Source: a virus
Length of the DNA: 64,000 bases
Strand: one strand, 5' to 3'
UHGV virus genome: UHGV-1351982
Shown here: positions 1 to 64,000 of the stretch, piece by piece
Numbering within the stretch: the first letter of the stretch is position 1
How the letters are laid out: every line of letters begins with the position of its first letter
Notes under the pieces: generated by a model
Database searches by the model: none
The model's input: the letters and a program-made list of their open reading frames with translations, nothing else
What the model was told of the DNA's origin: nothing
Translations under genes and position numbers: made by a program

Positions 1-159
1 GAAGATATTCTCGAAGAAGCTAAAGGTCAATTAAATCGCATTGGGATCTATGTTCCAGGCCTAAATGATGATTGATTTTCATTAGCCCAATCCTGATTAC
101 CGAGTCATTTTGGCTCGGTTTTCTCTGTGCTCAAAGACACTGATAGCACCTTCGGAAAA

Positions 160-196
160 ATTTTACTTGCAGGATGCTCAAAATCTTGATATAATA
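160..196 (+). promoter_or_regulatory. sigma70-type early promoter (extended -10 TGaTATAAT at 187-195)
   Basis: -35 TTGCAG about 17 bp upstream; AT-rich flanks; conserved downstream box TATTGAATTGAGAGA. Confidence 0.6.
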
Positions 197-691
197 TTTA
201 TATTGAATTGAGAGACATTAGTAAAAATTGATTTTGCTAATTTTTCTTGTTTACAATCCGCAATACGGAACAGTTAGGCTGCCCCATTAAGGGTTGTTTT
301 AACTATTACTAGTGTTTATACTGCATTAGTTAATTATCAATTAAGTGATCTGCGTACCCTGAATTCGGAAAGGTAAATCCAAACCGTGCATATTTAGCTC
401 GTTATATAGGCAGAGCTTTATATGGGGGTGCGAACGAAAAGAGCAGCGAATGGTGACACGTCCAGTAGCCACCTACCAATAGGATAGTGAGGGCAATCAG
501 AATCGGCTTAGCGGCCAATGACCTAGGTTCTGATCTGGATAAGAGTTAAGAGAGCGCAGCACTGAGGTATGATAACTTATTCATACTGCTTGATGATGAT
601 TAATGTTTGTGTAAATGGTAGTAATAGTTGTTCTATTCTTTTGAATAGTCCTAAAGAAAGATATCCGAATAACCAACATAGGAGTATTGTT

Positions 692-3481
692 GTGTTCTCA
701 ATCCTACAAGGTCACGCAGGATTTTCCAGAGATAAAGCCACTGGCATCTGGAAAGAGATCAAAGTGGAAGATTACACCTTTGCAAAGCGATTCTCTAAAG
801 AGCATCCAGAAGGTAAACCAGCTTCCATGCCCTTCAAATTTGATGTACTTGAAGAACTTGACCCGCAAAACCTTGCTGAAATGTTACCTATCATGCGTCG
901 TCTTACCAAAGACCCGCATATTGTAGCTATTCGTGGTAAATGTTTAGCTCCAAAAGATAATGTGCGTCGTACCAGGGGAAACTTTAACGTATCCAATCCT
1001 AGTCATATTATTGCTATGGACGTGGATGGTATTGTAGATACTGGTGGCTATGACAAGTTTAATCTTGTTGGCATGGCACGTCATATTATTAAGATGTTGA
1101 ATAGTATTAGTGAGGATATGTTTCCTCTTGATGCAGGGTTTATTGCCCATGCATCGTCTTCGGCTGGATTAAAACCAGGTATCCGAATGCACTTAATGCT
1201 AGAATCTAATGTCAAGGTAACGCAGGGACAGTTAAAGTTCTTATTTACATCTATCAATGACAGTAGTAAGCAAAAGTATGGCTTTGATATTGCTGACTTA
1301 GCTTATTATTCTTCTGTTCAGCTTCACTATTTTGCAGATCCCTTATTTGATGATGGTATAGTCGATCCGTTTAAAGCGGAGAATAAACCACGTCTTGTGT
1401 ATGTTAAGGGTTCGAAGGTGAATCTACCTAATAACCTAGTTGACTTTGAAACAACTAGAGGTGAGTTTAAAGAAGAGTTCTACTCCTTACTTGACCAAAT
1501 TAAAGGCAAGAAGGCTGCATCTGATAAAGTGGAAGAAACCATCAGCGAACTAGAAGAAGCTGAGGATGGAGTGTACCTGCGTATTATCCCAAAACTTTAT
1601 CACAGAGCGTTAGAAGATGGTGTTGACTTTACGTGGTTAGAACGTGAGATTAAACCAGCTTTATCTGAATATATTGCAACTAAAGATAATAGTCGTAATA
1701 TTCAGGATTACTTTAATAACGGTCGTAAGCAGGCTCTCAAAGCCTTTGTAAATAACTCCAAACGTGAGATTCCACCAAACTTAAAAGGTGTACCATTAAA
1801 ACGTCTAGACACAGATTCTCCACCAGAAGTTCCGTACCTGAAAATTAACATTGTACCCCCAAAAGGACATTTAACATTTGTTAAGGCAAGTCTTGGTACG
1901 GGTAAAACTACAGCAGTAACTAAGTGGCTAGATGCAGGTGTTCTTCCAGGAAACTTTATTGCAATCACAAATACTAGGGCACTTGTATCTTCTAACGCGA
2001 AGAAATTCGGTGCTGGTCAGTATGATAAGTCAGTTGATATGCTGAACTTCAAACGTGGTGCCATTGATCGTATGTCTTCAACTATTCACTCTATCCATAA
2101 GTTCAAGAGCTTTGTGGGTCAGATTGATACGATCTTTATTGATGAATGTGATGCAGTAATGAACGATCTGTTATTCGCTCCGGTTGTTAAAAACCGTCGT
2201 GAATGTATTCAGGTTCTTCGCGATATTCTTATTACTGCTAAAACTGTTATCTTATCTGATGGTGATATCAGTGCAGAAACGATTGAAGCCTATGGTTCTT
2301 TGATTGATTTTGATAAACCGGTTGCGTTCTATAATCATCACCGTAAAATGCTGGCGAAAGCTCACGCTTATGAATTCCCTGACGAATCCAGTATTTGGGT
2401 TGCACTTCAAACATCTCTAGAGATGGGTGAGAAGTCAATCCTAGTATCTGACTGTGGACCAGATGAACTGAATGAAAAGGGAATGGCATTACGTCGTAAT
2501 ACTGGTGCGTTAGTTAAAGAAATTCACTCAAACTCTACGTCTGATGTAGATATCCGACGTATTCTGGATTATACAACTAATGAGCTAATTGATCAACAGA
2601 TTGATTGTTTGTTATGTAGTCCATCTGTAACGAGTGGTGTTGACTTTAACTATTTTGATAATGTATTCGTAATCACTAGAACCTCAAACCAAGCGCCAAA
2701 CATGCGTTTCCAAGCAATCAGGCGCGACCGTGGTGCTCAGAACATTTATTATTTTATTGATAAATCTACGAGTGGATTTTCTGCGGGTTCCGAGCAATAT
2801 AATATTGACGAAGGTTGGATTGAGTTAGCCCAACAACTGTACGCACGCCGTCGTGAGCTGGAATCTAGAAACTATACTAGTACTTTGCGTTATTATCTGC
2901 TTGATCAGGGTGCAACTATCGATATTTTCAGCGAAAGCTGGGGAACTATCGAAGGTGCAGGCAAAGAGTATATAGAAGAGCGAATCAAAGCTATTTTGCA
3001 CTCAACTCCTGAATATTGCGCACCACGTCATGCAGACGCATATGAAGCTAAATTGCTTCTGGTTCGCTATTATCATCTGGATTCTATCAAAGATGTAACA
3101 GTGGAACATGTTGAACAGTATATCAAGGATAAACCGAATGATAGAGCTGCATTTTTCCATAAGATGCACGAGATGTTCTGGGAAGATATCAAGAAGTGTT
3201 CAAACGTAACAATCAAACCTTTTATTGAAGCTCTTAAGAATAAGAAGAAGGATTTCTTCCTTAAGACAGGTCAGAGTGCTAACCCAAAATATGCTCGTAT
3301 GTATCTTGGCATGATGGGTATCGGTAAAGATCTGGATACGGAAAAGATTGTGGACTGGTACAGAACTTACTGTAAGATCGAATGTATGCCGATTCCAGTT
3401 AAGTTTATGACAGATGAAGAACGTCAGATGCATGAGGAAGCTCTTGCTGAATTGGGAGCTAGAAATGACAGTGAAGAATAA
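692..3481 (+). CDS. putative replication origin-binding / initiator ATPase (P-loop, helicase-like)
   Basis: Track ORF 569-3481; likely start GTG 692 preceded by AGGAG. Walker A GTGKTT and Walker B-like IFIDECD motifs. Sits upstream of the replication module. Confidence 0.6.
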   Translation: MFSILQGHAGFSRDKATGIWKEIKVEDYTFAKRFSKEHPEGKPASMPFKFDVLEELDPQNLAEMLPIMRRLTKDPHIVAIRGKCLAPKDNVRRTRGNFNVSNPSHIIAMDVDGIVDTGGYDKFNLVGMARHIIKMLNSISEDMFPLDAGFIAHASSSAGLKPGIRMHLMLESNVKVTQGQLKFLFTSINDSSKQKYGFDIADLAYYSSVQLHYFADPLFDDGIVDPFKAENKPRLVYVKGSKVNLPNNLVDFETTRGEFKEEFYSLLDQIKGKKAASDKVEETISELEEAEDGVYLRIIPKLYHRALEDGVDFTWLEREIKPALSEYIATKDNSRNIQDYFNNGRKQALKAFVNNSKREIPPNLKGVPLKRLDTDSPPEVPYLKINIVPPKGHLTFVKASLGTGKTTAVTKWLDAGVLPGNFIAITNTRALVSSNAKKFGAGQYDKSVDMLNFKRGAIDRMSSTIHSIHKFKSFVGQIDTIFIDECDAVMNDLLFAPVVKNRRECIQVLRDILITAKTVILSDGDISAETIEAYGSLIDFDKPVAFYNHHRKMLAKAHAYEFPDESSIWVALQTSLEMGEKSILVSDCGPDELNEKGMALRRNTGALVKEIHSNSTSDVDIRRILDYTTNELIDQQIDCLLCSPSVTSGVDFNYFDNVFVITRTSNQAPNMRFQAIRRDRGAQNIYYFIDKSTSGFSAGSEQYNIDEGWIELAQQLYARRRELESRNYTSTLRYYLLDQGATIDIFSESWGTIEGAGKEYIEERIKAILHSTPEYCAPRHADAYEAKLLLVRYYHLDSIKDVTVEHVEQYIKDKPNDRAAFFHKMHEMFWEDIKKCSNVTIKPFIEALKNKKKDFFLKTGQSANPKYARMYLGMMGIGKDLDTEKIVDWYRTYCKIECMPIPVKFMTDEERQMHEEALAELGARNDSEE

Positions 3482-3698
3482 AAAGTGGGAGACAAGGAAG
3501 TTTCCCGTAAAAGAACGTAAAACTTCTGTTTACGATACTGCGGAGAAACTATGTAGGGTTGTACCACCTCGTCTCGCTGGTATCCCTAATGTCTCCATAT
3601 GGTTACTTAAACAACGGAAGACTCGTGTGTCTCTTCGCATTGGCTTTGAGTTAGATAAAGTCTATGCTGAACTTGCTTCTTTGCTCAAAGAATCGTAA
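3465..3698 (+). CDS. hypothetical small protein
   Basis: In-frame ATG inside track ORF 3414-3698, overlapping the end of the upstream gene; basic protein; weak support. Confidence 0.3.
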   Translation: MTVKNKKWETRKFPVKERKTSVYDTAEKLCRVVPPRLAGIPNVSIWLLKQRKTRVSLRIGFELDKVYAELASLLKES

Positions 3699-3704
3699 AA
3701 ATTT

Positions 3705-3736
3705 ATTTGCTTTCAGGAAAAATTTTCTGTATAATA
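3705..3736 (+). promoter_or_regulatory. sigma70-type early promoter (TTGCTT -35, TGTATAAT -10)
   Basis: 17-bp spacer; downstream CATAAATTTGAGAGAGGAG leader; drives gene at 3767. Confidence 0.7.
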
Positions 3737-3766
3737 GATTCATAAATTTGAGAGAGGAGTTTAAAT

Positions 3767-4471
3767 ATGGCTGGTTCTCGTAGAAAGAAACTTATCCATG
3801 AAATCCCTGATGAAACCTTTAAAAAGGTTATTGAACATCTGGAGAATGGTGGTACTAAGAAAGCAGCATGTGAAATGCTCGGTGTTTCTTCTAACCCAAC
3901 TATGGAACGAATGATCGAAGAATGGAGAGATCGTCAGGTTCAAGTTGCGGAAATGAAAAAGAAGAAGCGCGGAACACTGATTGAGGGTGTTGAGCTTGCA
4001 AACATAATTGAACAGTATCTTTCTGGTGATTCTTTTGAAGAAATTGCTGATCGTAACTATCGTTCTGTAGCGATGATTAAATCTGTTCTGGAACGTTATG
4101 GTGCTCTGCTTCGTTTAAACGATATTGTTGATCCATTGAATCCTCCGCTGATTCCTGATGATGCAATGGCAGAAGAGTTTGAAGTTGGTGAACTTGTTTG
4201 GGTTCCTGGCTATCAGTGTATTGGTGAGATCAAGAAAGCAATGACTAATCCAGTTGGTTGTTATCGTGTTTGGTTGTTATCAGAAGGTAAACAACAGAAC
4301 GTGCACTATATGCACTACGAATTAGCTTCTGTTAAACATCTGGAAAAGCTGGGTGTTGACGTTAAAGCTCTAGGCTTTAAGTGGAGTCGTGAAGAAGTTA
4401 TCACGTTGGTTAATGAAGCTGTTAAAGCTGCCCTGAAACTCGATAAAGAGAAAGGAAAACGCCGTGAGTAA
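3767..4471 (+). CDS. putative DNA-binding regulatory protein
   Basis: 234 aa ORF with GAGGAG RBS and a conserved early promoter upstream; N-terminal HTH-like segment (GGTKKAACEMLGVS). Confidence 0.6.
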   Translation: MAGSRRKKLIHEIPDETFKKVIEHLENGGTKKAACEMLGVSSNPTMERMIEEWRDRQVQVAEMKKKKRGTLIEGVELANIIEQYLSGDSFEEIADRNYRSVAMIKSVLERYGALLRLNDIVDPLNPPLIPDDAMAEEFEVGELVWVPGYQCIGEIKKAMTNPVGCYRVWLLSEGKQQNVHYMHYELASVKHLEKLGVDVKALGFKWSREEVITLVNEAVKAALKLDKEKGKRRE

Positions 4472-4718
4472 ACTAACTGATCTGTTAAAAGCTGGAGAGG
4501 TAAAATATCTCCAGCGAGATAGCTGGGAAAACAATACTTATTCTACTACTATTATCAAAGTAGATGTTGATAATAATGACATCGTAGAATTTACATGGTG
4601 GTGGTCTAAAGATGGACGCACTAAACTCACGCTAGACGATGCATCGTGGAAAACCACTGAGCTAACTCTAGACGAAGCTCTGGCCGACGATTGGGAGATC
4701 GTTGAACTAGATGTGTAG
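4464..4718 (+). CDS. hypothetical protein
   Basis: 84 aa ORF, GTG start overlapping the upstream stop (translational coupling). Confidence 0.5.
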   Translation: MSKLTDLLKAGEVKYLQRDSWENNTYSTTIIKVDVDNNDIVEFTWWWSKDGRTKLTLDDASWKTTELTLDEALADDWEIVELDV

Positions 4719-4737
4719 CAGTTACTGAAAAATTTCA

Positions 4738-4768
4738 GTTGCTTAATCCTGTAATTCTTGATATAATA
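4738..4768 (+). promoter_or_regulatory. sigma70-type early promoter (TTGCTT -35, TGATATAAT -10)
   Basis: 17-bp spacer; upstream of gene at 4826. Confidence 0.65.
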
Positions 4769-4825
4769 TTCTCATAGTTTGAAAGAACTATTCTGTTTAA
4801 TTCTTAATTAAGGAAATCGAAAAAT

Positions 4826-5236
4826 ATGACTACTCCAACTCAGTGGACTGATGAACTGTTCGAAAAAATGTCTTCCGACTACGTTGCTCGTATGGAGCAA
4901 TTCCCAGAAGATGAGCGTCCGGGCGTTAGCATGGAAATTGTTAGCGAAATTGCTCAGGAAAATGGTGTAACTCCGAATGGTTTCCGTATGAAGCTGACCA
5001 AAGCAGGTCTGTATATCAAGAAAGCTGCTGGCTCTACTTCTAAATCAAGCGCATCTACTGGAGAAAAAGCTTCTGGTGGTTCTCGTACTTCCAAAGCTCA
5101 GGCTCACTCCGATCTTCGCTCTGCATTCTCTGATGCTGGCTTAGCACCGGACTTCCTGGACGACGCAATCATCGACAAGCTGACCGGTAAAGCAGCTGCT
5201 CATCTGGCAGAAGCTATCCGAGCTATCACTAAGTAA
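4826..5236 (+). CDS. hypothetical early protein (host-like codon usage)
   Basis: 136 aa ORF, AAGGA RBS, conserved early promoter upstream; strong preference for ctg/cgt/ggt/ccg codons suggests high expression. Confidence 0.6.
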   Translation: MTTPTQWTDELFEKMSSDYVARMEQFPEDERPGVSMEIVSEIAQENGVTPNGFRMKLTKAGLYIKKAAGSTSKSSASTGEKASGGSRTSKAQAHSDLRSAFSDAGLAPDFLDDAIIDKLTGKAAAHLAEAIRAITK

Positions 5237-5272
5237 TTCTTAGATAAATCCACCAACACAAGGAATACAGCT

Positions 5273-5569
5273 ATGAATAAAGCTGAAATTATTGCTCAAT
5301 GCGAAAAATTTGGTGAGTTTTATCTTCATTACGAAAAACTTCGTCAGAAAGGAACCACGTACCTTCAGGGTACGATGGAATTTGATCCAGCTCAGGATAA
5401 ATACCTGGCTGAGCGTATTAAACGTGAGCGCATCCGTAAGCCGAAAGAAGATGAAATCCTTGTTTTCTCTCGTACTAATGATAGCTTCCGTTTCATTCCT
5501 GTTGCGAAAGTTCGCCGTGTGACGAGCCTCCAGTCAGAGTTAGATCGTGCTTCTCCAGTAGGCCGATAA
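5273..5569 (+). CDS. hypothetical protein
   Basis: 98 aa ORF with AAGGA RBS, followed by an intrinsic terminator. Confidence 0.55.
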   Translation: MNKAEIIAQCEKFGEFYLHYEKLRQKGTTYLQGTMEFDPAQDKYLAERIKRERIRKPKEDEILVFSRTNDSFRFIPVAKVRRVTSLQSELDRASPVGR

Positions 5570-5578
5570 GAAACCAAT

Positions 5579-5604
5579 TAGCCCCTATATGGGGCTTTTT
5601 GTAT
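5579..5604 (+). terminator. intrinsic terminator
   Basis: Hairpin AGCCCC-TATAT-GGGGCT followed by TTTTTGTAT. Confidence 0.7.
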
Positions 5605-5619
5605 ATTTGGGATATGTAA

Positions 5620-5928
5620 ATGAGCGATCAGGTAAATCAAAACTATGAAGGACACGTTGACGACCAGTCCATCATGCTTTGGGAGAAGGAGGGGGAACAA
5701 GTAAGACTAACCGTATCTGAATTTCGTGGGAATCTATACATGGGAATTCGTTACTGGCTCCAAGATATTACTGGAGAGTGGTTTCCAACGAAATCCGGCT
5801 TCTCTTTTCCTTATACCCTAGAAACTACATCACAGCTATTCTACGCTTTTACGCAAATCCTCAGTGAATCCGAGGTCTTGCATGAAGTACAGAAACGAGC
5901 TGAAGAACTCAAAGCCAAGAATGCCTAG
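5620..5928 (+). CDS. hypothetical protein
   Basis: 102 aa ORF followed by a hairpin plus T-run. Confidence 0.55.
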   Translation: MSDQVNQNYEGHVDDQSIMLWEKEGEQVRLTVSEFRGNLYMGIRYWLQDITGEWFPTKSGFSFPYTLETTSQLFYAFTQILSESEVLHEVQKRAEELKAKNA

Positions 5929-5945
5929 TTCTTGGCTTTTTCTTT
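5913..5945 (+). terminator. intrinsic terminator
   Basis: Hairpin AGCCAAGA...TCTTGGCT followed by TTTTTCTTT. Confidence 0.65.
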
Positions 5946-5954
5946 ATAAATGTA

Positions 5955-5985
5955 CTTGCTTTCGACTCAGTTTTCATATATAATA
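5955..5985 (+). promoter_or_regulatory. sigma70-type early promoter (TTGCTT -35, TATAAT -10)
   Basis: 17-bp spacer; conserved downstream box ATTTATATAAATTGATGAGAGGA. Confidence 0.7.
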
Positions 5986-6013
5986 TTTATATAAATTGAT
6001 GAGAGGATCAATT

Positions 6014-6214
6014 ATGGCAATGACAATAACACTTCCAAAGATTCAAGCAAAACTTAATTTGCTCTCCATAGCAAGAATCAATTATCAGGATAGTATCGGC
6101 ACTCCAAACCAGAAAGCGTACAAAGATGCGTGGTTGAAAGAGGCTGCTGATTTAGCTGGTATGGCTGCTCAGTATAATAAAGAACTCAAAATGGAAATTG
6201 CAGACGATGAATAA
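6014..6214 (+). CDS. hypothetical small protein
   Basis: Track ORF 5996-6214; ATG at 6014 lies 6 nt after GAGAGGA, just downstream of a conserved promoter. Confidence 0.5.
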   Translation: MAMTITLPKIQAKLNLLSIARINYQDSIGTPNQKAYKDAWLKEAADLAGMAAQYNKELKMEIADDE

Positions 6215-7178
6215 TGTAAAAGACTTTATCAAACGTTGTCAAGAAGCGTACTACCAGGGAATGAGTCTTATTTCCGATGAAGAATATGATCGTCTGATTA
6301 AAAGATTCCCGTTAGAGGAAGAAATCGGGCCGAAAGGTGATATCCCTCATTTGTATCGTATGTATTCTTTACAGAAAGTCTATTACGATCGTGGTGATAA
6401 AGCTCCATTTAACCCATTAGGTCAGGTTGAAACTGATAAGTTAGATGGTTGTGCGATTTCTCTATTATATATTAATGGTGAATTTGTTCAAGCGTTAACT
6501 CGTGGTAACGGTATTCTAGGGAATGATGTAACGCATAACGTTAAGATGCTGAACATTCCTAAAACTATTTCCCAAAGAGTACCAACTCAAATCACTGGTG
6601 AAGTTCTCATTACTAAAGAAGTAGAGAACAAACGTAACTACGCTTCGGGTGCTATTAACCTGAAAGATAGTGATGATTTCATACAACGTATTGGTGAAGG
6701 TGGTTTAATCTTCGTTGCATATGGTATCCAGTGTTCAGCGGAAACAGTCGGTATTACAGAAGCCTATTTAAAAGATATGCTTTGGCTAGAGAATGAGAAC
6801 TTCTTGACAGTTGTTAATGTTCGTTCCTTTTTTAAATGGATTCCGACGGACGGTAAAGTTGTTCGTATTAACGACAACAATAAATTCTTCCGTGAAGGTT
6901 GGACTAATAAATTTCCTCGTGGTGCATTTGCTATTAAAGAGGATGAAGAAGGCGAAATTACCACACTTGTTAAAGTTGAATGGCAAGTAGGGGCTTCTGG
7001 TAAAGTAACTCCAGTTGGTTATTTCGAGCCGGTGATTATTGATGATGCCACAATTGTTAAAGCAACTCTTAATAACGTTGATTATATTAACGCTCTCGAT
7101 TTAGAGATCGGTTGCCAGATTCGAGTGATTCGTGCTGGTGGTGTAATCCCTTGTATAGTAGAGCGAGTATACGACTAA
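6198..7178 (+). CDS. NAD-dependent DNA ligase, adenylation-domain subunit (ligase subunit A)
   Basis: 326 aa; KxDG adenylation motif (ETDKLDGCAIS); followed by a separate ORF carrying the Zn-finger/BRCT part; split ligase as recalled for T5. Exact start (TTG 6198 or ATG 6207) uncertain. Confidence 0.8.
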   Translation: MQTMNNVKDFIKRCQEAYYQGMSLISDEEYDRLIKRFPLEEEIGPKGDIPHLYRMYSLQKVYYDRGDKAPFNPLGQVETDKLDGCAISLLYINGEFVQALTRGNGILGNDVTHNVKMLNIPKTISQRVPTQITGEVLITKEVENKRNYASGAINLKDSDDFIQRIGEGGLIFVAYGIQCSAETVGITEAYLKDMLWLENENFLTVVNVRSFFKWIPTDGKVVRINDNNKFFREGWTNKFPRGAFAIKEDEEGEITTLVKVEWQVGASGKVTPVGYFEPVIIDDATIVKATLNNVDYINALDLEIGCQIRVIRAGGVIPCIVERVYD

Positions 7179-7320
7179 TTCGTAACCCTTTGCTACCCGT
7201 TTACCGTGTCGGAATTATAAAGTGGTTATTGACATTTTCGCCGCTTAGGTATATACTATTATCATTCAGTTGAGGGATAGAAAGTTATGGCGAGGGTAAG
7301 CAAAGTTAGTTAAAATTGTA

Positions 7321-7351
7321 GTTGCTAAATGCTTAAATACTTGCTATAATA
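7321..7351 (+). promoter_or_regulatory. sigma70-type early promoter (TTGCTA -35, TGCTATAAT -10) inside the split ligase locus
   Basis: 17-bp spacer; conserved downstream box ATTTATATAAATTGATAAGGAAG. Confidence 0.7.
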
Positions 7352-7380
7352 TTTATATAAATTGATAAGGAAGAAATTTG

Positions 7381-8160
7381 ATGAAAATCGAAATTCCAAC
7401 ACAATGTCCCTCTTGTGGTTCTAAGCTAGATCTTGTCAACGGGCAATTATTCTGTAGGAATAAGTCCAACTGTCCAGCGCAATCAAGTAAGTTAATCGAG
7501 AACTTCTGCACAAAAATGAAGTTAAAGGGCTTTGGCCCGAAAACTATTGAGAAGCTGGAGCTGACTAAGATCTCAGAACTGTTTTACCTGACCGAAGAAG
7601 ATTTGGTCGGAGCTGTGGGTAGCAAGGTTGCCGCTAAATTGATTAGCGAGTTAAATACTAAGGTTCGCGGAGACATTGACTTTGGTTCAGTTCTCGGTTC
7701 TTTAGGAATTCCTCTTATTGGAGAGGTTGCAGCAAAGAAACTGTCCCAAAATTGCACTAGCTTCCACGATGTGAAGGCTGACGGCAAGGCTGGAGAAAAT
7801 TACAAAACCTGGCTAAATTCCCCACAAGGCAAGGATGTTATTGAATTACCGTGGAAATTCTCAACAGGTATTCGAGGTGCTAAAGCGGATATCATCATTA
7901 CAGATGATTTAGTTGCCCAGCCAAATGGAATCACGGTCTGTATTACCGGATCTTTGCAAGATTTTGCAAATCGAACGGATGCAACAAACTATTTAGAAAG
8001 TCTAGGATATACGGTTAAGAAGTCCGTTACCAAAGACGTCAAATACCTAATCTGTGAGGATGAATCAAAACGTTCTTCCTCATCTTATAAGAAAGCCGAA
8101 ACGAATGGGATAGAAATCCTGTCGATTAAAGAACTATTGGAGAAAAATAATAATGTCTAA
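7381..8160 (+). CDS. NAD-dependent DNA ligase, C-terminal subunit (Zn finger / HhH / BRCT-like)
   Basis: Track ORF 7378-8160, ATG at 7381 after AAGGAAG; Cys4 motif (CPSCGS...CRNKSNCPAQ); own promoter upstream. Confidence 0.75.
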   Translation: MKIEIPTQCPSCGSKLDLVNGQLFCRNKSNCPAQSSKLIENFCTKMKLKGFGPKTIEKLELTKISELFYLTEEDLVGAVGSKVAAKLISELNTKVRGDIDFGSVLGSLGIPLIGEVAAKKLSQNCTSFHDVKADGKAGENYKTWLNSPQGKDVIELPWKFSTGIRGAKADIIITDDLVAQPNGITVCITGSLQDFANRTDATNYLESLGYTVKKSVTKDVKYLICEDESKRSSSSYKKAETNGIEILSIKELLEKNNNV

Positions 8161-8920
8161 ACTGAACTGGAACGTAGAAGGTGTAACCGAGTCTCTGAAA
8201 GCAAAAGCCACTGCTCTGGGTGTTGCTGTAATCTCTCAAGAACAAGTAGCTGCTATCGCTGCTGAACTGGCTACCGAGACTGGTAAAGACGTTACCGCTC
8301 GCTCTGTTGGCTCTAAGCTGCGTAAAGAAGGTTTCGAAGTACAGAAAGCAAACGAAGTACAGAAATCCCCGTGGACTCCTGAGCAGGAAGCTGAACTGGT
8401 TGATTTCCTGAACGCTCATGCTGGTCAGTATACTTACGCTGAAATCGCTGCTGCTGTAGCTGGTGGTCAGTTCGGTGCTAAGCAGGTACAGGGTAAGATC
8501 CTGAGTCTGGAAATGACTGCTTCTGTTAAGCCAACCGAAAAAGCTGCTGCTGTTCGTTCCTTCACTCCTGACGAAGAAACTGATTTCGTTAATCAGGTTG
8601 TTGCTGGTGCTACTATTGAAGCTATCGCTGCTCACTTCGGTCGCAATATTAAGCAGATCCGTGGTAAAGCTCTGAGTCTGCTTCGTGAAGGTCGTATCGC
8701 TGCTATGCCGGTACAGGAAACTTCAAGTGCTAAAACTCGTGAAGATCTGTTAGAAGGTCTGGATCTGGCTAACATGACTGTTGCTGAGATCGCTGAGAAA
8801 ACTGGTAAGTCTGAGCGCGGTGTTAAATCTATGCTGTCTCGTCGTGGTCTGGTTGCTAAGGACTATGATGGTGCCGCTAAGCGTGCTAAACTGGATGCAA
8901 AAGCTGCGGCTGCTGAATAA
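8153..8920 (+). CDS. DNA-binding protein with four tandem HTH-like repeats (possibly abundant early protein)
   Basis: 255 aa; four ~60 aa internal repeats each with an IAxxxG...K HTH-like core (e.g. TVAEIAEKTGKSERGVKSMLSRRG); host-optimal codon usage. Confidence 0.6.
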   Translation: MSKLNWNVEGVTESLKAKATALGVAVISQEQVAAIAAELATETGKDVTARSVGSKLRKEGFEVQKANEVQKSPWTPEQEAELVDFLNAHAGQYTYAEIAAAVAGGQFGAKQVQGKILSLEMTASVKPTEKAAAVRSFTPDEETDFVNQVVAGATIEAIAAHFGRNIKQIRGKALSLLREGRIAAMPVQETSSAKTREDLLEGLDLANMTVAEIAEKTGKSERGVKSMLSRRGLVAKDYDGAAKRAKLDAKAAAAE

Positions 8921-8937
8921 TCTGGTAAATTAAACCT

Positions 8938-8970
8938 AAGGGGAGGGGGCTATGCTCCTTCCCCTTTTTG
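8938..8970 (+). terminator. intrinsic terminator
   Basis: GC-rich hairpin (AAGGGGAGGGGG...CCTTCCCCTT) plus TTTTTG, directly after gene 8153-8920. Confidence 0.6.
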
Positions 8971-9002
8971 CATTTAGAAGGCACGAAAGCGTGCAAAGGA
9001 GA

Positions 9003-10475
9003 ATGACCTTGTTTAACGTGCAAGCTGTAGTGTTGAAGATGCTTCTCGCTTCTGAACAGAAGCAAATAGCATTGGAAACATTCTCAAAACTGCATAAAGA
9101 TCATTTTAATGACGCTTTCTCCTCAATTTACCAAGCCGTCCAGAATTATTATAAGAAATATAACGCAATGCCGTCCATTGACGCACTGATGCTTGAGGCC
9201 AATAGGAACGCCCGCCTTTCTCAAGCTCTTGTCGTCTTAGCTAACACTCAAATTCCAGAAGTGAGCATGGAACAGGCGCTTGAAGTCCTAGAAGCCGAAT
9301 ATACACAGGATCTATTCCTGAAACTTCTAGAAACAGACGTGCTTCAAGATTTAACAATGCTGGATCAGGGAGAAATTCTCAACCGAGTTGCCTCCCTTCA
9401 CTTAAAATTAGAAGAGAAAGTAACGAATACTGGAAAGGTATTCAACGCAGACACAATGCGTATTTTCCAGAGAGAAGAAGATACCAAACTGAACTTGATC
9501 GCTCTTGGTATTTGTAATGAGTTCGACGCTCAAATTGGTTTAGCTCGCACAGAAACGTTACTGCTTGGTGGTTGGCGTGGTACTGGTAAATCCATTATCT
9601 GTTCAAACATACAGGTTCAGCAATATTTGAATGGAGACATTGCTCCATATTTCTCAATTGAGATGAAAGAGCACGAAGTGTTTAGACGTAATCTGGCTAT
9701 GTTAGCTGGAGTATCTGCATTAGCAATGCGTAATAACACTCTTGAAGGTGCTGCTCTGTTGAGATTAGCCAGAACTAGGGCTAGAATGTTTAATGGTGGT
9801 GAAGAGCTTTTCGATAACTTCGTTAAGCAATACACTATGGCTAAAATGAGTGACTTCTATGATATGGAAAGTAAACTCCTTGAAGGCTATGAGCTTCACA
9901 CTCCTATGATCATCGTTTACGATCCTGAACTGTCTATTACGACGGTTGACGTAGAATTAAATAAACTAGTTGCTAAATATGGTGATAAGGTTACTGTAGC
10001 TCTTCTAGACTATATTAACCAAACAAGACTTCCAGATTCAAAGACCATTGATATGTATGACTGGAAAGAACAGATGGTTGTTAGTTCATCTTTCAAATCT
10101 ATATGCCAGAAACATAACGTGGCTGGTGTTGCCCCTTACCAGATTGACCAAGATGGTAGAACGCGTATGTCTAAAGGGATTCTTGATTCCGCAGATATGG
10201 CTGCTAATCTTAACGCTGCAAAAGCTGATAATGGTCAAGGTGCTATTATGTTTGATTTCGTTAAGACTCGTTCCTCTGATAGTGTGAAGTTTATGCCTAA
10301 GATGAACTGGGAAACTCTACGAATGGATAACACTACCAACCTAGCAATGGAAGATATTGCGCAAATGGAAGCTGAGTTCGTTATTCCTATTGAAAAGGAT
10401 AAACCAGCTCAACCTAAACGTGCTAAGAAAGACAAAGCTGAAAATTCAACAGGTGAACAGGCCAGCGATATATGA
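9003..10475 (+). CDS. replicative DNA helicase (DnaB-like)
   Basis: Track ORF 8952-10475; ATG 9003 follows AAAGGAG and clears the upstream terminator hairpin; P-loop GGWRGTGKS; immediately precedes primase. Confidence 0.75.
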   Translation: MTLFNVQAVVLKMLLASEQKQIALETFSKLHKDHFNDAFSSIYQAVQNYYKKYNAMPSIDALMLEANRNARLSQALVVLANTQIPEVSMEQALEVLEAEYTQDLFLKLLETDVLQDLTMLDQGEILNRVASLHLKLEEKVTNTGKVFNADTMRIFQREEDTKLNLIALGICNEFDAQIGLARTETLLLGGWRGTGKSIICSNIQVQQYLNGDIAPYFSIEMKEHEVFRRNLAMLAGVSALAMRNNTLEGAALLRLARTRARMFNGGEELFDNFVKQYTMAKMSDFYDMESKLLEGYELHTPMIIVYDPELSITTVDVELNKLVAKYGDKVTVALLDYINQTRLPDSKTIDMYDWKEQMVVSSSFKSICQKHNVAGVAPYQIDQDGRTRMSKGILDSADMAANLNAAKADNGQGAIMFDFVKTRSSDSVKFMPKMNWETLRMDNTTNLAMEDIAQMEAEFVIPIEKDKPAQPKRAKKDKAENSTGEQASDI

Positions 10476-11362
10476 GTAGAATAACAGAACTACTTGATCT
10501 GAAAGGCATTGAATACAAAGACACAGGTGGGGACATCCTCATCTGTTGTCTCAATCCAGATCATGATGATAAACACCCAAGCTTGCGTATTGACCCTGAA
10601 TCAGGTATTATGCATTGCTTGAGCTGTGGCTTCGGTAGAGGAATACCGAGCATTTACCATTATTTTAATGAGACTCAGTACAGACAGTCACCAAGATTGT
10701 CACAAGTACGTAAAAAGATTTCAGAGATTAGGAATGGATCTACGAATCTTGCAATTCCTGAATCTGCTTACCTTTTCGAAGGTGATTTCCGAGGTATCAG
10801 TTCTAAGACCTTGAAGAAATATTTTGCTTTCCAACATCAAGCAGACTGGGAAGGCAGAATTGTATTCCCAATAACAGATGCTGTTGGACGCAATATCCTA
10901 TTCCTGGGACGTTCTATAAACAGTTCTGCCCCTCCTAAATACTTAGTAAAACCAAAACAAGTTTCACCACCAATTTTCCCTGTACGATATAATACACCAG
11001 TTCTTGTTCTAGTTGAAGGTATCTTTGATATGTTAAATCTAGAAGATAACGGTGTGGATTATGCTTCTTGCTGCTTTGGTACACATCAGTTTACATCTGA
11101 TAACATTGCCGATAAGTTCAGTCCTTACATTATTGCTGGAGTAAGAGTAGTAGTTATCCTATTAGATAATGATGCCTCTGGTAATAAAGCCGCACAAGCA
11201 CTAGCGAAGCTAATTCGTACAAAAACGCGTTTAACACCTGTAGTTGGTAACTTCCTTCTTCCAGAAGGCAAAGACCCAGGTGATTTAAATAAAGAAGAGA
11301 TCGATATGTTGGCTCAACGTATTGAAATTTTAGTTGCCGAATCGCTCAAAGATTTGGTATAA
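10472..11362 (+). CDS. DNA primase (DnaG-like: zinc finger + TOPRIM)
   Basis: 296 aa; zinc-binding CLNPDHDDKHPS...CLSCG; TOPRIM-like VLVEGIFDMLNL ... LLDNDASG; start overlaps helicase stop. Confidence 0.75.
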   Translation: MSRITELLDLKGIEYKDTGGDILICCLNPDHDDKHPSLRIDPESGIMHCLSCGFGRGIPSIYHYFNETQYRQSPRLSQVRKKISEIRNGSTNLAIPESAYLFEGDFRGISSKTLKKYFAFQHQADWEGRIVFPITDAVGRNILFLGRSINSSAPPKYLVKPKQVSPPIFPVRYNTPVLVLVEGIFDMLNLEDNGVDYASCCFGTHQFTSDNIADKFSPYIIAGVRVVVILLDNDASGNKAAQALAKLIRTKTRLTPVVGNFLLPEGKDPGDLNKEEIDMLAQRIEILVAESLKDLV

Positions 11363-11424
11363 TATATTGGTAAGTTAGAGAAGAAACACTGAAGTTATAC
11401 TTACTTACCAAAAGGAGACTAAAT

Positions 11425-13992
11425 TTGAAAATTGCAGTAGTTGATAAAGCTCTAAATAACACTCGTTATGATAAACACTTCCAGCTTTATGGTGAGGAAG
11501 TTGATGTATTCCATATGTGTAACGAGAAGTTATCTGGTCGTTTGCTGAAAAAGCATATTACAATCGGAACTCCAGATAACCCGTTCGATCCGAACGATTA
11601 CGATTTTGTTGTACTAGTTGGTGCTGAACCTTTCCTGTATTTCGCAGGTAAGAAAGGTATCGGTGATTATACTGGTAAACGTGTGGAGCATGGCGGCTAT
11701 GCCAACTGGATTGCAAGTATTAGTCCAGCTCAGCTACACTTTAAACCTGAAATGAAACCAGTTTTCGATGCAACTGTAGAAAGTATTCATGACATTATTA
11801 ATGGTCGTGAGAAGATTGCAAAAGCTGGTGATTATCGTCCTATTACTGATCCAGACGAAGCTGAAGAATACATTAAGATGGTGTATAACATGGTTATCGG
11901 ACCTGTCGCATTCGACTCCGAAACCTCAGCTTTGTACGCTCGTGATGGTTATCTGCTTGGTGTTTCTATGTCTCACCAAGAGTATCAGGGTGTTTATATT
12001 GACTCTGACAGCATCACCGAAGTAGCTGTACATTATCTCCAGAAAATTCTGGATAGCAAGAATCATCAGATCGTTTTTCATAACTTGAAGTTCGATATGC
12101 ACTTTTATTCCTATCATTTAGGACTTTCCTTTGAGAAAGCACATAAAGAGCGTAGACTTCATGATACCATGTTACAACACTATGTTCTCGATGAACGTCG
12201 TGGTACTCACGGCTTGAAATCTCTGGCTATGAAGTATACTGACATGGGCGATTACGACTTTGAACTGGATAAGTTCAAGGATGATTATTGCAAAGCACAT
12301 AAAATCAAGAAAGAAGATTTCAGCTATGATCTGATTCCATTTGATATTATGTGGCCTTATGCTGCAAAAGATACCGATGCTACTCTGCGTCTGCATAACT
12401 TCTTCTTACCGAAAATTGAGAAGAATGAAAAACTTCGCAGTCTATACTATGATGTTCTGATGCCTGGTTGCGTATTCCTGCAACGTGTTGAAGATCGTGG
12501 TGTACCAATTTCTGTTGATCGCTTGAAAGAAGCTCAGTATCAGTTAACTCACAACCTGAACAAGGCTCGTGAAAAGCTGTATACTTATCCAGAAGTCGTT
12601 CAGCTAGAGAAAGATCAGAACAAAGCATTTAACCCGAACTCTGTTAAGCAACTTCGTGTTCTTCTGTTTGATTATGTTGGTCTGACTCCAACTGGTAAAC
12701 TGACAGATACAGGTGCAGATTCTACAAACGCAGAAGCTCTGAATGAATTGGCTACTCAGCACCCGATTGCGAAAACTCTGCTAGAGATTCGTAAGCTGAC
12801 TAAGCTGATCTCTACTTATGTTGAGAAGATTCTTCTGAGCATCGATGCAGATGGTTGCATTCGTACCGGTTTCCACGAACACATGACTACTTCTGGTCGT
12901 CTGAGTTCTTCTGGTAAGCTAAACCTGCAACAGTTACCGCGTGATGAATCTATTATCAAGGGTTGTGTAGTAGCTCCCCCTGGATATCGTGTAATCGCAT
13001 GGGACTTAACAACTGCGGAAGTTTATTACGCTGCTGTACTGTCTGGTGACAGAAACATGCAACAAGTATTTATCAACATGAAGAATGAGCCTGATAAATA
13101 CCCTGACTTCCACTCAAACATCGCACACATGGTATTTAAACTGACCTGTGAACCACGTGATGTTAAGAAGCTGTTCCCAGCTCTGCGTCAGGCTGCTAAG
13201 GCAATTACCTTCGGTATTCTGTATGGTTCTGGCCCAGCTAAAGTAGCTCATTCTGTTAACGAAGCTCTTCTGGAACAGGCTGCTAAGACAGGCGAACCGT
13301 TTGTTGAATGTACCGTTGCAGATGCGAAGGACTATATCGAAACTTACTTCGGTCAGTTCCCTCAGCTTAAGCGTTGGATTGATAAGTGCCACGATCAGAT
13401 CAAGAACTTTGGATTCATCTATAGTCACTTTGGTCGTAAGCGTCGTCTGCACAACATCCATTCCGAAGATCGTGGTGTTCAGGGTGAAGAAATCCGTTCT
13501 GGATTTAACGCAATCATTCAGTCTGCATCTTCTGATAGCCTGCTGTTAGGTGCTATTGATGCTGATGAAGAAATCCTATCCCTGGGTCTAGGAAAAGAGA
13601 TGAAGATCGTCATGTTGGTTCACGACTCCGTGGTTGCTATTGTACGTGAAGATCTGATTGATCAATATAACGAGATTCTGATTCGTAACATCCAGAAGGA
13701 TCGTGGTATTAGTATCCCTGGTTGCCCAATCGGTATTGATTCTGATTCTGAGAAAGGTGGTTCTCGTGACTACTCTTGTGGTAAGATGAAGAAACAGCAC
13801 CCATCAATCGCTTGTATTGATGATGATGAGTATACTCGTTATGTTAAGGGTGTATTACTCGATGCAGATTTCGAGTATAAGAAGTTAGCTGCAATGGATA
13901 AAGAGCATCCAGACCACAGCAAGTACAAGGATGATAAGTTTATTGCTGTATGTAAAGATCTGGATAATGTGAAAAGGATTTTAGGTGCTTGA
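11425..13992 (+). CDS. DNA polymerase, family A, T5-type (3'-5' exonuclease plus polymerase domains)
   Basis: 855 aa, the size recalled for T5 DNA polymerase; exonuclease motif AFDSETSAL; strong AAAGGAG RBS before TTG start. Confidence 0.9.
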   Translation: MKIAVVDKALNNTRYDKHFQLYGEEVDVFHMCNEKLSGRLLKKHITIGTPDNPFDPNDYDFVVLVGAEPFLYFAGKKGIGDYTGKRVEHGGYANWIASISPAQLHFKPEMKPVFDATVESIHDIINGREKIAKAGDYRPITDPDEAEEYIKMVYNMVIGPVAFDSETSALYARDGYLLGVSMSHQEYQGVYIDSDSITEVAVHYLQKILDSKNHQIVFHNLKFDMHFYSYHLGLSFEKAHKERRLHDTMLQHYVLDERRGTHGLKSLAMKYTDMGDYDFELDKFKDDYCKAHKIKKEDFSYDLIPFDIMWPYAAKDTDATLRLHNFFLPKIEKNEKLRSLYYDVLMPGCVFLQRVEDRGVPISVDRLKEAQYQLTHNLNKAREKLYTYPEVVQLEKDQNKAFNPNSVKQLRVLLFDYVGLTPTGKLTDTGADSTNAEALNELATQHPIAKTLLEIRKLTKLISTYVEKILLSIDADGCIRTGFHEHMTTSGRLSSSGKLNLQQLPRDESIIKGCVVAPPGYRVIAWDLTTAEVYYAAVLSGDRNMQQVFINMKNEPDKYPDFHSNIAHMVFKLTCEPRDVKKLFPALRQAAKAITFGILYGSGPAKVAHSVNEALLEQAAKTGEPFVECTVADAKDYIETYFGQFPQLKRWIDKCHDQIKNFGFIYSHFGRKRRLHNIHSEDRGVQGEEIRSGFNAIIQSASSDSLLLGAIDADEEILSLGLGKEMKIVMLVHDSVVAIVREDLIDQYNEILIRNIQKDRGISIPGCPIGIDSDSEKGGSRDYSCGKMKKQHPSIACIDDDEYTRYVKGVLLDADFEYKKLAAMDKEHPDHSKYKDDKFIAVCKDLDNVKRILGA

Positions 13993-14482
13993 TTTCAAAT
14001 TGCCCGTATATGCTTTACGGGCGTTTGTATCAATTGAGCAGGAAGGTGATTATTCCGTAATTACAACAAGATATAATAAATATGTGCTGGATAACAGGGA
14101 GTTGCCTGGCACATTCTCTCAACGTAGGTTAGCCTTATTTGAGAAGCGGAAAGAATTACCTTATAAGCTCTATCCTATTCGTGGTAGAATATCAATGTTG
14201 TCCCAATTAGTTGGGTCAAAGCGTAGCCAGTTCATAGATTCTGATGGAAATCTCATTAACTGGAAGAAAACTACGTTCTATGATGTTATCACGTCTAAAG
14301 TTCTGCATTCTGCAAGAATTTATAATGGAAAGTATCAATGCTATGTGGCTAAAGTCCCATATCCATTCGTGCTATCCTATGTTCCAGCTTATATAAGCTA
14401 TATTCTGGTAAATAATAGCCCTGTTATTTATCAAGTCCATCAAGAGGAGCCTGAAATTCCTAGACTTAGAATAAAATTATGA
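13985..14482 (+). CDS. hypothetical protein
   Basis: 165 aa ORF with GTG start overlapping the polymerase stop; no recognisable motif. Confidence 0.4.
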   Translation: MLDFKLPVYALRAFVSIEQEGDYSVITTRYNKYVLDNRELPGTFSQRRLALFEKRKELPYKLYPIRGRISMLSQLVGSKRSQFIDSDGNLINWKKTTFYDVITSKVLHSARIYNGKYQCYVAKVPYPFVLSYVPAYISYILVNNSPVIYQVHQEEPEIPRLRIKL

Positions 14483-15831
14483 AGGTTGTTATATCTAATA
14501 AAGCCTATTTCAAGCCCGATGATGAACTCTGGGATTATTGTAGTAAGCAAACCACTTATCACATCGAGACAATGACTAGTAAATACCCTATTATGTATAA
14601 GAATAGTGGTGTTGTTGCTAAAGAGATTAAGTGGATTCCCCTTACGCGCCTGGATTTACTAGATGCTAAGGGAGTAAAATACGAATTAGTTGATAAACGC
14701 ACATTAGCTCCGGTAGAAATACCAGAACCTCAGTTCAAGCTACGTGAAGAAGATCAGCTTCCTATATATGAAGAGTGCGATGATACCTGTATTATTAATG
14801 GTAAGCCTGGATTTGGTAAAACTATCCTAGCTCTAGCTCTTGCATATAAGTTTGGCCAGAAAACTCTGGTAATCTGCACTAACACATCCATTCGTGAAAT
14901 GTGGGCTGCAGAAGTTCGTAAATGGTTTGGATTCGAGCCGGGTATTATAGGTTCTGGAAAGTATAACATTGATCCACCAATCGTGGTCAGTAATATACAA
15001 ACAGTGAACAAACATGCGAATAATCTTTCTAAGGTATTCGGTACTGTTATAGTTGATGAAGTTCACCACTGTGTAGCTACAACTTTCACTAATTTCCTAG
15101 AGATCTCATGTGCTCGCTACAAGATCGGTCTATCAGGTACATTAAAACGTAAAGATGGGCTACAAGTTATATTCAAAGATTTCTTTGGATATAAGATCTT
15201 TAGTCCCCCTGTTAATAACACTGTTCCACCCACAATCCATAGGTACTCCGTACCTGTCGAGTTATCAGGAAACCAGAACGTACCATGGGCACTACGTGCT
15301 AATGATGTATATAATCATCCTGAATATCGGGAAACTATTATAAACCTAGCACATTTATATGTGTCTATGGGGCATAAGGTTCTCTTTGTAAGTGATAGGA
15401 CGGAACTAATCCAAACAATATTAGAAGCTCTCGCACAACGTGGTGTTACAACCTATGAGATTATAGGTGCAACTCCTTTGGATGACCGATTGAGAATCCA
15501 GAAAGATGTAGCGGAGGGCGGACCCTGTGTGCTTGCAGCAGCTCAGAGTATCTTCTCAGAAGGTATTTCTCTTAACGAGCTGTCTTGTTTAATAATGGGA
15601 AGTCTCATTAATAATGAATCTCTCATAGAACAGTTAGCAGGCCGCGTTCAACGTATTGTTGACGGAAAGCTAGATCCGATTGTTGTAGATTTAATTATGA
15701 AAGGAGGTACTGGTTTAAGACAGGCTTCTGGACGTATGGCCGTGTATCGCAATAATGCATGGAAAACTATTACTATGACTCCGGAGAAAGCAGTACAATT
15801 AGCTAAAATTGCATTTGGCAACTGCTCATAA
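14479..15831 (+). CDS. D10: SF2 DNA helicase (T5 D10-like)
   Basis: 450 aa; Walker A GKPGFGKT, DEVH box (VIVDEVHH); position after polymerase. Confidence 0.8.
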   Translation: MKVVISNKAYFKPDDELWDYCSKQTTYHIETMTSKYPIMYKNSGVVAKEIKWIPLTRLDLLDAKGVKYELVDKRTLAPVEIPEPQFKLREEDQLPIYEECDDTCIINGKPGFGKTILALALAYKFGQKTLVICTNTSIREMWAAEVRKWFGFEPGIIGSGKYNIDPPIVVSNIQTVNKHANNLSKVFGTVIVDEVHHCVATTFTNFLEISCARYKIGLSGTLKRKDGLQVIFKDFFGYKIFSPPVNNTVPPTIHRYSVPVELSGNQNVPWALRANDVYNHPEYRETIINLAHLYVSMGHKVLFVSDRTELIQTILEALAQRGVTTYEIIGATPLDDRLRIQKDVAEGGPCVLAAAQSIFSEGISLNELSCLIMGSLINNESLIEQLAGRVQRIVDGKLDPIVVDLIMKGGTGLRQASGRMAVYRNNAWKTITMTPEKAVQLAKIAFGNCS

Positions 15832-15844
15832 TTATTGTATAATA
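15814..15844 (+). promoter_or_regulatory. sigma70-type early promoter (TTGGCA -35, TGTATAAT -10), first of a tandem pair
   Basis: Conserved downstream box ATACACATAAATTTGAGAGAG, followed by a hairpin at ~15862-15895. Confidence 0.6.
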
Positions 15845-15913
15845 TACACATAAATTTGAGAGAGAAAGTTTCGGATTGATAAGAAAGTCCGAAGCAGAAA
15901 AATAAAAATTGTA

Positions 15914-15945
15914 CTTGTCAAATCCTCCCGATTTAATGTATAATA
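15914..15945 (+). promoter_or_regulatory. sigma70-type early promoter (TTGTCA -35, TGTATAAT -10), second of the tandem pair
   Basis: 18-bp spacer; conserved downstream box ATATACATAAATTGATGAGAGA; drives gene at 15972. Confidence 0.7.
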
Positions 15946-15971
15946 TATACATAAATTGATGAGAGACAAAA

Positions 15972-16334
15972 ATGAAATTCTTTGATTACGAGAGAATTTA
16001 CCTCTTAGCTAGAGGAAACTCCGACCTGATTGTCAAGCTATTTAATAGAATGCTTGCAGAGCCTGATGCTCACCAGTTACTGGTCGGTTCTTCATTCATC
16101 TTGAATGAATCAACTATTGTTGATAACCCTTACAAATTGTCTAATAGACAACTGGCAGAATATCTAGGAATTCTAAGTCTACGAAATTATGCCGAATATA
16201 AGTTTACAAACGATCCGAGTTTGGACATGCAATATGTTCCCATATGGATACCACGTTCTGTAATCGACACTAACCCACTAATTGCAATCAATAAATCGAA
16301 GATAATCTTTAAAGAGGAAATAAAATATGGCTAA
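15972..16334 (+). CDS. hypothetical protein
   Basis: 120 aa ORF downstream of tandem conserved promoters. Confidence 0.55.
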   Translation: MKFFDYERIYLLARGNSDLIVKLFNRMLAEPDAHQLLVGSSFILNESTIVDNPYKLSNRQLAEYLGILSLRNYAEYKFTNDPSLDMQYVPIWIPRSVIDTNPLIAINKSKIIFKEEIKYG

Positions 16335-17100
16335 GTCTTGGGGCGAAACTACTGGCGGTTCTAACGATAAAATCGACTTCCTGAAATTCAACAACGGTGT
16401 AACTCGTGTTCGTATCGTTTCTGGTGTTCTTCCACGTTATGTCTACTGGCTGACTAACAAAGATGGTAATGCAGCTCCGTTTGAGTGCCTGCGTTTCAAC
16501 CGTACTAAAGAGAGCTTCGTTCGCGGTAAAGCTGACCCGATTCACGAAATGGGCTTCTTCGAGAAAGAGCTGGACAAAGATGGTAATCGTGTTCCGCTGA
16601 AACCGAAGAAAAACTACATCGCTTTCGTTATCGACCGTTCTGATAACAAACTGAAAGTTATGGAAGTTAAAGCTACTATCCTGAAAGGCATCCAGTCTAT
16701 CATGAAGCAGCTGAAACTGTCCGACCCGTTCGATATCGATATTTCTATCGAGAAGAAAGGTAAAGGCTTCGATACTGAGTACGATGTACAGCAGATCGCA
16801 GCAATGCAGTTCCAGATGGCTCTGAAAGATCCTACTAGCGCAGAAGCTAAACTGCACGCCGCAGATGCCGATATTCTCGGTGAAGCTATGTGTGATGATA
16901 CTGGTGAGTTCATCAAGTTTGAAAAAGTTCCTTCTCTGGAAGAAACCTACCCGGTTCCGTCCTACGAAGAGCAGAAAGAAGCTATTCTCGCCTTCATGGA
17001 AGGTCGTGAGAAGCAAGACGGCGGTGACGCTAAGTCTGGTGGTGATGCTGGTTCTCAGAAAGGCATCGACGCTGAAGCTGCTAGCGATCTGGACGACTAA
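16327..17100 (+). CDS. hypothetical abundant protein with acidic C-terminal tail (possible ssDNA-binding protein)
   Basis: 257 aa; AGAGGAAA RBS; host-optimal codon usage; acidic C-terminus (EAASDLDD) as in many SSBs; followed by intrinsic terminator. Function is inference. Confidence 0.55.
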   Translation: MAKSWGETTGGSNDKIDFLKFNNGVTRVRIVSGVLPRYVYWLTNKDGNAAPFECLRFNRTKESFVRGKADPIHEMGFFEKELDKDGNRVPLKPKKNYIAFVIDRSDNKLKVMEVKATILKGIQSIMKQLKLSDPFDIDISIEKKGKGFDTEYDVQQIAAMQFQMALKDPTSAEAKLHAADADILGEAMCDDTGEFIKFEKVPSLEETYPVPSYEEQKEAILAFMEGREKQDGGDAKSGGDAGSQKGIDAEAASDLDD

Positions 17101-17108
17101 TAAACCAA

Positions 17109-17134
17109 GGGGAGCTACGGCTCCCTTTCTTTTT
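17109..17134 (+). terminator. intrinsic terminator
   Basis: Hairpin GGGAGC-TACG-GCTCCC followed by TTTCTTTTT. Confidence 0.7.
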
Positions 17135-17139
17135 AACTT

Positions 17140-18117
17140 ATGAGAATACTATTTAGTGCTGATCATCATATCAAATTAGGACAAGATAAAGTTCCAAAGG
17201 AATGGCAGAAGCGTCGCTTCCTGATGCTAGGAGAACGGTTAAATGACATATTCCATAATCATAACTGTGATCTGCATATTGCTGGTGGTGATATTCTTGA
17301 TGTTGCCGACCCATCGTCGGAAGAAATAGAACTTCTTGAACAGTTCATGTCAAGACTTGACCATTCAGGCAAGATCTTCACTGGGAACCATGAAATGTTA
17401 ACTAAAACTATTTCATGTCTGTATCATTATGCAGGAGTTATTAATAAAGTAACAAACGGAAATTGGGAAGTCATTACTAAACCATATCGTTCTCCTGAAT
17501 TTGATATTATCCCTTATGATGAAATCCACAAACCAAAGTGGAAACCATCTGAATCAAAACTATGTTTCACGCATGTTCGTGGTGAAATCCCTCCACATGT
17601 AAAACCAGAGATTGATCTAACGAGGTATAACTGTTATGACACTGTAATTGCTGGCGATTTACATTCTTATACTAATAGTCAAACTGTTGGTTCTACTAGA
17701 CTTCTTTATCCAGGATCTCCATTAACTACATCGTTCCATAGAGAAAGAACAAAAGGTACAAATGGTTGTTTTATCATTGATACCGACACATTAAAAGTAG
17801 AATGGATTGAACTTGGTGACTTACCACAACTGATTCGTAAAACAATCGGAGTTGGTGAGGAAATGGAGCCTAGTGACTATGACCGTGTAATTTATGAAGT
17901 CACTGGTGACGTCGTTCAGTTAAAGTCTATTAAAGATTCCGATCTCTTAGATAAAAAGATTAACCATCGAGTTACTAAAGATGCTAAGTTAAATCTTGTT
18001 GATCTTGATATGTTAGGCGAGCTTGAGCTTTACTTCCGTGAAGTTGAAAAGCTGTCTCAAGACGACATTGATAGAATCTTGGCTAGAGCTGCTAAATATG
18101 TCAAAGATTATAATTAA
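17140..18117 (+). CDS. D12: SbcD/Mre11-like nuclease (T5 D12-like)
   Basis: 325 aa; calcineurin-type phosphoesterase motifs (SADHH, GGDILD, GNHE); followed by SbcC-like gene. Confidence 0.8.
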   Translation: MRILFSADHHIKLGQDKVPKEWQKRRFLMLGERLNDIFHNHNCDLHIAGGDILDVADPSSEEIELLEQFMSRLDHSGKIFTGNHEMLTKTISCLYHYAGVINKVTNGNWEVITKPYRSPEFDIIPYDEIHKPKWKPSESKLCFTHVRGEIPPHVKPEIDLTRYNCYDTVIAGDLHSYTNSQTVGSTRLLYPGSPLTTSFHRERTKGTNGCFIIDTDTLKVEWIELGDLPQLIRKTIGVGEEMEPSDYDRVIYEVTGDVVQLKSIKDSDLLDKKINHRVTKDAKLNLVDLDMLGELELYFREVEKLSQDDIDRILARAAKYVKDYN

Positions 18118-19936
18118 GACACTAAAATTCAGCAACGTTATGTCTTACGGTAAGGATATAGTAATTCATTTCGATAAGAATCCAGTTACTCAGTTAATCG
18201 GAGGAAACGGTCTAGGGAAGTCCACTATTGCTACTGTTATCGAGGAATTGTTCTATAACAAGAACTCACGTGGTATCAAGAAGGACGCCCTATTCTCTTG
18301 GGGTTCTCCGAAGAAAGAGTATGATATGCACGCTTACTTCTCGAAAGATGAAGATGAGTATGAGTTGCATAAAGTAGTTAAATCAACTGCTAAGGTTACA
18401 CTGATTAAGAATGGAGAAGATATCAGTGGACACACAGCAACTCAAACGTACAAGATGATTGAAGAGATTATGGGTGGTGACTTCCAAACATTCACTAAAC
18501 TGATCTATCAATCTGTTGGTTCCAATCTAGACTTCCTCAAAGCAACTGATGCAACACGTAAAGCTTTTCTTGTTAATCTGTTCAATCAGGAACAGTATAA
18601 AGAGATGTCAGAAACTATTAAGGCTGATCGTAAAGAAGTGGCAAGTACGTTAAGTAACTTGCAAGGCCAGATGGCCGTAATTACGAAGATCCTCAACGGA
18701 AAAGGCAATCTCGGAAGTTTACAAGAGCCAGTTGAAGTTCCAGAGTTTGATGAAGAACCATTAGCACAAGAACTTACTGAATCGAAAATTAAGGCGGCAT
18801 TAGCCAAGTCACAAGAGGCTAATATTACTAAACTCCGTAATTTGGACAAAGCTGTACAAGTTGCCGAACAATCTTTCGAGCCTTTCAAAAATTTCCCTGC
18901 GCCCACTGACCAATCTGAAGAGATCTCAAGTGTTACGCGTGACCTAACGATTGTTACCTCACGTGCGGGAGAAGTCAAGAAACGTTATCAGAAGTTTAAG
19001 CAAGAGGCTTCAAATACTGAATGTCCTACTTGTGGTACGCATCTTGATACAACTGCTGCTCAAAAAGCAATGGATATGGCTAGAACAGAATATGATCCTC
19101 TGTTTAAAGAGAAACAATCTCTTGAAGCTACATTGGAGCAGTTAAAGAAAGAACAACTCGAGTACACTGCGTATACTAGAGCTAAAGATACTTTGGATAG
19201 GGCAGTAGCAGCTAGAGACGAGTTCAAAAATTCAATGAGTGATGCTTCTTTTGAAGAACTCAATGTGCAAATCCTACAGGTGCAAATCCGACAATTAGAA
19301 CAGGAAATCGCAGATGGACGTTCTAAAGTTGCAATTGCCAAAGAGCATAATGCAAATGTCGAATTAGCCAATGCAAAATATAAGGCGAAATTAGAACAGA
19401 TTGAGAAAGCTGAGGCAGAAATGTCTGAGATAACGTCCAAACTGGATGGAGTATCAGAAGCTGTTGCTGATCTTGATATTCTGATCACTGCATTGAAAAA
19501 TCTGGTAGGATATAAATTAGAGCATAGTGTGAAAGTATTTGAGGAATTGATTAATAAATATCTTTCTATTATGACTGGTGGTAAGTTCGCACTTGGATTT
19601 GAGCTTGATGAAACGAAATTACAAGTAGTAATCTTCAATGATGGGAACCGTACCAGTATGGAGAACTGCTCTACTGGTCAGCAAAGTAGAATTAACCTAG
19701 CAACTCTGTTAGCTATTCGAATGCTGTTAACATCTATTAGTAAAGTTAATATTAATCTTCTGTTCCTTGACGAAGTTATTAGCTTTATTGATACGAAAGG
19801 ACTTGATACTCTCGTTGAATTATTAAATGAGGAAGATAGTCTGAATTCTATCATTGTTTCTCATGGGCATACGCATCCATTAGCCCATAAGATTACTGTC
19901 AAAAAAGATGCAGAAGGATTTTCCTACTTAGAATAA
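18098..19936 (+). CDS. D13: SbcC/Rad50-like ATPase (T5 D13-like)
   Basis: Track ORF 18023-19936, ATG at 18098; Walker A GGNGLGKST, long coiled coil, CPTCG zinc hook, Walker B LLFLDE. Confidence 0.8.
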   Translation: MSKIIIKTLKFSNVMSYGKDIVIHFDKNPVTQLIGGNGLGKSTIATVIEELFYNKNSRGIKKDALFSWGSPKKEYDMHAYFSKDEDEYELHKVVKSTAKVTLIKNGEDISGHTATQTYKMIEEIMGGDFQTFTKLIYQSVGSNLDFLKATDATRKAFLVNLFNQEQYKEMSETIKADRKEVASTLSNLQGQMAVITKILNGKGNLGSLQEPVEVPEFDEEPLAQELTESKIKAALAKSQEANITKLRNLDKAVQVAEQSFEPFKNFPAPTDQSEEISSVTRDLTIVTSRAGEVKKRYQKFKQEASNTECPTCGTHLDTTAAQKAMDMARTEYDPLFKEKQSLEATLEQLKKEQLEYTAYTRAKDTLDRAVAARDEFKNSMSDASFEELNVQILQVQIRQLEQEIADGRSKVAIAKEHNANVELANAKYKAKLEQIEKAEAEMSEITSKLDGVSEAVADLDILITALKNLVGYKLEHSVKVFEELINKYLSIMTGGKFALGFELDETKLQVVIFNDGNRTSMENCSTGQQSRINLATLLAIRMLLTSISKVNINLLFLDEVISFIDTKGLDTLVELLNEEDSLNSIIVSHGHTHPLAHKITVKKDAEGFSYLE

Positions 19937-19939
19937 AAC

Positions 19940-20422
19940 ATGGCCGTAGATAGTAGAGAGAAAGGTAAACGTGGGGAATATCAGGTAAGAGATATACTAC
20001 GTGAACGTACAGGTCTTGAGTGGGAACGTGTTCCAGGCTCTGGTGCTTTTGGCCAGAGCCATGGACTGAAGGGCGACATCTACCTTCCACCACAAAGCGG
20101 ACACATTAGTAAATACTGCTTCGAAGTTAAGTGGTATAAAGATGATAACATATCAAGTAATTTATTTAACGTTGGTGAATCCACTCTAGAGAAGTGGTGG
20201 CAGCAGTGTTCCCGTGAGGGTGAACAGATGAACTCCAAACCAGCCTTAATATTCAAGAAAGACAGAGGACAGTGGTTAATTGCTTTGGATAGCTCAGACC
20301 CGATGGTAGACAACTTAATGAGTCGTACCCATATGGTGTTAAATAAGAAAGACATGGAAATCGTAATCGGGTTATTCGAACCGTGGTTACATCACGCATC
20401 TGTTGAGGACTTAATTAAATAA
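19940..20422 (+). CDS. D14-like protein, putative PD-(D/E)xK nuclease or resolvase
   Basis: 160 aa; position between D13 and D15 homologues; nuclease assignment is a weak motif-based guess. Confidence 0.5.
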   Translation: MAVDSREKGKRGEYQVRDILRERTGLEWERVPGSGAFGQSHGLKGDIYLPPQSGHISKYCFEVKWYKDDNISSNLFNVGESTLEKWWQQCSREGEQMNSKPALIFKKDRGQWLIALDSSDPMVDNLMSRTHMVLNKKDMEIVIGLFEPWLHHASVEDLIK

Positions 20423-21297
20423 TGAGTAAATCCTGGGGAAAATTTATTGAAGAGGAAGAAGCTGAGCTGGCTTCTCGTCGCAACCTAATGATTGTTGATG
20501 GAACTAACTTAGGCTTCCGCTTCAAACATAATAATAGTAAGAAACCATTCGCATCAAGTTATGTTTCTACAATTCAATCTCTGGCAAAATCCTATTCAGC
20601 TAGAACTACAATAGTTCTCGGTGATAAAGGAAAGTCTGTATTCCGTTTAGAGCATCTCCCTGATTATAAAGGGAACCGTGACGAAAAGTATGCACAACGT
20701 ACAGAAGAAGAAAAAGCACTAGATGAACAGTTCTTTGAATATCTTCGTGATGCTTTCGAATTATGTGAAACCACATTCCCGACCTTTACTATTCGTGGTG
20801 TAGAAGCAGACGATATGGCAGCTTATATTGTTAAGCTCATTGGTCATTTATATGATCACGTTTGGCTGATCTCTACTGATGGTGACTGGGATACCCTATT
20901 AACTGATCGAGTTTCTCGCTTCTCCTTCACCACACGTCGTGAGTACCATCTTCGTGATATGTATGAACACCATAACGTTGATGATGTTGATCAGTTTATC
21001 TCCCTGAAAGCAATCATGGGGGATCTCGGTGATAACATTCGCGGCGTTGAAGGCATTGGTGCAAAACGTGGTTATAACATTATCCGTGAATTTGGTAATG
21101 TTCTGGATATTATTGATCAACTCCCTCTGCCTGGGAAACAGAAGTATATACAGAATCTGAACGCATCGGAGGAGTTGCTTTTCCGAAACTTGATTCTGGT
21201 TGATTTACCGACCTATTGTGTAGATGCTATTGCTGCTGTGGGTCAAGACGTATTAGATAAGTTTACGAGAGATATTTTGGAGATCGCAGGACAATGA
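20422..21297 (+). CDS. D15: flap endonuclease / 5'-3' exonuclease (T5 D15-like)
   Basis: 291 aa, matching the size and N-terminal sequence I recall for T5 exonuclease (MSKSWGKFIEEEEAE...); conserved acidic residues. Confidence 0.9.
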   Translation: MSKSWGKFIEEEEAELASRRNLMIVDGTNLGFRFKHNNSKKPFASSYVSTIQSLAKSYSARTTIVLGDKGKSVFRLEHLPDYKGNRDEKYAQRTEEEKALDEQFFEYLRDAFELCETTFPTFTIRGVEADDMAAYIVKLIGHLYDHVWLISTDGDWDTLLTDRVSRFSFTTRREYHLRDMYEHHNVDDVDQFISLKAIMGDLGDNIRGVEGIGAKRGYNIIREFGNVLDIIDQLPLPGKQKYIQNLNASEELLFRNLILVDLPTYCVDAIAAVGQDVLDKFTRDILEIAGQ

Positions 21298-21740
21298 TTA
21301 AAATTAAACTAACTCATCCAGATTGCATGCCAAAGATTGGCTCTGATGATGCCGCAGGTATGGATCTGCGTGCGTTCTTCGGCACTAACCTTGCAGCAGA
21401 TTTACGTGCTATTGCACCAGGCAAATCCCTTATGATTGACACCGGTGTTGCGGTGGAAATTCCGCGAGGTTGGTTTGGTTTGGTAGTTCCTCGCAGCTCT
21501 TTAGGTAAGCGTAAACTGATGATCGCAAATACCGCAGGAGTGATCGACTCAGACTACCGTGGTACTATTAAGATGAACCTTTATAACTACGGTTCTGAAA
21601 TGCAAACTCTGGAGAATTTCGAGAGACTTTGTCAGCTAGTAGTACTACCACACTACTCAACTCATCATTTTGAAATCGTTGACGAACTAGAGGAGACTGA
21701 TCGTGGAGAAGGCGGCTTTGGAAGCTCAGGAAGTAAATAA
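21294..21740 (+). CDS. dut: dUTPase
   Basis: 148 aa; dUTPase motifs (AGMDLRA, IDSDYRG, C-terminal GGFGSSG). Confidence 0.8.
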   Translation: MIKIKLTHPDCMPKIGSDDAAGMDLRAFFGTNLAADLRAIAPGKSLMIDTGVAVEIPRGWFGLVVPRSSLGKRKLMIANTAGVIDSDYRGTIKMNLYNYGSEMQTLENFERLCQLVVLPHYSTHHFEIVDELEETDRGEGGFGSSGSK

Positions 21741-21972
21741 TTATAACTATTCAGATCCTAATATGGTAGGCAATTTTGAGCAGTCAAATACTTATCATGT
21801 TGCAGTTGCTGAACCTAACCTGAATAATGTAGTTCTTAAGGTAGATCGTGAAGGTAACGTAATCCATTGGGATGAAGAAGCTTTTGTCGAATTATGTAGT
21901 AAGTCTGATGATCCTACACTTAGAACTATGTTGGCAGTGTTTAACTTAGGTATTATTGCTGGAAGCAGATAA
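21703..21972 (+). CDS. hypothetical protein
   Basis: 89 aa ORF overlapping dUTPase 3' end; followed by bidirectional terminator. Confidence 0.35.
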   Translation: MEKAALEAQEVNNYNYSDPNMVGNFEQSNTYHVAVAEPNLNNVVLKVDREGNVIHWDEEAFVELCSKSDDPTLRTMLAVFNLGIIAGSR

Positions 21973-21977
21973 TAATA

Positions 21978-22010
21978 AACCCCAGTGGATTTCCACTGGG
22001 GTTTTCTTTT
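21978..22010. terminator. bidirectional intrinsic terminator between convergent early and late blocks
   Basis: Stem CCCCAGTGGA/TCCACTGGGG with A-run upstream and T-run downstream. Confidence 0.75.
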
Positions 22011-23223
22011 ACTTATCAAGTAATTGTTTTACCAATTTCTTAAGTTCATCAATTTCTTGCTGTTGCTTTTCAACAACTTCATTAAGTTCATTAAAAGCAT
22101 TAACTAGGAGAGCGGTAACACCGCTATAACTTACACCTAAATACTCGCTGTTAGAGATTTTATAAACAGCCTCCGGCAAAACTGCCTGTACATCCTGAGC
22201 TATTACACTTGCTTCCTCAGAATAAATAGAGTGTTCATCTTCATCAAGATTATTACGTTTAAAATAAGTATAACCCTTAATAGATTTAACTTTCTCTCTT
22301 GCTGTTTTAATCTCTTTTAAATTGGCTTTTAATCTAATATCAGAAGTGCTAACCCATTGAACGCAAGACGCATATCCAGCATCATTAAATGTGTAGATTG
22401 CACCTTTTATGTTAAAATGAGCCTCACAACCCCCGGCACTATATCTAACAACATCAAGGCCAGCAGCCCAGTCACCACCCCATCTAACTACTTTAAACAC
22501 GTTTGAGGCAGCATCATCACCTGGTAATTCAACAAGAAGGCCACAAGCGCGATCGGCTTCAGCCTTAGCACGATTTGCCTCAGTAGTAGCATCTACAGCC
22601 TTATCTCCTGCTTCTACAGCAGAACCAGCCGCATTAGTTTCTGATTCTTTAGCATTTAATTCTGATTGTTTAGCGGAAGCAGCATGTTCTCCAGCAGTTG
22701 TAGCAGCAGCTTCTGCACCTGCTTTTGCTGTTTCAGCACCAGTCTTAGCAGTTTCTGCAGCTGTCTGAGCTTGTTGAGCCGCAGTTTTAGCTTGTTCGGC
22801 AAGTCTACGACTGGTCTCCGCATTTTGAGCAGCTAATTCAGCAGAATTCCTGAATCCTTTAGATTCTTCCGCCGATGTAGCGGATGCTTCAGCACTCTTT
22901 TGTGACAGACCAGCTTGTCTCTCAGCTTCCGCGGCAGATGCCGCAGATTGAGTTGCAGATGTTTCAGAAGAAGTAGCATAAATTGCAGCTAGGTTCTCCG
23001 AGTCCTTAGCATTTGTTTCAGATTCTTTTGCTGCAATCTCAGAATCTTTTGCTGCCGCAGCAGAAGAAGCAGAGGCTTCTACAGCAGCAGTTAATTCACC
23101 AGCAGTAATAGAACTAATAGAATTACCTAAAACTACTGTATATTTAGGATACTTACTAGCAGTAGTTGTAGTGTCATCTATATTCAGAATCTGCTGTACA
23201 ATAATTTTAGTTTTAAGTGCCAT
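22009..23223 (-). CDS. tail fiber protein with C-terminal intramolecular-chaperone (peptidase S74-like) domain
   Basis: 404 aa; Ala/Ser/Glu-rich low-complexity N-terminal half; C-terminal part resembles autoproteolytic chaperone domains of phage fibers. Confidence 0.65.
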   Translation of the reverse strand: MALKTKIIVQQILNIDDTTTTASKYPKYTVVLGNSISSITAGELTAAVEASASSAAAAKDSEIAAKESETNAKDSENLAAIYATSSETSATQSAASAAEAERQAGLSQKSAEASATSAEESKGFRNSAELAAQNAETSRRLAEQAKTAAQQAQTAAETAKTGAETAKAGAEAAATTAGEHAASAKQSELNAKESETNAAGSAVEAGDKAVDATTEANRAKAEADRACGLLVELPGDDAASNVFKVVRWGGDWAAGLDVVRYSAGGCEAHFNIKGAIYTFNDAGYASCVQWVSTSDIRLKANLKEIKTAREKVKSIKGYTYFKRNNLDEDEHSIYSEEASVIAQDVQAVLPEAVYKISNSEYLGVSYSGVTALLVNAFNELNEVVEKQQQEIDELKKLVKQLLDK

Positions 23224-23645
23224 TATTGAGTTACTCCATCGCTGATGTATACTTTACCTTCCATAATACGGAAAGAACTGACTTCAGAGCCAATTACATC
23301 ACGAGTCATTAGGATATCATAATAACCAGCAAAACGTTGTCTTGGGTTATACTTATCACGTTCTTTAGATGCTTTTTCACCAATATTAGTAACGTCTGCA
23401 ACGGAAAGACTAATTGCAGCAGCACCTTGAGCAGCATCAATAACACGAGTTTTAAAGTTAGCTAGAACCTCGGCGTTCTCATCTAAACTAGATTTAATAG
23501 TTCCTCGGAGTGAATATCCGGTTAAGTTAACAGGAACTTCTGTTGGTGGATATACACTGTCATCAACATCCATAAACTGCATGATAAGACCATAAGGTAC
23601 TTTCTCATCAACAACAATATCAATAACTCGGTTTTCTGTACTCAT
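23223..23645 (-). CDS. hypothetical tail-associated protein
   Basis: 140 aa ORF; stop overlaps the start of the fiber gene (TAATG); lies within the tail gene block. Confidence 0.5.
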
Positions 23646-23650
23646 TATAA

Positions 23651-25708
23651 TTACCTTATATGGATATACCCACTATTTAGGTCTATCTTCATCTTGTAGT
23701 ATGCTTCAGGGTTCCCTGATAACGCAGCATTTCTATCATAGATTATATTAACACCGATTTGTGATAAGAAGGCATTTCCTGCCACAATCTTATCCGCAGT
23801 AACAGTTCCATTAACAATCATATTGCCATGAAGAACCATTGCAGGGTTAATCCATCCAGCTCCGTTCCATTGACGGGTAAATGCTGTTTGTGGAGCATTA
23901 CTGTTAAATTGTGTTAGAACATCGTATTTAACCGGAGGTTTTCCAAAGTTATTTTGAAAGAATGCGTTAGCTTGTCCATCATCCCAACCGCCTAATCCAG
24001 GAATACCCATGGAGTACATCCCAGGACCACGCTGTCCATCATGTCCTATAGTACCTTCAGTACCACTCCATTGAACTACATCAGACCAGCTAGTACCTTC
24101 AAGAAGTTTGTCAGTAACTGGATCAAGTGTACCTGTAGTCGCATAGATATTTTGTGTCATATCTGTACGGTTAGGTGGAGTTTTTGACCAACCAGGAGGT
24201 GGATAATCTTGTTCTAACGGTTTGGCCGGTAAAGATGTTGCTAACTTATAAACAAATACTATTTGCTTACCTTGTAAACCAGTTCCAATATCTACGTCAC
24301 CATTTGGTGTTCCAATTACTACACCACTAGAAATACGCAGAGTAGTACCATCATAACGTATCCATTGTGTAGCATTACCAATGTCTAACTTAGCTTTGGC
24401 AGAGGTATTATCCATACCCATCCAAATACCAGAGTTATTATCCCCCCAGGATTTACCTTGAGTGTAAATTGCTGGGTTATCTTTACCAGACAAGTTAGTC
24501 ATGATAAAGTTCGCAGCATTAATATCTCTAGTAATTACTTTACCATCAACGTTAACAACACGGTTTATAGGGTCAAAAGAAATAGGTGCTTTACCTTCTT
24601 CATCTAGCAGACCAATGTTAATAGCACCAGTAGCTGCATCAATTAGGAATGTTTGTCTCCAGATTTCCCCATCTTTCATACTACCCTTAATAAAGGCATA
24701 GTTAACATCAATACCCGTCTCATTGACAAAACTATTATCTAGAGGAGTATCTTCATTCAGAATAAATGTTACAGGAGATGACTCTGTTATATCTTGTTTG
24801 TTTGGTCCCCAGGCAATTGATGAAACCTTAAAGGTATGTTCAACTTTCCATGGGAATGATATAATCGTTGCAGCTCTGGCAGCACCCACGTTTATCTTTT
24901 GAGCTTTAGCCCATCCGGTTTTAGCGTATTCCTCGGAGTTTATGTAAGTAACCAAGAATTCACGAACGTTAGCACCAGCACCACGTTCCCAGTCCCACTC
25001 AATTCTAACATCATATCGTTCTTTACCATCAGCAATTCGTGCAGCTTTAAAAACAATATCGATAGGTGCAGTAGGAGGAACAAAATTATAAGCTACAGTT
25101 AGAATATTAGGGAACTCATAGTACCCAGAAGAATCAACTGTAACACCATCAGGCATAGTTACTTGACCAGATATTCTGATCTTATAATCTCCGATAGGAA
25201 CTCCACCAAATTTAATAGTAGAACCTAAAGCCCCAATATAATATTTAGTCCATGGACTGTCTTCAGTGGCTGTACTTTTTAACTCAATAGTACAGTAGCT
25301 TGCTTCACCAGTTGTTTCCACAACAACTATTGGTGCGCCCACCCCAACATCCACAGGTTCTGACTCAGATCTTGCTGCAACAATTATTGGCTTCTCTTTT
25401 GTTTTAAAGTTAGTTTCATTAGAGAGGTTAATACCAATTTTTGCATTTAAAAGTTCTGAGTCAATAATTGAGTCATAAAAAGCTCCCTGAACCTGATAGG
25501 TAGTTGAGGGAGTTAAGTTATTGATCATAACAAAGAAAGTGTCGATTCCAGTGAAATCTCTCCTATCCACTTCTTCGCCAAGTTTAAGCCAGAATGATCT
25601 ACCGATAACATCGTAGTCGGTATAGATAGAATGCTGGATATACGCCATAGTATATCCAGTCATAATACTATTTAAGACCATCTTGGCTGGTGCATTATTC
25701 GAAATCAT
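23651..25708 (-). CDS. baseplate / central-fiber protein (T5 pb4-like)
   Basis: 685 aa (T5 pb4 recalled as ~688 aa); synteny after pb3-like gene. Confidence 0.7.
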
Positions 25709-28558
25709 TTAAATAGATGCCCAATCCACAGATTGCTCGCCATTATCACCTTCTGCTCTTATACGGAAGCGTAACTTCCTATTAATACCTAGAGCATCCT
25801 CGTTATGAAGAGCATAGTCTGCCTTATTGTATATCAGTAGATAATCGTAGACATACTGATCTTCAATTCGTACACTTCTTAATAAACGATCTAGGTTATC
25901 GTAGATTTCGAGAGTGTAGAAGATTCCATCAATGATATCTTCTTCTGGAATTCTATCCCAGGCCAACTTAACGTCTGGTCCTACAAACTCCGATGCATCT
26001 CCTGAAGCTGTGTTAGTAACCCTGAAATTACTAACGATGCTTAAGTTTTTAGCAGAGTTAAGTTCTACCGATAATGTTACAGGAGAACTTCGTCTACCAT
26101 TAATATCTACAGCTCTAATCTCAAAGACTGCTAAACCAGCAGGTTCTCCAATAATTTCTTGGATCATTCGTAGATTTGGATTAGTTTCTAGTTGCTGTAT
26201 GATATAAGGATCAGCATGCCCTGAATGAACGATGGAGTAATAAACAACGTTATTAGTTAAGCTAGGAAGCCAAGATAACTCACCATTCTTACCAATAGAT
26301 CCTACTTGTCCACCCGGTGTTGGTGTGTACATAAAGTCTCTAGGAGGCAGTACGTTATTACTAACATCAGGGATATCGTTACCACTATTATCAACCTGCT
26401 CGGAGTTAATGAATACATCCTCACCATACTCTTGCAGTGTAATATTAATCTTACCTTCTCTAGAGTTTTCAACTTCATCAACTAGGAAGTATTTCTTATC
26501 CCAACCATAACGACCATATGTAAAAGCAATCGGATCGTTAGGCTCAATGCCTATGAAATGATATGGTAATGAGAATGTGAGAGTTCGTGAGTAACGAGAC
26601 TTTTTCAGTTCTCTATCTGCAAAGCTACGTGCAGTATAGTAGTTAGTGATATTTGCAAAAGAAAGCTGAAGTTTTTTATCTAATCCTTTATCTTGTTCCT
26701 TAAATATAGAGTTAAAGAATGTAATGGAGTTAGTTTTCCAGCTTAATGCGGGATCTAATATAGAGGCTTGTACTGAGTTAAACTTATTTCTACCAGTAGT
26801 ATCTGATAGCTCCAGATCACCATAGGTATCTAAGAAGTCAATCTCTAATGGGGTGTTTGAGAACTTCTCAACAGTTATTCTATACTGTCCAGATAAGTTG
26901 TTGATAGCACCGCCATAAGACTCTATTAATCCCTGCACGTTTTTAAATACTGACTCAGAGGTATCGAGAATAGTATTCATTTGAACTATTTGTCTATTCT
27001 CTCCTACAGCATCAGTCCATCCAACGTATCTCCAGTAGGGTTGCCAAGAAACCTGATAGGATTCATCAATGATATCCAGGATAGCTGCTTCTTGAATAAG
27101 TTGCTGGAGAGGGAACTGATCAATAGTGATATTAGCACCATAGCGATCAGAGGTTAGGTAGTCCAGAGTTTGCCAGATACCATTTAAGCTAGTCTTGTCA
27201 GCAGTTACTCTACCATCTGAATGATAGATCTTAATCTTCTTACCCTGAACTTCAGCACTAACTTCTGGAATTTCTGTTCTGTTTTCATTAATAGTAAAGC
27301 GAACGATAGCATAAGCAGTATCTAACAGTTTATAACGAGAGTCCCAGTATTCCGGGCCATTCTCATTCATGTTCTGTAAATAGAAACCTTTCTCTTTTGC
27401 AATGTTAACTAGAACATCCGCAGCAGATTGATCTGCTTTACCATGATAAGTCCATATACGGATATCGCCATTACCATCATTATACTTATATTCCTGTCCA
27501 TGAACAGAAGGTTCAGAGCTTGGCTGGCCTGAAGCAATACGTTGCATGGTATCACCAGCTACTTTCTTAGTACCAAAGCAAGTACGAGACTTACTATCAT
27601 TAGGATCAATACAGATCATTGGTACATCACCAAAGTAGAAATCTAGGAATCCATCAATCTCACCCTCACAGAAAGCGTATACTACATATACGATATTAGG
27701 GTTATGCAGTTCAGTATCTGCGAATACTGGGATTCCAGGAATTTTCTGAACTCCGTACACTACTGGCAGGAATTTAGCAGCTAAGTTAAAATCAAGATCT
27801 ACTTCCTTAGTTACAGTCTCATAGTATTTCTTTAGGCTATAGCTTCTAGAAAGACCAAATAACTTTTTCTTAGATTGTAACTTATAACGTTCTTCCTGAA
27901 CCTGATACTTAGCAAGAATAGAGATACTCTTGTTAGCGTGGAAGAACCCGTAGTCCTCTTGATATTCAGGTCGCTTAGCACCATTAGACGGAACTAATTG
28001 TCCGGCAACAATCTCAAGCCCTCTATGGTCAGCATCATCTGTGAAACGTCCATTTACTCTATCAAAGTCATAGAATTGGTTTGAACAGTTCCATGTAATA
28101 ACGGATGTACTAACTCCCGAAGTACCAATGTTATCCTTAATACCACCACCAGTGATTTTACCACGGAAGTAAAGTAAAGGACCATTAGTGTCTGGATCTA
28201 CAGGAAGAATGTTACCTTCTTCATCAATAACCGCTTGATGGATTGAGATAGATCTATCTAGGAAGGATACACCATTTTGGACTAGTTTTAATACTTCATC
28301 CTCAGCAGTACCTGTGATAGTAAAAGAAAGGCTACCAATGGAAAGTTTTCTATTTTGTTTATGTGTTGTTATAGACTTAACTTTACCGGATGTGTAAAGA
28401 ATACCATTATAAATTACATCCCTAAAATAGTCTGTAAGATAAATGTATGCAGAACTTGATCCGGTAGAGCTTGGCAATTCAAGAGTAATAAGGCATGCAG
28501 TTTTTATTTTATTATTAGTTCTTAAATACTCTCTTGCACTGTCAAGAATTTTCTTCAT
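25709..28558 (-). CDS. baseplate hub protein (T5 pb3-like)
   Basis: 949 aa, same size as T5 pb3 as I recall; synteny pb2-pb9-pb3-pb4. Confidence 0.75.
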   Translation of the reverse strand: MKKILDSAREYLRTNNKIKTACLITLELPSSTGSSSAYIYLTDYFRDVIYNGILYTSGKVKSITTHKQNRKLSIGSLSFTITGTAEDEVLKLVQNGVSFLDRSISIHQAVIDEEGNILPVDPDTNGPLLYFRGKITGGGIKDNIGTSGVSTSVITWNCSNQFYDFDRVNGRFTDDADHRGLEIVAGQLVPSNGAKRPEYQEDYGFFHANKSISILAKYQVQEERYKLQSKKKLFGLSRSYSLKKYYETVTKEVDLDFNLAAKFLPVVYGVQKIPGIPVFADTELHNPNIVYVVYAFCEGEIDGFLDFYFGDVPMICIDPNDSKSRTCFGTKKVAGDTMQRIASGQPSSEPSVHGQEYKYNDGNGDIRIWTYHGKADQSAADVLVNIAKEKGFYLQNMNENGPEYWDSRYKLLDTAYAIVRFTINENRTEIPEVSAEVQGKKIKIYHSDGRVTADKTSLNGIWQTLDYLTSDRYGANITIDQFPLQQLIQEAAILDIIDESYQVSWQPYWRYVGWTDAVGENRQIVQMNTILDTSESVFKNVQGLIESYGGAINNLSGQYRITVEKFSNTPLEIDFLDTYGDLELSDTTGRNKFNSVQASILDPALSWKTNSITFFNSIFKEQDKGLDKKLQLSFANITNYYTARSFADRELKKSRYSRTLTFSLPYHFIGIEPNDPIAFTYGRYGWDKKYFLVDEVENSREGKINITLQEYGEDVFINSEQVDNSGNDIPDVSNNVLPPRDFMYTPTPGGQVGSIGKNGELSWLPSLTNNVVYYSIVHSGHADPYIIQQLETNPNLRMIQEIIGEPAGLAVFEIRAVDINGRRSSPVTLSVELNSAKNLSIVSNFRVTNTASGDASEFVGPDVKLAWDRIPEEDIIDGIFYTLEIYDNLDRLLRSVRIEDQYVYDYLLIYNKADYALHNEDALGINRKLRFRIRAEGDNGEQSVDWASI

Positions 28559-29169
28559 AGACTTTCCCTCAAGGAAAGTGAAATACCAGTATATGTACCA
28601 TTACTATTTAACGTAGAGCCGAAGCTGTCTCCGTTCATTAATTTAGTTCTAAATAGAATACCATTAAATACCGGTTTCTCACTACCCGTAGTAGTAATGA
28701 ATAGATCAGGGTAAACACTTATATTCCAAGTATTTCCTACTGTGTTGATAGAAGTGATTTTGTACACTTTTGGGTGGTTGGACAATTTAAATAAATCGCC
28801 TGGTTTAGGCAGTCCACGAAGTGTACCTTTAGTGTCCATAATAACTGTTGAACCTTTTTGTCCAGCAGGAATATTTACAGCACTAGTATCACCACGAACT
28901 CGGAAAGCTTCATATTGTGGTAATAACACATCAATATAGCTACCTGTTCTTTTGTAATCTAGAATGAATGAATCTAATTTAGCAAATTCATCTGGGAATA
29001 ATTCTGGATAAGAGATATTAATACCCCAATATTGAGCAGACACCTTAACCTCCCTAACTTTACCATTAGGTAATTCATCACGAATCATAGGGTCATTGTC
29101 TACTAAGTTAACGCTTTCAAAACCTAACCCTGATAGCTCTGGGTTCGTGTATGGGTCTGGTAGTCTCAT
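28555..29169 (-). CDS. distal tail protein (T5 pb9-like)
   Basis: 204 aa; position directly downstream of the tape measure gene. Confidence 0.7.
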   Translation of the reverse strand: MRLPDPYTNPELSGLGFESVNLVDNDPMIRDELPNGKVREVKVSAQYWGINISYPELFPDEFAKLDSFILDYKRTGSYIDVLLPQYEAFRVRGDTSAVNIPAGQKGSTVIMDTKGTLRGLPKPGDLFKLSNHPKVYKITSINTVGNTWNISVYPDLFITTTGSEKPVFNGILFRTKLMNGDSFGSTLNSNGTYTGISLSLRESL

Positions 29170-29224
29170 AGTTAATTTCTCCTCTTAATAACAATATTAT
29201 AATAGGATTGGAAAATTTTATCAA

Positions 29225-29272
29225 GAAATTTTTATTTTTCCATAAAGAAAAGGAGGACATAAAGTCCTCCTC
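29225..29272 (-). terminator. intrinsic terminator (- strand) after tape measure gene
   Basis: Hairpin GGAGGAC-ATAAA-GTCCTCC; T-rich tract follows on the - strand. Confidence 0.65.
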
Positions 29273-29277
29273 CAGTA

Positions 29278-32200
29278 TTAAGAATTACCAAGTGATTTCA
29301 GGGTGGTTCCATTCTCATTAAGAGCCTGTTCCACGGCATCCCTGAAAGCAGCACTATTGCTCGAAGCAAAATCTCGGAAGCTAGCCGCATCCATCGTACT
29401 GATGTTCAGCACAATAGGTCTACCCGATGTGCCTTTTGAAGATCCTTTGAGTTCATCAGTAGGGGTAGCCTTCATCGGAACCATAGGAGTGATTACTTCG
29501 GTACCATGCTCACCCATCTGGTAACTAACTCCAGGATACATATTACCACCTTCTGCACGAGGTACGAAAGAGTTAGCATTACCAATCCCTTGATCTCCTC
29601 GAATATAAGAAAGTTCACCTGCGTTAGCCGACATAGAAACGTCTACATTCTTCTGGCGCTCTCCAAGAGTTAAGTAACCCGCTGTCTCAGCACCAGAGTC
29701 TCCAATAGAAGACATACCAGATGCAGAGGATGCTTGAGCAAGAGCCATAGCACCTGCTAAACCAGCCGCAACCATCAGAGGAATAGAGAATGGATACGGA
29801 ACAGCTGTTGCTGCTTGCATCACCGCTACTGCCGTCTGGATAATGATTTGCTTCTTAGCTGCATCTTGCTGGATCTTGAGCTTTTCAGCCTCTAACTTCT
29901 TGATCTTAGCTTTGGATTGCTCAGATTTACCATCACGTTTCTGTTCTGCTGCAATAGCTGCATCAATAGCACTTACCTGTTGACCAACACTATACTGAAT
30001 CATTGAAGACACAGTTTGCATACCAGCCGCTACTAGAGAAGTGGTATCCAGAGATCCTTGTGAGAACTGGATCATAGCGTTAGTTAGGTTACCCATGCTT
30101 TGTGCTACAGCGGTTGCTTCGGAGTTCAGTTCAGACAGCTTAGAAATAGCCTGGTCATAGGACGCCATTCTATTCTGCATATCTGCGAAGTTTTTATCTT
30201 CTCCAGTTAATCCAGTAGTAGGAGTATACGTAGCCCCTACAGCCGCACCTACAGAAGACTGCATTTCTGCATCGCGCTGTACTCTTAAAGCTGCGAGCTG
30301 GGCTCTAGTTTCTGCTAGCTTTTTATTATACTCTAACTGAGCAGCAGCATTCCCTAAAGTTTTTTGCTTAAGGTCTTCGAATAGCTGGATTTGCTCCTTG
30401 ATACGTTCCGCAGCTCCCATTAAAGGATTTGCGGTAAATTTCCTTTGTTGCTCCTCTTCCCTGCCAGCAGCCATTTCCCTTTGCTGATCCTGACGGAATT
30501 TCCAGATTTCACGTTCAATTTGTGCCTGAGCACGTCTTGATTGTTCAGCTTCCTTATGCTTATCAACCTGTTTGGAGTACCATTCATACTTTTCTTTCTC
30601 GACAGTCAGTTCAAGGTTCAACTGAGCTAAACGATATTGAGTATCTGTCATAGTACGGTTATTCAGGAGAGCAATTTCACGATCAACACCAAGAATCTTA
30701 TCGGTATAGTCCTTAACCTTCTTCTGGGCTTCCATACCCTGGTTAGTAATCTTGATACGTTCTAACTGAATCTTAGCTATTTCACCTTCGATTGCTTTGT
30801 TACCTTTGTTAGTTTCTAGGACACGCTTAAGAGCTGCTTCCTGTTCTTCTAACTGTTGAATTTCCAAACGTCTACCAGCTTCCTGTGCTTTCTCTTTGTC
30901 CTTAGTCTGGTTATACACTTCGGCAATCTTCTGCTGAACTTCTAACTGATTCTTAGTCTCATTACCAGTTAATTTTACATAACCAGCAAGAGCTTGTGAA
31001 GCAGTCTTCATCTCACTAAGAGTATTATATCCTAAGTTCAGGCTCTTAACATACTCATCAGCATTTTTACCAGTACCAGCAGAAAGAGACTCAATAGTCT
31101 TAATCGTATCTGATAGGGATGCACTAGTTTTAGCCGCAGTATTAGTATTCTGAGCAATGTTCTGGATATCATTAGCTAAGTCGCTAGCAGTTTTCTTAGC
31201 TTGGTCATACGCTTTCTGCTGTTCTGTCAATCCTTTCAGAGTTGCAGAGTTAAAGTCATAAACCGCATCAGGATCATTCATATCCTTCTGCAGATTAATC
31301 TGCTTCTGAAATTCTGGATTAGCCTTAGCAGCCGCAGCACCCGCAGCTTGATATGCAGATTTCCATGCACCTAAATTATCGGTTGAATCAGTAACTTCCT
31401 TATCCAAACGTTCTACTTGGAGTGCCATAGCCGCAGTTTCAGCTACGAACTTCTTGTTTTCCTCAGAAGCACCAAGAGCCGCAGCACTTACCGGAACACC
31501 CTGAGCCACAGAACGAATTGCACCTGCAGTAAAGAAGTCAGCCTGTTCCATACGCTTGTCTAGATCAGCTTTTAACTTATTACGCTTTTCTAGAGATTCT
31601 TTATACATATCAAGAGCTTTATTATACCCTTCCTCAGAAGCGGAAAGACTTAAAGCTACAGCGCCAACGTTAGTTGGGTCAATCTGACGGTTAGTTTCTT
31701 CCTGTGCTCTAGCAGCAGAAGCTGAGATAGATGCTTGAGAAGTATAGAATACTGCGTTAATAGAATCAATTACCGGACCTAAATACTTAGCAGCAGCCTG
31801 TTGAACCTTTCTCAGTGCAGCATCAGCATTAGCAGCAAACTGTTCCCATGGAGTTGCGCGAAGTACATCATCTAGGTAGCCGAAACGTTTAGTAGATTCA
31901 GCGATTACTGCGTTAGCATATGCTTGTTGCTTCTGGAAAGTAGATAGACTATTAACGTTATATGTAATACCTGTGTTAGCAGCATTTAACTGTTTAACAT
32001 AGTCAGCATAAGCATCGTTAAGACGTATAGTAACACCAAGTTCGTCCAGAAGTTCGATTTCTTGTTTAGATACACCCTTGATTACACGGTTAAGTGCATC
32101 AGTCATATCAACACCAAGAACAGCAGCAGCACGACGAGCTACTAGACCAAATTTATTAAGTTGTTCCGCATCGAATCCATATGCAGAAGCAGAGGATGCC

Positions 32201-32958
32201 TGTCTCATTGCTTCTTCGAAGGAGATTGCGTAACCAGCAGCCTCTTGTAGAGATCTAGCTAGAGTTTGTACCGGAGTACCTGTTTGAGTACCAACAATAG
32301 TACCAAACTTCTCAAGACGGTTTAACTGGTCACCCATCTTAAGCTGTTCAAATGCAGATTGTAGAACGAACACGTTAGATGCGATAGCAGCGTACATAAG
32401 AGGTAAACCACCACCCACTTTAGCCATAGCTGCGAAGTCACGAGTAGCACCACGTGCTGAGCCAGAAGTATTACCAATTGCACGACTAGCACGTCCTGCA
32501 GCGGTAGTTGTATCATTAAAGCCTCTAGCAGTATTACCTAGGGCTCGGTTAGTATCATATAATCTATCTTGAACTTTTTCAGTTGCAGCAGCTACATCAT
32601 TACCCATCGCCTTAACAGATTTACCAACATGTGTAAATCCAGACTCTAGCTTCTCAGATACCTCGATCATAGCAAGGGCAAGATCATCTAGCTTATCACC
32701 AATACCCTCAATGGATTTAGTGATACCAGCCATACCTCTGCTAGCCTGCATTTTAGTTAGACTTTTAGCTGCTCTATCCGCCGCCCTCTCAATGGAGTAA
32801 AGAGTTTTGGGCATTTTTCCTAACTGCTCATTAGTCAGTTCGGAAGCGGCAGCAGCATTTTCTAACGCATCGGAAACGTTCTCAATAGATTTTGCAGTAC
32901 GGGTTGCCCCTTTCTGCTTTACATCTATAAGTAGTTCTCGTATTAGCTTATCAGTCAT
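29278..32958 (-). CDS. tail tape measure protein (T5 pb2-like)
   Basis: 1226 aa; long Ala/Gln/Lys-rich coiled-coil; largest tail gene; flanked by terminators. Confidence 0.85.
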   Translation of the reverse strand: MTDKLIRELLIDVKQKGATRTAKSIENVSDALENAAAASELTNEQLGKMPKTLYSIERAADRAAKSLTKMQASRGMAGITKSIEGIGDKLDDLALAMIEVSEKLESGFTHVGKSVKAMGNDVAAATEKVQDRLYDTNRALGNTARGFNDTTTAAGRASRAIGNTSGSARGATRDFAAMAKVGGGLPLMYAAIASNVFVLQSAFEQLKMGDQLNRLEKFGTIVGTQTGTPVQTLARSLQEAAGYAISFEEAMRQASSASAYGFDAEQLNKFGLVARRAAAVLGVDMTDALNRVIKGVSKQEIELLDELGVTIRLNDAYADYVKQLNAANTGITYNVNSLSTFQKQQAYANAVIAESTKRFGYLDDVLRATPWEQFAANADAALRKVQQAAAKYLGPVIDSINAVFYTSQASISASAARAQEETNRQIDPTNVGAVALSLSASEEGYNKALDMYKESLEKRNKLKADLDKRMEQADFFTAGAIRSVAQGVPVSAAALGASEENKKFVAETAAMALQVERLDKEVTDSTDNLGAWKSAYQAAGAAAAKANPEFQKQINLQKDMNDPDAVYDFNSATLKGLTEQQKAYDQAKKTASDLANDIQNIAQNTNTAAKTSASLSDTIKTIESLSAGTGKNADEYVKSLNLGYNTLSEMKTASQALAGYVKLTGNETKNQLEVQQKIAEVYNQTKDKEKAQEAGRRLEIQQLEEQEAALKRVLETNKGNKAIEGEIAKIQLERIKITNQGMEAQKKVKDYTDKILGVDREIALLNNRTMTDTQYRLAQLNLELTVEKEKYEWYSKQVDKHKEAEQSRRAQAQIEREIWKFRQDQQREMAAGREEEQQRKFTANPLMGAAERIKEQIQLFEDLKQKTLGNAAAQLEYNKKLAETRAQLAALRVQRDAEMQSSVGAAVGATYTPTTGLTGEDKNFADMQNRMASYDQAISKLSELNSEATAVAQSMGNLTNAMIQFSQGSLDTTSLVAAGMQTVSSMIQYSVGQQVSAIDAAIAAEQKRDGKSEQSKAKIKKLEAEKLKIQQDAAKKQIIIQTAVAVMQAATAVPYPFSIPLMVAAGLAGAMALAQASSASGMSSIGDSGAETAGYLTLGERQKNVDVSMSANAGELSYIRGDQGIGNANSFVPRAEGGNMYPGVSYQMGEHGTEVITPMVPMKATPTDELKGSSKGTSGRPIVLNISTMDAASFRDFASSNSAAFRDAVEQALNENGTTLKSLGNS

Positions 32959-33003
32959 TTATTTTTCCCAATAAAAAAGGCTCTGGGCAAATCACCCAGA
33001 GCC
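32956..33003 (-). terminator. intrinsic terminator (- strand) plus conserved 25-mer leader
   Basis: Hairpin GGCTCTGGG-CAAATCA-CCCAGAGCC followed on the - strand by TTTTTTATTGGGAAAAATAAATG, which includes the tape measure start codon. Confidence 0.65.
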
Positions 33004-33038
33004 AAGCCTCATCGTGGAACGCCCATTGGAGGAAACTT

Positions 33039-33407
33039 TTACTGAGCTCGAGATCTAGCATGCGGTTTAATGTTCGGAGTACGACCATTAGGTTTACTAT
33101 GCTTCTCGGCTCTCTTACGAGCTGCATCTACAGCTTTCGAATCAAATATATTGATTATGTGTAGAACAAACTCTTTCTCTATGGGATCAGTAATCCCATA
33201 GATATCAAATAAAACACCTAATGCACTTTTGTCTTTTCCTATAAATATAGGAAAATCGCCTGGTATGAAGCAGTCAATAAGACTATTATAAATATTCATA
33301 CTAGTAGATACAATAGGTGGAAAATCTTCGAGTTCAACAGGCATTGCCTTAGGATCAGGTTCAATACCAAGTGACTCACAAAGCATTAAATATTGTTGTT
33401 TTGTCAT
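33039..33407 (-). CDS. putative tail assembly chaperone
   Basis: 122 aa ORF immediately upstream (in transcript order) of the tape measure gene. Confidence 0.5.
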   Translation of the reverse strand: MTKQQYLMLCESLGIEPDPKAMPVELEDFPPIVSTSMNIYNSLIDCFIPGDFPIFIGKDKSALGVLFDIYGITDPIEKEFVLHIINIFDSKAVDAARKRAEKHSKPNGRTPNIKPHARSRAQ

Positions 33408-33468
33408 TTTAGATGCCGAGGATTTAATGCATTTATCAGCAAAATCGGCAACAGCATCTAGTAACTGC

Positions 33469-33873
33469 TTACGCTTTTGAGCTACGAAAAGTGTCTAAGT
33501 GGAACACTGTCTGGTTGATCCAAGAATCAAACGCAGCAGAGTTCTGCATAAGCATGATAGCGTTATCGCGACTAAATGGAACTTCAGTAGTAGGATCAGC
33601 CTCAGTTTCGATAAGCATCAGCTTCTCAACATCTCCAATCGTCAAGCCAGTCCAGCCAGCAATTGCAGTATCAACGAAAGCTTCAATAAACTTATCATCA
33701 TCCTGAACCTGAATCATAGTACCGTTAACCCACTCGTCACGCTTAGCGGAAGAGATAACACGCTTAGACGCAGCACGAGACATGTAGTTCAGTTGCAGCT
33801 TGAAGTTAGGCATACCTGGGTAAGCCAGCTCAATAGTACGAGTTTCAAGGGTAATATCTTTTAAATTGATCAT
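33469..33873 (-). CDS. tail protein (hypothetical)
   Basis: 134 aa ORF between tail tube and tape measure genes. Confidence 0.5.
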   Translation of the reverse strand: MINLKDITLETRTIELAYPGMPNFKLQLNYMSRAASKRVISSAKRDEWVNGTMIQVQDDDKFIEAFVDTAIAGWTGLTIGDVEKLMLIETEADPTTEVPFSRDNAIMLMQNSAAFDSWINQTVFHLDTFRSSKA

Positions 33874-34769
33874 TTCTTTATTTCTCCAAAGAAGTCGATT
33901 CTTACCGGATCAGAGTCTGCAGTAGGGATTACATCCCATTCAACTCTGTATATATCCGAGAATTGTAGGCGTTTTGTTATACGTGCTGAAGGAAAATCAA
34001 TCGAAATATGTTCATTTCGGATGGTTAATGGTATGTCAGTTTCGGGTTCAATATTATAAAACATATCGCCAGCAAATCGCTTGGTGTAGTAAAATGCAAT
34101 TGTTGCCGAAGCATTCATTTCATTAACATAAGCTCTCTTATTATTATATATTTTGTTTATGTCAAATACGCTTTTATCTTCTCTCCAAGAACATTGTTGC
34201 TGGAATGACATAGAAGCGGATAAAAGAGCCGGTAAAACGTTACTGTTAGTAGATACTCTAGGAGGACTATATGACATAACTTCACCCTGAACAATAGAAC
34301 CAGCAGGAGTAAAAGTAGACACCTCAGAGAACTTACCAGATTCAATTCCTACGTTTAGAATAGGAACGCTTTTATCTAGAGAAAAGTCTACAGTAGATAC
34401 ATAGCAATTCTCAAAATACACACAGTTATTATCTTTATTAACTATGTATATATTAAACATTGTTGGCTCAATATTTGTACTATAAAGTGGTAGTAGGAAT
34501 GTGTTACCCTCTCGGTCAAAGCCCATCCATTCAAAGAAGTTAGCTTCAGTAAGGGTATTACTAAAATTTATAGCCAGCGATATTGAAGATGGAGTTTGTG
34601 CATTAATAATAGAGTCAGCATAGTTGGTTCTACGATGTATAGTCCTACGAAGAGTTTTAAATTCCTCATAGGACGTATTGATATCGTAATTTGACAGGGC
34701 ATCAAAATGATAAGCCCTGCCATCGTACTCAACTATAACTTTTGACTCCCTCATTAGAGAGTAGTACAT
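33870..34769 (-). CDS. tail protein (T5 p140-like)
   Basis: 299 aa; position after the tail tube gene. Confidence 0.55.
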   Translation of the reverse strand: MYYSLMRESKVIVEYDGRAYHFDALSNYDINTSYEEFKTLRRTIHRRTNYADSIINAQTPSSISLAINFSNTLTEANFFEWMGFDREGNTFLLPLYSTNIEPTMFNIYIVNKDNNCVYFENCYVSTVDFSLDKSVPILNVGIESGKFSEVSTFTPAGSIVQGEVMSYSPPRVSTNSNVLPALLSASMSFQQQCSWREDKSVFDINKIYNNKRAYVNEMNASATIAFYYTKRFAGDMFYNIEPETDIPLTIRNEHISIDFPSARITKRLQFSDIYRVEWDVIPTADSDPVRIDFFGEIKK

Positions 34770-34773
34770 TTAA

Positions 34774-36183
34774 TTAGCCACCAGAAGCAGTAACTGTAAT
34801 GCTCTTAGTACCTTCTACACCAGAACCATCTTTAGCTACAGCTTTCACAGTAACTGCACCAGTCTTAGAAGCATCAGCGGTTAGTAACCCAGAAGTTGCA
34901 TCAATAGTGGCAGCAGTACCAGAGGAAATAGACCAAGTTACTTCCTTATTAGTAGCTTCAGCAGGTAAAACATCTACAGTCATCTGAAGAGTTGCACTAT
35001 TCTTGACGGAAGTTGCATCACCCGCAGATTTAACAGTAATACCTGTTACTTTTACTGGAGCTGCTTTACCACCGTCACCAGTTGCAATCAGATTTGCAAT
35101 AGTAGCTTTGGTGTACTTATTAGAGAAACCAAGATAACCTTCATCACCAGTATCCAGATCAGTAGGAATTGCTTTGAACTCTACAGAAGTACCAAGTACA
35201 TCGTCAGTCTCAATAGTTGGGATGTTTACGTGGGCTTGCTTAGCAACCAGAACAGCAGCAGGGCGCTCATCATCATATTCACCCCCAAGTACTAGAGCGA
35301 TTTCGAAACGGTTAACTACTTTCAGGGTCTTAATTAGATCTTTGTACAGATCCATAGAACCTAGAGCTTTATCGTTAAGATAAGCAGTTAGAGAACCAGT
35401 TAGTTCGAATGCACCAGTAAATGAACCGATTGGGATGTTAACACGGGACATAACGTTCGGAGTCAGGTAGGTGATGTTGTTGTTGATTGTAAAACTACCA
35501 CCAGTGATCGGAATGTCATATGCCTTACCAGTATCCATATCCTTAATTTTGAGGATAGTCAGTTTGTTCTTGATATAAGAACCCTGGATAGTCATGTAAG
35601 TTTCATCATCAATACCTACAGTATCAGGATCAAATGGAGCAGCATCCAGAGGGATCAGCTGGTTACCATTACCTGACCAAGTTACACGACCGATATCTTC
35701 GATATCAACGTTTACTTCAGCCTGGTTGATCTGGCAGGAATCGATGTAGCTCCATGCTTTATCAGTAAGGATGTAAATATGTAGCATTGCCAGTTCGTGG
35801 TATGCGTTATCCTTAAAGTTAACCATGAAGTTAGTTTCGTTAGTGTGTGCACCTGTATCACCATCTAGGTTGATAGGCTTACCACTAGAAAGAGCATGCC
35901 ACAGCATGTAGTCCGGAACGATCTGCTTACTCGTAGTCTTGTCTAAGTAAGGCAGGATGTAAGTAGAGAAACTCCACTCAGCTGCGTTCAGGGAGTCGTT
36001 GAAACGTTTTGAACCACGAGTTGGACGCGGACCAGCTTCGTTAACAGTAATATCGGTTGAGTTACTGTCCTGACCCCAAGAAATATCATCTTGAACTAGA
36101 ATCTCTTGCGTGTTTTCTTTGGTGTGACCAGACTTAACCGTAGACACGAAGATTCGAGTATTACGTAATAGTTGTAAAGACAT
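34774..36183 (-). CDS. tail tube protein (T5 pb6-like) with C-terminal Ig-like domain
   Basis: 469 aa (T5 pb6 recalled as ~464 aa); C-terminal Big_2-like segment (VTGITVKSAGDATSVKNSATLQMTVDVLPAEATNKEVTWS). Confidence 0.8.
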   Translation of the reverse strand: MSLQLLRNTRIFVSTVKSGHTKENTQEILVQDDISWGQDSNSTDITVNEAGPRPTRGSKRFNDSLNAAEWSFSTYILPYLDKTTSKQIVPDYMLWHALSSGKPINLDGDTGAHTNETNFMVNFKDNAYHELAMLHIYILTDKAWSYIDSCQINQAEVNVDIEDIGRVTWSGNGNQLIPLDAAPFDPDTVGIDDETYMTIQGSYIKNKLTILKIKDMDTGKAYDIPITGGSFTINNNITYLTPNVMSRVNIPIGSFTGAFELTGSLTAYLNDKALGSMDLYKDLIKTLKVVNRFEIALVLGGEYDDERPAAVLVAKQAHVNIPTIETDDVLGTSVEFKAIPTDLDTGDEGYLGFSNKYTKATIANLIATGDGGKAAPVKVTGITVKSAGDATSVKNSATLQMTVDVLPAEATNKEVTWSISSGTAATIDATSGLLTADASKTGAVTVKAVAKDGSGVEGTKSITVTASGG

Positions 36184-36209
36184 TTATATATATTCTCCTA
36201 ATCTGTAAC

Positions 36210-36695
36210 TTATCTGCGTAATGCACGCTTAGGTGGCATATAACGCACTGTTACATTTATTTCCGCTAAACCATATGGGGCCAGTAGACCTTCATCTGTA
36301 GCTACTGAGGTGATGTTCATATCAGTTGCCTCACATGGGAAGGTCGATCCATTAGGTTTACTAACAGTATATTCTAAATTTCCACCTGTGTCAATGACGG
36401 TTTTTATGTCAGCTACGAGTTTTTCAAGTTGCTCTTGAATATCTGTTTTCTCTTTGTCATACACGAGGATTGGAAGTTCTAAAAACATCCACTGTTGGCC
36501 TGAAGGAAGATACTGCCCAGTTTCAGTTCCGATATGGACTGCCACATAAGGAAATTCTCGGATTTCCTCAAATTTATAAGTTTGACGAGAAACGTTTCCA
36601 TAAAGGTTATTGAAATACTCGTCAGGTTGTGAACCATCCATTTGTGTGGCGATTCGGTCAACCACTGCTTGTGCAATACTTGTTCTGTGATCCAT
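36210..36695 (-). CDS. tail completion / terminator protein (putative)
   Basis: 161 aa ORF between neck genes and tail tube gene. Confidence 0.5.
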   Translation of the reverse strand: MDHRTSIAQAVVDRIATQMDGSQPDEYFNNLYGNVSRQTYKFEEIREFPYVAVHIGTETGQYLPSGQQWMFLELPILVYDKEKTDIQEQLEKLVADIKTVIDTGGNLEYTVSKPNGSTFPCEATDMNITSVATDEGLLAPYGLAEINVTVRYMPPKRALRR

Positions 36696-36698
36696 TTA

Positions 36699-37466
36699 TT
36701 AGGTTCCTTGATTAACCTTGATTTTATATCTAGAATGAATCAGGTCTCTTGCAGCTTTTGCGATTGCTTCCCCAATAAGTTTTTGAGGGTTTCGAGCGCC
36801 AGGGTAAGGTCGTAGAGAAAGTCTTCGATATGTAGAAACTGCGGGGTTGAACACAGAATAAGGACGAACCATATAATTATACGTCACATTCAGCTCTGGA
36901 GCACCTTTACTAGTTTCTGCATCACGTAGCATAACGTCTTTAATCTTTAAGGAGTTAGCAAAGCGACCAGTTCTGAACTTCAATGGTGCTCCTGCTTTTT
37001 TCATATCCTTGATTAAGTATTCCTTAGCTACTATCTCAAGAATAGCACGCATGTTACTATTCGATACGAAACGACCGGAAGCACCTGTTACTGCACCAGA
37101 ATAGCCATCTTCAGTATCTCTAGGATCTCCAAAGTTTACCTGAACTCTACCGGTAGAACGTTTTTTACCAACAGCAGAACGTTTACCTGCGGTTGCTTGA
37201 ATTAGATTCTCTAGAGCACCTAAATCACCAGAAAGATCTAAGTTAGAAGAGACGGCCTTCAATATAGATGCTGTCCTAACATTTAATAAGTCTTGAGATA
37301 CTGGTTTTGAGAATTTGAAAGATACCTGTGCAACTGTACCATCTCTTGTAGGATCTTTCAAACCTGTCTCAACTGTATACACAACAGTATTCTTATTATT
37401 CTCAGATCGTCCTGCAGTATCTAGCTGCTCTTTAATAATTTGTCTAGCTAGATCAGAAAGAGCCAT
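36699..37466 (-). CDS. head-tail joining protein (putative)
   Basis: 255 aa ORF in neck gene position. Confidence 0.5.
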   Translation of the reverse strand: MALSDLARQIIKEQLDTAGRSENNKNTVVYTVETGLKDPTRDGTVAQVSFKFSKPVSQDLLNVRTASILKAVSSNLDLSGDLGALENLIQATAGKRSAVGKKRSTGRVQVNFGDPRDTEDGYSGAVTGASGRFVSNSNMRAILEIVAKEYLIKDMKKAGAPLKFRTGRFANSLKIKDVMLRDAETSKGAPELNVTYNYMVRPYSVFNPAVSTYRRLSLRPYPGARNPQKLIGEAIAKAARDLIHSRYKIKVNQGT

Positions 37467-37978
37467 TACACTCTCCTATAGACTTCGATGATTGTACGAA
37501 TATGCTCTGGAATACCAGACTTAGTATTGTTAAACGTAACTGTCTCACCACCAATAGTCTTGGCTTGACGATAATCTTGCTTATGCCAGTGATCTACTAA
37601 CAGACATGCTGCCAGTTTAAGATCTTCAGGCATTGGATTGAAACCACCTTGAGTATACTCTACATCCATGTATCCTTCAGGAGGATTAAACTTAAGGAGA
37701 ATAACACCATCAGGATACAGTTTAAACTGTTCCGGGTCTATTTCATTCTCGTTAATAGTCATCTTTGTAATAGATGTGGCTGAGGGAGAACTCAGAAAAT
37801 ATTTTCTGCGAGTAGGTTTTGTGTTGATTAGCTGATCTATCGCATCCGCATCATCCATACCTAAAAGGCTAGTAATCAGCGTATTGGCAGCCTTAATCAT
37901 CATGTCTACTCCAGATTCGATTTCAGGTCGTTTTAGGCTACCGTATAGTCTATAATCTTCAGCTGTGATGATTTGCAT
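37466..37978 (-). CDS. head completion protein (putative)
   Basis: 170 aa ORF immediately downstream of the major capsid gene. Confidence 0.5.
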   Translation of the reverse strand: MQIITAEDYRLYGSLKRPEIESGVDMMIKAANTLITSLLGMDDADAIDQLINTKPTRRKYFLSSPSATSITKMTINENEIDPEQFKLYPDGVILLKFNPPEGYMDVEYTQGGFNPMPEDLKLAACLLVDHWHKQDYRQAKTIGGETVTFNNTKSGIPEHIRTIIEVYRRV

Positions 37979-38018
37979 TTATTTTTCCCAATAAAAAAGG
38001 AGAGCCGAAGCTCTCCTT
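37976..38018 (-). terminator. intrinsic terminator (- strand) after major capsid gene plus conserved 25-mer leader
   Basis: Hairpin AGGAGAGC-CGAA-GCTCTCCT followed on the - strand by the same TTTTTTATTGGGAAAAATAAATG. Confidence 0.7.
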
Positions 38019-38037
38019 ATCGGCTGAAAAGCCTGTA

Positions 38038-39411
38038 TTAAGCAGCGTAAGCACCAGATACAACGCCGTTTTCGAAGTAACGTTGCAGGTTAACACGCTG
38101 AGTAACGTAGTATGCGTCACGCTGTTTTCCAGCTTGGCGCTCACGTTCAACAGTAACAGCACGCTGACGCGGCATTACGAAGTTATCTTTGTAAACAATA
38201 ACTGCGAATTCAGCGGAAGCAGCTTTAGCTGGGAAGTACTCAGAAACTACAACCGGTAGACCGTAAATACGACCAACCTGACCCTGCAGTTTAACAGCAT
38301 CATTACCAACCTGGGCAACATCCTGCCATTCTTCATCTTCCAGCAGATCGTAGTAAGCATCCATAGATACGATCAGTACCAGTTTACTCAGTTTCAAACC
38401 ATGACGGCCCAGTTTACGACGCAGCTTGGAGATAGTCTTAGCAGTTACCAGAACAGAACCGTCAGCTTTAGCTTCGGTAACAACCTTAGCACCATCATCA
38501 GCAGCCAGTTTCAGCAGACCCTTAGGCTGACCAGTACCATTACCAGACATGAAAGCTTCTTCGATAGAAACAGCGTGTGCTTCGATCAGACGCTTACGCA
38601 GCAGAGGCAGCAGGGAGAAGATTGCATCTTCTTCAGTTTCATCAGTGATGAAGGATTTAGCAGCCAGCTTGTAAGTTTTGAAGCTGATTTCAGTCAGTTG
38701 ACCTTTAACTTCGTCACCAACAGTTTCGTCAGTACCGAATTTGGAAGCGTCTACCCAAGTAGCACGACCAGCTTCTGGTTCAACGAGCATAGTAAGAATT
38801 TTGCTGGACATTGGCAGTTCATCGAACAGTGCACCAACTACCAGTTCCTTCTGCAGGTCACGGATAATACGGGTAGAGAAGATAGTTTCGTATGCTTCGC
38901 TAGACATGGAAACGGAAGAAGAACCGTTAACAGCTTTAACGTGAGCCTTACCATGTTCAGTTTCGAATACGTCCTTCTCCATCATATAAGACAGAAGAAC
39001 CAGTTTCTCAACTTCATCCTCGAAAGCATCCTGAGTGCCATAAAGAGCTTTAGCTACGCTATCACCAACGAAGGAACGACCTTCACGAGCTGCCAACAGA
39101 GACTTGATTTCGTCCTGAAGACCAACGATGGTTTCCTGTTGCTTTTCTACAGTCTGTGCAAACAATTCTGCGCTCTTCTTAGACTTCTCGTCCAGGTTCT
39201 TAACCAGATCCAGAGCTTCTTCCAGACGCTTACGGTCTTCACCAACAGCTTTAGATACTAGGTCGTTCATACGAGCCAGTTCTTTTTCTTCCTGCTCTTC
39301 ACGCAGACGCTTAGCTTCCGCAGCTTTCTGAGCAGCAGTCAGACCTTCCAGAGATTTAGCCAGATCACCCAGACCAAGTTCTTCCTTCAGCTTATTAATA
39401 TCAATAGTCAT
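38038..39411 (-). CDS. major capsid protein (T5 pb8-like)
   Basis: 457 aa (T5 pb8 recalled as 458 aa); host-optimal codon usage; follows protease gene; intrinsic terminator downstream. Confidence 0.85.
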   Translation of the reverse strand: MTIDINKLKEELGLGDLAKSLEGLTAAQKAAEAKRLREEQEEKELARMNDLVSKAVGEDRKRLEEALDLVKNLDEKSKKSAELFAQTVEKQQETIVGLQDEIKSLLAAREGRSFVGDSVAKALYGTQDAFEDEVEKLVLLSYMMEKDVFETEHGKAHVKAVNGSSSVSMSSEAYETIFSTRIIRDLQKELVVGALFDELPMSSKILTMLVEPEAGRATWVDASKFGTDETVGDEVKGQLTEISFKTYKLAAKSFITDETEEDAIFSLLPLLRKRLIEAHAVSIEEAFMSGNGTGQPKGLLKLAADDGAKVVTEAKADGSVLVTAKTISKLRRKLGRHGLKLSKLVLIVSMDAYYDLLEDEEWQDVAQVGNDAVKLQGQVGRIYGLPVVVSEYFPAKAASAEFAVIVYKDNFVMPRQRAVTVERERQAGKQRDAYYVTQRVNLQRYFENGVVSGAYAA

Positions 39412-39428
39412 TTTTAAATAATTCTCCG

Positions 39429-40061
39429 TTATTCTTTAACGTAGCCTAAAGCTATCGCAAGTTTTTCTAGTTCAGAAAGATTACGTTCTTGAGCTGGGAC
39501 AGCCTTAGAACTTGTTGCAGTAAAAGATTTGCGCCATTCAGTGTAATCGTGGCCATTCATACTCTTAGCGAGGTTGAACGTTGAGTCCTGATTACAAGGT
39601 ACAGAAACTACCGAAACTTCGTATAGTTCTAAATCTTTAATAATAAATATGTCAGTAGCTTCATCCCATTCTGCGTCTAGGCAGCGGAATCCGATACTGA
39701 AGGTTTTCAGTACACCGTTTTTAATTAGTGAGAAGATAGCTGGATCAGAACTTTCATAAATCTCGCATTCAATTTCGAGACCCATTTCAGTAGGGTTAAG
39801 ATCAATACACTTGCCGATTGGACGACGATGGTCGTGGCCGAAAAGAATAATCGGGTTTTTCATGTAGTTAGCAAGTGCATTAGACGTTTTCCATGCCGAA
39901 GCAGGAATTACGTCACCAGCGCGATCTTTACTAATTGTATTAGCGAATCCACGGATTTTTACAACACCCTCTTTGGATTCGCTATCAATAGACTTAATGT
40001 AAGCGTCTAAATGAACCGGTGCTGATTTTAACTTGTTATAGTCAATAGCAGCATTTGTCAT
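39429..40061 (-). CDS. prohead protease (T5 pb11-like)
   Basis: 210 aa, matching T5 pb11 size; located between decoration and capsid genes. Confidence 0.7.
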   Translation of the reverse strand: MTNAAIDYNKLKSAPVHLDAYIKSIDSESKEGVVKIRGFANTISKDRAGDVIPASAWKTSNALANYMKNPIILFGHDHRRPIGKCIDLNPTEMGLEIECEIYESSDPAIFSLIKNGVLKTFSIGFRCLDAEWDEATDIFIIKDLELYEVSVVSVPCNQDSTFNLAKSMNGHDYTEWRKSFTATSSKAVPAQERNLSELEKLAIALGYVKE

Positions 40062-40064
40062 TTA

Positions 40065-40547
40065 TTAAGCCTCCAGCGCAGGGTTGATAGTTGTTACGCA
40101 CTCGTTAGAAGTAATAGAAGTAGATTTACTATCCGTTACAACAACTTTGTAAGTACCAGCATCTTCTGCAGCAGCTGTAGCTTTGTTGAAATTAGGGCCA
40201 GTAACACCACTAAGTGGAGAACCGTCTTTAGTCCAAGCATAAGTATATGGTGCAGTACCACCAGTAACTGTTACGCCCAGATTAATTGCTGCACCAGTAT
40301 CAACAGCTAGAGTTTTAGCCAGATTCTTCGTGAAAGCTAGAGCCGGAACAACCGGAGCAGTAACTTCGTATGCTTCTTTGAACTTATTCCAAACCTTGCG
40401 GTTGGTATGTGCAGTGGTCATTCCAAACTCTTTACGTAGAGTAGTGTAGTTTGGAACGAACTTGTGTGCTGCAACCGTAGCAAAGAAGATATGAGATTCT
40501 GGCAGCTTTTCACCAAAAATGGCCTTTAGACCATCATAATCAATCAT
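40065..40547 (-). CDS. capsid decoration protein (T5 pb10-like) with Ig-like domain
   Basis: 160 aa; Ig-like segment (VTGGTAPYTYAWTKDGSPLSG...AGTYKVVVTDS). Confidence 0.7.
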   Translation of the reverse strand: MIDYDGLKAIFGEKLPESHIFFATVAAHKFVPNYTTLRKEFGMTTAHTNRKVWNKFKEAYEVTAPVVPALAFTKNLAKTLAVDTGAAINLGVTVTGGTAPYTYAWTKDGSPLSGVTGPNFNKATAAAEDAGTYKVVVTDSKSTSITSNECVTTINPALEA

Positions 40548-41761
40548 TCTTTATCCCCATCGGCAGTGCCTTGCGGTCTACCACCTTCTTGACCAGATAC
40601 ACCTGTTGCAGAACCAGCAACGTTAGCAGGAATACGAATCTTATTCATCTGCTCATCATCTAAAGGTTCAAGGTTAAGCTCTTCACGAGCTTCGTTACCA
40701 GTCATGATACCGTTATTAACCAAAGAGGTTAAATGTTTAGCCTCAGCTTCTTTATCTGGCGTCAGTGCAGCTACTTCCTTAGTATTAGGAGTAACCTTGT
40801 AGCCAAAGAAGAAAGTAAGAGAACTAGTCAGCTTGTTCAGCATAGGAATGATAGTCATGTAATAGAACAATTCGATGTTTGGTCGAATGTTAGCATTATT
40901 ACCACCATCAAGTAACACTTGCGGAACACCAAAGGCAAGACAGATGGATTTATTAAATCCTTCGATATCTTCCTTGAAGTCTAGATCTTTAAAAGAGGAT
41001 ATTTGGGAGTACGGTTTTGCTTTCATACCACCATCTAGAATCAGGACAGTAGACTGACCAGTACTAGGATTATAATCGAGTTGTAATTCTTCTTGTTTAC
41101 GCTCACGCAATTTCTTGTTCAGGATTTCATCCGTCTCAAGAATAAGACCAATCACTGTGCCGTTATCGAGGAACTTCTCTTTAAAGTTAAGCATTTTAGA
41201 ACGCTTCTCAAGAGAGTCAATAACTGTAGCAACACGAGATTGTCCAGAAATTTGGGAGTTTGTGCCACACACGTAACTGTTATCCTTTATAAAGATAATC
41301 TCATCTACGCGATAGTCTATCTGGTTATTAAATATGAATTTTTTGATAAACTTATTGGCATCTGCCTCTACTTGCATTAGTGCAGCAGGGACATGGTAAA
41401 GTGCTGTGCCATCCCAATAGATGTATGCACAACCCTCAAAAAGTAGGTCAGTGACTACAAGTCTACGGAATGTGCTTATATCCATGAATGGATTAGGTCG
41501 TACATTTAAGAGAGTGTCTAGAGTCTTTGCCTTGACGCCATTAGCGTACGTGACAATATTATATTTATCTCCGACAGTATAAGAACACTCCGCCGCACTA
41601 TCGATAACCATGTTAGCAGTTCGGTTGAGAATCTCAATCTTACTGTAGGCTTGTCCAGTGGTAAATGGCTTACGGTTAGTGCGATGACTAACTGGTTCCA
41701 TGTCTCTTATAATACGTTGACCCGGATTTAGCTTTTCAGTAATCCAGCTTTTTAAACCCAT
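40544..41761 (-). CDS. portal protein (T5 pb7-like)
   Basis: 405 aa (T5 pb7 recalled as ~403 aa); position after terminase. Confidence 0.75.
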   Translation of the reverse strand: MGLKSWITEKLNPGQRIIRDMEPVSHRTNRKPFTTGQAYSKIEILNRTANMVIDSAAECSYTVGDKYNIVTYANGVKAKTLDTLLNVRPNPFMDISTFRRLVVTDLLFEGCAYIYWDGTALYHVPAALMQVEADANKFIKKFIFNNQIDYRVDEIIFIKDNSYVCGTNSQISGQSRVATVIDSLEKRSKMLNFKEKFLDNGTVIGLILETDEILNKKLRERKQEELQLDYNPSTGQSTVLILDGGMKAKPYSQISSFKDLDFKEDIEGFNKSICLAFGVPQVLLDGGNNANIRPNIELFYYMTIIPMLNKLTSSLTFFFGYKVTPNTKEVAALTPDKEAEAKHLTSLVNNGIMTGNEAREELNLEPLDDEQMNKIRIPANVAGSATGVSGQEGGRPQGTADGDKE

Positions 41762-42285
41762 TATAAGAACCTTGCGAATCCTGATTTAATTTCAGTCTTG
41801 ACTTGTGTCTTTTCTTGAGGATTCTGTAGCTTTTCCTTTTGTTTAAGAACCCATACCTTCTGCTTATTAGCAGAGAAAAGGGGAGGTTCTTTAGTGTACA
41901 CCTTATGTAATAGTTGGTGATGGTGGACACAAAGGGTAACAGTGTCATCTACTAGCTCATGCCTATATCTTTCATAGAATGCCGTCCTATTTGAGAGGAC
42001 TGTTTCTTCGTCAGTGAAATCCAACTGGAGTTCTTTAGCAAATTTTTTAACTAGTAGAGACACTGTATGGTAATGATGAAGCTCTAATTCTTCACCACAA
42101 CCACAGATTTCGCAGCGATCGGCTTTTTTATATTGACTTTTTATACCGTCTCGCATGAGTGATATAGCATCACGTTTATATTTTACATTTCCTGCCACAG
42201 TATTCTCCTCAACTGTATGAATATAGTATACATAATCATGTCGAATTTGTAAAGGGGATTTTAAAATGCAGGAATGGGATACCAA
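41761..42285 (-). CDS. HNH endonuclease
   Basis: 174 aa; Cys pairs and His-rich HNH core (CEICGCGEELELHHYH ... LCVHHHQLLH); sits between large terminase and portal. Confidence 0.6.
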   Translation of the reverse strand: MVSHSCILKSPLQIRHDYVYYIHTVEENTVAGNVKYKRDAISLMRDGIKSQYKKADRCEICGCGEELELHHYHTVSLLVKKFAKELQLDFTDEETVLSNRTAFYERYRHELVDDTVTLCVHHHQLLHKVYTKEPPLFSANKQKVWVLKQKEKLQNPQEKTQVKTEIKSGFARFL

Positions 42286-42312
42286 CTGAGTAGTATCCCA
42301 TCCTATACTTAT

Positions 42313-43629
42313 TTATTTCCCACGGGAAATTGAGTAAATTCCATAACGCAGTGCGTCACAAAGGTGAGAGTTCGCATCATGACGTGGTTTTTCACGTGAT
42401 AATTTCTCTTCGCCTTCCTGGAAGTCCCACTTGTAGTTCGCTAGGGCGTGGATCAATGAGGTACATGAAGCATCTACGATGATCTTGCCTTGCTGGAACA
42501 GTGCTTGCAGACATGCCAAACCATCTAGGACAGATTTCTTAGCAGGTGCAGAAGCGATTTCATGTTCATATGCTAAGTCCTGACGGAACTGAGCAGCAGC
42601 GGAGTCTACAAATATACGATCAACATTATAACGATCTATGCAGTGTTGGATATAAGCAGCGTGTTGAGCTGTAGTCTTTTCAGCTTGCTGATATTCTTCC
42701 AGTACGTAATAAACATCAGTATCATAGTGATACTTGATAGTAAGAACTGCTGTAGGGTCACGATAACCAACGTCGATACCAAGTAATGTTTCGAAAGCCT
42801 CATCATCTTTAAAGAAGTGGCGCATACCTTTGAGGTCTTTAACATGTTCGATAGCATTGAAGGTGTCAAAGATCTGACCTTCGAATACAGAGAAGTCAGC
42901 CTCATATTCTTGACGGAAGTAGTTTTTACTAACAGTACGACGCGCTTCTTCGATATCGTTCAGATCAGCACGTGGGTTATCACGATATGTACCATGAATA
43001 GATACCCAGTTAGGTAGCGTTTCGTTAAATCCTTTCTCATAGAACTCTTTAAACCAGTTACCACCACGAGGTGTGGAAATAAACAGAGCTTTAGAGTTTG
43101 GCTTATCTAGAGTAGGACGTAACTGAATATCGAAAGCTGCACCACCAACGTCGGAAATCGCTGCTTCGTCAAAAATGATGAAGTCATATGAACGACCAAC
43201 CGCGGAGTCAGCCTGCGCCGCAGAAGCCAGCTTAAAGAGAGAGCCGTTTGCTAGCTCAATCTCTTTATCTTTGGCGTTCTCACGTTCAGTCTGTAGTCCA
43301 TACTTCTTAATAAGACCACGAATCTGTGACCAACCGATGTTAGCCAGTGAGTAGTTAGGTGCAACTACCAGCACCTTCACATTGGGTTCCAGAAGTTTTA
43401 GGAACCCAAGTGTATATGCGATGAATGACTTACCTACACGACGTGATACACATGCAGTCACGAAGCGGTGTCTTGGGTCTTCCAGCGCATTAATGATTGC
43501 AATCTGAGGGGCATTAGGTGTAATTCCCTCTTGAGCTAGAATGCTAGAGACTGGCAGACGGAAGAATCGTTTGTCAATACCAAAGTCAATAACATCTGTG
43601 GTGTTAATATAGTCTCTAGAGACTTTCAT
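42313..43629 (-). CDS. terminase large subunit
   Basis: 438 aa; Walker A-like (VSRRVGKSF); nuclease-type acidic residues C-terminally; canonical position. Confidence 0.85.
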   Translation of the reverse strand: MKVSRDYINTTDVIDFGIDKRFFRLPVSSILAQEGITPNAPQIAIINALEDPRHRFVTACVSRRVGKSFIAYTLGFLKLLEPNVKVLVVAPNYSLANIGWSQIRGLIKKYGLQTERENAKDKEIELANGSLFKLASAAQADSAVGRSYDFIIFDEAAISDVGGAAFDIQLRPTLDKPNSKALFISTPRGGNWFKEFYEKGFNETLPNWVSIHGTYRDNPRADLNDIEEARRTVSKNYFRQEYEADFSVFEGQIFDTFNAIEHVKDLKGMRHFFKDDEAFETLLGIDVGYRDPTAVLTIKYHYDTDVYYVLEEYQQAEKTTAQHAAYIQHCIDRYNVDRIFVDSAAAQFRQDLAYEHEIASAPAKKSVLDGLACLQALFQQGKIIVDASCTSLIHALANYKWDFQEGEEKLSREKPRHDANSHLCDALRYGIYSISRGK

Positions 43630-44111
43630 TATCTCTTACCTCCTCCTGCTAGAGCGGTAATAAGATTCATATAGTTTTCGTCACCACTTCCAGCAATAAT
43701 ATTATTCTGAATATTAGTCTGGTTAGCCGGAGTACGGGCTGCTGCCTTCACTTTCTCCAGTTCTACCATCATTTTCATTTCTTCCATCTTCATCTTGTGC
43801 GCCTTCCAGAGAATATCCATGATATCCTGGTCAGAACCCATGCCAGTTTCTTCGAGTTCTTCCAACTTGCGCTTGATAACTTCATCAAGAACTCCGAATA
43901 AGCGGTCACGATTACGGAAGCCGCTTTCCATAAAGATATCGTTAAGATAGTTTTTAACTTCCCCACGATTCATTATATCACGGAATGCAATCTCGGACAT
44001 CCCAAGACTACGAGCAGCGGCAGGAACATCACTACCGCACTGTAAATAGGCTTCAATAACATCCATGCCTTCGGGAGACATGAGATCGGGAACTAATACA
44101 TCATTTGCCAT
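43629..44111 (-). CDS. terminase small subunit (putative)
   Basis: 160 aa; N-terminal HTH-like region; stop overlaps large terminase start. Confidence 0.6.
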
Positions 44112-44121
44112 ATATCCTCCT

Positions 44122-45903
44122 TTAGGTTAGGCGTTGAACTGTTACACGTAGTCTTGGCAAGAAAACAGCTGCCGCTTCTGCAGCGTGAATGATAACACCC
44201 AACTCAACGTTGCCATTACCAAGGTTTTTAATAGTATAAATATATCCGTTCCTACGGAAAGCAAACTTATCAGGCCTACTAGCCCAAGTTTGTGTATAAC
44301 TATAGGAAGTTGTACTGTGATAAGGTACTAGATATCCAGGTGGCAGAGTAAGAATCTGGTGGAATACACCATCACCAGCTGTATAACTTTGTTGACGTCT
44401 ACCTTGTACCTGCCAAGCGCTACCGCCGTAAGTACGCACAGGCATTCCAGCAGTATTAAGATTACCCATAATAACTTCAGTAGTTAATATAACGGTAGAG
44501 TGAGCATTAGGTAATCCTAACCAAACAGTGGCCAAAGGTGTATAGAAGTCACCAGCACCAGGGTAGGAAGGAGTTATATCATCACCAACATAAGTACTTG
44601 CAACGTTGCCTGGAAATAACCTGAGGGGTACAGTACTAGGACTCCACACAGGTCCATGTTCATTACCGATGGAGTTGGTATTAGTATCTACATACCATTG
44701 TTTACCTACACCAAATTTATATAAGCTAATTTGAGAAGCTGCACCCCCATAGTTAACAGGAGACCACAACCCGCCATTACTAGAGCCGATAAATTCACAT
44801 CGTGCAGTATTATCACCAAAAACTCCGGTATACGCAGCGTTATTACCAACATACTCCATATCAGGGCGATAGCCTAAGTTTCCAAAGGCATTCTGGTTAA
44901 TGAATTTATATCCTGTATTTGGTAAACTAACACCTTTAATAGTAAAGTTAGATGGAGATATTAGGATATCTGAACCGGTAAATGGATTACCAGAAACTCC
45001 CATACTACCATTAGAATAGCGCAGATTTAGCACATACCAAATAACCTTAGTTGGCGTAACGTTATACCAGTCCTGTACATATACCTTTCTAGCAGACTGA
45101 GCAGCCATATTAGAAGTAGAACCTCTACAAACATATATTTTTTTTGGATATGCAGGAGATTGGTAAAGAACGTTTACGTTATCTGGTAGTACACCTTTCT
45201 TACCTGCAAAGCCACGAATATTAGAATTACAAACATAAAACCAATCATGGCCTCTACCAGCAGAACCAACAGGCGCCTGCCAGTTAGGTTCCCAATAATC
45301 TGCGTTACCACCATCTAAAGGAACAGTAGAGACACCAGTTGGAAAACCCATAAGACTCCAGGCTCTGGCAATGGCTTCACCAGCAGAAACACCACCAGGT
45401 CTAAAGATCTGGAAACCAGAGGACTGTAGTAAACTGCCTCCAGAACCTTGCCGAGCAATAGATTCCTCATGACCAAGACCACCATTATAGATATAGGTAC
45501 CATGAGCTAAACTATCACCGATCGCAAAAGCAGATGTTACAGATAATTCAGCACCAGCACGTGGTTGGTCTTCAAAGAATGATAAGAACTGGCCAACCTG
45601 AGATTGTGTACCATTAAGGAAACCCCTATGAGTACCATTTATCTCAATAGCAGTTAATATAACTCTACCAGGATCATTGGATTTAATGTTTATAATATCC
45701 CAAGGCATCTGAGTAACAAAGTACCCATTACCTGCATCACCTAGGGCAGCCTCATAAGTCCCATCAACTAGGACGAAGGGCATATCTGAGTGGAAGATAC
45801 TATTAGTATTTGGAGAGTAGTGCTGATTTATATCACCACCATTAGCAGCGTTTAGAGATAATACAGTTTTACCATCACTAAATTTTCCTGCGAAAAAACT
45901 CAT
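44122..45903 (-). CDS. receptor-binding tail protein (T5 pb5-like)
   Basis: 593 aa; Gly/Asn/Ser-rich; N-terminus MSFFAGK... resembles what I recall of T5 pb5; divergent from a lipoprotein gene, as for oad/llp in T5. Confidence 0.6.
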
Positions 45904-45927
45904 ACAATCTCCTTCTTTAAAAATGTA

Positions 45928-45959
45928 TTTGCTTAGATCCCTCTATTTTGCTATAATAT
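45928..45959 (+). promoter_or_regulatory. sigma70-type promoter for the lipoprotein gene (TTGCTT -35, TGCTATAAT -10)
   Basis: Conserved downstream box ATATTTATAAATTAAACAGAGGA; lies in the divergent region shared with the receptor-binding gene. Confidence 0.65.
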
Positions 45960-45986
45960 ATTTATAAATTAAACAGAGGAACGATT

Positions 45987-46253
45987 ATGAAAAAGTTACT
46001 AGCTATCGTAGTTGCAGCAGTAGTGTTGACTGGTTGTGTGCCAGCTCCCGAGCCATTTTGTAGGGCATATGTGAAGTCTTATGGTCATGTTGGTGAAGAA
46101 CACTACGCTTTAGATATTCGAGAAGCACGTACTGTGGGCTACCGATTCCCTAAAACTCAGTTACGCACTAAGTTTGGGTGGTGGGATTTGTCACAGTTTG
46201 ATCTCAAATATGGCGATTGCAAATTTAAACTAGAACAATCTGGTCACTTGTAA
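45987..46253 (+). CDS. llp: lipoprotein, Llp-like (candidate receptor-blocking / superinfection-exclusion protein)
   Basis: 88 aa; signal peptide with lipobox (AVVLTG-C); conserved early promoter upstream; divergent from receptor-binding gene. Confidence 0.7.
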   Translation: MKKLLAIVVAAVVLTGCVPAPEPFCRAYVKSYGHVGEEHYALDIREARTVGYRFPKTQLRTKFGWWDLSQFDLKYGDCKFKLEQSGHL

Positions 46254-46327
46254 TTAGTATAAAGTAAAAAGATCTCGAAGTAAACAAAAATTTTTATTTC
46301 TGGGATGAGGTACAGGTAGCAAACACA

Positions 46328-46642
46328 ATGCAAGATGAAGAAAAGTCCTTTCAGGAACCTGTTAACTTTGAAATAGATCCCAGGACTAAAGCAATACATG
46401 ATGCGATTAACGAAATCATTCAAGACGTCATAGAAGATACAATGGAAGATGTGATGGGAACATCCTTCTTACTAGAAGAATCCGGCTTCGATGAAGTAAT
46501 GGATCTTATCGGGACAGTCATAATGGTTCGTGCAATTGCTAGGATATTCCAAATACCAGGACTACAGGAGAAGCAAAGAGATGTCAGACGACAACAGAAG
46601 AAAGAACAGACGCGGGGAAGTGTACGAAAGTTGGATAAATAG
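46328..46642 (+). CDS. hypothetical acidic protein
   Basis: 104 aa ORF; overlaps the next small gene in another frame. Confidence 0.4.
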   Translation: MQDEEKSFQEPVNFEIDPRTKAIHDAINEIIQDVIEDTMEDVMGTSFLLEESGFDEVMDLIGTVIMVRAIARIFQIPGLQEKQRDVRRQQKKEQTRGSVRKLDK

Positions 46643-46715
46643 TTTCGGATTCGGGACTGTATTATTCTTTATCTTTGTACTCTTTTGGTTAGCGGCTATG
46701 GCGGGATGGTTATAA
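46581..46715 (+). CDS. small membrane protein
   Basis: ATG at 46581 after GGAGAAG inside track ORF 46530-46715; basic N-terminus then one hydrophobic helix. Confidence 0.4.
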   Translation: MSDDNRRKNRRGEVYESWINSFGFGTVLFFIFVLFWLAAMAGWL

Positions 46716-46819
46716 TGGAAGTAGTAATTATTGCTTTACTAGTTGTGGTACTTATCGGGCAGTGCATCTTAGACAACCACTTAGCTCGTATCGAACGTAA
46801 GCTGCGGGGAGACAAATAA
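46715..46819 (+). CDS. small membrane protein (34 aa)
   Basis: Not in track (below size cutoff); ATG overlaps upstream stop (TAATG); hydrophobic N-terminus MEVVIIALLVVVLIG. Confidence 0.4.
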   Translation: MEVVIIALLVVVLIGQCILDNHLARIERKLRGDK

Positions 46820-47013
46820 TGGATTGGTTAGGACTTATTACACTTGTAGTATGGCTTGTCTGGATTGTTGGATATATGACTTCACATCGTAACCGTATAC
46901 AGCGGCTAGAGGATAAAGTCACCCAGCTTAATATTAATATGGATAAGTTACTGGACTCCCAACGTAATGATCGGGCACGTATTCACCAACTTGAGAGGGA
47001 ATTAGATGTTTAG
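46819..47013 (+). CDS. small membrane protein
   Basis: 64 aa; start overlaps upstream stop (TAATG); N-terminal TM helix followed by a charged helical tail. Confidence 0.5.
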   Translation: MDWLGLITLVVWLVWIVGYMTSHRNRIQRLEDKVTQLNINMDKLLDSQRNDRARIHQLERELDV

Positions 47014-47233
47014 CTTTGTAGCTATCTTCATTATCGGGGTGCTTGCGGGAATCTTCGGAACACTCGGGGCTATTAACAAGCATCGTGAATACGTTGCGGG
47101 AGTATCGCGGGAGCTTTCGGAAAGGGAGCGGAAGTTTGCGGAGAAACGTGCGGAGTTTGAGCGAGAGTGGTCGGATGGATCTCGGGCGTCGCAGAGGAGG
47201 TTTCGGGCTGATTCCGTGAGTTCTCCTAAGTAG
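47006..47233 (+). CDS. small membrane protein
   Basis: 75 aa; N-terminal TM helix, Arg/Glu-rich tail; followed by strong terminator. Confidence 0.5.
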   Translation: MFSFVAIFIIGVLAGIFGTLGAINKHREYVAGVSRELSERERKFAEKRAEFEREWSDGSRASQRRFRADSVSSPK

Positions 47234-47340
47234 CGCTAATTTGACTTTTGCCAAATCTCATAAGATTACACATGAAGGTGTGCCCAGAGGTTCCCTAGAT
47301 GAGAATGAGTCTCATTACCGCCCCCTTACTTAGCAAGCTA

Positions 47341-47390
47341 ATAGTCACACCATGTTATCATTACACAGTGTGACTATTTTATTTTTAATT
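47341..47390 (+). terminator. intrinsic terminator after small-membrane-protein genes
   Basis: 10-bp stem ATAGTCACAC/GTGTGACTAT followed by TTTTATTTTT. Confidence 0.6.
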
Positions 47391-47391
47391 G

Positions 47392-48126
47392 TTAGGCAAC
47401 TTTTAATTTATCAATGAATTGTTGCGGTGTGGTACTATATTCCGCGCGTTCTTCCTCGGTCATACCTTCCCAACACATTTTTAAACGTTCGGCTAGGAAT
47501 TGATAATCGTTATCATCATCAAGCGATTCATCAATAAAGGTTTCACCGATCAATGTTACGCCGATTGATAGGATATCGTTAACGGCTTGAGCATCCAGCG
47601 TTTTAAATCCAGCACTTGCCGCCGCTGATAATACACCTTTATGATCATCAATCATTGTAAAATCAGCATTAGGATATAGCTGTTTAAACAGTTCAAAGTA
47701 ATAAGATTTATATACAGCGTCTTTACTGTGGTATATTTCGCTAACCTTATTTGCATCAAAGTATTTATGTAATGTATCGCGGGAAAATACGCGAATATTA
47801 CTATTTCCGCGCCCTCGCAAGCCTTGTTTGCGTAAATAAAAATAATCGCTTTTAGACATTAGGCGCGCGGTACAAATAATATTTAAAGTATTTGCATCAT
47901 TCATACATTGGCGCATATATTCAACCAATGGCAATAAAGAATCCTGCATAATTAAATCATGCTTGCAGGCTTCGCGGGAATATTTATTTAAATCTAAATT
48001 CCCATTATCATCAAAACAAGGCCCGACACGGTGCATTGAGTTAATGATTGTACCGTCTAAATCCCAAATCATAACGCGGGAAATATGCGGGAAAGTGCGG
48101 GTAATATTCATGTTGACTTGATTCAT
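47392..48126 (-). CDS. dmp: 5'-deoxyribonucleotidase, HAD-like (T5 Dmp-like)
   Basis: 244 aa; HAD motif I (VMIWDLDGTI); pre-early gene neighbourhood with A1/A2 homologues. Confidence 0.7.
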   Translation of the reverse strand: MNQVNMNITRTFPHISRVMIWDLDGTIINSMHRVGPCFDDNGNLDLNKYSREACKHDLIMQDSLLPLVEYMRQCMNDANTLNIICTARLMSKSDYFYLRKQGLRGRGNSNIRVFSRDTLHKYFDANKVSEIYHSKDAVYKSYYFELFKQLYPNADFTMIDDHKGVLSAAASAGFKTLDAQAVNDILSIGVTLIGETFIDESLDDDNDYQFLAERLKMCWEGMTEEERAEYSTTPQQFIDKLKVA

Positions 48127-48213
48127 TTGTTACATTCTCCATTTAAGGGATTTAGGTTAATTCAATCTTGCCAGCTAATTATATTGGATTAGCTGGCAAT
48201 GTTCAATTAACTA

Positions 48214-48606
48214 TTAATTAGTGAGGCCATACGCTAGCGCGTCACCAATAAAGCTAAGATCTTCACCATGTACGCTAGAACGAATCCCCGCGCAAGTGTA
48301 GACCATCGCGCTAGCTTCTGGATTGCAGACCGGACACGGCTTAACAACCGCAAACGCTAGACCGGATTTAAGCGCATCAATAATAATTGTTTGTACTGTT
48401 AAAGTATCAGCGTAAACACCTTTTGCTTTTGTATGGCTTGCCACTTTGCCGGTATCATAAGCAAAGGTAGTAACCTGCAAAACGTCGTTATAATTCAGCA
48501 AATCGAAATTAACTTGCCCCGCCTCGACGTGATAACGTTCGCCATTAGAATAAACTAGAACGATGGAAGAAGTAGCGCGGTCAAAAGGAATGCTTTGGTT
48601 TTTCAT
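48214..48606 (-). CDS. hypothetical protein
   Basis: 130 aa ORF in pre-early operon. Confidence 0.5.
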   Translation of the reverse strand: MKNQSIPFDRATSSIVLVYSNGERYHVEAGQVNFDLLNYNDVLQVTTFAYDTGKVASHTKAKGVYADTLTVQTIIIDALKSGLAFAVVKPCPVCNPEASAMVYTCAGIRSSVHGEDLSFIGDALAYGLTN

Positions 48607-48638
48607 GTTTATGACTCCAGATTATTTAATTACGGGAT

Positions 48639-48917
48639 TTATTGAAAAAATACATTTAAAGATAAATCAGTTTTACGAAAATATGTTTCGTCGCCGTCTT
48701 TCCTTTCTTGATTAAGGTAATCGCCTGTCATTACCTGAATAGAATCTTTTCCGAAAAAGATCATATTTTCGCCAATATTACTATCCCATACGGCGTACAT
48801 TCCCGCGTACATTCCACGGGTAACTAAATAAACGCAACTATCAAAAGACATTTCAGACCATGCAATATCTTCTAAACAATTGCTATCAGGGATAGATATA
48901 TTAATTTTACTAGCCAT
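48639..48917 (-). CDS. hypothetical protein
   Basis: 92 aa ORF in pre-early operon. Confidence 0.5.
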   Translation of the reverse strand: MASKINISIPDSNCLEDIAWSEMSFDSCVYLVTRGMYAGMYAVWDSNIGENMIFFGKDSIQVMTGDYLNQERKDGDETYFRKTDLSLNVFFQ

Positions 48918-48969
48918 TTAATAAACCTTTTATTAATGGCGGTATATTTCAACCGCCGATTAAATTTAA

Positions 48970-50634
48970 TTATGCAAAGAATTTACCGTTCTTAAAGTCA
49001 ATCAATGTTCTTTGACCGTTTGCATAGGTAATTAAATGCGTTTGCGTCCAGCTTGACGCGCCCACGTTGTAGCCCATATCAAGGGAACCAGCAACGCCAG
49101 CGGTATAAACGCCGCCGTAAATGCTAGCCGTATGAGTATGACCAGTGTTAAGGCGTCCCAACTTTTTAAACTGCTTAGGATTGCCCCGACTGCCGTTAAT
49201 GCCATTGTGACCATGTACGCCGCATTCAATGCCAGCGATTTTAAACGACTGGTCAGTAGTCAGGAAAATAGCGTTAAATTCGCAACCTGCGACACTACGC
49301 AAGGCGTAATCTAGCACGTTAAAAGTATCATCCTTTTCAGCAATAGCGGCGTATATAGCAGCGTTTAGACGGTGATACAATTCCGCGTTTGCGGGATCGT
49401 CTTTAATGTTAGCGTTACGATCATCTAACCAGCGGGATAAAGCTAAATCATGGTTAGATTCAACAATGATTGTTTGAGAGAAATCACGCTCCATTGATTC
49501 TAATACGCGTCCAGTGTCGATAAGATCATCTAGAACCTTGTCACGTCCTGCGGCGTACTGTTTAGCAAGGAATACACCACTAGCGCGGTTGTGATGGTTA
49601 CGCGATGTAAAATCATGCACATCATGAATAAACTGATATTTAGGCTTGAGAATATCAAGCAAGCTGTTTTCACTAGCCCATGAAGCAACGGCGCATTCAT
49701 CATCTAATTTTTCGGCGTGAATATCACCATATTGCAAGCCTAGAACATGATCGGACGTTTCAAAACATCCGGTAGGCATAGCGCAAACATTCAAATCATA
49801 AAACATTCCGCTTTCGTCCATCGTTTCAAGCTGACGAACAAAAAATTCGCCGTCGTCGTCAAATTCTACCAGCAAAGCGCCGAAATTATGTAAAGCCTCG
49901 GCCTTTTGTCCTGCCTTTTGCTGGATATAGTTTTTAAGCGTAGCCGTTCCGGTTGAATACATACGGCGCACTACTTCACCTTTTAACGCTGGCACACTTT
50001 CAGCGGTAATTTTAGCGTGACCAATTGCCAGACCTTCAATATTTAAAGCCGTGGCGGTTTCTGCGAATCCTGAAAGCGGATAGTCTGCCGTTGGTAACAC
50101 GTTAATTTCAGCCATGAAAGCAAAACGGCGATTATTTAAAAATACGTTTTTCTCGCAAATATATTTATTAAATGCGGGATCGTATTTAATGCCTTCGTTA
50201 CCTTCTCCATTCTGGAAGCCGTTTTTATTGTAAATGAATTTACTAACCAGCAATTCACCGCCGATATATTCAGCGAATTTTTCCAGACTTGCTAAAAAGT
50301 TTTTATGCGGGAAAGTATTATTTTGAATCGACGTTAGAATAAAACGGCGACCGGATTTAACTTCCCACTGTTCCACGGTACTAGAAACAATTCCCGCCGC
50401 TTCGGGGCGATCATCATTTTTAATCGCCTTTTCAGCTTTTGCCGCTTTCGGTTTTGCTGGCTTATTTGCTTCCAACCAATCGCAAATTGCGGTTGAATGT
50501 TTCGTTGTATCGTAAACAGCTTTTGATATATCGTCGCAAACTTCCAGCTTAGTAGCGCGTAAACGTTTACCGTAGAAATTAAAATCAGCGGCAAGTTTAA
50601 CGATCTGGGCTTGTTTTTCTGCGGAAATATTCAT
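48970..50634 (-). CDS. A1: A1-like pre-early protein, metallophosphoesterase fold
   Basis: 554 aa (T5 A1 recalled as ~556 aa); calcineurin-type motifs (SDH, GDIH, ESNHD, GHTHT). Confidence 0.8.
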   Translation of the reverse strand: MNISAEKQAQIVKLAADFNFYGKRLRATKLEVCDDISKAVYDTTKHSTAICDWLEANKPAKPKAAKAEKAIKNDDRPEAAGIVSSTVEQWEVKSGRRFILTSIQNNTFPHKNFLASLEKFAEYIGGELLVSKFIYNKNGFQNGEGNEGIKYDPAFNKYICEKNVFLNNRRFAFMAEINVLPTADYPLSGFAETATALNIEGLAIGHAKITAESVPALKGEVVRRMYSTGTATLKNYIQQKAGQKAEALHNFGALLVEFDDDGEFFVRQLETMDESGMFYDLNVCAMPTGCFETSDHVLGLQYGDIHAEKLDDECAVASWASENSLLDILKPKYQFIHDVHDFTSRNHHNRASGVFLAKQYAAGRDKVLDDLIDTGRVLESMERDFSQTIIVESNHDLALSRWLDDRNANIKDDPANAELYHRLNAAIYAAIAEKDDTFNVLDYALRSVAGCEFNAIFLTTDQSFKIAGIECGVHGHNGINGSRGNPKQFKKLGRLNTGHTHTASIYGGVYTAGVAGSLDMGYNVGASSWTQTHLITYANGQRTLIDFKNGKFFA

Positions 50635-50743
50635 AACTAATTCAACTCCTATAAAGGGATAAAGATTAAAGCTGGCAATATTGCCAAATATAACGCCTTG
50701 CCTGAAGTGAGGACAATTTAAAAGGCGTTATAATTTGCAACAT

Positions 50744-50968
50744 TTAATTAATCGGCATTAAACTAGAACAAAAGCCAAATACAATGCCAATTGTAAGAAA
50801 GATAATTGACATATATTTTTGAATGTTCGCGTTTTTGCGGAAATTATTTGCGGCGTAAACGTTATTAATTCCAATTATTGCCAGAATTGACCGCGTATAA
50901 TTCAGAATAAAAGCGGCGGCAATAATAAATAAACCTAAAATAAACGCTTCGCTAGGATAAAAGATCAA
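50744..50968 (-). CDS. small membrane protein
   Basis: 74 aa; two hydrophobic segments. Confidence 0.45.
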   Translation of the reverse strand: MIFYPSEAFILGLFIIAAAFILNYTRSILAIIGINNVYAANNFRKNANIQKYMSIIFLTIGIVFGFCSSLMPIN

Positions 50969-51018
50969 GATTATTCTCCTTTAAGGGATAGCGGGGAATA
51001 TTCCCCGCTAATTAAAAT

Positions 51019-51435
51019 TTATTCACCTGCGGCCTGTTTTACTTCCTCCGCTACGCCTAACAATTGCGCTACGGCGTCCAGCGTTTCCAGTTTTGCACTT
51101 TCCAGACTTGCCAAATCGTCGGCATCTTTTACAATGCCGCTATCAATGGCATGTTTAGCAATGACGCGCACATAGTGAGCTTTACGGACAGAGCTACCGC
51201 CGCCAACTTTACGCGGTTTATCGCTTTTCTGATAGGCTTTTGCACTGGCCAATTTAGAACGTACAGAAACAGGGGACGCAGCGCCAACGGCGGCGGCAAT
51301 TTCTTTTAAGCCGTCACTATTCGCAAACTCAATCCCGCTTTTAGCAACCATTTCAGAGTACATAGAAACAGCTTTTTCGGTGTTTTCTTCGTTCCAAGAG
51401 AATTTTGCGGTTTTTTCGGTTTTAACGTTAGACAT
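51019..51435 (-). CDS. A2: A2-like pre-early protein (putative DNA-binding)
   Basis: 138 aa; immediately upstream of A1 homologue in transcript order; size consistent with T5 A2. Confidence 0.6.
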   Translation of the reverse strand: MSNVKTEKTAKFSWNEENTEKAVSMYSEMVAKSGIEFANSDGLKEIAAAVGAASPVSVRSKLASAKAYQKSDKPRKVGGGSSVRKAHYVRVIAKHAIDSGIVKDADDLASLESAKLETLDAVAQLLGVAEEVKQAAGE

Positions 51436-51535
51436 AATTTAATACTCCATTCAATTATTAATTAAGGGATTATGATTAACTAATGTTAATCCATATATTC
51501 CCCATATTTCAGGGGAATATAAAAGTAACACTAAT

Positions 51536-51787
51536 TTATGCTATAGCTTGCCATTTATCATCTTTCTGAATGATCTTTACAACGTCGCCAGATTTAACGC
51601 GAACATTATAAATAGGCTTGCTGTTGTTACTGCGTTCCGTTTCCGCATAGACCGCTTCAATCTTATCAAAGGGATCAAGCGCCGCACCTTTGATACGTTC
51701 GGCTTTTCCGGTTAATTCATCAGTTTTAGTTACAAAAGGAATGAAAACAGATTGACCTACTTTCGGCGCGGTAATAACGTTTTGCAT
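51536..51787 (-). CDS. hypothetical protein
   Basis: 83 aa ORF in pre-early operon. Confidence 0.5.
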   Translation of the reverse strand: MQNVITAPKVGQSVFIPFVTKTDELTGKAERIKGAALDPFDKIEAVYAETERSNNSKPIYNVRVKSGDVVKIIQKDDKWQAIA

Positions 51788-51898
51788 TTTTAATACTCCG
51801 GTTTATTGGGGATTATTCCACAATAGCGCCTCGATACTTTGAAACGCTATTAGATTATAATCCGCTAGGAGTTAGCCTAAACATTACCATTATCCAAA

Positions 51899-51944
51899 TT
51901 TTTAAAGAGCAGTTACTACGGGGAACATCTTAAAACCTATCGGC
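51899..51944. repeat. composite repeat A+B upstream-flanking a small basic ORF
   Basis: 13-mer TTTTTAAAGAGCA (A) plus 25-mer GGGGAACATCTTAAAACCTATCGGC (B); partner at 52204-52243 has B inverted and A direct. Confidence 0.55.
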
Positions 51945-51951
51945 TAGCGTG

Positions 51952-52170
51952 TCAAGCGTTTTTTAAACTTTTTTCGATTTGATGTGAGTTATATAAATCA
52001 ATCATTATATTACGCCACACCATTTCCAGACCTTGCTGCTTACCTTTCTTGTATTGCTTGAATCTGTATTTTACAGATCGTTGCGCTACTGTCAACAAAT
52101 TTTTTGTTCTGCTATCCAGTGGGCTAGCAGGTTTTGCACTAATCACTAAAGCGTTTTTTGATTTGATCAT
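51952..52170 (-). CDS. small basic protein (possible DNA-binding)
   Basis: 72 aa, Lys/Arg-rich; flanked by 25-bp inverted repeats. Confidence 0.45.
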   Translation of the reverse strand: MIKSKNALVISAKPASPLDSRTKNLLTVAQRSVKYRFKQYKKGKQQGLEMVWRNIMIDLYNSHQIEKSLKNA

Positions 52171-52203
52171 TATCGTCGATTCCTTATAATGTATAAGTTT
52201 ACC

Positions 52204-52243
52204 GCCGATAGGCTTTAAGATGTTCCCTAGTTTTTAAAGAGCA
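52204..52243. repeat. composite repeat B'(inverted)+A
   Basis: GCCGATAGGCTTTAAGATGTTCCC is the reverse complement of B (2 mismatches), followed by a direct copy of TTTTTAAAGAGCA. Confidence 0.55.
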
Positions 52244-52560
52244 TGGCGGTAAACTTCCCCGCCGTGTAATCTTGCGTTTCGTTTCCGTCCCGCCGTCCTA
52301 CGAGATAAATAATAGGGGATTCCCGAAAATGGCGCAACCTTATTTTTGTAAAGAAACGTAAAGAAAACCACTACCCGCACCACGGCAAGCGGCGCACTAA
52401 GTTTAATGAAACAGGCGCGCGAATAACACTAAAACAACCACTTTAGCAAGTAATTTTTTCATTTATATCTGCTCTAGGGTACTTGACAAAATCTAAAATC
52501 CTCGTGGTGAGGTTTTCTCGGTGTACCCCTTATGATTGCCTATCTTTTCCTTTGATGCGC

Positions 52561-52587
52561 TTAGAATCGCTTACAGAGCGTTTTAGA
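52561..52587. repeat. ~27-bp direct repeat, copy 1 (TTAGAATCGCTTACAGAGCGTTTTAGA)
   Basis: Near-identical copy at 56302-56329. Confidence 0.6.
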
Positions 52588-52799
52588 CCCTGTTAATAAC
52601 TTATACAAAAAGCAAAAATGAAATTTAATGAGTTATCCACTTGATTTTTCAAAAAAGTATTTTCTGCTGTTATTTTTCATTGACAAATAAGTTTAGACGT
52701 GCATTGATTGGTTAGCAGACTAACAATCGCTAGGATAATAATCACGCTGGTGGATTGTAACAGCCGAAACAGTTAGCAGACTATTAATACTCTAAAAAC

Positions 52800-52834
52800 C
52801 TATTAGCCAACTAACTATTTCATATTATATAATA
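52800..52834 (+). promoter_or_regulatory. orphan promoter-like element (TATAAT at 52828-52833) in a non-coding region
   Basis: Matches the conserved -10 plus downstream box (TATAATATACTTATAAATTAAAGAGA) but no ORF follows for >400 bp; -35 weak. Confidence 0.35.
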
Positions 52835-52904
52835 TACTTATAAATTAAAGAGAAATAATAACTATAAGAAACTATCGGCTAAGTGAGAACCACTATCATT
52901 TAGG

Positions 52905-52974
52905 TTATTCACAAAGTTATCCACAGCACAAAATAACTTGACGCAATAGGCGACGTTTTGGCGACTTATCCACA
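52905..52974. promoter_or_regulatory. DnaA-box cluster (TTATTCACA 52905-13, TTATCCACA 52917-25, TTATCCACA 52966-74)
   Basis: Two perfect and one near-consensus 9-mer matching the E. coli DnaA box TTATCCACA, inside an ~1 kb non-coding region. Confidence 0.6.
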
Positions 52975-52994
52975 GACTTATGTACAGGTTATCC

Positions 52995-53014
52995 TACTGT
53001 ATAAATATACAGGG
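52995..53014. promoter_or_regulatory. LexA-type SOS-box-like palindrome (TACTGTATAAATATACAGGG)
   Basis: CTGT-N8-ACAG with AT-rich core, next to the DnaA boxes. Confidence 0.5.
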
Positions 53015-53261
53015 TAGAATGGTAGCAGTAACAACCGCAATCAAATTTAAGCGGCCTAGAACGCGCTACACGGCGTTTTCTCACTGCTACCCTTATTATA
53101 ATAAAGCCTTGTGTACGCTTACAGAGAGCTAGAAATAGAAAACGCGCGGTTATCATAAAAACAGGCAGTAGGCAAGGAATAAAAAACCTTTTCTTTTTTC
53201 TTGCCCATAGTGAACAAATATCTATATCATTCACTCACCGATTAACGAGGGAGGCAAAGAA

Positions 53262-54281
53262 ATGTCTACTGTAAGAATTGCAGTGCCAGCAAACGCAACT
53301 ATTGTTAAAGGTAGTTTGCGCAACCTGCTAGATGGTAGTAGTGCGGCAAGTATTCAGCACACCGCTACTATTGTAGAAAAGATTCACGATGAAATTTTAG
53401 ACAATAATGATACTCATTATTCAGTTGATGATTTCACGCTATTACTAGACCAGACAAGGGCGCTAGTAATTTTCAACCGTGATTATCACATTTTCCGTAA
53501 TAGTCGGGGAACTGATATTGATTTTATCATTGTTGGTTATAGTGAGTCTCATAGTGGTTACATTGCGCGATTATATAACGTGCAAGAAAAGGAGCAGGTA
53601 ACAGCAACAAAAGTAAATAATATCCGGCTGGATAGTGTCGGATCGTTATTAAATAGTATCTGGCGTGAATTATCCTCAAGCTATAAAGGTGCGGATAGTG
53701 ACGCAATCGAAACAACTGGCGTATTGTGTTTTGAAAAGTCAACGGGTAACATGTTGATCCCTAGCGATTATTTAGGGTATGGGAATGAATCAAACGTTGC
53801 AAACGCTGGATTTACACTTTTCCCGCTTGACAATGTAACAAAACAGGCTGTAAACTCTCAAACTTCAAGCGCAATTGCGCAAACTACTGAAAATAAAGGA
53901 AATAACACTATGTCTAAAGTAACCGCTATCGTTGCCGCTAATAAATCCGCCGCCGCTACCGCTGCAAAACTGGAAGCGGGTAAAGTAGCACTAACTCAGC
54001 TTACAAAAGTAGCGGCTAAAGCCCTGCCTTCTGGTATGGCTGGCATGTTCGCTAAACAGTATTTAGATACTCCGGTCGGGCGCGTTGTTGTTGCCAACTT
54101 GTTAAATCTGGCAATCGAACAATACGCACCGAATAACCAGAAAGCGCGAATTGTTGCTAAAGCCGCAATGGATGCCGCAATGCTGGAAGTGGTACAGAGT
54201 TTCAATATTTCTGAAATGATCGACAAGGCAATCGAGGGAATCAACATTGATGCTTTGACTGCTAATATTTCAGAAGAGTAA
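53262..54281 (+). CDS. hypothetical pre-early protein
   Basis: 339 aa; GAGGGAGG RBS; Ala-rich C-terminal half; intrinsic terminator downstream. Confidence 0.6.
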   Translation: MSTVRIAVPANATIVKGSLRNLLDGSSAASIQHTATIVEKIHDEILDNNDTHYSVDDFTLLLDQTRALVIFNRDYHIFRNSRGTDIDFIIVGYSESHSGYIARLYNVQEKEQVTATKVNNIRLDSVGSLLNSIWRELSSSYKGADSDAIETTGVLCFEKSTGNMLIPSDYLGYGNESNVANAGFTLFPLDNVTKQAVNSQTSSAIAQTTENKGNNTMSKVTAIVAANKSAAATAAKLEAGKVALTQLTKVAAKALPSGMAGMFAKQYLDTPVGRVVVANLLNLAIEQYAPNNQKARIVAKAAMDAAMLEVVQSFNISEMIDKAIEGINIDALTANISEE

Positions 54282-54289
54282 TAATAACA

Positions 54290-54325
54290 AGCGGGAATTA
54301 ATTTTCCCGTTTTCTTCCCTTTTAG
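54290..54325 (+). terminator. intrinsic terminator
   Basis: Hairpin CGGGAA-TTAATT-TTCCCG followed by TTTTCTTCCCTTTT. Confidence 0.65.
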
Positions 54326-54339
54326 TTAGGAGACTAATT

Positions 54340-54831
54340 ATGTTTGGTAACAGAAATTATGGCAACCCTATTGAAGCACGATCCCTTAATCATGACGCAA
54401 TTGTATTCACTCATGCGTCTACCGGTTATTGTGGATCAGATGGGAATGATTATCATTTCGTTCCCGCTGGTGACGATATTGATGATCTATGTAATGAGGC
54501 AGGTTATGAAAATGCTTGCTCTTATGGTCTAGAAGTTATTGAAGTAGACGACGGCGAATATGAGGATAATGATAATATTGAATGCTCCGCTTATCATTAT
54601 CAGTTAAGTGAATCAGGTTGTTATATTGGCGGCGGCGATCCTATTAATTCCATCACTGAAATAATTATTGAAAATGGTGGCGTTTCGCTGAATGGTAACA
54701 AGGCGTTACTATATGCAAACCGATTAAAGCAACTTGTATATATTCCTGATGGGAAAGAATGGGAAGAATACAACGTTCTAATTGCAGAATTGAAAAGCTG
54801 TTTCGGCGTGGAAGTGGTAGAAATAGTCTAA
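54340..54831 (+). CDS. strongly acidic protein (candidate DNA mimic / anti-restriction)
   Basis: 163 aa; roughly 30 Asp+Glu against about 7 Lys+Arg, several Cys; AGGAG RBS; own terminator. Confidence 0.6.
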   Translation: MFGNRNYGNPIEARSLNHDAIVFTHASTGYCGSDGNDYHFVPAGDDIDDLCNEAGYENACSYGLEVIEVDDGEYEDNDNIECSAYHYQLSESGCYIGGGDPINSITEIIIENGGVSLNGNKALLYANRLKQLVYIPDGKEWEEYNVLIAELKSCFGVEVVEIV

Positions 54832-54845
54832 TGTAAAGTTTTGTA

Positions 54846-54875
54846 AAGGTCGCCCTAATCGGCGGCCTTTTTTGT
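54846..54875 (+). terminator. intrinsic terminator
   Basis: Hairpin GGTCGCC-CTAAT-CGGCGGCC followed by TTTTTTG. Confidence 0.65.
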
Positions 54876-54938
54876 TATAATGCCTTTACACCGAAACGGT
54901 GGATTGAAAATTTTCCCTGATTTCTAGGAGGCGTTAAA

Positions 54939-55169
54939 ATGGTTGCTTTCTCTTCTTCTGACTCCCTTTTCACTGGTAAAGGTTGGGTATCTAATCGCTG
55001 GATCATTGATCAAATGGTTTCGGAATTTGGGATTGGTAAAACTTATGTTACCATTCAGGCGCTTTATGATAATGACAAGATTGACCAGCAAACCGCCGGA
55101 TTTTTGCTGGATACGCTGAAAGCGGAACATTGCACTAAAAAGCAAGCGGCAAAAATTGTTTTAATGTAA
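54939..55169 (+). CDS. hypothetical protein
   Basis: 76 aa; TAGGAGG RBS 7 nt upstream. Confidence 0.55.
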   Translation: MVAFSSSDSLFTGKGWVSNRWIIDQMVSEFGIGKTYVTIQALYDNDKIDQQTAGFLLDTLKAEHCTKKQAAKIVLM

Positions 55170-55216
55170 TTAATAACGGGGCGTTACTTTCGCCCCTCAT
55201 TCCCTTACTAGGAGTT

Positions 55217-55435
55217 ATGCAAATGTTAAAGAATGTTTCCCTTGCCCGTTCTAAAGGTTTTAAGCTGGTGGATGTTAACACCTTCGAGCGTCCAGATTGT
55301 AAAATCGAATATGTAGCACGCAACAAAAACCCTTTCCGTGTTACAGAAAAGAAATTTGACAAGCGCGGCAATTTGATAGCCGAAACGGTTAAACACTTTG
55401 CTACTTTTTACGCTGCTTTTCGTGGGGTATTATGA
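55217..55435 (+). CDS. hypothetical protein
   Basis: 72 aa; TAGGAG RBS. Confidence 0.55.
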   Translation: MQMLKNVSLARSKGFKLVDVNTFERPDCKIEYVARNKNPFRVTEKKFDKRGNLIAETVKHFATFYAAFRGVL

Positions 55436-55544
55436 GATCCTTATATATTGCTCTAGCGTTTGCTACTGTTGGCGTTGTATGCTCATTCGCCGCATTTGTT
55501 TTAAAAATGTACATGATATTTTCCCAGCTTTAGGAGGTTGACAA

Positions 55545-55892
55545 ATGGTAATTTATGAGGGCAATCGTTTTGTTGCTAATTGCCGTCCGGCATTGTTAGC
55601 AAACTATTTAAATCAGCTTTCACCAGTTTATAAAGGCGTGGTTAATATCTATGAAGGCAAAGCACATTATAAAATTTCTGCCGTTGTCGCTCGCGAGCTT
55701 GCCTTTCAGTTTCTTACTTTTAACTCATGCGATATTCAGGTTATGGGTGAGCCATTAGTCGCAGAAAATGAAAATGAATTTATTGACATTTTCCGCAAAG
55801 TATGTACAGAGCGCCTGATTATGAAGGGCGCGTATATTCAATCAACCGCTGAAAGTATTGAAACAGCGTTTCGAAAAATTGTAAATGAATAG
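55545..55892 (+). CDS. hypothetical protein
   Basis: 115 aa; TAGGAGG RBS. Confidence 0.55.
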   Translation: MVIYEGNRFVANCRPALLANYLNQLSPVYKGVVNIYEGKAHYKISAVVARELAFQFLTFNSCDIQVMGEPLVAENENEFIDIFRKVCTERLIMKGAYIQSTAESIETAFRKIVNE

Positions 55893-56018
55893 CTGGTGGC
55901 GAAAAACACAAAGCCATAAATCTAATAATACCGCTGGGAAACATTCCCAGCGTTTACGATTTGGTAATGGCTGCGTAATGATATTGATAATCATCCTCAT
56001 TCTAGGAGCGATGGCGTT

Positions 56019-56213
56019 ATGAGTGATAAAATTGTTGTAACTAAAACTACTGTTACCGTTGATACTTTCTTTGTGCCTGATACGCTGGAAAATCGGCAAT
56101 TAGTCGAGCGTGGCGATTATGACAAAGTGATATATGATGGGGATGGATACTATCAACATTTGGTAGACTCCTACGGCGAAAGCGAAAAGATCACACATCG
56201 ACTACCAGACTAA
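56019..56213 (+). CDS. hypothetical protein
   Basis: 64 aa; TAGGAG RBS; terminator downstream. Confidence 0.5.
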   Translation: MSDKIVVTKTTVTVDTFFVPDTLENRQLVERGDYDKVIYDGDGYYQHLVDSYGESEKITHRLPD

Positions 56214-56216
56214 TAA

Positions 56217-56250
56217 TAACGGGGCGCAACTATCGGCCCCGTCTTTTCTG
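56217..56250 (+). terminator. intrinsic terminator closing the pre-early + cassette
   Basis: Hairpin ACGGGGC...GCCCCGT followed by CTTTTCT. Confidence 0.55.
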
Positions 56251-56301
56251 GCCTTCCTCAAATTTCCCCTTATTAAAATACCTCTTCCAAAAATAAACGC
56301 G

Positions 56302-56329
56302 TTAGAATGCGTTACAGAGCGTTTTAGAG
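56302..56329. repeat. ~27-bp direct repeat, copy 2
   Basis: TTAGAATGCGTTACAGAGCGTTTTAGA, matching 52561-52587. Confidence 0.6.
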
Positions 56330-56358
56330 CTATATTAGAGTTATTCACTACGCAGGAA

Positions 56359-56378
56359 TACTGTATAAATATACAGTA
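56359..56378. promoter_or_regulatory. LexA-type SOS-box-like palindrome (TACTGTATAAATATACAGTA)
   Basis: Near-perfect match to the LexA consensus TACTGTATATATATACAGTA; second copy, in inverted module. Confidence 0.55.
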
Positions 56379-56398
56379 GAATAATCTGTTGATAAGTC

Positions 56399-56468
56399 TG
56401 TGGATAACGCCTCAAAATCGCTAGGATTTTGTCAAGTCAAATCGTGCTGTTAATAAACCTGTGGATAA
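56399..56468. promoter_or_regulatory. DnaA boxes in inverse orientation (TGTGGATAA at 56399-56407 and 56460-56468)
   Basis: Two perfect reverse-complement DnaA 9-mers; with the LexA-like box they form an inverted copy of the 52.9-53.0 kb module. Confidence 0.6.
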
Positions 56469-56499
56469 CTTAAATAACAGTGTTTCTCACTTCGCTTTG

Positions 56500-56640
56500 T
56501 AAATGCGAGTCATTCTCATTATCATTCGCGTTTCCCTTCCTAAATGCAAATCATTCTCATTCGTATTCCGGTAGTCAAATGATAACTATTCTCATTCGCA
56601 TTCAACTTCTCAAATGCGAATCAATCTCATTATCATTCGC
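56500..56640. repeat. four tandem ~30-bp dyad-symmetric iteron-like repeats
   Basis: AAATGC(G/A)A(G/A)TCATTCTCATT(ATCATTCGC) units at about 56500, 56542, 56575 and 56610, each with an internal GCGA..TCATTCGC inverted repeat. Confidence 0.6.
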
Positions 56641-56680
56641 ATTTCGGCAGGCAGGGCATTTTCTATTTGCCCTGCGCTTT

Positions 56681-57281
56681 TGTGCAAATCCGACATTTGC
56701 CCCCACGGATTACGTGCCAGCGTGTATGTGCGAATCCGACAATTTTTGGTAGTGTGCAAATCCGACCCGAAATATTTTTATAGTGTGCGAATCCGACAAT
56801 GAATTTCCCTAAAAACTCCAGCAATCTCGAACTGCGATCGAATCCTGTGGGATATGCGCAAATCCGACATGAGTTTGCTAGGAGACAGATTTATGGTTTC
56901 AGGAATATTTTTGTGACTTCGATGAGAGGGTGTGTAATTGTGTGAGTTTGGGGAGAAGTGCGAATCCGATGAGGTTTTGGGAGGAACTATGAGAGGAGCA
57001 GCGGTGTTGGTGCTTTAGCACCGATTTGCTGCGTTTTTGGGGATAATGTGAGATGTTTTGGGATAATTGGGCGTGGGGTGAGATAAAGTGAAATTTTATT
57101 AGTTAAATGGGGCAAAATCGCTTGACAAGTGAAAATTCCTGTGTCCCTAAAAACTCAGGCAATCATGGGCCTTCGGCCCGAAATAATGCTGCTATTTTCA
57201 GGAGATTATGTGCTCATGAAAACTTAGGCAATTGTGCAAATCCGACCAGTTTTTAAACTTATATCAGTGTGCAAATCCGAT
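56681..57281. repeat. eight dispersed copies of the 13-mer GTGCRAATCCGA(C/T)
   Basis: Copies at about 56681, 56727, 56754, 56784, 56855, 56958, 57232 and 57266, in a region with no convincing ORF. Confidence 0.65.
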
Positions 57282-57817
57282 AGCAATTTCCAGAAATGTG
57301 TTTTCAAAAAATGTTGTCTAGAAATAACCGCCCTCCCCATAACCGCCCTGTATTAACCGCCTATTGCTGGAGTTTCTAGGAACATGAAAACCGCCTGAGT
57401 TAATGGGAGTTTTCCTAGAAACTTAGGAGTCTAGAAGAAAGTGTTGTGCCATCCTAGCAGATGAGCGGCAACAGGTGTATCATCTTGAACGTTAATTTAT
57501 CTATTTAACAGTATTAGTTTTTATATAAGTATAAGATCCCCAAGGGTTCTCATATAGAGCTTTGCCCCCGCCAGAAGGTCTCGTGATGTTTCTAGTAATC
57601 TTTATTAAATTACTTGTTGACTTGTCCTGTCGCTCCGTAACCTACGCTACAAGTCAGTAATTTAAGATTCCTGAACCACCACACCTTCTGTGTGGCAACT
57701 CTAAATGGTTAATTCTATTAACTCATAGAGTTATGATAACATACATTTAGCTATCTGTCAACGAGAGTTTGTATCTGAGTCTCGGTACAGGTATTGTGCA
57801 CCGAGACATGCAGGATC

Positions 57818-58705
57818 TTACAGTAACTCTTGGTATGCTTTTTGGTACGCCTCAGTGTTAGTAGGTGTATCTTTTGCAATAGTTATTAATTCATCTGTGA
57901 TCTGAATATTCGTATTATAACGTGAGTGGAACTCGTCAGGAATTTCTAGATACCTATTGATGAATGCTGCAGCAAGCGGTGAAGCTATACCCATTTCTAG
58001 AACCCATCCAACTTGTTTCTCAAACTTCAAATAAGGAGATTCTGTTTGAATAGTAGAAGTTTTGGTTTCCTTGATTTCTTTTATTGGTAGGATTGGATTT
58101 TCATAACGTGCTTCTTCAGGGATAGCAGATCTACGTTCTTTATAAATATAAGTCTCTAGATCCGATGCTTTAGACCCTGAATATACTGCAAAGACACTTG
58201 CTTTACCTTGTGATGCTCTAATTGGTAAATAGCAATTTGGATAACTTCTCAATGCATCGTGGAAAGGGCTTCCAGAATATTGATAACGCTCTCCATATAA
58301 ATCATCAATGTTCATTCGTTCATCTTCGAAGATATGGAATGCACTAAATGAAGGTAGTGTGAAATATTCTGTTTCTAGCGCGCGAATTAAGAATCGATGA
58401 GCATATGCACTAATCTTAATAACTGTGTAGGGTTTTTCTCCTTCTTTGAGAGCGTTACCCTTAGATGTAACTTGATAACGTTTTCCGAAGAACTCTACTA
58501 AACGCTTCTCGTTTAAAGAGAGTGTAGAGTATAAACGTCCGTTCAGTCCTAGCAAGGTATCAAACATAAATGCTAGCTTATCTTTTTCTTCTTGGGTTAG
58601 TTCAGGAAATGGTAGGATCTTAGCATTTGGAATGTTATTTGTTTCCTTTGCCTTTCCTTTGCCAGCATTTTGTCTCAGTTTGTCTTTAAAATTATAAGTA
58701 CCCAT
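57818..58705 (-). CDS. hypothetical early protein
   Basis: 295 aa ORF; hairpin just downstream of stop. Confidence 0.55.
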   Translation of the reverse strand: MGTYNFKDKLRQNAGKGKAKETNNIPNAKILPFPELTQEEKDKLAFMFDTLLGLNGRLYSTLSLNEKRLVEFFGKRYQVTSKGNALKEGEKPYTVIKISAYAHRFLIRALETEYFTLPSFSAFHIFEDERMNIDDLYGERYQYSGSPFHDALRSYPNCYLPIRASQGKASVFAVYSGSKASDLETYIYKERRSAIPEEARYENPILPIKEIKETKTSTIQTESPYLKFEKQVGWVLEMGIASPLAAAFINRYLEIPDEFHSRYNTNIQITDELITIAKDTPTNTEAYQKAYQELL

Positions 58706-58774
58706 TGTATTTCCTTTTTAAGGTCAGATGACCTGCTTTTTATTTTAAAGCCTCCGTAGAGGCTTTTGTGTTAG

Positions 58775-59020
58775 CTACTTTTTGCGTGGTATTACATCCA
58801 CACATACTAGACCTAGTTGTTTAACAAGATCTGCTAAATAACAATGATGCAAGATTGCTTCTTTTGGTATTTTACTTACTAACTCAATAATAGTGCGTAG
58901 ATCTTGTTGGTTAGCAAAGAAAACATGTCTGATTTCTTCTTTTAAATAAATACCAAACGTATCTGTATTAATAAGTTTTATACTAAAGTCTTCATGTTCA
59001 TAAGAGAGCAGTGTATCCAT
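58775..59020 (-). CDS. hypothetical protein
   Basis: 81 aa ORF in - strand early gene array. Confidence 0.5.
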   Translation of the reverse strand: MDTLLSYEHEDFSIKLINTDTFGIYLKEEIRHVFFANQQDLRTIIELVSKIPKEAILHHCYLADLVKQLGLVCVDVIPRKK

Positions 59021-59682
59021 TAACGACCTCTAGCCTTATCTGCATCAATAGCTTCGAATACTTTCGTTAACATTTCTTCAAGCTCACCTTCTTTGCTAGG
59101 ATTGCTCAAGCGAATAGTATATGAGTTCCTAGAAACTCCGGAGTCCTCGAACTGTTTCTGTGCTATCTCTTGGAACTTCTCGGTAGACCCCGTCCCACCA
59201 TCCGCAATCTTTAGAGCATCAATTTTAGTACCGATTACCATTCCATTAGCTAGAATGGGTTCTCCACTAACTTCACCAAACTTATAAGACTGTGTGCTAT
59301 TTACTACACCACCACACTTAATATTGTGCATATCCAACATTAATCTTTTATCAGAATTATTTAATATCGTGATTGGTCCCGACTGCCACGGATCTCTAAT
59401 AGTTACTGGAGTACTCGGGCGATTCACCTCAGTCTTCACGAGTTTGTATCCAGCGTCGATTAGTGAATTAATCAGATTATCAGCCGGGATGCGAGCTGTG
59501 CCAAAGATCTTACGAGCATTCATGAGTTTAGCCTGAAACTCTTTGCACGCCTGAAGATCAATGTGCAAAAACGACAGTTGCATAGATTTAAATTGTACTG
59601 TAGCAGTCAGATCTTTAAAGCTATAATCCCACGTGTCGAGTTCGTGATCTGCAACTACTTTAATGGTTTGTTGTGTAAACAT
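59020..59682 (-). CDS. hypothetical protein
   Basis: 220 aa ORF; start overlaps upstream stop. Confidence 0.55.
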   Translation of the reverse strand: MFTQQTIKVVADHELDTWDYSFKDLTATVQFKSMQLSFLHIDLQACKEFQAKLMNARKIFGTARIPADNLINSLIDAGYKLVKTEVNRPSTPVTIRDPWQSGPITILNNSDKRLMLDMHNIKCGGVVNSTQSYKFGEVSGEPILANGMVIGTKIDALKIADGGTGSTEKFQEIAQKQFEDSGVSRNSYTIRLSNPSKEGELEEMLTKVFEAIDADKARGR

Positions 59683-59867
59683 TATCTATTCTCCAGTTTA
59701 TCTAACAGCTTACGAGCTGCGATATTATGTTGTTTAATTTCTCGGTTAAGAATCTCATTCTCACTATTTAATTCTAGATTCTTAACATTAAGACGACTGC
59801 ATATAATTATCAAGCCTAGAATAGTTAAGAGTGAGCCGCCTAGTAGTACAAGAAGTAGTGTTTCCAT
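59682..59867 (-). CDS. small membrane protein
   Basis: 61 aa; N-terminal TM helix, coiled C-terminus. Confidence 0.45.
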   Translation of the reverse strand: METLLLVLLGGSLLTILGLIIICSRLNVKNLELNSENEILNREIKQHNIAARKLLDKLENR

Positions 59868-59868
59868 A

Positions 59869-60153
59869 TTAACCCCAGATTAGCATCCAACTTTTATCAA
59901 AGGTGGCTGCTCTATTAATTACTTCACGCATAGAGATACTATTATCTTCTACAGCTTCTATTACAAACTCATGCCCAAAAGAGTCTAGCAGATATTCTTT
60001 ACCATCAATCTTTACCTTAAATAGGGTAGGAACTAACGGATGATTATTTGGGTAAGGATTTGTACCTATAAAGACTTCATGCCTCCCCCACGTCGTCTTG
60101 AATAGTTTGTGGGAGAGTAGAGCTAAGGGGTTTGACCAGACTACGTACTCCAT
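59869..60153 (-). CDS. hypothetical protein
   Basis: 94 aa ORF; overlaps upstream gene by ~77 nt. Confidence 0.45.
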   Translation of the reverse strand: MEYVVWSNPLALLSHKLFKTTWGRHEVFIGTNPYPNNHPLVPTLFKVKIDGKEYLLDSFGHEFVIEAVEDNSISMREVINRAATFDKSWMLIWG

Positions 60154-60619
60154 CTTTCTTTAACTCCTGTTTTAACTTTTGATCTTTATTATACCAAATT
60201 ATGTGCTCACCGTCAACTACAAATTTGTGGAAAGATGCTGGTACGGTGTACACTCCATATTCTGTTAAGCGTGTCACAACTTTATGGGCGCATAATCGGC
60301 AACCGTGTCCTTCTAAGTGAGACCGTGCAGTTTGCAAGAAGTAACCATCGTGATCTGGACAATAGATTTCAACTTGCTGTTGCATCGTTCTATACTTAAC
60401 TCTTTCATACCCAAAGAACTTACCATGTGCTTCTACAGCTCTTCTAATAAAGATTAGATTAAGTGCATCTTGCTGAAAGTCTGGATGAAGTTGTTTGAGT
60501 TTAGTTCTATTAATAGATCCATCTGACTTAGTGAATCTATTTATAGGGAATTGTAGTGCTTCCTCATACAGTAATTCGTTTATTTTATCACGCATAGTAT
60601 ACACGAAAGGCCAGAACAA
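60077..60619 (-). CDS. hypothetical protein with Cys/His cluster (possible zinc-binding)
   Basis: 180 aa; CPDHDGY...HLEGHGCRLCAH cluster. Confidence 0.5.
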   Translation of the reverse strand: MFWPFVYTMRDKINELLYEEALQFPINRFTKSDGSINRTKLKQLHPDFQQDALNLIFIRRAVEAHGKFFGYERVKYRTMQQQVEIYCPDHDGYFLQTARSHLEGHGCRLCAHKVVTRLTEYGVYTVPASFHKFVVDGEHIIWYNKDQKLKQELKKDGVRSLVKPLSSTLPQTIQDDVGEA

Positions 60620-60639
60620 TTAAGTTCTGGCCTCTAGGA

Positions 60640-61023
60640 TTAGTGAAGTTGCTTGCCGTTTAAGGCCATATCAGCAGTTTCCAGAAGAGATTCGGTAATC
60701 TCACGAGAAACTAGATATTCATCAATTGAATGGCGGCGTTTATAGGCATAAGCATTAACAATCAGATCTAGAGCACCGAGAACATCATGAACAGTTACTT
60801 CTTCATCATTATCTAGCTCTTCTTGGGTGATCTCAATTAATTGGCCCACTGCCATTAAAAGCCCAAGAATATCTGCTGTTTCACCTGCCACCAGCGGATT
60901 AGCACATCCTACTGTAAGATCGAAAGCATGATTGACAATTGACTGTCCATCAACGCTTCCTTCTTCAATCTGCTTCTCCAACTGCTTCATCTGCTCTAGC
61001 ACTGGATTTTTCTTTTGTGTCAT
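60640..61023 (-). CDS. hypothetical acidic protein
   Basis: Track ORF 60640-61089; ATG at 61023 preceded by AGGAAA; overlaps the 3' end of the upstream gene. Confidence 0.45.
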   Translation of the reverse strand: MTQKKNPVLEQMKQLEKQIEEGSVDGQSIVNHAFDLTVGCANPLVAGETADILGLLMAVGQLIEITQEELDNDEEVTVHDVLGALDLIVNAYAYKRRHSIDEYLVSREITESLLETADMALNGKQLH

Positions 61024-61432
61024 GGTAAAGATTTCCTGTATCAGTTGGAAGGAATGCCGATTGTGCCTTCGGCGGATGTTGTTTAGCAATCCAGTTGAGG
61101 ATCAGTACACGGCTAGGAACGATATCGGTATTATACCAGAAGTCATGAACCCAATGTCGTGCATCTTCGAACTTACCGAACTTATATGCTTTCTTAAACA
61201 GTTCAAAACCAAAACAGTCAGGTGCAAAATCTACATCACGATAAGGAATTACCTTAGAACCAGTGAGATCTTGAATCGCTGCGTTAATCTCTGTATGCGA
61301 GAACTTCGTTTCATGGAAAGTATTAAAGAAGCGGTAATTAAAACGTCCGTTCGTTTCGACAAACAACTGGATGAATAAATCATTAAATTGGCTATCAAAC
61401 CAGTAATTCTGTAATCTTTGCAGTGCTGTCAT
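60965..61432 (-). CDS. hypothetical protein
   Basis: 155 aa ORF. Confidence 0.5.
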   Translation of the reverse strand: MTALQRLQNYWFDSQFNDLFIQLFVETNGRFNYRFFNTFHETKFSHTEINAAIQDLTGSKVIPYRDVDFAPDCFGFELFKKAYKFGKFEDARHWVHDFWYNTDIVPSRVLILNWIAKQHPPKAQSAFLPTDTGNLYHDTKEKSSARADEAVGEAD

Positions 61433-61629
61433 TTACGAACTCCATTTATTGCTGCGATAACGCCTTCATACATGAAAGGAAGAACTTGTGAAATGTGGAA
61501 ATCTTGAACTGTCCAACCAGCTTCTTGGTACATAATGTTAATGATTGCACAACTTAACATAAAGGCTGGTAGAACTATAAAGTAATCCCACGTTGCTTTC
61601 TGCAAGTTAGGGTTATAAAAATTAATCAT
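61429..61629 (-). CDS. hypothetical small protein
   Basis: 66 aa ORF, stop/start overlap with neighbour. Confidence 0.45.
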   Translation of the reverse strand: MINFYNPNLQKATWDYFIVLPAFMLSCAIINIMYQEAGWTVQDFHISQVLPFMYEGVIAAINGVRK

Positions 61630-61729
61630 CTATTTTTAAGTCTCCGTATTACTTTGGCCTGCTCAACGATTATGAAAACGGCAACCACTAAACCGAAGAT
61701 TAGGATTGCCGTAATAGTTGTTAAATCAA

Positions 61730-62062
61730 TCAAGGCAGACGCCAAACGTAATGGGCTGTCCAAAGTGTTTCTGGTTCATCGTCATGATGCATCACTAGGG
61801 ACTCTGGAGAATAACTATTAGCCAGTTCTTTACGAACCATTTCACGTTCTTCACCAGTTTCAATATTTTTAACAATCACTTTCATATTAAGAGGAGTTAA
61901 CTCAGAAAGCGGTCGCCATAAGTCTTCCAGATCTGTTTTAGTTTTATTCTGGATGGATTGCAGTACTTCTAGTGTCTGAGGGTCTACGTTAATAAACCCA
62001 CATTCAGTAACAAAACCTAGAAACTCGTCCAGCAGGGTTAGTTCACTAAAATTAAGCTTCAT
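61730..62062 (-). CDS. hypothetical protein
   Basis: 110 aa ORF. Confidence 0.5.
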   Translation of the reverse strand: MKLNFSELTLLDEFLGFVTECGFINVDPQTLEVLQSIQNKTKTDLEDLWRPLSELTPLNMKVIVKNIETGEEREMVRKELANSYSPESLVMHHDDEPETLWTAHYVWRLP

Positions 62063-62297
62063 CTTTCAGGATATCCTCGATCATGTCAGAAGATTGCTGT
62101 AGTTCGTCTACAATGCGTCTAACGTCAGTTTTTGTTACTTTACCGGCCAACATCGTGAATAGCATAGCAACGATGATGATAGGAACCGGCAGAACAAACA
62201 GTGCTACTTTACCAACGTTCTTCGGAGTCCAGGTGTGATACTTAGTAACCAGAACACCAACAATAACCAGATAAAAAGCTAAGATAATTAACATCAT
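62052..62297 (-). CDS. small membrane protein with two TM helices (holin-like topology)
   Basis: 81 aa; two hydrophobic segments and a charged C-terminus. Confidence 0.45.
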   Translation of the reverse strand: MMLIILAFYLVIVGVLVTKYHTWTPKNVGKVALFVLPVPIIIVAMLFTMLAGKVTKTDVRRIVDELQQSSDMIEDILKDEA

Positions 62298-62575
62298 TTC
62301 TTAATCTCCGTGATTACCTGAGCGCGCAGGACTTTAATAGGAAGTTTAGTGTTACCAACAAGAGTTTCAATATTCGTTAGCTTTTCTTTAAGGAGATCTG
62401 AGCGTCTTTGCGTGTCCTCGATATCTTTTTCAGCAGCTATATATTTTTCCCAAAGCGCATTGTTGGTGGCCTTCATTGCTTCCATATTTTTATTAGCATT
62501 AAGAATGCCAATGATTCCACCAATTGCTGCTAAAGTAGTGAGAACCAGCAATCCAATTAAAATTTCTGTAATCAT
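62294..62575 (-). CDS. small membrane protein (single TM plus coiled coil)
   Basis: 93 aa; N-terminal TM helix (LIGLLVLTTLAAIGGIIGIL). Confidence 0.45.
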   Translation of the reverse strand: MITEILIGLLVLTTLAAIGGIIGILNANKNMEAMKATNNALWEKYIAAEKDIEDTQRRSDLLKEKLTNIETLVGNTKLPIKVLRAQVITEIKK

Positions 62576-62970
62576 TTAAATACTCCGTTGCCACATTCAA
62601 TATATGGGCTTATAGTTCTATAAAACGTGATTTTTTCTAAAGATTGGTCTATTGATTTACAAAATCTTTTGGCCTCTTCAATTTGATGCTTTATTTCTTC
62701 CAAGTCTTTCATAACGTGTGCATCTTTTACTTCAGCACCGGAATATTTTGAGAGAGCTATATCAAACTCTGCTTGATTAAGCACAAGGTTTGCTTCTGCG
62801 AGCATTTTATTACGTTTTGCTTGTTCTTTGATTTCCGGGCTAATGTACACTTGTTCAAGAGCTTCTTTCTTCTCATGCTGATTAAGCATGAAGTCACTAA
62901 CACCGAGTGTGATAGCTAGAGAGACTAGGGCATTCAGCCCTAGTACAAGTAAGAATTTTCCATTAGTCAT
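62572..62970 (-). CDS. membrane-anchored / secreted protein
   Basis: 132 aa; N-terminal hydrophobic signal-like segment. Confidence 0.45.
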   Translation of the reverse strand: MTNGKFLLVLGLNALVSLAITLGVSDFMLNQHEKKEALEQVYISPEIKEQAKRNKMLAEANLVLNQAEFDIALSKYSGAEVKDAHVMKDLEEIKHQIEEAKRFCKSIDQSLEKITFYRTISPYIECGNGVFK

Positions 62971-63221
62971 TATTTCTTACCTTTCAGTTGCTTAACTTCA
63001 CGCTCAAAGGATGCTGCACGACGTTCGGCAGTTGCCTGATGCTCTTTCGCAAAACGTGCTTCCTGTTTTGTTAGGTTGAATGCCATAGCATTCTTGTTCA
63101 GAGAATCATACATTTTTTTCATTGCCGGAATAGACATCTTCATGAGCTGACCTTCAAAACCCTGCATATCGAGGAGAATTGCCAGAACGTTAGCCATTTC
63201 AGTTTTAGTCATGTTTTCCAT
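62970..63221 (-). CDS. hypothetical protein
   Basis: 83 aa ORF; overlapping stop/start. Confidence 0.45.
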   Translation of the reverse strand: MENMTKTEMANVLAILLDMQGFEGQLMKMSIPAMKKMYDSLNKNAMAFNLTKQEARFAKEHQATAERRAASFEREVKQLKGKK

Positions 63222-63301
63222 TAGAATTTCCTCTCTCTCATTAATTTATGAACTTATTATACAGAATTTTAAAGCTAAAAGCAACTGAATTTTTTATTTA
63301 C

Positions 63302-63733
63302 TTACCAATCGTTAACGAAACCTGAGAACTCAGAAGCAAATACTAGCTCAAATTTCTCAGCAATTTCAGGATGATCTTTACAGATCAGTTCGATACACTT
63401 CTCAGGTTCCATACCATCTTCTTCGGGGTCACCATAATACTTGTCCCAAAGATCGTCAGGAATAACTTGCTCAGCTAGATCTTGGAAGTTCACTAACTGA
63501 TAGCGTGGAGTATCCTCATTAATAAAGATCTCATGCAATTCCTCAGATACTTCTCCTTTATAATCGGAAATTAGCAGAGCATTGCAAGCAAAACATTCCC
63601 ACATCATCAAACGCTCAGAAATCGGGTTAGATTTGTCTTGAACATAGGACTGAAAGACTGCCTTAAAAGTAGCTTTAACTTGCTCAAACTTATCTGCTGT
63701 TGCGATTAAAAGTGCTTTATCAATCTTTTGCAT
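63302..63733 (-). CDS. hypothetical acidic protein
   Basis: 143 aa ORF with a conserved early-type promoter upstream on the - strand. Confidence 0.5.
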   Translation of the reverse strand: MQKIDKALLIATADKFEQVKATFKAVFQSYVQDKSNPISERLMMWECFACNALLISDYKGEVSEELHEIFINEDTPRYQLVNFQDLAEQVIPDDLWDKYYGDPEEDGMEPEKCIELICKDHPEIAEKFELVFASEFSGFVNDW

Positions 63734-63754
63734 TTTGATTCCTTCTCATCAATT

Positions 63755-63795
63755 TATAAAGTATATATACAGAAAACTAAGCGTTTTAGCAAATG
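63755..63795 (-). promoter_or_regulatory. sigma70-type early promoter on the - strand
   Basis: Reverse complement reads TTGCTA-17 bp-TATATAT then CTTTATAAATTGATGAGAAGGA before the ATG of gene 63302-63733. Confidence 0.5.
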
Positions 63796-63807
63796 AAGTT
63801 TTAAAAT

Positions 63808-63832
63808 AAAAGGCCTAAGCCTAGGCCTGTAA
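63808..63832 (-). terminator. putative intrinsic terminator (- strand)
   Basis: Palindromic GGCCTAAGCCTAGGCC hairpin with T-rich tract on the - strand side. Confidence 0.4.
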
Positions 63833-64000
63833 AGAAAGAGATAAGGACTACTATCCCTATTGCTATAAATAGCTCACGAGCCATTCCATCAAAATCAAAC
63901 ATCATATACTCCCATCGCTAAATCTCCAGCATCAATTTCAGATACCACACCAGTTACAGGATCAACAATTTTATTCCACGTCTGAAACTTGCCAGATACA

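Follow-up and report, generated by a model that had tools for sequence, protein, structure and literature searches.

Putative sigma70 early promoters sharing a conserved downstream box in a T5-like phage genome, and their likeness to T5 PN25

The early promoters of phage T5 (PN25 and its kin, T5P6-T5P38 and T5P41 in record AY587007) are switched on after second-step DNA transfer and off late, a timing established in T5 itself (PMC7472727). Dissection of a single member, in the N25/N25antiDSR system (Kammerer et al. 1986; Hsu laboratory), revealed that the sequence downstream of the start site matters: the RNA polymerase (RNAP) footprint extends to +20, and the 'antiDSR' swap of N25 positions +3..+20 reduced full-length RNA to about one tenth, made the abortive RNAs more numerous and longer, and lengthened the escape half-time, about 3 min for native N25, to some 45 min, the roughly 10-fold loss of RNA thus being due to slowed promoter escape (PMC12464699). 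The discriminator ATATT separates T5 early from late promoters (Klimuk et al. 2020, PMC7472727). In the presence of gpT5.026, RNAP binding to a -12/+2 oligonucleotide was down 8-fold, with the modified RNAP binding the -5/+2 stretch more weakly, and a T5.026 amber mutant contained about 5-fold more early RNA (PMC7472727). For the DNA-polymerase promoter of T5, Ppol, primer extension likewise confirmed early-class activity (PMC7472727).

The window, i.e., the whole stretch of 64,000 nucleotides analysed, is 99.3% identical to PRF-SP13, a T5-like Salmonella phage, and 99.0% identical to JNwz02, which is classed as Epseptimavirus, suggesting by its closest relatives that the window phage belongs with the Salmonella T5-like phages. 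It is collinear with T5 (T5 58925->112981, then 83->16753), and the flanks around the promoters are 85-93% identical to T5. All eight + strand sites listed in an earlier note on this DNA were present, the first base of TATAAT lying at 190, 3730, 4762, 5979, 7345, 15838, 15939 and 45952; seven coordinates were right, but the last had been given as 45953, one base off. The promoters obtained are listed below, each site being named after its -10 position. The family +1 positions are predicted from N25, and were set on the A of CATAAAT because the N25 non-template strand reads TATAATAGATTCAT from -12 to +2 (PMC7472727).

154..221, + strand: early promoter, T5P32 orthologue, 5' of the origin-binding-protein gene; site 190, -35 TTGCAG, 17 bp, TGA-TATAAT 190-195, discriminator ATTTAT, predicted +1 A 202, ATTGAATTGAGAGAC; leader about 490 nt, start codon not nearby
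3694..3761, + strand: T5 PN25 (T5P33) orthologue, by identity to published PN25; site 3730, TTGCTT, 17 bp, TATAAT, discriminator AGATTC, predicted +1 A 3742, ATAAATTTGAGAGAGGAG, ATG 3767 (+26)
4726..4793, + strand: early promoter, T5P34 orthologue; site 4762, TTGCTT, 17 bp, TGA-TATAAT, discriminator ATTCTC, predicted +1 A 4774, ATAGTTTGAAAGAA; ATG 4826 (+53) with a separate Shine-Dalgarno sequence
5943..6010, + strand: early promoter, T5P35 orthologue; site 5979, TTGCTT, 17 bp, TATAAT, discriminator ATTTAT, predicted +1 A 5991, ATAAATTGATGAGAGGA, ATG 6014 (+24)
7309..7376, + strand: early promoter, T5P37 orthologue, ligase-B start at about +22 to +25; site 7345, TTGCTA, 17 bp, TGC-TATAAT, discriminator ATTTAT, predicted +1 A 7357, ATAAATTGATAAGGAAG
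15802..15869, + strand: distal promoter of a tandem pair, T5 counterpart annotated just as 'repeat c copy 7'; site 15838, TTGGCA, 17 bp, TATAAT, discriminator ATACAC, predicted +1 A 15850, ATAAATTTGAGAGAG; no adjoining start codon
15903..15970, + strand: proximal promoter of the tandem pair, T5P38 orthologue; site 15939, TTGTCA, 18 bp, TATAAT, discriminator ATATAC, predicted +1 A 15951, ATAAATTGATGAGAGAC, ATG 15972 (+22)
45916..45983, + strand: early promoter of the llp lipoprotein gene, T5P41 orthologue; site 45952, TTGCTT, 17 bp, TGC-TATAAT, discriminator ATATTT, predicted +1 A 45964, ATAAATTAAACAGAGGA, ATG 45987 (+24)
63230..63297, - strand: strong member absent from the earlier list, T5P8 orthologue; site 63261(-), TTGCTT, 17 bp, TATAAT, discriminator AAGTTC, predicted +1 A 63249, ATAAATTAATGAGAGAGAGG, ATG 63221 (+29)
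63738..63805, - strand: strong member absent from the earlier list, T5P9 orthologue; site 63769(-), -35 region TTTGCT, -10 TATATA, predicted +1 A 63757, ATAAATTGATGAGAAGGA, ATG 63733 (+25)
11322..11389, + strand: DNA-polymerase promoter, weaker relative; site 11358, TTGCCG, 18 bp, TGG-TATAAT, discriminator ATATTG, differing transcribed sequence GTAAGTTAGAGAAG, which folds as a 5' hairpin
7216..7283, + strand: T5P36 orthologue, weaker relative; site 7252, TTGACA, 17 bp, TATACT, discriminator ATTATC, transcribed ATTCAGTTGAGGGA
60162..60229, - strand: promoter with the family's upstream half and without the box; site 60193(-), TTGACG, 17 bp, TGG-TATAAT, AAAGATCAAAAGTTAAAAC where the box would be

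At equivalent places, the T5 record AY587007 lists the putative early promoters T5P32-P38 and T5P41, and their stretch from -10 to +15 is labelled there 'repeat b' and 'repeat c'. The orthologue pairs are T5P32, P33, P34, P35 and P37 with 190, 3730, 4762, 5979 and 7345, and T5P38, P41, P8 and P9 with 15939, 45952, 63261(-) and 63769(-), respectively. Site 3730 and published PN25 (reference sequence from PMC4447248) are identical at 64 of 69 positions, with a single mismatch, a spacer substitution, from -35 to +27, and ATGGCTGGTTCTCG after this site agrees with the published cassette (PMC9303389). Positions and architecture are thus shared with the T5 early promoters, although the window is a different phage, single -35 and discriminator bases differ, and promoter hexamers stand at 15838 where the T5 annotation shows the repeat alone. 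Their assignment as early promoters in the earlier note agrees with this orthology and with their placement before replication genes and llp. Judged from this comparison, the eight sites correspond to already known strong early promoters of a T5-like phage, the PN25 counterpart included.

A sigma70-type layout, with a perfect TATAAT, a -35 starting TTG and a spacer of 17-18 bp, was observed at the eight listed sites and at 63261(-); the spacer had been described correctly, being 17 bp at seven of the eight and 18 bp at 15939. The -35 had been called TTGCTT-like, which is exact at four of the eight (3730, 4762, 5979 and 45952), but TTGCAG, TTGCTA, TTGGCA or TTGTCA is found elsewhere. Likewise, the extended -10 TGnTATAAT occurs at 190, 4762, 7345 and 45952 but not at the other four, where TG lies directly against the hexamer at 3730, 15838 and 15939 (TGTATAAT) and no TG precedes it at 5979. 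The term 'near-identical' overstates the likeness, because an exact copy of the 17-mer ATATTTATATAAATTGA stands at 5983 and 7349 only; with at most three mismatches there are five matches, vs 1.09 expected. Two box subtypes, ATTTAT-ATAAATTGATGAG and AnATTC-ATAAATTTGAGAGAG, were distinguished. The family is also bigger than had been stated and reaches beyond the interval 160-15950, with the strong minus-strand members at 63261 and 63769; the weaker relatives have their -10 elements at 11358, 7252, 60193(-), 42230(-) and 52828.

A motif search across the window gave a signal well above chance: a position weight matrix built solely from bases 3' of the -10 element found 15 matches of at least 12 bits, compared with a mean of 2.0 and a maximum of 6 in shuffles, and 11 of the 13 best matches lie directly 3' of TATAAT or TATATA. 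In the window family (n=10), which was picked partly by the box itself, positions +1..+10 hold 10.3 bits vs 8.2 bits for the -10 hexamer. In T5, the 30 independently annotated early promoters hold 3.4 bits in the discriminator, 5.0 in +1..+10, 2.9 in +11..+18, 9.4 in the -10 hexamer and 6.3 in the -35 hexamer. Both sets show conservation of the initial transcribed region (ATAAATTGA / TTGA near +7), and also an A/T-rich block at about -43 (AAAAATTT, consensus TAAAAnTTnA), whose information content is 9.4 bits for the window family compared with 6.9 bits for T5. The box is missing from two minus-strand promoters of other types, one pre-early-type (-10 at 52073, discriminator ACAGAT) and one late-type (-10 at 29201, discriminator ATTGTT). 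Nine of the ten family members have A at -6; the literal ATATT discriminator is found within the family at 45952 only, and also at the weaker polymerase promoter 11358, the remaining family discriminators being ATTTAT, ATATAC, ATACAC, ATTCTC, AGATTC and AAGTTC.

Promoters in Klebsiella Roth39, Providencia PR1, Vibrio phi3 and Vibrio D302 were found without using the box, and the pairwise identity of orthologues in these four other genera was 0.39 in the spacer, 0.58 in the discriminator, 0.53 in +1..+10 and 0.39 in +11..+20. Salmonella and Escherichia phages still share the box with Providencia phages, and Vibrio phages have it in part. Together with the information content, the comparison bears out the claim that conservation goes beyond what the sigma70 hexamers need, and the between-genera pattern is counted for selection, suggesting more than mere repetition. 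Anatomy, T5 orthology and conservation are established from the sequence.

We consider it very probable that the sites are sigma70 promoters of the early class whose box is a composite of discriminator, escape-favouring transcribed sequence and Shine-Dalgarno tract. Unmodified host RNAP would read these promoters after second-step DNA transfer completes. The unit would run from a UP-like A/T block AAAAATTT (about -47..-37) through the -35 TTGCT(T/A), a spacer of 17-18 bp and TATAAT, accompanied by TG at -15/-14 or -14/-13, to the box. The discriminator (-6..-1, consensus AT(A/T)T(T/A)(C/T)), untranscribed and inside the transcription bubble, would set open-complex stability and the start site. 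RNAP would scrunch the +1 A and the A/T-rich ATAAATTGA (+1..+9) as it begins to transcribe, and this sequence would let it quickly leave a promoter that otherwise binds it very tightly; the purine tract GAGAG(G) from about +10 would act as Shine-Dalgarno sequence at most sites, with the start codon at +22..+29. The statement that the box runs into the ribosome-binding site fits seven of the ten members, but not the other three. The box is more than a ribosome-binding site, because sites 190, 4762 and 15838 retain it although their next start codons come only at about +490, +53 and +123, respectively.

Among possible roles of the conserved downstream region, the one with the best documentation is as part of the promoter itself, which was absent from the earlier note. 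Positions +1..+20 of site 3730 are the very sequence studied in the N25 experiments; those experiments provide a kinetic measurement at one promoter, whereas the window provides a conservation argument, the same word recurring at about ten promoters per 64 kb and across genera. By analogy, the N25 mechanism may operate at every family member; the dissection found in the literature concerns the N25 sequence, and no test of the subtype ATTTAT-ATAAATTGATGAG was found there. Promoter escape would account for the A/T- and purine-rich preference, though not obviously for the exact word ATAAATTGA, and the retention of this word even in unrelated phages counts against escape as the whole explanation. 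The discriminator may in addition take part in early-class shut-off through RNAP modified by a gpT5.026-type protein. 'Coordinated shut-off', as had been suggested, has partial published support for the untranscribed discriminator ATATT, but none for the transcribed part (PMC7472727), and the link is weak because the gpT5.026 effect is moderate and restricted to -5/+2. The family discriminators are likewise A/T-rich and start with A at -6 (ATATTT, ATATAC, ATTTAT), but ATATT is literal at some sites only, PN25 itself having AGATT.

Beside the promoter role, the conserved part might work in the RNA, as a shared 5' leader AUAAAUUGAUGAGAGG that protects the mRNA or enhances translation, for example as an A/U-rich unstructured ribosome landing pad beside the Shine-Dalgarno sequence; we regard this as possible, though rather unlikely. 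A/U-rich leaders enhance translation via ribosomal protein S1, seven of the ten sites have their start codon at a fixed +22..+29 and the purine tract as Shine-Dalgarno sequence, and most leaders are predicted to leave +1..+10 unpaired. However, the discriminator half of the box is untranscribed, the box is retained at the three sites without a close start codon, and the identity of +11..+20 between genera equals that of the spacer. The 'stability element' proposed earlier is not supported: the leaders share no fold over +1..+45 (folds differ or are absent, with z-scores of +1.0 to -4.0) and no Rfam family reached the gathering score anywhere in the window. A dedicated regulator-binding site, also among the earlier suggestions, may exist; in the form of a DNA operator through which a phage regulator, beside or beyond RNAP, switches the early class off or on together, it seems improbable. 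In the window the box is class-specific, as its lack at 52073(-) and 29201(-) indicates, how T5 switches from early to late is described as unknown (PMC7472727), and a 12-bp palindrome ATTTATATAAAT is centred on the start site in the 5979 and 7345 subtype. Yet the sole factor shown to act there works via RNAP and not by DNA binding (PMC7472727), the transcribed word also occurs in T4-like aquatic contigs sharing almost no T5-like proteins, and box positions 53-58% identical between genera are loose for an operator. No dyad symmetry and no direct repeat was found that every copy shares; the palindrome is restricted to 5979 and 7345 and missing from the N25-type subtype, so the family has no common dyad.

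That the likeness reflects history rather than function, the promoter cassettes having arisen by duplication or been kept alike inside the genome through recombination or gene conversion, is judged quite improbable. The T5 annotation does treat the cassettes as 'repeats', and its 'repeat a', 32 nt with one substitution, is common to the upstream halves of T5P10 and T5P31 and covers spacer bases needing no conservation. A variant, ATTTATATTGAATTGAGAGAC, stands before the origin-binding-protein gene in the window and T5 and before the D10/D11 region in Klebsiella Roth39, and terminator-like hairpins adjoin several promoters (99-119 just 5' of the site 190 promoter, 5911-5939 preceding that of site 5979; a hairpin at 15870-15893 lies downstream of site 15838). 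Such copying is at odds with spacers at background identity between genera beside a better conserved discriminator and +1..+10, with the retention of the box as far as Providencia and partly Vibrio phages, and with the N25 experiment, in which the sequence matters (PMC12464699). Finally, (T/C)ATAAA at -1..+5 resembles a -10 element, so that sigma70 could re-bind there and hold RNAP in a promoter-proximal pause of the lambda PR' kind, for the loading of a phage factor. Lambdoid late promoters carry such pause elements at this position, and the elements of lambda PR' and lacUV5 are likewise -10-like hexamers within the early transcribed region; TATAAA matches TATAAT at five of six positions and CATAAA at four of six, one or the other standing at -1..+5 in eight of the ten members. 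This reading is highly improbable: unlike in those elements, the critical final T is replaced by A, no Q-like factor is known, and the N25 papers covered describe escape by about +11, no sigma-dependent pause at N25 being found in them. We also know of no antiterminator for T5, which counts against a pause.

As a separate observation, aquatic T4-like phage contigs carry the identical word TATAAT-N6-ATAAATTGATGAG, for which no explanation was found; the transcribed-sequence word was not found in the first 50 kb of T4 itself. T4-type early promoters likewise occur as many near-identical strong copies per genome, with conservation outside the hexamers, and often lie beside terminator-like hairpins. 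Liebig & Rueger 1989 and Arbiol et al. 2010 are said to deal with these promoters and with mobile promoter-stem-loop cassettes. A mobile cassette of that kind is no more than hinted at for the window family, by the hairpins 99-119 and 5911-5939 beside promoters, by 'repeat a' of T5 and by the box variant whose locus differs between Roth39 and the window. The T4-type -35 elements, CTTTACT and GTGTACA, are unlike those of the window family.

All eight + strand sites that the earlier note had grouped into a family of early promoters are real, and two strong additional members were found on the - strand.

Promoter family of the window, by first base of the -10 hexamer (TATAAT at all + strand sites), with the +1 predicted by applying the register of N25 (PN25), a strong T5 early promoter
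190, + strand, predicted +1 at 202
3730, + strand, predicted +1 at 3742
4762, + strand, predicted +1 at 4774
5979, + strand, predicted +1 at 5991
7345, + strand, predicted +1 at 7357
15838, + strand, predicted +1 at 15850
15939, + strand, predicted +1 at 15951
45952, + strand, predicted +1 at 45964
63261, - strand, predicted +1 at 63249(-)
63769, - strand, predicted +1 at 63757(-)

Weaker relatives were located at 11358 (the polymerase promoter), 7252, 60193(-), 42230(-) and 52828. The elements said to be shared by the eight sites are less uniform than described, with a literal TTGCTT as the -35 at only four of them, and a canonical extended -10 (TGnTATAAT) likewise at four, the TG abutting the hexamer at three and being absent at 5979. 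The 17-mer given for the box downstream of the -10 is exact at only two sites, and allowing ≤3 mismatches gave five matches against 1.09 expected. A weight matrix built from just the bases after the -10 scored 15 matches of ≥12 bits in the window versus a shuffle mean of 2.0, and TATAAT or TATATA lies directly 5′ of 11 of the 13 top matches, so the box is real and tied to promoters. The generic sigma70 scan of the window was uninformative (59 sites versus 51.5 expected) and misses the TTGCTT sites because TTGCTT agrees with TTGACA at only three of six positions. For annotation, the family supplies at least ten predicted transcription-unit starts for this phage.

Salmonella phage PRF-SP13 is 99.3% identical over window bases 1-20000, a part also matched by hundreds of further T5-like phages (Demerecviridae). 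The whole window is collinear with T5, from 58925 to 112981 and then directly from 83 to 16753, and therefore spans the genome end with one copy of the terminal repeat. Beyond the early replication genes lie the late structural genes (-), llp (+), the pre-early region and the left early region (-).

Early replication genes
bases 1-22000, + strand: origin-binding protein, D2, D3, two ligase subunits, D5
bases 1-22000, + strand: helicase, primase, polymerase, D10, D11
bases 1-22000, + strand: exonucleases, flap endonuclease, dUTPase

At the helicase/primase junction (window 10472), an HNH homing-endonuclease gene is present in the relative JNwz02 and absent from the window, while the T5 insert at this junction (69703-70228) differs from that of JNwz02.

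In the T5 record AY587007, T5P32-T5P38 and T5P41, each labelled 'putative early promoter', occupy the orthologous positions. The record further annotates 'repeat b' (TATAATATTTATATAAATTGATGAG) and 'repeat c' (TGTATAATAGATTCATAAATTTGAGAGAG), which span the -10 hexamer to about +15 and correspond to the two box subtypes of the window. Site 3730 is identical to PN25 as printed in PMC4447248 at 64 of 69 positions, with one spacer substitution from -35 to +27, and ATGGCTGGTTCTCG downstream of it also matches a published N25 cassette (PMC9303389). Judging from this sequence agreement, site 3730 is the PN25 orthologue. The feature is thus already known: the sites belong to the classical early promoters of T5, whose downstream region is documented; the family, the conserved downstream region and the escape effect have been in the literature since 1985-86, and the discovery value is small, these being among the best-studied bacterial promoters. 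The pQE expression vectors are built on PN25 derivatives, and the classical names, not asserted here, might be PD/E20 for 4762, P26 for 7345 and PH207 for T5P25.

In N25, positions -12 to +2 of the non-template strand read TATAATAGATTCAT (PMC7472727), so +1 is the A of CATAAAT, and in this register the box falls into three parts.

Parts of the downstream box
-6 to -1: discriminator, untranscribed
+1 to +9: initial transcribed sequence ATAAATTGA
3′ of this: purine tract GAGAG(G)

The purine tract is the Shine-Dalgarno sequence at seven of the ten sites, with the start codon at +22 to +29. At 190, 4762 and 15838 the next start codon is about 490 nt, 53 nt and 123 nt away, respectively, and because of this remoteness a ribosome-binding site cannot explain the whole box. 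The box is absent from the pre-early-type promoter 52073(-) and the late-type promoter 29201(-) of the window. Information content was computed on 30 independently annotated T5 early promoters, and pairwise identity between genera was taken over eight orthologous promoter sets from comparison with four phages of other genera (Klebsiella Roth39, Providencia PR1, Vibrio phi3 and Vibrio D302), using promoter criteria blind to everything 3′ of the -10 (TTG at the -35, a near-consensus -10 and an A/T-rich upstream block).

Information content (30 T5 early promoters) and identity between genera
-35 hexamer: 6.3 bits; identity 0.67
spacer: identity 0.39
-10 hexamer: 9.4 bits; identity 0.99
discriminator: 3.4 bits; identity 0.58
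+1 to +10: 5.0 bits; identity 0.53
+11 to +18: 2.9 bits
+11 to +20: identity 0.39

Position-specific conservation fades past about +10. At the N25 locus, AG(A/T)T(T/C)C-ATAAATT(T/G) is kept in the window, PR1 and phi3 while their spacers are unrelated, from which we conclude that purifying selection acts on the discriminator and on the transcript's first ten bases. In D302, the most distant phage, the discriminator type is kept and the transcribed word is changed to CAAAATCA. History also plays a part in the similarity of the promoters; the 'repeat a' of T5 comprises 32 nt common to the upstream halves of T5P10 and T5P31 with one substitution, and the locus of one box variant differs between Roth39 and the window. 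That the similarity reflects nothing but the history of such repeats is contradicted by the cross-genus conservation pattern.

RNA polymerase covers N25 from -50 to +20, and the open complex is extremely stable, with escape as the rate limit; when +3 to +20 was replaced ('antiDSR'), full-length RNA fell to one tenth, abortive products became longer and the escape half-time rose from 3 min to about 45 min, from which the authors concluded that the native sequence evolved for faster escape (PMC12464699). Klimuk et al. found the ATATT discriminator in all known T5 early promoters, the late ones differing from them mainly in the discriminator region (PMC7472727). gpT5.026, a T5 protein that attaches to the beta subunit, reduces the affinity of RNA polymerase for the -12/+2 strand 8-fold, and in a T5.026 mutant early RNA is about 5-fold up and late RNA down (PMC7472727). 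As this literature fits the anatomy, the box is most likely the downstream half of the promoter and tunes the stability of the open complex, the start site and promoter escape. The 3′ end of the box also serves as a ribosome-binding site, and the discriminator may also aid shut-off of the early class. Literature searches for genome-wide 5′-end mapping in T5 and for the literal box word gave nothing relevant.

The earlier note had proposed a shared 5′ leader function such as a stability element, a regulator-binding site or coordinated shut-off, and this interpretation is partly supported, the observation itself being confirmed. There is no support for a structured or stabilising RNA leader: the Rfam scan of the whole window returned zero matches, folding of the leaders revealed no fold common to the family, and half of the box is untranscribed. 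The scan led us to reject a known RNA element, and the foldings a 5′ stability hairpin as a family property. At the seven sites that have a start codon close by, an unstructured A/U-rich leader that enhances translation is plausible as an additional function. The class specificity of the box is the only point favouring a dedicated DNA operator, which we consider quite improbable, a palindrome occurring in one subtype only. Given (T/C)ATAAA at -1 to +5, one can conceive of a sigma70-dependent pause element, but this motif lacks the key final T of a -10 element and no report of such a pause at N25 was found. With the box read as the downstream half of the promoter, we infer that the N25 mechanism would hold at all copies.

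The IMG/VR viral collection was scanned for the exact pattern TATAATANNTNNATAAATTGATGAG, which matched 103 stretches, while two control patterns with the last 13 bases permuted gave zero matches there. By DNA similarity 73 of these stretches are T5-like, as are about seven more by -35 type and contig size; about 23 (about eight distinct promoters) lie on contigs without DNA similarity to T5-like phages and with protein similarity almost nil. Nine loci (L015, L016, L022, L042, L066, L070, L075, L085 and L089) are on aquatic T4-like contigs. They have identical TATAAT-N6-ATAAATTGATGAG followed by ATG, with differing -35 elements (CTTTACT, GTGTACA and GTGTTGAC), and several further copies in them resemble it. 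Of the loci not related to T5-like phages, those examined code for a single-strand-binding protein resembling T4 gp32 or a polymerase resembling T4 gp43; for the one gp32-like protein tested, the nearest relatives are in Synechococcus T4-like phages (56%) and Pelagibacter phage HTVC008M (53%). The non-seed promoters of these loci are enriched for the ATAAATTGA word, with 9/39 matching at ≥7/9 positions versus only 4/98 of the other TATAAT occurrences. T4 was rejected as the source of the common word, the early-type promoters in its first 50 kb being without ATAAATTGA. Bacterial and archaeal genomes (596 Gb) gave one match only, on a 29% GC contig without -35 or UP context, which was treated as chance; absence from bacteria is weak evidence, because the exact-match method favours repeated families.

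The pattern could be explained by convergence on a sequence that suits RNA polymerase and ribosome best, or by horizontal transfer of promoter cassettes. That TATAAT-A..T..-ATAAATTGA(T)GAG is a phage-specific downstream promoter module, selected in lineages as unrelated as T5-like siphoviruses and aquatic T4-like myoviruses, seems rather doubtful to us. If it were so, the sequence 3′ of the -10 hexamer would encode temporal-class identity and early shut-off, to be recognised by RNA polymerase modified by the phage or by another factor, and the word would be more than a generic A/T-rich escape aid. Why the exact word is conserved even in T4-like aquatic phages, and how T5 early promoters are shut off, are questions worth noting.

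Several box-like or promoter-like sites were observed outside the early region. The site at 52792-52859 (+) reads TATAAT ATACTT ATAAATTAAAGAGAAAT, has a poor -35 and no gene near it, and lies in pre-early non-coding sequence just upstream of a DnaA-box cluster, so the box is not strictly limited to the early region; its counterpart in T5, a similar sequence, lies at about 5995-6030. Exact copies of the DnaA-box consensus (TTATCCACA) occur in the window only at 52917, 52966, 56399 and 56460, and these four form with near-matches two inverted clusters (52905-52974, +, and 56387-56468, -), which flank part of the pre-early region and correspond to the inverted repeats C/D and C′/D′ annotated in T5. 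Inside the late-gene block, the site at 42199-42266 (-) has TTTACA, a 17 bp spacer, TATACT and ATATTC ATACAGTTGAGGAG, its discriminator and transcribed sequence being of the early type; the alignment to T5 has a gap here (window 42183-42217), and a reading frame of 145 aa begins with the GTG at 42198. The late-type promoter at about 29160-29240 (-), orthologous to T5P39, has TTGATA, a 17 bp spacer and TATAAT (first T at 29201), followed by ATTAAGAGGAGAAATTAACTATG, a sequence close to 'RBSII', the synthetic ribosome-binding site used in pQE/pDS vectors.

Individual loci also showed features of their own. In the predicted transcript from 190, about 490 nt of leader (202-692, +) precede the GTG at 693 that starts the origin-binding-protein gene and has a conserved Shine-Dalgarno sequence, TAGGAG. 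The leader contains a second promoter-like site (228-257) and no open reading frame >43 aa, and its fold (z-score -4.1) includes the box in a predicted long 5′ hairpin; Roth39, PR1, phi3 and D302 have a similarly long gap 5′ of this gene, and the stretch may act as a structured leader or a non-coding RNA or belong to a replication origin. The predicted DNA-polymerase mRNA (11358-11427, +) has a 5′ hairpin (11369-11375/11403-11409, GGTAAGT/ACTTACC) directly followed by the Shine-Dalgarno AAGGAG and a TTG start at 11425. Read by eye, the stem is the same in Roth39 and PR1, and the Vibrio phi3 leader has a different one (GGGTGACT/AGTCACCC) in the same place; the hairpin may stabilise the mRNA or act as a translational operator of the kind known for T4 gp43. 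At 15802-15970 (+), two family promoters form a tandem pair with a distance of 101 bp, the leader of the distal one containing a hairpin (15870-15893, z = -4.0), and the same locus has three copies in Roth39, two in PR1 and two in phi3. The box at 5979 contains an ATG at 5999 (ATTGATGAGAGG, +9), at the equivalent of which the JNwz02 annotation starts a small gene inside the promoter box; more likely the true start is the in-frame ATG at 6014, which the Shine-Dalgarno GAGAGGA precedes by 7 nt.

Follow-up and report, generated by a model that had tools for sequence, protein, structure and literature searches.

The gene at 692–3481 of the analysed window, which is a stretch of 64,000 nt, likely encodes a single-chain primase-helicase that would serve T5-like phages as an initiator or restart enzyme, and not a pure 'origin-binding protein'. 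Judging from homology and the predicted model, residues ~1–250 of the product look like an archaeo-eukaryotic primase (AEP, primase-polymerase) domain with a complete active site and a predicted activity, so that T5-like phages probably have two primases unrelated to each other.

By its 98.7% nucleotide identity to Epseptimavirus phages, the window is assigned to a T5-like phage (Epseptimavirus). Aligned with the origin-binding proteins of T5-like phages, a comparison put forward in an earlier sequence-only reading of this DNA, the gene product shows 94% amino acid identity over 926 aa to T5 D2 (AAU05245), of which it is, on this homology, the orthologue. A forward-strand ORF is present at 569–3481, with 970 codons counted from the first ATG. 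The 569 start was rejected, as it merely belongs to the longest mechanical ORF, and the protein instead begins at the GTG at 692, which is also used in the GenBank annotations of near-identical phages and in the T5 D2 expression construct. The true gene therefore encodes 929 aa, very close to the ~930 aa of the sequence-only reading, and all four motifs quoted there are present (GTGKTT at aa 402–407, IFIDECD at 481–487, IAMDVDG at 107–113 and FPLDAGF at 144–150).

680..684, + strand: ribosome-binding site AGGAG, 7 nt before the start codon, in agreement with the annotated start in related phages
692..3481, + strand: CDS of D2 ('replication origin binding protein'), GTG start, 929 aa plus stop

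The ORF is not a chance one, because it is long and has hundreds of full-length homologues (E = 0); the uninformative PHROG 3712 also matches the full-length protein from the GTG start. The D2 gene is universal in Demerecviridae and syntenic in the early replication clusters where examined, and more than 900 genomes in the phage collection carry its N-terminal domain. The database labels on the protein vary, including 'origin binding protein', 'DNA primase C', 'replication protein' and even 'tail protein'. The GenBank label 'DNA primase C' reflects no DnaG-type domain, and neither a CHC2 zinc ribbon nor a Toprim domain was found in D2 by Pfam search. The same genome does encode a DnaG-type primase, as had been stated earlier, in a gene at 10472–11362 with CHC2 Zn-ribbon, DNAG_N and Toprim domains; this primase and a DnaB-like helicase are located 5.5–8 kb downstream of D2. 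No tRNA or tmRNA was found across the whole window.

The N-terminal domain carries the residues of an AEP active site at the following positions:

692..1441, + strand: predicted AEP-type primase(-polymerase) domain, aa ~1–250
1019..1027, + strand: AEP motif I, D110-V-D112 within IIAMDVDG, on strand 104–114
1121..1141, + strand: FPLDAGF (aa 144–150), not a conserved catalytic motif
1154..1192, + strand: AEP motif II region, S155-S-S157-A-G159 ... R-M-H167, with H167 on strand 164–176
1295..1297, + strand: AEP motif III catalytic Asp D202, in FDIADLAYY
1391..1393, + strand: R234, candidate Arg of motif IV, where strand 235–238 begins

Residues were counted over 136 homologues, comprising 88 close, D2-like proteins and 48 distant ones, down to ~25% identity. 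D110 and D112 are invariant in this set (136/136), as in two further alignments, and D202, which aligns with the motif III Asp of the All3500 AEPs, is present in all 136 as well. Within motif II, position 155 is S or T throughout (136/136) and G159 is kept in 133, while H167, aligning with the His of 'SIH' in the All3500 AEPs, is His in 130 and Arg in the remaining six. The secondary-structure elements that bear the motif I–III residues are those expected in an AEP. R234 is Arg in 84 of the 88 D2-like proteins and in 30 of the 48 distant homologues; by position, R234-L235 would correspond to the 'Rh' flange motif IV of PrimPol-PV1 (PMC5862659), and R234 would be the equivalent of R231 in PolpTN2. 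Based on these positions, D110, D112 and D202 are assigned to metal binding and H167 to nucleotide binding, and R234 probably belongs to the active site as well. Of the two acidic motifs singled out by the sequence-only reading, IAMDVDG corresponds to AEP motif I, but FPLDAGF is not conserved, its D147 being kept in 51/88 close and 19/48 distant homologues; the third acid is D202.

The top Foldseek matches of the N-terminal domain were nearly all AEP enzymes, not cyclases, and the predicted domain has the catalytic AEP fold (derived RRM/palm). The earlier suggestion of a primase-polymerase-like domain thus holds at the level of homology: together with the invariant D110/D112/D202, the fold matches describe an AEP domain with a conserved acidic triad, and not a non-catalytic fold lacking one. 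It is improbable that the domain is a dead AEP relic, retained by the helicase for DNA binding, loading or oligomerisation. In a dead domain the catalytic residues are lost, whereas the three metal-binding Asp are invariant here, across about 25–100% identity, while other positions vary freely, and the motif II His gives way only to a conservative Arg. A relic would nevertheless fit the very low sequence similarity to characterised AEP families and the full DNA binding retained by the T5 D2 mutant K405E, according to which non-helicase parts bind DNA (PMC3632103).

The sequence-profile searches of Pfam, NCBIfam and PDB gave no match above chance for aa 1–390. A DUF445 match (E 0.15) and the RNase chain 4py5 (E 0.02), the latter on the charged helical region 272–364, were both rejected as chance. 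GGDEF chains were the sole PDB sequence matches of the domain profile and aligned around the DxD strand, which could point to a different nucleotidyl transferase of the palm type, for example a GGDEF-like cyclase. We regard this as hardly credible, and rejected the matches, since their E-values (0.18–0.43) do not rise above chance, the domain lacks a GGDEF signature, the fold searches return AEP enzymes, and the partners of the domain are helicases and PriCT.

Among the published AEP families, the architecture of D2 is the same as that of the All3500-family AEPs fused to UL9-like or 'VOG3399-like' SF2 helicases in mobile elements (Kazlauskas et al. 2018, PMC5862659), but the two AEP domains are only remotely related. 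In the hhalign comparison of the D2-type and All3500 profiles the three motifs were in register (P = 7e-4, against 0.18–0.26 for control profiles), with a probability of only 26%, and the motifs themselves differ, being SSSAG..RxH and D..LY..VQxHY in D2 and TGGKSIH and D..NPSRVMRLPG in All3500. The comparison with the PrimQH AEPs was not significant (P 0.097, probability 0.6%), while All3500 and PrimQH matched each other at 99.7%. Membership of the PrimPol-PV1 supergroup (PolpTN2, PrimQH, PrimHYQ, All3500, RepB', RepE/RepS and InversePrim) was therefore rejected, as the D2 profile does not cluster with its families. None of the T5-like, Salmonella, Escherichia or Vibrio phages is in the family lists of PMC5862659, and no link of D2 or the T5-like origin-binding proteins to an AEP or primase domain was found in the literature searched.

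Searching for homologues with the N-terminal fragment alone or with the domain profile brought up just a handful of fragments or unnamed proteins, and the productive searches were those with the full-length query and an exhaustive representative search. A total of 56 distant homologues of the domain have as partners VapE-like (12), DUF5906 (9), PriCT_2 (6), D5_N (3), Pox_D5 (2) and PriCT_1 (1) domains. VapE-like, DUF5906, PriCT, D5_N and Pox_D5 are classic partners of AEP primases. Other homologues, of ~1000 aa, showed weak DEAD/ResIII helicase matches. One stand-alone relative has alpA on one side and a DUF5906/VapE helicase on the other, with an integrase ahead of it and terS following; in a satellite-like island, this is the slot of the 'primase'. 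The relatives of the domain, both stand-alone and fused to SF3 helicases, were observed in satellites, islands and plasmid-like elements, and none of them is recognised by Pfam.

The N-terminal region of ~400 aa proposed earlier is real, but it is divided: the AEP part takes up ~250 aa, and aa ~258–356 form a separate helical bundle.

1463..1759, + strand: alpha-helical bundle, aa ~258–356

The helices of the bundle are 261–269, 278–288, 294–308, 313–330 and 337–356. The bundle takes the position of the PriCT or Zn-binding domains in other AEP-helicase fusions, and in other AEP primases the PriCT or helix-bundle module contributes to holding the template together with the initiating nucleotide. 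When aa 255–368 were searched for homology to PriCT, the only matches were D2-like AEP+SF2 proteins. The bundle includes the 'HTH' predicted at aa 308–329 of T5 D2 (Wong et al., PMC3632103).

The remainder of the protein consists of a helicase core and a C-terminal domain, as follows:

1859..2791, + strand: SF2 helicase core of UL9/CyRepA1 type, two RecA-like domains, aa ~390–700
1895..1912, + strand: Walker A, G402-T-G-K405-T-T407, invariant
2132..2152, + strand: Walker B/motif II, I481-F-I-D-E-C-D487, with F482, I483, D484, E485 and D487 invariant
2609..2731, + strand: helicase motifs V (LLCSPSVTSGVD, aa 640–651) and VI (QAIRRDR, aa 674–680, arginine finger), assigned after PMC3632103
2804..3451, + strand: C-terminal all-helical domain, aa ~705–920, with high-confidence helices over 709–920

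In the predicted model, the core folds into two alpha/beta domains (394–540 and 544–700), and the residues C642, S643, P644, S645, T647, G649, D651, Q674, A675, R678 and R680 of motifs V and VI are invariant. The NCBIfam model CyRepA1 (NF042913) matched aa 392–701 at E 1.8e-35 (model positions 2–310 of 595), the family profile matched PDB UL9 chains over aa 386–522 at E = 3.7e-6, and Foldseek aligned the full model with HSV-1 UL9 (9hgi/9hgj) at E = 2.5e-15. Pfam PF02399 (Herpes_ori_bp) scored 21.9 bits at aa 391–533, against a gathering cutoff of 20; as the match spans just profile positions 48–197 of 820, the membership holds for the first RecA domain only. On these matches, and in accord with the experiments on T5 D2, the central ATPase is classed as a UL9/CyRepA1-type SF2 helicase, which bears out its earlier description as helicase-like. 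For the C-terminal domain there was no Pfam or PDB sequence match; the Foldseek alignment with UL9 spans 553–594 columns, more than the helicase core, counted as columns and not residue by residue. A role of this domain in DNA or partner binding is only inferred.

T5 D2 is an ATP-dependent bipolar 3'–5'/5'–3' helicase, probably working as a monomer or low oligomer, and its K405E substitution abolishes the ATPase and helicase activities (Wong, Sayers & Sanders 2013, PMC3632103). It has the same length, genome position and GTG start as the protein of the window, identical Walker A K405, Walker B and motifs V/VI, and no substantive sequence difference from it, so the ATPase and bipolar helicase activities very likely apply to this protein too, by orthology. 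The earlier description of the protein as uncharacterised was right for the N-terminal ~390 aa, which PMC3632103 leaves unexplained, but not for the helicase, whose activity was published in 2013. That paper covers the helicase core, two coiled-coil predictions and one HTH prediction, and considers no N-terminal primase domain.

In GenBank, D2 is usually read as a UL9-like origin-binding protein, whose N-terminal region would merely recognise origin DNA and perform no nucleotidyl-transferase chemistry. The Herpes_ori_bp match, UL9 as the best PDB match by sequence and fold, and the HTH prediction are in line with this reading, yet we find it very improbable. The two proteins share the SF2 helicase subfamily, but the sequence similarity is confined to the first RecA domain (aa 386–522 in the PDB comparison), from which alone the 'origin binding' name derives. 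UL9 has no AEP domain and no counterpart of aa 1–390, and the AEP evidence on the N-terminal domain of D2 counts against the reading as well. Herpesviruses have their AEP in another protein, the primase UL52. Furthermore, the DNA binding of T5 D2 is structure-dependent rather than sequence-specific (PMC3632103).

The cyanobacterial proteins CyRepA1 (Slr7037) and CyRepA2 share with D2 the plan of an N-terminal primase-type domain, a helical connector and a DEXDc helicase within ~950 aa, but their N-terminal domain is DUF3854 (Toprim-related) and that of D2 is AEP. CyRepA1 is essential for autonomous plasmid replication in cyanobacteria (PMC9978351, PMC10079941). D2 is not itself a CyRepA1 member, as its 122.9 bits fall below the family cutoff of 200, and only the helicase module is related. 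In AEP-SF3 fusions, such as poxvirus D5/E5, the ASFV C962R PrimPol and the phage or satellite proteins with PriCT and D5_N, VapE or DUF5906, the helicase is a hexameric SF3 enzyme, whereas that of D2 is SF2 and behaves as a monomer or low oligomer.

In the proposed working of D2 as a primase-helicase, the helicase would open duplex DNA or track on ssDNA, the activity shown for T5 D2, and the AEP domain of the same chain would make a primer on the exposed strand. The family-A polymerase of the phage would extend this primer, after which the separate DnaB-like helicase and DnaG-type primase would take over lagging-strand synthesis. The Toprim-like fusion of CyRepA1 indicates that helicases of this family are repeatedly paired with an N-terminal primase module for replicon initiation. 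Weighing against a second primase is the DnaG-type primase already in the phage, beside which another is not obviously needed. An active AEP domain may instead fill gaps, reprime or support restart where templates are damaged or nicked, with the DnaG-type primase doing the normal priming, an alternative that we consider unlikely. In many systems, AEP PrimPols prime anew downstream of a lesion, and T5 DNA carries site-specific nicks. The complete DnaB/DnaG pair of the phage suits this alternative, as does a D2 that acts as a monomer or low oligomer and unwinds short duplexes, nearer to a repair than to a replicative helicase (PMC3632103). Set against it are the replication-initiator positions of the distant AEP-domain relatives in plasmids, satellites and islands, a helicase module of the type found in plasmid and herpesvirus initiators, and the universal and, where examined, syntenic place of D2 in the early replication clusters.

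If the N-terminal third is an active AEP, the studied 'initiator-like' helicase of T5 becomes a primase-helicase, and its bipolar unwinding and probably monomeric state need re-reading. The widespread annotation of D2 would be corrected, and primases of both the bacterial and the archaeo-eukaryotic type would be encoded throughout the Demerecviridae. A 2016 global survey reports a single dsDNA virus with both an AEP and a DnaG-type primase, Rhodothermus phage RM378 (PMC4889955), an unrelated phage likened to the D2 phages here by its two-primase content; T5-like phages would then be a second and much larger case.

Upstream of D2, a conserved promoter and a folded leader were observed.

166..195, + strand: promoter of the D2 transcription unit, CTTGCA-N17-TGATATAAT, context outside the protein
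241..633, + strand: 5' leader of the D2 mRNA, structured, ~390 nt, and a candidate for a new RNA element

The D2 leader extends ~470 nt behind the promoter, which falls inside a 'putative promoter' annotated in the T5 record AY692264 and reads CTTGC-N17-19-TATAAT in 8/8 aligned Demerecviridae. No Rfam match (E ≤ 1) was found on the D2 strand or in the leader, and an Hrs1 match, at chance level on the opposite strand and outside the leader, was rejected. The region 1–760 holds no iteron-like array, only short, chance-like direct repeats. The upstream region of Vibrio phage KIT04 showed no unusual folding energy (z −0.53), and the two conserved sequence blocks are missing from the Vibrio and Aeromonas members. 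The MFE z-score of the leader is −4.04 on the + strand and −1.94 on the − strand, and its consensus contains 52 pairs, 21 of them with compensatory changes, as assessed with shuffle and slide controls. The leader is thus a candidate structured RNA with covariation support, and it is possibly linked functionally to D2.

For T5, a classic model phage, the start of replication and the location of the origin are, to our knowledge, undefined, and no defined origin or binding site for T5-like phages was found in the literature searched. We raise, as a speculation with little probability, that D2 founds an undescribed AEP family, i.e., one absent from Pfam and the published AEP family lists searched, and that the AEP-SF2 protein, promoter and leader RNA form a self-contained origin-initiator module in a two-primase system, where the origin would be marked or primed by transcription or RNA structure, as in ColE1, T7 and pSYSA/CyRepA1. 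Such a module would place the long-unknown replication origin of T5 beside D2.

An open reading frame of 970 codons does exist at 569-3481 (+), as the sequence-only reading had reported, but it is only the longest mechanical ORF; the true start of the D2 gene, the orthologue of the phage T5 helicase gene, is a GTG at 692, which is common to the annotated near-identical phages and to the published T5 D2 expression construct. The start region and gene read as follows:

680-684 (+): ribosome-binding site AGGAG, upstream of GTG 692
692-3481 (+): D2, 929 aa from GTG 692

All four motifs quoted in that reading were found in the protein, namely IAMDVDG (aa 107-113), FPLDAGF (aa 144-150), GTGKTT (aa 402-407) and IFIDECD (aa 481-487). 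The window belongs to a T5-like phage, in which this gene has 98.7% identity to its counterparts in Epseptimavirus, among them that of Salmonella phage PRF-SP13. An alignment of 926 residues gives 94% identity between the protein and T5 D2 (AAU05245, labelled 'putative DEAD/DEAH box helicase; similar to OBP'). Purified T5 D2 showed bipolar, ATP-dependent helicase activity, which K405E abolishes, and its behaviour is that of a monomer or low oligomer; its conserved region was placed at residues 389-690, and an HTH (308-329) was predicted along with coiled coils, while the first ~390 residues were left undiscussed, and the word 'primase' occurs only in one reference title (PMC3632103). The names of D2 homologues in GenBank vary widely, including 'replication origin binding protein', 'DNA primase', 'DNA primase C', 'replication protein', 'repA' and 'hypothetical protein', with one record, from Klebsiella phage vB_KpnS_Uniso31, reading 'putative tail protein'. 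In some GenBank records, features named 'replication origin binding' extend under the non-coding leader of the gene, which suggests that these records use an upstream ATG.

AlphaFold models of D2, built from a 42-sequence alignment, were confident, with a pLDDT of 88 for the N-terminal 390 aa and 87 for the full-length protein, and they give the following architecture:

aa ~1-250: alpha/beta domain
aa 253-256: poorly ordered linker
aa ~258-356: five-helix bundle, conserved among D2-like proteins only
aa ~394-540 and 544-700: two RecA-like alpha/beta domains
aa ~705-920: all-helical C-terminal domain

[quoted passage not shown] Across an alignment of 42 full-length homologues, the most divergent at 32% identity, D110, D112, S155, S157, G159, H167, D202, Y206 and R234 are among the N-terminal residues that never vary. 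When 88 D2-like and 48 distant homologues, obtained by searching 1.84 billion representatives exhaustively, were aligned to the family HMM, D110, D112 and D202 were invariant (136/136), position 167 was His in 130 of the 136 and Arg in the other six, and R234 was kept in 84 of the 88 D2-like and 30 of the 48 distant sequences. Judged from sequence, these residues match the published AEP pattern of motif I (hhhDhD), motif II (sxH) and motif III (hD), with R234 a candidate for motif IV (PMC5862659). In the AlphaFold model, strands 104-114 and 164-176 and the position just ahead of helix 203-206 hold the catalytic-motif residues, as would be expected of an AEP. Of the two acidic motifs that had been singled out earlier, IAMDVDG thus holds the invariant D110 and D112, whereas FPLDAGF does not bear out the suggestion, its D147 being kept in only 51 of 88 D2-like and 19 of 48 distant homologues. 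A model in which D2 carries a dead AEP domain is disfavoured, since the catalytic acids are absolutely conserved.

Comparison with the described AEP families placed the domain less precisely. Against the All3500 family, with AEP domain sequences taken from the PMC5862659 supplement, profile-profile alignment with hhalign brought motifs I, II and III into register (P = 7e-4, with control profiles at P 0.18-0.26) at a probability of 26%; against PrimQH there was no significant match (P 0.097), while All3500 and PrimQH match each other at a probability of 99.7%. The relationship to All3500 is a remote one. Fold scores for the domain were moderate, and profile searches of Pfam, NCBIfam and PDB returned no match to it. 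We conclude that the domain belongs to the AEP superfamily and is not placeable among the families described. The His to Arg swap in motif II, seen in six of the 48 distant homologues (e.g., ...GLRARLWFWL...), is also known in the DR0530-like AEP family (PMC5862659), and may hint at the place of the D2-type domain among AEPs.

The helicase module of D2 is nearest to that of the herpesvirus origin-binding protein UL9. The Pfam PF02399 match covers the first RecA domain only (21.9 bits vs a cutoff of 20), the family profile reached E 3.7e-6 against PDB UL9 chains, and Foldseek aligned the D2 model with UL9 at E 2.5e-15 over 553-594 alignment columns. The NCBIfam model of the cyanobacterial plasmid replication protein CyRepA1 (NF042913) also matched aa 392-701 (window 1859-2791) at E 1.8e-35, under the family cutoff. 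In CyRepA1/2, which are ~950 aa long, a Toprim-related DUF3854 at the N-terminus is followed by a helical connector and a helicase of the D2 type, and the plasmid cannot replicate autonomously without CyRepA1 (PMC9978351, PMC10079941); their primase-like domain is thus Toprim-related, whereas that of D2 is of the AEP type. AEP domains of the All3500 type are also found fused to UL9-like SF2 helicases (PMC5862659). Taken with D2, these proteins indicate that the helicase family repeatedly bears an N-terminal primase module, of either type, in replicon-initiation proteins, and one helicase family apparently became linked to Toprim-related as well as AEP primases.

As the sequence-only reading had noted, the genome encodes a DnaG-type primase as well; a gene for a DnaB-like helicase lies beside it:

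8952-10475: DnaB-like helicase
10472-11362: DnaG-type primase with CHC2 Zn-ribbon, DNAG_N and Toprim

The window also codes for a family-A polymerase, a D10-type helicase, SbcCD-like proteins and a flap endonuclease. The T5 orthologue binds DNA independently of ATP hydrolysis, and its ATP-dependent bipolar unwinding depends on K405 (PMC3632103). Based on sequence and structure, the predicted AEP active site would synthesise primers where the helicase of the same chain exposes ssDNA, and D2 would start or restart DNA synthesis in the manner of plasmid, viral and satellite primase-helicases. By the same kind of analogy, the family-A polymerase of the phage would extend the D2 primer, and the moving fork would be served by the DnaB-like helicase and the DnaG-type primase. 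The main rival to this initiator role, which we infer by analogy, keeps the enzyme active but assigns it to repriming or repair; a pure 'origin-binding protein', as some records name it, has no direct support.

The D2 gene and its helicase were known before, the primase-helicase plan is not new in kind, and the label 'DNA primase' is already attached to D2 homologues in some GenBank records. Among the papers that could be searched, none was found that describes T5 D2 as carrying an AEP domain or tests for one. For dsDNA viruses, a 2016 global survey (PMC4889955) described AEP and DnaG primases as mutually exclusive, apart from phage RM378 alone. The N-terminal domain occurs in at least 906 phage records, apparently all Demerecviridae-like, from hosts including Salmonella, Escherichia, Klebsiella, Vibrio, Aeromonas and Proteus, among others.

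More distant relatives were found in other settings, and their domain partners are a further line of evidence for the AEP assignment. The domains carried by 56 distant AEP-domain homologues were VapE-like (12), DUF5906 (nine), PriCT_2 (six), D5_N (three), Pox_D5 (two) and PriCT_1 (one), while other homologues of ~1000 aa gave weak DEAD/ResIII matches, the same AEP plus SF2 plan as in D2. A stand-alone relative of 379 aa was observed in two metagenome contigs:

L003 8001-9140: 379-aa relative of the D2 N-terminal domain
L004 6139-7278: 379-aa relative of the D2 N-terminal domain

The gene order around it is integrase, small ORF, alpA, the relative, a DUF5906/VapE-like SF3 helicase and terS (small terminase subunit), a layout like that of a phage satellite or a P4/PICI-like island, in which the relative takes the place of the primase in a satellite-like island. 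A type I restriction enzyme and GmrSD adjoin this island. Another relative lies within an element carrying ParA/ParB, a transposase and an integrase.

An unusually long non-coding stretch (120-691) precedes the D2 coding sequence, and a leader of ~470 nt follows its promoter:

99-119 (+): terminator-like hairpin closing the upstream gene
166-195 (+): promoter CTTGCA-N17-TGATATAAT
241-633 (+): part of the leader that appears structured
265-286: conserved block ACGGAACAGTTAGGCTGCCCCA
505-516: conserved block GGCTTAGCGGCC
300-309/621-630, 345-355/554-562 and 497-504/526-533: long-range helices

The promoter falls inside a 'putative promoter' annotated in the T5 record, and the pattern CTTGC-N17-19-TATAAT is kept in all eight aligned Demerecviridae, from Escherichia to Providencia phages. 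In every genus examined (comparison loci L009-L015), the gap upstream of the D2 homologue ranges from 570 to >1100 nt and is free of annotated protein-coding genes or has nothing but tiny ORFs of 29-55 aa, which is unusual in dense phage genomes. Against shuffled sequence, the leader folds far more stably on the + strand (MFE z -4.04, 0/100 shuffles as stable) than on the - strand (MFE z -1.94). The leader alignment holds only seven sequences, which represent four genera (Epseptimavirus, Tequintavirus, Sugarlandvirus and Myunavirus); both blocks are conserved in it and the sequence between them is divergent. Of the 52 pairs in the consensus structure, which was derived and scored on the same alignment, 21 show compensatory changes; paired cells amounted to 92.1% vs 81.1% in shuffles (0/500 reaching this value), pairs changed on both sides numbered 21 vs 9.3 (0/500), and slid registers gave at most 13. 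Several positions are G-U pairs, and RNA made from the D2 strand therefore fits. No Rfam family matches the stretch, the two enterobacterial blocks were not found in Vibrio or Aeromonas members, and the folding energy of the upstream stretch in Vibrio phage KIT04 was not unusual. The leader is a candidate new structured RNA adjoining a putative replication-initiator gene, and it may regulate the gene as a leader, take part in initiation as an RNA or be an element associated with an origin.

Two further features of the neighbourhood were recorded:

3465-3698 (+): 77-aa ORF, the next gene after D2, overlapping the D2 stop codon by 17 nt
6198-7178 and 7378-8160 (+): split NAD-dependent DNA ligase, A and B subunits, two ORFs ~200 nt apart

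The ligase is annotated as the same two-ORF split in related phage records. In T5, an HNH endonuclease gene lies directly after D2 (3781-4281 in the T5 locus, L005), whereas the window is without it, so the two differ by the presence or absence of a mobile endonuclease.

What the first reader, a model, noticed from the sequence alone, without database searches (positions are those of the whole stretch)
8153..8920. Highly expressed protein built from four tandem HTH-like repeats
The 255-aa product consists of four ~60-aa repeats, each with a sigma-region-4-like helix-turn-helix core (IAAELATETGKDV, IAAAVAGGQFGAKQV, IAAHFGRNIKQI, IAEKTGKSERGV), and uses strongly host-optimal codons. A tandem-HTH protein made in large amounts could be a DNA-coating protein or a transcription-switch factor; it may correspond to the abundant T5 D5 DNA-binding protein, but I cannot confirm that from memory.
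Basis: partly seen in the sequence, partly recalled or inferred. Interest (0 to 1): 0.5.

Follow-up and report, generated by a model that had tools for sequence, protein, structure and literature searches.

The report
T5 D5 DNA-binding protein, four HTH units

Summary
The ORF at 8153-8920 (+) is real, and its 255-aa product matches phage T5 protein D5 (T5.118) at 252 of 255 residues. T5's GenBank record annotates D5 as a DNA-binding protein required for replication and late transcription. The window is a T5-like Salmonella/Escherichia phage, and the gene sits where T5 has it, between ligase subunit B and the DnaB-like helicase. The four-repeat claim holds. All six unit pairs beat 40 of 40 column-shuffled controls, with units 2 and 3 strongest (hhalign probability 95.5%). 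An AlphaFold2 model (pLDDT 94.3) shows four three-helix HTH units plus a C-terminal helix. Family-invariant residues concentrate in the third helix of each unit (12 of 17, p = 5.6e-07). Calling the units sigma-region-4-like is too narrow, because only unit 4 passes a Pfam threshold; they are generic tri-helical HTH domains. The codon claim also holds: this gene has the highest CAI of 68 ORFs (0.714 against a mean of 0.316). Tandem promoter-like sites lie upstream and a terminator-like hairpin downstream, and a distant Vibrio phage keeps this layout. The most likely function is stoichiometric coating of phage duplex DNA. No D5 structure has been solved, and the four-unit architecture (five units in distant relatives) is a modest addition. 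Verdict: already known, low interest.

The parts
7229..7257 (+). Sigma-70 promoter-like site (TTGACA-17-TATACT), at the position of T5 early promoter P-K 28b upstream of ligB
   Evidence: 11 of 12 consensus matches. T5 annotates promoters P-K 28b and 28a in the equivalent interval. The overall count of promoter-like sites in the region is not above chance, so this rests on position and on T5's annotation.
7322..7350 (+). Second promoter-like site (TTGCTA-17-TATAAT with an extended -10 TG), at the position of T5 P-K 28a
   Evidence: A similar tandem pair about 95 nt apart lies upstream of ligB in Vibrio phage PG07.
7381..8160 (+). NAD-dependent DNA ligase subunit B (ligB), the upstream gene; its end overlaps the D5 start by 8 nt, so the two are presumably co-transcribed
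8139..8142 (+). GGAG ribosome-binding site of D5, 10 nt before the ATG
   Evidence: Sequence. Phage Seafire annotates an RBS at the equivalent position.
8153..8920 (+). D5 coding sequence: 255 aa, 27.0 kDa, pI 6.8
   Evidence: 252 of 255 residues identical to T5.118. PHROG 323 at E = 1.5e-71.
8153..8356 (+). HTH unit 1 (aa 1-68); third helix ARSVGSKLRK with invariant R50, K55, L56 and R57
8357..8542 (+). HTH unit 2 (aa 69-130), Myb-like opening WTPEQE; third helix AKQVQGKILS with invariant Q113, G114, K115 and L117
   Evidence: DNA-level echoes of unit 3 at 171-189 nt spacing.
8543..8722 (+). HTH unit 3 (aa 131-190), opening FTPDEE; third helix IKQIRGKALSLLR with invariant G171 and K172
8723..8857 (+). 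HTH unit 4 (aa 191-235); the only unit above a Pfam threshold (Sigma70_r4_2); third helix ERGVKSMLSRR with invariant G223 and L228
8858..8917 (+). Conserved C-terminal amphipathic helix (aa 236-255, DYDGAAKRAKLDAKAAAAE); role unknown, possibly self-association or partner contact
   Evidence: helix 240-254. (G240 invariant; D237 and K246 at 90% or more).
8938..8976 (+). Intrinsic-terminator-like hairpin (13 pairs, 8 of them G-C) followed by a T-run, 18 nt after the D5 stop; it encloses the annotated RBS and ATG of the next gene, the D6 helicase
   Evidence: (-25.6 kcal/mol, z = -3.0, 0 of 200 shuffles fold as well). An equivalent hairpin follows D5 in Vibrio phage PG07.

Best explanation
This is gpD5, the abundant early duplex-DNA-binding protein of T5-like phages (Demerecviridae). 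One polypeptide carries four simple three-helix HTH domains in tandem plus a short C-terminal helix. Each domain has a conserved third helix carrying Gly and Lys/Arg residues, so a single monomer offers four DNA-contact modules. Made in stoichiometric amounts from the ligB-D5 early transcription unit, it most likely coats phage duplex DNA with little sequence specificity. By controlling how the DNA polymerase and host RNA polymerase reach the template, it would be needed for replication, for shutting off early genes and for turning on late genes.

Shown here: the identity with T5 D5, the four-unit architecture, the conservation pattern, the codon bias, the expression signals and the conserved position in the replication module. 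Taken from the T5 record and from the literature: DNA binding, and the requirement for replication and late transcription. Inferred: that all four units contact DNA, that binding is a non-specific coat, and that the regulatory effects follow from template occupancy.
For: Identity: 252 of 255 residues match T5.118 D5, with T5's annotation note. PHROG 323 'D5-like' matches at E = 1.5e-71, and many near-identical phage records annotate the gene as D5.

Conservation: 12 of the 17 invariant residues lie in the four third helices, which make up 44 of 255 residues (p = 5.6e-07). Counting near-invariant residues too gives 23 of 48 (p = 1.8e-08).

Bulk production: this gene has the highest CAI of 68 ORFs. 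The next three are the ssDNA-binding protein, the major head protein and the D3 DNA-binding protein, all needed in quantity rather than as catalysts. Promoter-like sites at the position of T5's annotated P-K 28b/a lie upstream and a terminator-like hairpin lies directly downstream, a layout also present in Vibrio phage PG07, whose D5 is 55% identical. D5 was among the most abundant proteins detected in virion preparations of the T5-like Yersinia phage phiR2-01 (PMC8624392).

Replication-module membership: the order ligase - D5 - DnaB-like helicase - primase - DNA polymerase is kept in T5, in Vibrio phage PG07 and in a distant metagenomic relative.

Nucleic-acid binding through an HTH, toxicity when expressed alone and a monomeric state (26 kDa by mass photometry) are reported for T5 D5 in bioRxiv 10.64898/2026.07.11.737809. 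Three of that study's four escape sites (G53, W74, G232) are at least 90% conserved in my alignment.

Host RNA polymerase purified from T5-infected cells carried gpA1, pb8 and gpT5.026, and D5 was not listed among them (PMC7472727). That fits action on the template rather than as an RNA polymerase subunit.
Against: No DNA-binding experiment or DNA complex was available here. The classical biochemistry papers are not in the held library, so cooperative binding to duplex DNA rests on my memory of Rice et al. 1979 and McCorquodale et al. 1979, and on the T5 record's note.

The protein is near-neutral overall (pI 6.8), which is unusual for a non-specific DNA coat. Evidence that units 1 and 4 are homologous to units 2 and 3 is statistical but weak (hhalign probabilities 5-58%). 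The model's pTM of 0.55 leaves the arrangement between units uncertain.

The retron preprint's model has D5 binding a DNA stem-loop, which hints at structure-specific rather than uniform binding. The same preprint reports a viable escaper with a stop codon at W74 of D5, which is hard to reconcile with an essential role. The CAI weights were entered from memory.
Confidence: 0.7

Rival explanations
1. D5 is a sequence-specific transcription factor or sigma-like appropriator. It would use its sigma-region-4-like HTH to redirect host RNA polymerase from early to late T5 promoters, and its replication phenotype would be secondary.
For: Unit 4 passes the Pfam Sigma70_r4_2 threshold. Many records call the protein a 'putative transcription factor D5' or 'D5-like transcriptional regulator'. 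T5's note says it is required for late transcription and early shutoff. Distant relatives P0237, P0259 and P0260 join a sigma/LuxR-type N-terminal region to D5-like units.
Against: No sigma region 2 or region 3 match reaches threshold, and the region 4 match covers only the 27-residue HTH core. Units 1-3 look no more like sigma than like Myb, resolvase or transposase HTH domains. A CAI equal to that of the SSB and the major capsid protein points to stoichiometric rather than regulatory amounts. D5 was not listed among the phage proteins co-purifying with RNA polymerase (PMC7472727). The gene is embedded in the replication module.
Confidence: 0.15
2. D5 is a structure-specific DNA binder. It would recognise nicks, gaps, forks or hairpins in T5's naturally nicked, replicating genome rather than coating plain duplex, and would organise replication and late transcription from those sites.
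Against: The Timeless match is not significant. The msdDNA contact is an AlphaFold3 prediction, not a solved complex. Very high expression fits coating better than recognition of a few sites. From memory, the classical work reported a preference for double-stranded DNA.
Confidence: 0.12
3. The four 'repeats' are a chance or compositional effect of an alanine-rich helical protein, with at most one real HTH.
For: Alanine makes up 17.6% of residues. Only one unit passes a Pfam threshold. The U2-U4 profile similarity is marginal (probability 4.7%).
Against: All six unit pairs beat 40 of 40 column-shuffled controls, which preserve composition, and all align in one register. The high-confidence model has four three-helix units. 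Conservation is in register in each third helix. Relatives have five units, and distant proteins carry 6-10 copies of the same module.
Confidence: 0.03

Closest known systems
Bacteriophage T5 gene D5 product (T5.118, AAS77164.1)
   Same: 252 of 255 residues are identical and the length is the same. The position between ligB and the D6 helicase is the same, as are the upstream promoter positions. It has the same PHROG family, 323.
   Different: Three substitutions only: A25D, T41A and A206V, written as window residue then T5 residue. The window's phage also lacks T5's hegJ homing-endonuclease gene further downstream.
Myb/SANT-type and Timeless-type tandem three-helix DNA-binding repeats
   Different: Pfam Myb_DNA-binding scores 17.8 bits against a cut-off of 24.4. 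The Timeless sequence match has E = 0.07. The regularly spaced tryptophan triad of Myb repeats (own knowledge) is absent, and only the first aromatic residue is kept.
GcrA DNA-binding domain (PDB 5yiu)
   Different: GcrA has one such domain plus a sigma-70-interacting domain (own knowledge), whereas D5 has four. Pfam GcrA does not match D5 at all, and matches relatives only below threshold.
Sigma-70 region 4 (Pfam PF08281 / PF04545)
   Same: The HTH core of unit 4 passes the PF08281 threshold.
   Different: Only 27 of 54 profile positions are covered. PF04545 is below threshold (18.3 against 24.1). No sigma region 2 or 3 reaches threshold, and units 1-3 do not match. D5 is not a sigma factor.
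Phage phi29 protein p6 and similar abundant phage histone-like dsDNA-binding proteins (analogy from my own knowledge, not tested here)
   Same: p6 is also an abundant early protein that binds duplex DNA, is needed for replication, and contributes to early repression and the early-to-late switch.
   Different: There is no sequence or fold relationship. p6 is a small protein that multimerises, whereas D5 carries four HTH modules in one chain.

Membership tests
T5 D5 protein family (PHROG 323) | Full-length sequence match to the family and to the T5 prototype | tested here: met
   phrog_323 at E = 1.5e-71 over aa 1-253; 252 of 255 residues identical to T5.118.
T5 D5 protein family (PHROG 323) | Location in the early replication module of a Demerecviridae genome, upstream of the DnaB-like helicase, primase and DNA polymerase | tested here: met
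   The window has ligA, ligB, D5, helicase, primase. The order is the same in T5, in Vibrio phage PG07 and in a distant metagenomic relative.
T5 D5 protein family (PHROG 323) | Binds double-stranded DNA | not testable with these tools
   This rests on the T5 record's note, on a citation of McCorquodale et al. 1979 and on my own recollection of Rice et al. 1979. HTH folds and conserved basic third helices are consistent with it.
T5 D5 protein family (PHROG 323) | Required for DNA replication, late transcription and early shutoff | not testable with these tools
   T5 annotation note. The classical genetics papers are not held in the library.
T5 D5 protein family (PHROG 323) | Abundant early protein | tested here: met
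   The evidence is indirect. CAI ranks 1 of 68 ORFs. Promoter-like sites at the position of T5's P-K 28b/a lie upstream and a terminator-like hairpin lies downstream. D5 was abundant in phiR2-01 virion-preparation proteomics.
Sigma-70 family sigma factors | Region 4 HTH | tested here: inconclusive
   PF08281 scores 29.1 bits for the whole protein and 26.9 for unit 4 alone, against a cut-off of 25.7, but over only 27 of 54 positions. PF04545 scores 18.3 against 24.1.
Sigma-70 family sigma factors | Region 2 (core binding and -10 recognition) | tested here: not met
   No Sigma70_r2 match even at E up to 10. NCBIfam sigma70-ECF scores 15 bits against a cut-off of 42.9.
Myb/SANT repeat proteins | Pfam Myb_DNA-binding or Myb_DNA-bind_6 match above threshold | tested here: not met
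GcrA family | Pfam GcrA (PF07750) match | tested here: not met

The most novel reading that the evidence does not exclude
D5 could be a modular 'phage chromatin' protein. Its four HTH units (five in distant relatives) would track along the duplex, and the conserved C-terminal helix would link neighbouring monomers into a coat. That coat would mark replicating phage DNA and would itself be the early-to-late transcription switch. On this reading, host retrons sense D5 precisely because the coat is abundant and hard for the phage to give up.
Probability: 0.2. Interest if true: 0.5.

Novelty: already known. Interest (0 to 1): 0.2.

Why it matters
D5 is one of the oldest genetically defined T5 functions, yet it has no solved structure and no molecular mechanism, and how T5 switches from early to late transcription is still open (PMC7472727). 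Showing that the protein is four tandem HTH modules, each with its own conserved recognition helix, gives concrete mutants and truncations to test. It also puts into context the 2026 report that D5 triggers a type IX retron. For genome scanning, however, this is a correctly guessed, already annotated gene.

Tried and rejected
- **Classical papers not held.** PMC353123 and PMC355262 are not in the library. Several literature queries failed on the three-character rule or returned only tumour protein D52 noise.
- **No solved relative by sequence.** A PDB sequence search with the protein found nothing significant. With the family profile, the best hits were a designed engrailed homeodomain at E = 0.002 and Timeless at E = 0.07.
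- **No whole-chain fold match.** Foldseek against the PDB gave a best E of 0.1. The BFVD viral library matched the whole chain only to D5 orthologues.
- **NCBIfam** has no model for the protein.
- **Failed scripts.** read the wrong hhalign column and was repeated.
- **Short contig.** Genomic context for the sigma-plus-repeat relative P0237 was too short to use.
- **Recent duplication rejected.** Only short echoes of 73-74% identity at 171-189 nt spacing exist between units 2 and 3 at the DNA level, so the duplication is old.

Full report
**1. What is there.** An ORF runs from ATG 8153 to a TAA stop ending at 8920 on the + strand and encodes 255 aa. The product is 27.0 kDa, has pI 6.8 and is 17.6% alanine. 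A GGAG lies 10 nt upstream of the ATG, and the start overlaps the end of the preceding gene by 8 nt.

**2. Where the window comes from.** The 2.6 kb around the gene is 99.8-99.9% identical to many T5-like Salmonella, Escherichia and Klebsiella phages of the family Demerecviridae. The protein matches T5.118, 'D5 protein', in the T5 reference genome AY543070 at 252 of 255 residues. That record's note reads 'DNA-binding protein; required for DNA replication and late transcription; also is involved in shutoff of expression of ...'. PHROG 323, 'transcriptional regulator, D5-like', matches over the full length at E = 1.5e-71. Gene order is as in T5: ligA, ligB, D5, DnaB-like helicase D6, primase, DNA polymerase.

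**3. Are the repeats real?** Yes, though their strength is uneven.
- On the single sequence, the best off-diagonal local alignment scores 55 against 35.0 +/- 5.6 in shuffles, reached by 1 of 200 shuffles.
- I built a 67-sequence family alignment spanning 50-81% identity to the query, cut it at residues 68, 130 and 190, and compared the pieces with hhalign.
- Units 2 and 3 are clearly homologous: probability 95.5%, score 41.5, 56 aligned columns.
- The other pairs score 16.6-24.9, with probabilities of 5-58%. Column-shuffled controls average 9-10 with sd about 2, and none of 40 reached the observed score for any pair.
- All alignments share one register: an opening aromatic residue (W6, W74, F137), an 'xxIAxx' second helix, and a basic third helix.
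- HMMs built from one unit recover unit 2 from unit 3 (12.9 bits) and the other units only weakly.
- At the DNA level only short echoes of 73-74% identity remain between units 2 and 3, at 171-189 nt spacing, so the duplication is old.

**4. Fold.** AlphaFold2 on the family alignment gives mean pLDDT 94.3 and pTM 0.55. The model contains four three-helix units and a C-terminal helix at residues 240-254.
- Foldseek finds no whole-chain match in the PDB; the best E-value is 0.1.
- In the viral structure library the whole chain matches only D5 orthologues (Vibrio phage D5, TM 0.70). Other phage multi-HTH proteins match at TM about 0.2.
- By sequence, only unit 4 passes a Pfam threshold: Sigma70_r4_2 at 26.9-29.1 bits against a cut-off of 25.7, over 27 of 54 positions. 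Units 1-3 give sub-threshold hits to HTH_33, Tc3, Myb, HTH_32, EutK_C, HTH_28 and HTH_23.
- The units are therefore generic simple tri-helical HTH domains. 'Sigma-region-4-like' is one of several equally good labels, and the protein is not a sigma factor, because no region 2 is present.

**5. Conservation points to four working DNA-contact helices.** Of 17 invariant residues in the family, 12 fall within the four third helices, which together make up 44 of 255 residues (p = 5.6e-07). Adding positions conserved at 90% or more gives 23 of 48 (p = 1.8e-08). The first and second helices show no such enrichment. The conserved residues are mostly Gly, Lys and Arg: R50, K55 and R57; Q113, G114 and K115; G171 and K172; G223.

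**6. Expression.** The codon claim holds. CAI is 0.714, the highest of 68 ORFs in the window (mean 0.316, sd 0.123).
- The next three ORFs by CAI are the ssDNA-binding protein (0.693), the major head protein (0.684) and the D3 DNA-binding protein (0.632). D5 thus groups with proteins needed in stoichiometric amounts.
- Two promoter-like sites lie upstream of ligB, at 7229-7257 and 7322-7350, where T5 annotates promoters P-K 28b and 28a.
- A 13-bp GC-rich hairpin with a T-run starts 18 nt after the D5 stop. It folds at -25.6 kcal/mol with z = -3.0.
- Vibrio phage PG07, whose D5 is 55% identical, has the same layout of tandem promoter-like sites, ligB, D5 and a hairpin with a T-run.
- In the T5-like Yersinia phage phiR2-01, D5 was among the most abundant proteins detected in virion preparations (PMC8624392).

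**7. Family extent.** An exhaustive profile search found 573 representative proteins at E up to 0.001, and 77 at E up to 1e-30.
- Most are D5 orthologues of 240-255 aa.
- P0182 and P0193 have five units. P0182 lies in a distant T5-like replication module: an unsplit NAD-dependent ligase, dNMP kinase, T5-type nicking endonuclease, dUTPase, the D5-like gene, a small ORF, DnaB, primase and PolA.
- More distant hits carry 6-10 copies of a similar module, which Pfam calls Myb, HTH_7 or HTH_23. Three proteins join a sigma/LuxR-type N-terminal region to D5-like units.
- Unit number therefore varies while the position next to the replicative helicase is kept.

**8. What the literature adds.** A July 2026 preprint (bioRxiv 10.64898/2026.07.11.737809) reports several things about the 255-residue T5 D5.
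- It triggers the type IX retron-Kva2.
- It is toxic when expressed alone.
- It is a 26 kDa monomer by mass photometry.
- AlphaFold3 predicts that it binds the msdDNA stem-loop through 'a helix-turn-helix motif'.
- Escape mutations were G53D, W74*, V149I and G232D. Three of those four sites are at least 90% conserved in my alignment.
- The passages I read do not describe a four-unit architecture.

A 2020 study of T5 transcription states that the early-to-late switch mechanism is unknown. It lists gpA1, pb8 and gpT5.026 as the phage proteins found with purified RNA polymerase, and D5 is not among them (PMC7472727). The classical D5 papers are not in the held library. My statement that gpD5 binds duplex DNA cooperatively comes from memory of Rice et al. 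1979 (J Biol Chem) and McCorquodale et al. 1979 (J Virol 29:322); only the latter's title is confirmed here, through a citation.

**9. Most likely mechanism.** D5 is a stoichiometric duplex-DNA-binding protein of the replication module. Its four HTH modules each contact DNA through a conserved third helix, and the conserved C-terminal helix is a candidate for contacts between monomers or with partners. Occupying the template would modulate access by the polymerases. That would explain the combined replication, early-shutoff and late-activation phenotypes.
- My confidence in the identity is about 0.98.
- My confidence in the coating mechanism is about 0.6.
- The rivals are a sequence-specific transcription factor or sigma-like factor (0.15), a structure-specific binder of nicks, forks or hairpins (0.12), and chance repeats (0.03, effectively excluded).

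**10. Verdict.** The protein is already known and is annotated in many records. The additions from this analysis are the statistically supported four-unit tri-helical HTH architecture, the conservation of each third helix, the five-unit variants, and a transcription-unit layout shared with a distant Vibrio phage relative. These are useful for designing experiments but would not surprise a specialist.

Noticed in passing
window 8938-9020: The terminator-like hairpin after D5 encloses the annotated RBS (GGAGG 8942-8946) and start codon (ATG 8952) of the D6 DnaB-like helicase, a start used by both the T5 and Seafire annotations. Either the helicase RBS is occluded by the hairpin, or the true start is one of the in-frame codons downstream (ATG 9003, TTG 9009, GTG 9018). 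In Vibrio phage PG07 the equivalent hairpin lies wholly upstream of the helicase start.
   Followed up: partly
window 16327-17100 (+), 38038-39411 (-), 4826-5236 (+): After D5, the most codon-optimised ORFs in the window are the ssDNA-binding protein (CAI 0.693, phrog_1607), the major head protein (0.684) and the D3 DNA-binding protein (0.632). All other ORFs are at 0.52 or below.
   Followed up: partly
window 10472-10475: The helicase and primase genes overlap directly. T5 has the HNH homing-endonuclease gene hegJ between them, so this phage lacks that insertion.
   Followed up: no
L004 2436-8621: A distant T5-like replication module encodes a five-unit D5-like protein (P0182, 283 aa) next to an unsplit 596-aa NAD-dependent ligase, whereas T5 and this window have the ligase split into ligA and ligB. 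A T5-type nicking endonuclease and a dUTPase lie immediately upstream of the D5-like gene.
   Followed up: partly
proteins P0237, P0259, P0260 (L006 305-2014 for P0237): These proteins of 355-569 aa join an N-terminal sigma/LuxR-type region (GerE and Sigma70_r4 above Pfam threshold) to one D5 unit-2-like unit and several unit-3-like units. The only contig recovered was too short to show genomic context.
   Followed up: partly
D5 residue W74 = window 8372-8374: The retron-Kva2 preprint reports a viable T5 escaper carrying a stop codon at W74 of D5 together with three missense changes. D5 is classically an essential replication gene, so this is unexplained; a mixed population, suppression or a sequencing artefact are possibilities.
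   Followed up: no
window 7300-9900 versus public records: Records labelled 'Campylobacter phage A148' (99.8% nucleotide identity) and partial 'Enterococcus faecalis' proteins (99% identical to D5) carry this T5-like sequence. They are most likely host mislabelling or contamination in those deposits.
   Followed up: no

Follow-up and report, generated by a model that had tools for sequence, protein, structure and literature searches.

A compact tail fibre locus in a T5-like Epseptimavirus phage: a probable in-frame deletion fusion of ltfA and ltfB

The tail fibre locus of the T5-like phage studied here encodes a single 404-aa protein which, as judged from alignments, consists of LtfA 1-226 and, in the same reading frame, the C-terminal 178 residues of an LtfB allele. 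The locus was interpreted, with a probability of about 75%, as a deletion derivative of the two-gene branched ltfA + ltfB locus of Epseptimavirus, in which an in-frame fusion was formed and O-antigen binding was lost. Most probably the phage is defective in its L-shaped tail fibres (LTFs), depends on an intact pb5-type receptor-binding protein and is viable where O-antigen does not shield the receptor. The analysis covered a stretch of 64,000 nucleotides, referred to as the window. The two ORFs of 140 and 404 aa named in the initial annotation of the locus were both present as described, and their coordinates and those of the other features are listed in Table 1.

Table 1. Features of the fibre locus and the receptor-binding gene in the window
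Feature	Position	Strand	Basis
Hairpin with 12-bp stem, bidirectional terminator between the convergent DUF7369 and fibre genes	21977..22004		Terminator scan
404-aa LtfA::LtfB fusion ORF (probable), 42.4 kDa	22009..23223	-	ORF list; stop codon TAA at 22009-22011
Residues 294-404, Peptidase_S74 intramolecular chaperone, 12.7 kDa	22012..22344	-	Predicted scissile bond between T293 and S294
Putative catalytic K299	22327-22329	-	Motif alignment
Putative catalytic S294	22342-22344	-	Motif alignment
Residues 227-293, remnant of the LtfB distal domain, small beta unit before the cleavage site	22345..22545	-	AF2; homology
Residues 40-226, Ala-rich alpha-helical shaft, trimeric coiled coil	22546..23106	-	AF2, composition, periodicity
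Junction, 8-bp microhomology GCGCGATC common to the ltfA and ltfB sides, codons D224-R225-A226	22547..22554		BLASTN against STK8t
Residues 1-39, N-terminal strands docking into the LtfC/p132 collar ring	23107..23223	-	DT57C LtfA alignment; docking role from PMC10713586
140-aa collar protein p132/LtfC (LTF attachment ring), intact, outside the truncation	23223..23645	-	Pfam and PDB matches
pb5/Hrs-type receptor-binding protein, 593 aa, intact	44122..45903	-	PHROG 4815, receptor binding tail protein

The window was assigned to a T5-like phage of the genus Epseptimavirus (Demerecviridae), whose relatives are of the Salmonella/E. coli type. Its first 22 kb were 98-99% identical to the Salmonella/Escherichia phages PRF-SP13, PECP14, JNwz02 and EscoHU1. 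The gene order near the fibre locus was of the T5 type, with genes for a D13/SbcC-like protein, a PDDEXK nuclease, a flap endonuclease and a dUTPase and the DUF7369 gene on the plus strand, and, convergent to them on the minus strand, the 404-aa ORF, the 140-aa ORF, pb4 (685 aa) and pb3 (949 aa). The ATG of the 404-aa ORF overlapped the p132 stop codon by 1 nt, and the same overlap was present in the relatives. The terminator hairpin was also found in STK8t, and a bidirectional terminator is annotated at the corresponding position in T5. According to the ORF list of the window, the 404-aa ORF was the only one between p132 and the DUF7369 gene that encoded a fibre or an S74 domain.

Residues 1-226 of the 404-aa protein shared 99% identity with EH3 LtfA. 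Residues 224-404 matched only the C-terminus of LtfB, with 63% identity to EH3 LtfB and 92% to the LtfB proteins of STK8t, UTK0010 and S124, and the DNA coding for the C-terminal 178 residues was about 89-90% identical to ltfB of STK8t, UTK0010, S124 and A148. The locus thus has the single ORF, the LtfA N-terminus, the LtfB C-terminus and the in-frame deletion that define an ltfA-ltfB deletion fusion. It had been proposed that the side fibre of this phage was truncated or replaced; truncation was borne out, but replacement was not, as the ORF appears to be an in-frame LtfA::LtfB fusion arising from a deletion of about 3.9 kb.

The yardstick for this truncation had been the single 1396-aa pb1 of T5, which was the wrong one; the right comparison is with the two-gene LtfA + LtfB locus of the 98-99% identical relatives. 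These closest Epseptimavirus relatives carried ltfA (1027-1074 aa) and ltfB (583-764 aa) and not a single T5-type fibre gene. LtfA and LtfB comprised 1074 and 696 aa in EH3 and Stitch, and 1027 and 661 aa in STK8t. All 10 loci with an identical collar protein encoded full fibres, nine of them with LtfA of 1027-1071 aa and LtfB of 583-764 aa (one split) and the tenth with a single 755-aa S74 fibre.

Several records of the fibre region departed from the usual arrangement. The phage with the 755-aa fibre (MK972704.1, 8423-10690) had the identical collar protein, but its fibre had a longer shaft rich in Ala/Ser/Thr and differed in the distal part, which shows the natural diversity of locus architectures. 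In 100268_sal2 (KU927497.2, 11506-13489) ltfB was split into ORFs of 295 and 381 aa, with S74 on the second only. In the Salmonella phage KKP 3953 (OR067837.1, 918-5936) ltfA and ltfB were distributed over six ORFs, with ltfA pieces of about 83, 201, 683 and 76 aa and ltfB pieces of about 256 and 340 aa; either sequencing errors introduced frameshifts or this is a further LTF locus that has degraded. The records 'Campylobacter phage A148', 'Corynebacterium phage CPphiVTCCBPA_418' and 'Klebsiella phage 150049' matched the fibre region (window 21700-25800) with 92-99% identity, and their host labels look doubtful, owing to contamination or mislabelling.

The 140-aa ORF had been counted as part of the stand-in for the T5 fibre. 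This was incorrect, as the ORF encodes the conserved collar protein p132/LtfC, which is encoded by T5 too. It matched the Pfam family PF23926 LtfC (E 1.9e-15), and all 140 residues were aligned with DT57C LtfC (8hqz_Q, E 7e-84) and with T5 p132 (7qg9_R, E 2.7e-64). The DNA of the gene was 100% identical to that of EH3 and others. In the T5 record NC_005859 p132 is annotated as two pieces, T5.135 and T5.136, and Ayala et al. (2023) put this split annotation down to a frameshift error (PMC10713586).

The N-terminal part of the fibre protein was that of an ordinary LtfA. Residues 1-230 matched DT57C LtfA (PDB 8hqz_d) in a phmmer search with E 4e-97, being identical through residue 52, and shared 49% identity with T5 pb1. 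In DT57C approximately the first 39 residues of LtfA thread into the dodecameric LtfC ring, and the helix that starts at T40 forms a trimeric coiled coil projecting from the tail (PMC10713586). Residue 40 is a threonine here as well, and helices were predicted by AF2 for residues 41-120, 125-200 and 209-224. Residues 40-226 contained 33% Ala, 79% A/S/E/T/K/Q and no proline, and the DNA of this segment showed the 21-nt periodicity of heptads. If fully helical, the shaft is predicted to be about 28 nm long. A collar-docking N-terminus, a coiled coil starting near T40 and a gene located directly after p132 place this part of the protein with the LtfA/pb1 type. The Ala/Ser/Glu-rich composition reported for the N-terminal half was therefore confirmed, but there is nothing unusual in it, since it is the ordinary coiled-coil shaft of all T5-family LTFs, including pb1.

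An S74-type intramolecular chaperone had also been proposed for the C-terminus, and this proposal stands on a Pfam match, a match to S16 gp37 and a conserved motif. Residues 294-354 matched PF13884 over the complete profile (1-58 of 58) with E 1.3e-12 and 48.2 bits, above the cut-off of 22, and the C-terminus matched the chaperone-bearing end of S16 gp37 (6f45) with E 6.6e-14. As in the S74 fold, the region combined an alpha/beta unit of mixed type with a long coiled-coil helix at its C-terminal end. At the start of the domain the Ser-Lys dyad motif (T/S)↓S-D-x-R-x-K was present (the arrow marks the scissile bond); the sequence V-S-T↓S-D-I-R-L-K aligned with N-T↓S-D-A-R-L-K of T5 pb1 and with SSDRRIK of S16 gp37. 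Among 38 homologues S294, D295, I296 and R297 were invariant and K299 nearly so. In T5 pb1 the scissile bond is T1263↓S1264 with K1269 as the base, and S1264 and K1269 were defined by experiment (PMC4690869). Cleavage of the 404-aa protein at the corresponding position is predicted to yield products of 29.8 kDa (residues 1-293) and 12.7 kDa (residues 294-404).

Only 67 LtfB-derived residues were left upstream of the predicted cleavage site. This remnant was homologous to residues 484-550 of UTK0010 LtfB, and AF2 predicted strands in residues 238-287 with a pLDDT of about 80-90. Cleavage of T5 pb1 needs a correctly formed triple beta-helix upstream and requires both an Arg from a neighbouring chain and an Asp located no more than about 25 residues upstream (PMC4690869).

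The position of the join was determined by BLASTN against STK8t. Window 22547-23700 aligned with STK8t ltfA/p132 at 99.5% identity, and window 21700-22554 aligned with the 3' end of STK8t ltfB and the region downstream. The two alignments overlapped by 8 nt, and a base-by-base view agreed. From the difference in offset, 3,854 bp were missing in comparison with STK8t, and from the coordinates about 4.15 kb were missing in comparison with the EH3-type locus. The reading frame was kept across the join, A-E-A-D-R-A being followed by C-G-L-L-V-E. The 8-bp microhomology and the junction were read against the nearest known ltfB allele, which is only 89-90% identical in DNA, so that the STK8t comparison fixes neither the precise position of the junction in the parent nor the true extent of the microhomology. 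The chance of an overlap of at least 8 bp at a random joint was estimated at about 1e-4, and the overlap thus fits a microhomology-mediated deletion.

Long repeats shared by ltfA and ltfB were considered as a cause of the join, whether in the phage or in the assembler, and were rejected. Long exact direct repeats between STK8t ltfA and ltfB were absent, the repeat families being 14-32 nt long with 64-93% identity; the true parent may differ from STK8t in this respect. With no such repeats in STK8t, neither homologous recombination nor k-mer graph collapse would explain the join. A natural module boundary at the junction was also ruled out. Residues 270-658 of LtfB were homologous, without interruption and with 72% identity, to drexlervirus lateral fibres such as that of SRT8, and this homology crosses the break, which lies near LtfB residue 483. 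The junction is consequently a break inside a conserved distal module of about 390 residues and not a tidy domain swap.

The sequence AAGCGCG at 22545-22551 on the plus strand, at the junction, holds the GCGC core of the T5 nick consensus 'Pu-pGCGC' given in the T5 GenBank record. GCGC was not enriched in the window (88 observed against about 102 expected), and a link between nicks and the deletion would be pure speculation.

A second irregularity was seen next to the locus. The DNA of the DUF7369 gene (21703-21972) was 83-93% identical to the nearest relatives and that of the ltfB remnant 89-90%, with flanks of at least 99%, and from these values the two appear to form a mosaic patch. Its donor lineage was absent from the collections searched. 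A Logan contig of 1,264 bp from run SRR5677830 was 100% identical to window 20739-22002, including the divergent DUF7369 allele, and ended just short of the fibre gene, within the hairpin of the terminator. This lineage was therefore present in another run as well, and the fibre locus there might show the undeleted parent.

The compact allele was unique in all databases searched. The exact 404-aa protein was found on a single Logan contig, 101,664 bp long, and the rest of its 90% cluster consisted of N-terminal fragments only. Among 5.8 billion clusters no protein covered more than 61% of the 404-aa query, and sequence searches found no phage record that was colinear across the compact locus. 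The junction sequence had 0 matches in IMG/VR, JGI metagenomes and GTDB genomes, and a 27-mer from the ltfB side, used to look for the undeleted parent, also had 0 matches in these three collections. The IMG/VR relatives of the C-terminal 178 aa reached at most 92% identity.

An allele seen in one contig might be an artefact of assembly or library preparation, in which ltfA and ltfB were wrongly joined, whereas both genes are complete in the actual phage. The Logan contig does come from automated assembly, the fibre genes are repeat-rich, and the three collections yielded no second observation of the junction. However, ltfA and ltfB of the nearest relative match over only 8 bp at the junction, probably too short for k-mer graph collapse, the join keeps the reading frame, and an overlap that would arise by chance at the estimated frequency given above points to a microhomology-mediated DNA event; deletions of the same class have, moreover, been documented by experiment (PMC4728585). 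An artefact was accordingly rated as quite unlikely. Even less weight was given to a mixed population, in which a real deletion existed beside the full-length locus in one stock and the assembler returned the deleted path only. Such mixtures are known, since about 30% of DT571/2 plaques were LTF-defective in unselected stocks (Golomidova 2016, PMC4728585), and the 1,264-bp contig of SRR5677830 breaks just before the fibre gene. The 101,664-bp contig was nevertheless unbroken, and a well-covered alternative path would normally be expected to break it at the junction. Both the artefact and the mixed stock are unlikely.

According to the preferred reading, a deletion derivative, illegitimate microhomology-mediated recombination at GCGCGATC would have removed about 3.85-4.15 kb, from LtfA codon 227 to the end of the gene, the ltfA/ltfB boundary and approximately the first 483 ltfB codons, and would have joined the rest in frame. 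Four parts would have been kept: the N-terminus that docks into the collar, the coiled-coil shaft, the final 67 residues of the distal domain of LtfB, and the S74 chaperone. The region of LtfA that binds the receptor would have been lost, together with the docking region of LtfB and most of its conserved distal module. The locus has no LtfA sequence past residue 226 and no counterpart of the pb1 bullet domain, and with them no distal O-antigen-binding domain; a branched two-protein LTF is likewise absent, as there is no separate ltfB but only its last 178 codons fused to ltfA. The part of LtfA that recognises the receptor and the part that carries LtfB both lie, in related phages, within the lost region. 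If the chaperone trimerises and cleaves T293↓S294, the virion would bear three short stubs of about 30 kDa per chain with a helix of about 28 nm; if folding fails, it would have no fibres. With stubs or with none, reversible O-antigen binding would be lost, a loss of function that we infer from the missing parts. Adsorption would then proceed via the intact pb5/Hrs-type protein alone, as in LTF-less T5-like mutants on hosts without protective O-antigen.

This receptor-binding protein showed 99.7% identity to that of KKP_3831, 64% to DT571/2 rbp and 34% to T5 pb5. The receptor of DT571/2 is BtuB (PMC4728585), and phages need LTFs on hosts that produce O-antigen but can do without them on rough hosts (PMC4728585, PMC10713586). 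The suggestion that the compact locus might mean different host-range determinants holds insofar as these are affected, but determinants of a different kind are not indicated; the LTF determinants are probably lost. In window 44122-50634 the pb5-type gene is followed by genes for a polynucleotide kinase and for A1, the 'DNA transfer protein' (48970-50634), and the window appears to run from the late region into the pre-early block, which is located within the terminal repeat in T5.

The protein could instead be a functional minimal fibre, a short straight fibre maintained by selection, whose cleaved tip binds a surface glycan with LtfB-like or altered specificity. The reading frame runs through the fusion, which retains all known parts for attachment and chaperone-assisted folding, and residues 238-287 are predicted to form a compact beta unit with a pLDDT of about 85. 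The receptor site of T5 pb1 was proposed to lie at the very tip and to be unmasked by chaperone cleavage (PMC4690869), and DT571/2-ABF shows that LtfA-LtfB fusions can work (PMC4728585). Against this, the break lies within the distal module common to LtfB and drexlervirus side fibres, DT571/2-ABF kept far more of LtfB (288-767), and the DT530(1) fusion was defective. Host-range mutations in Ltf of the Epseptimavirus phage 37 map to residues 468-556, a region that is missing from the 404-aa protein. The dependence of pb1 cleavage on an upstream triple beta-helix (PMC4690869) and the single occurrence of the architecture also argue against it, and a working minimal fibre was considered unlikely. 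If it were true, the S74 chaperone would be able both to fold and to process a fibre that had hardly any beta-helical shaft, the extreme tip would suffice for glycan binding, and the protein would be a scaffold for engineered short synthetic receptor-binding fibres.

If the locus is the deletion derivative proposed above, the side fibres of this phage are most likely crippled, which matters for its annotation and handling; a host-range prediction, therapy or biocontrol based on its "tail fiber protein" label would mislead. The locus adds an Epseptimavirus example to the known instability of ltf loci, here via a short microhomology and not via long repeats. Should the stub be assembled and processed, it would set a lower bound on the upstream needs of an S74 chaperone.

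The locus resembles those of DT57C (cryo-EM 8HQZ, PMC10713586), EH3, Stitch and STK8t in its LtfA-type sequence up to residue 226, in the p132/LtfC gene immediately upstream with a 1-nt overlap, and in the terminator downstream of the fibre gene. It differs from the branched LTFs of these four phages in having no separate ltfB, no LtfA beyond residue 226 and no receptor-binding domains. The similarity to T5 pb1 (1396 aa; PDB 4UW7/4UW8; Garcia-Doval 2015, PMC4690869) comprises the N-terminal 215-230 residues, which are 49% identical, a C-terminal chaperone and the cleavage motif T↓SDxRLK (T1263↓S1264 and K1269 against T293↓S294 and K299). However, nothing here corresponds to the middle of pb1, a stretch of about 1,000 residues that contains the bullet-shaped receptor-binding domain, and the chaperone in the window is of the LtfB/S16-gp37 sequence type and not of the pb1 type.

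Mutants with ltfA-ltfB deletion fusions have been recorded before, in laboratory stocks of related phages. In DT530(1) and DT571/2-ABF, in-register deletions between ltfA and ltfB appeared spontaneously during passage on E. coli C600 (Golomidova 2016, Viruses 8:26, PMC4728585), and LTF-less variants of DT571/2 appear on this strain at very high frequency (PMC4728585). DT571/2-ABF is a functional LtfA(1-663)::LtfB(288-767) fusion, while DT530(1), also in register, is defective (PMC4728585). As in these mutants, the window has a single ORF with an LtfA N-terminus and an LtfB C-terminus, a large in-frame deletion at the same locus, and a retained collar end and S74 domain. The deletions in DT530(1) and DT571/2-ABF were explained by homologous recombination at long stretches in which ltfA and ltfB are identical, whereas only 8 bp of microhomology were present here and the parent allele was not found. 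The allele in the window, with LtfA 1-226 and the last 178 residues of LtfB, is also far more drastic than that of DT571/2-ABF. DT530(1) and DT571/2-ABF are T5-like coliphages, and the phage in the window belongs to another genus, Epseptimavirus, with Salmonella-type relatives. LTF-less mutants of the T5 family, such as DT571/2 ltfA S23am and the LTF-deficient T5 mutants cited in PMC4728585, are expected to be similar in growing via pb5/Hrs alone on rough or permissive hosts and in losing O-antigen-dependent adsorption. Those mutants carry nonsense or null alleles, whereas the allele in the window could still make a collar-anchored stub with a processing domain.
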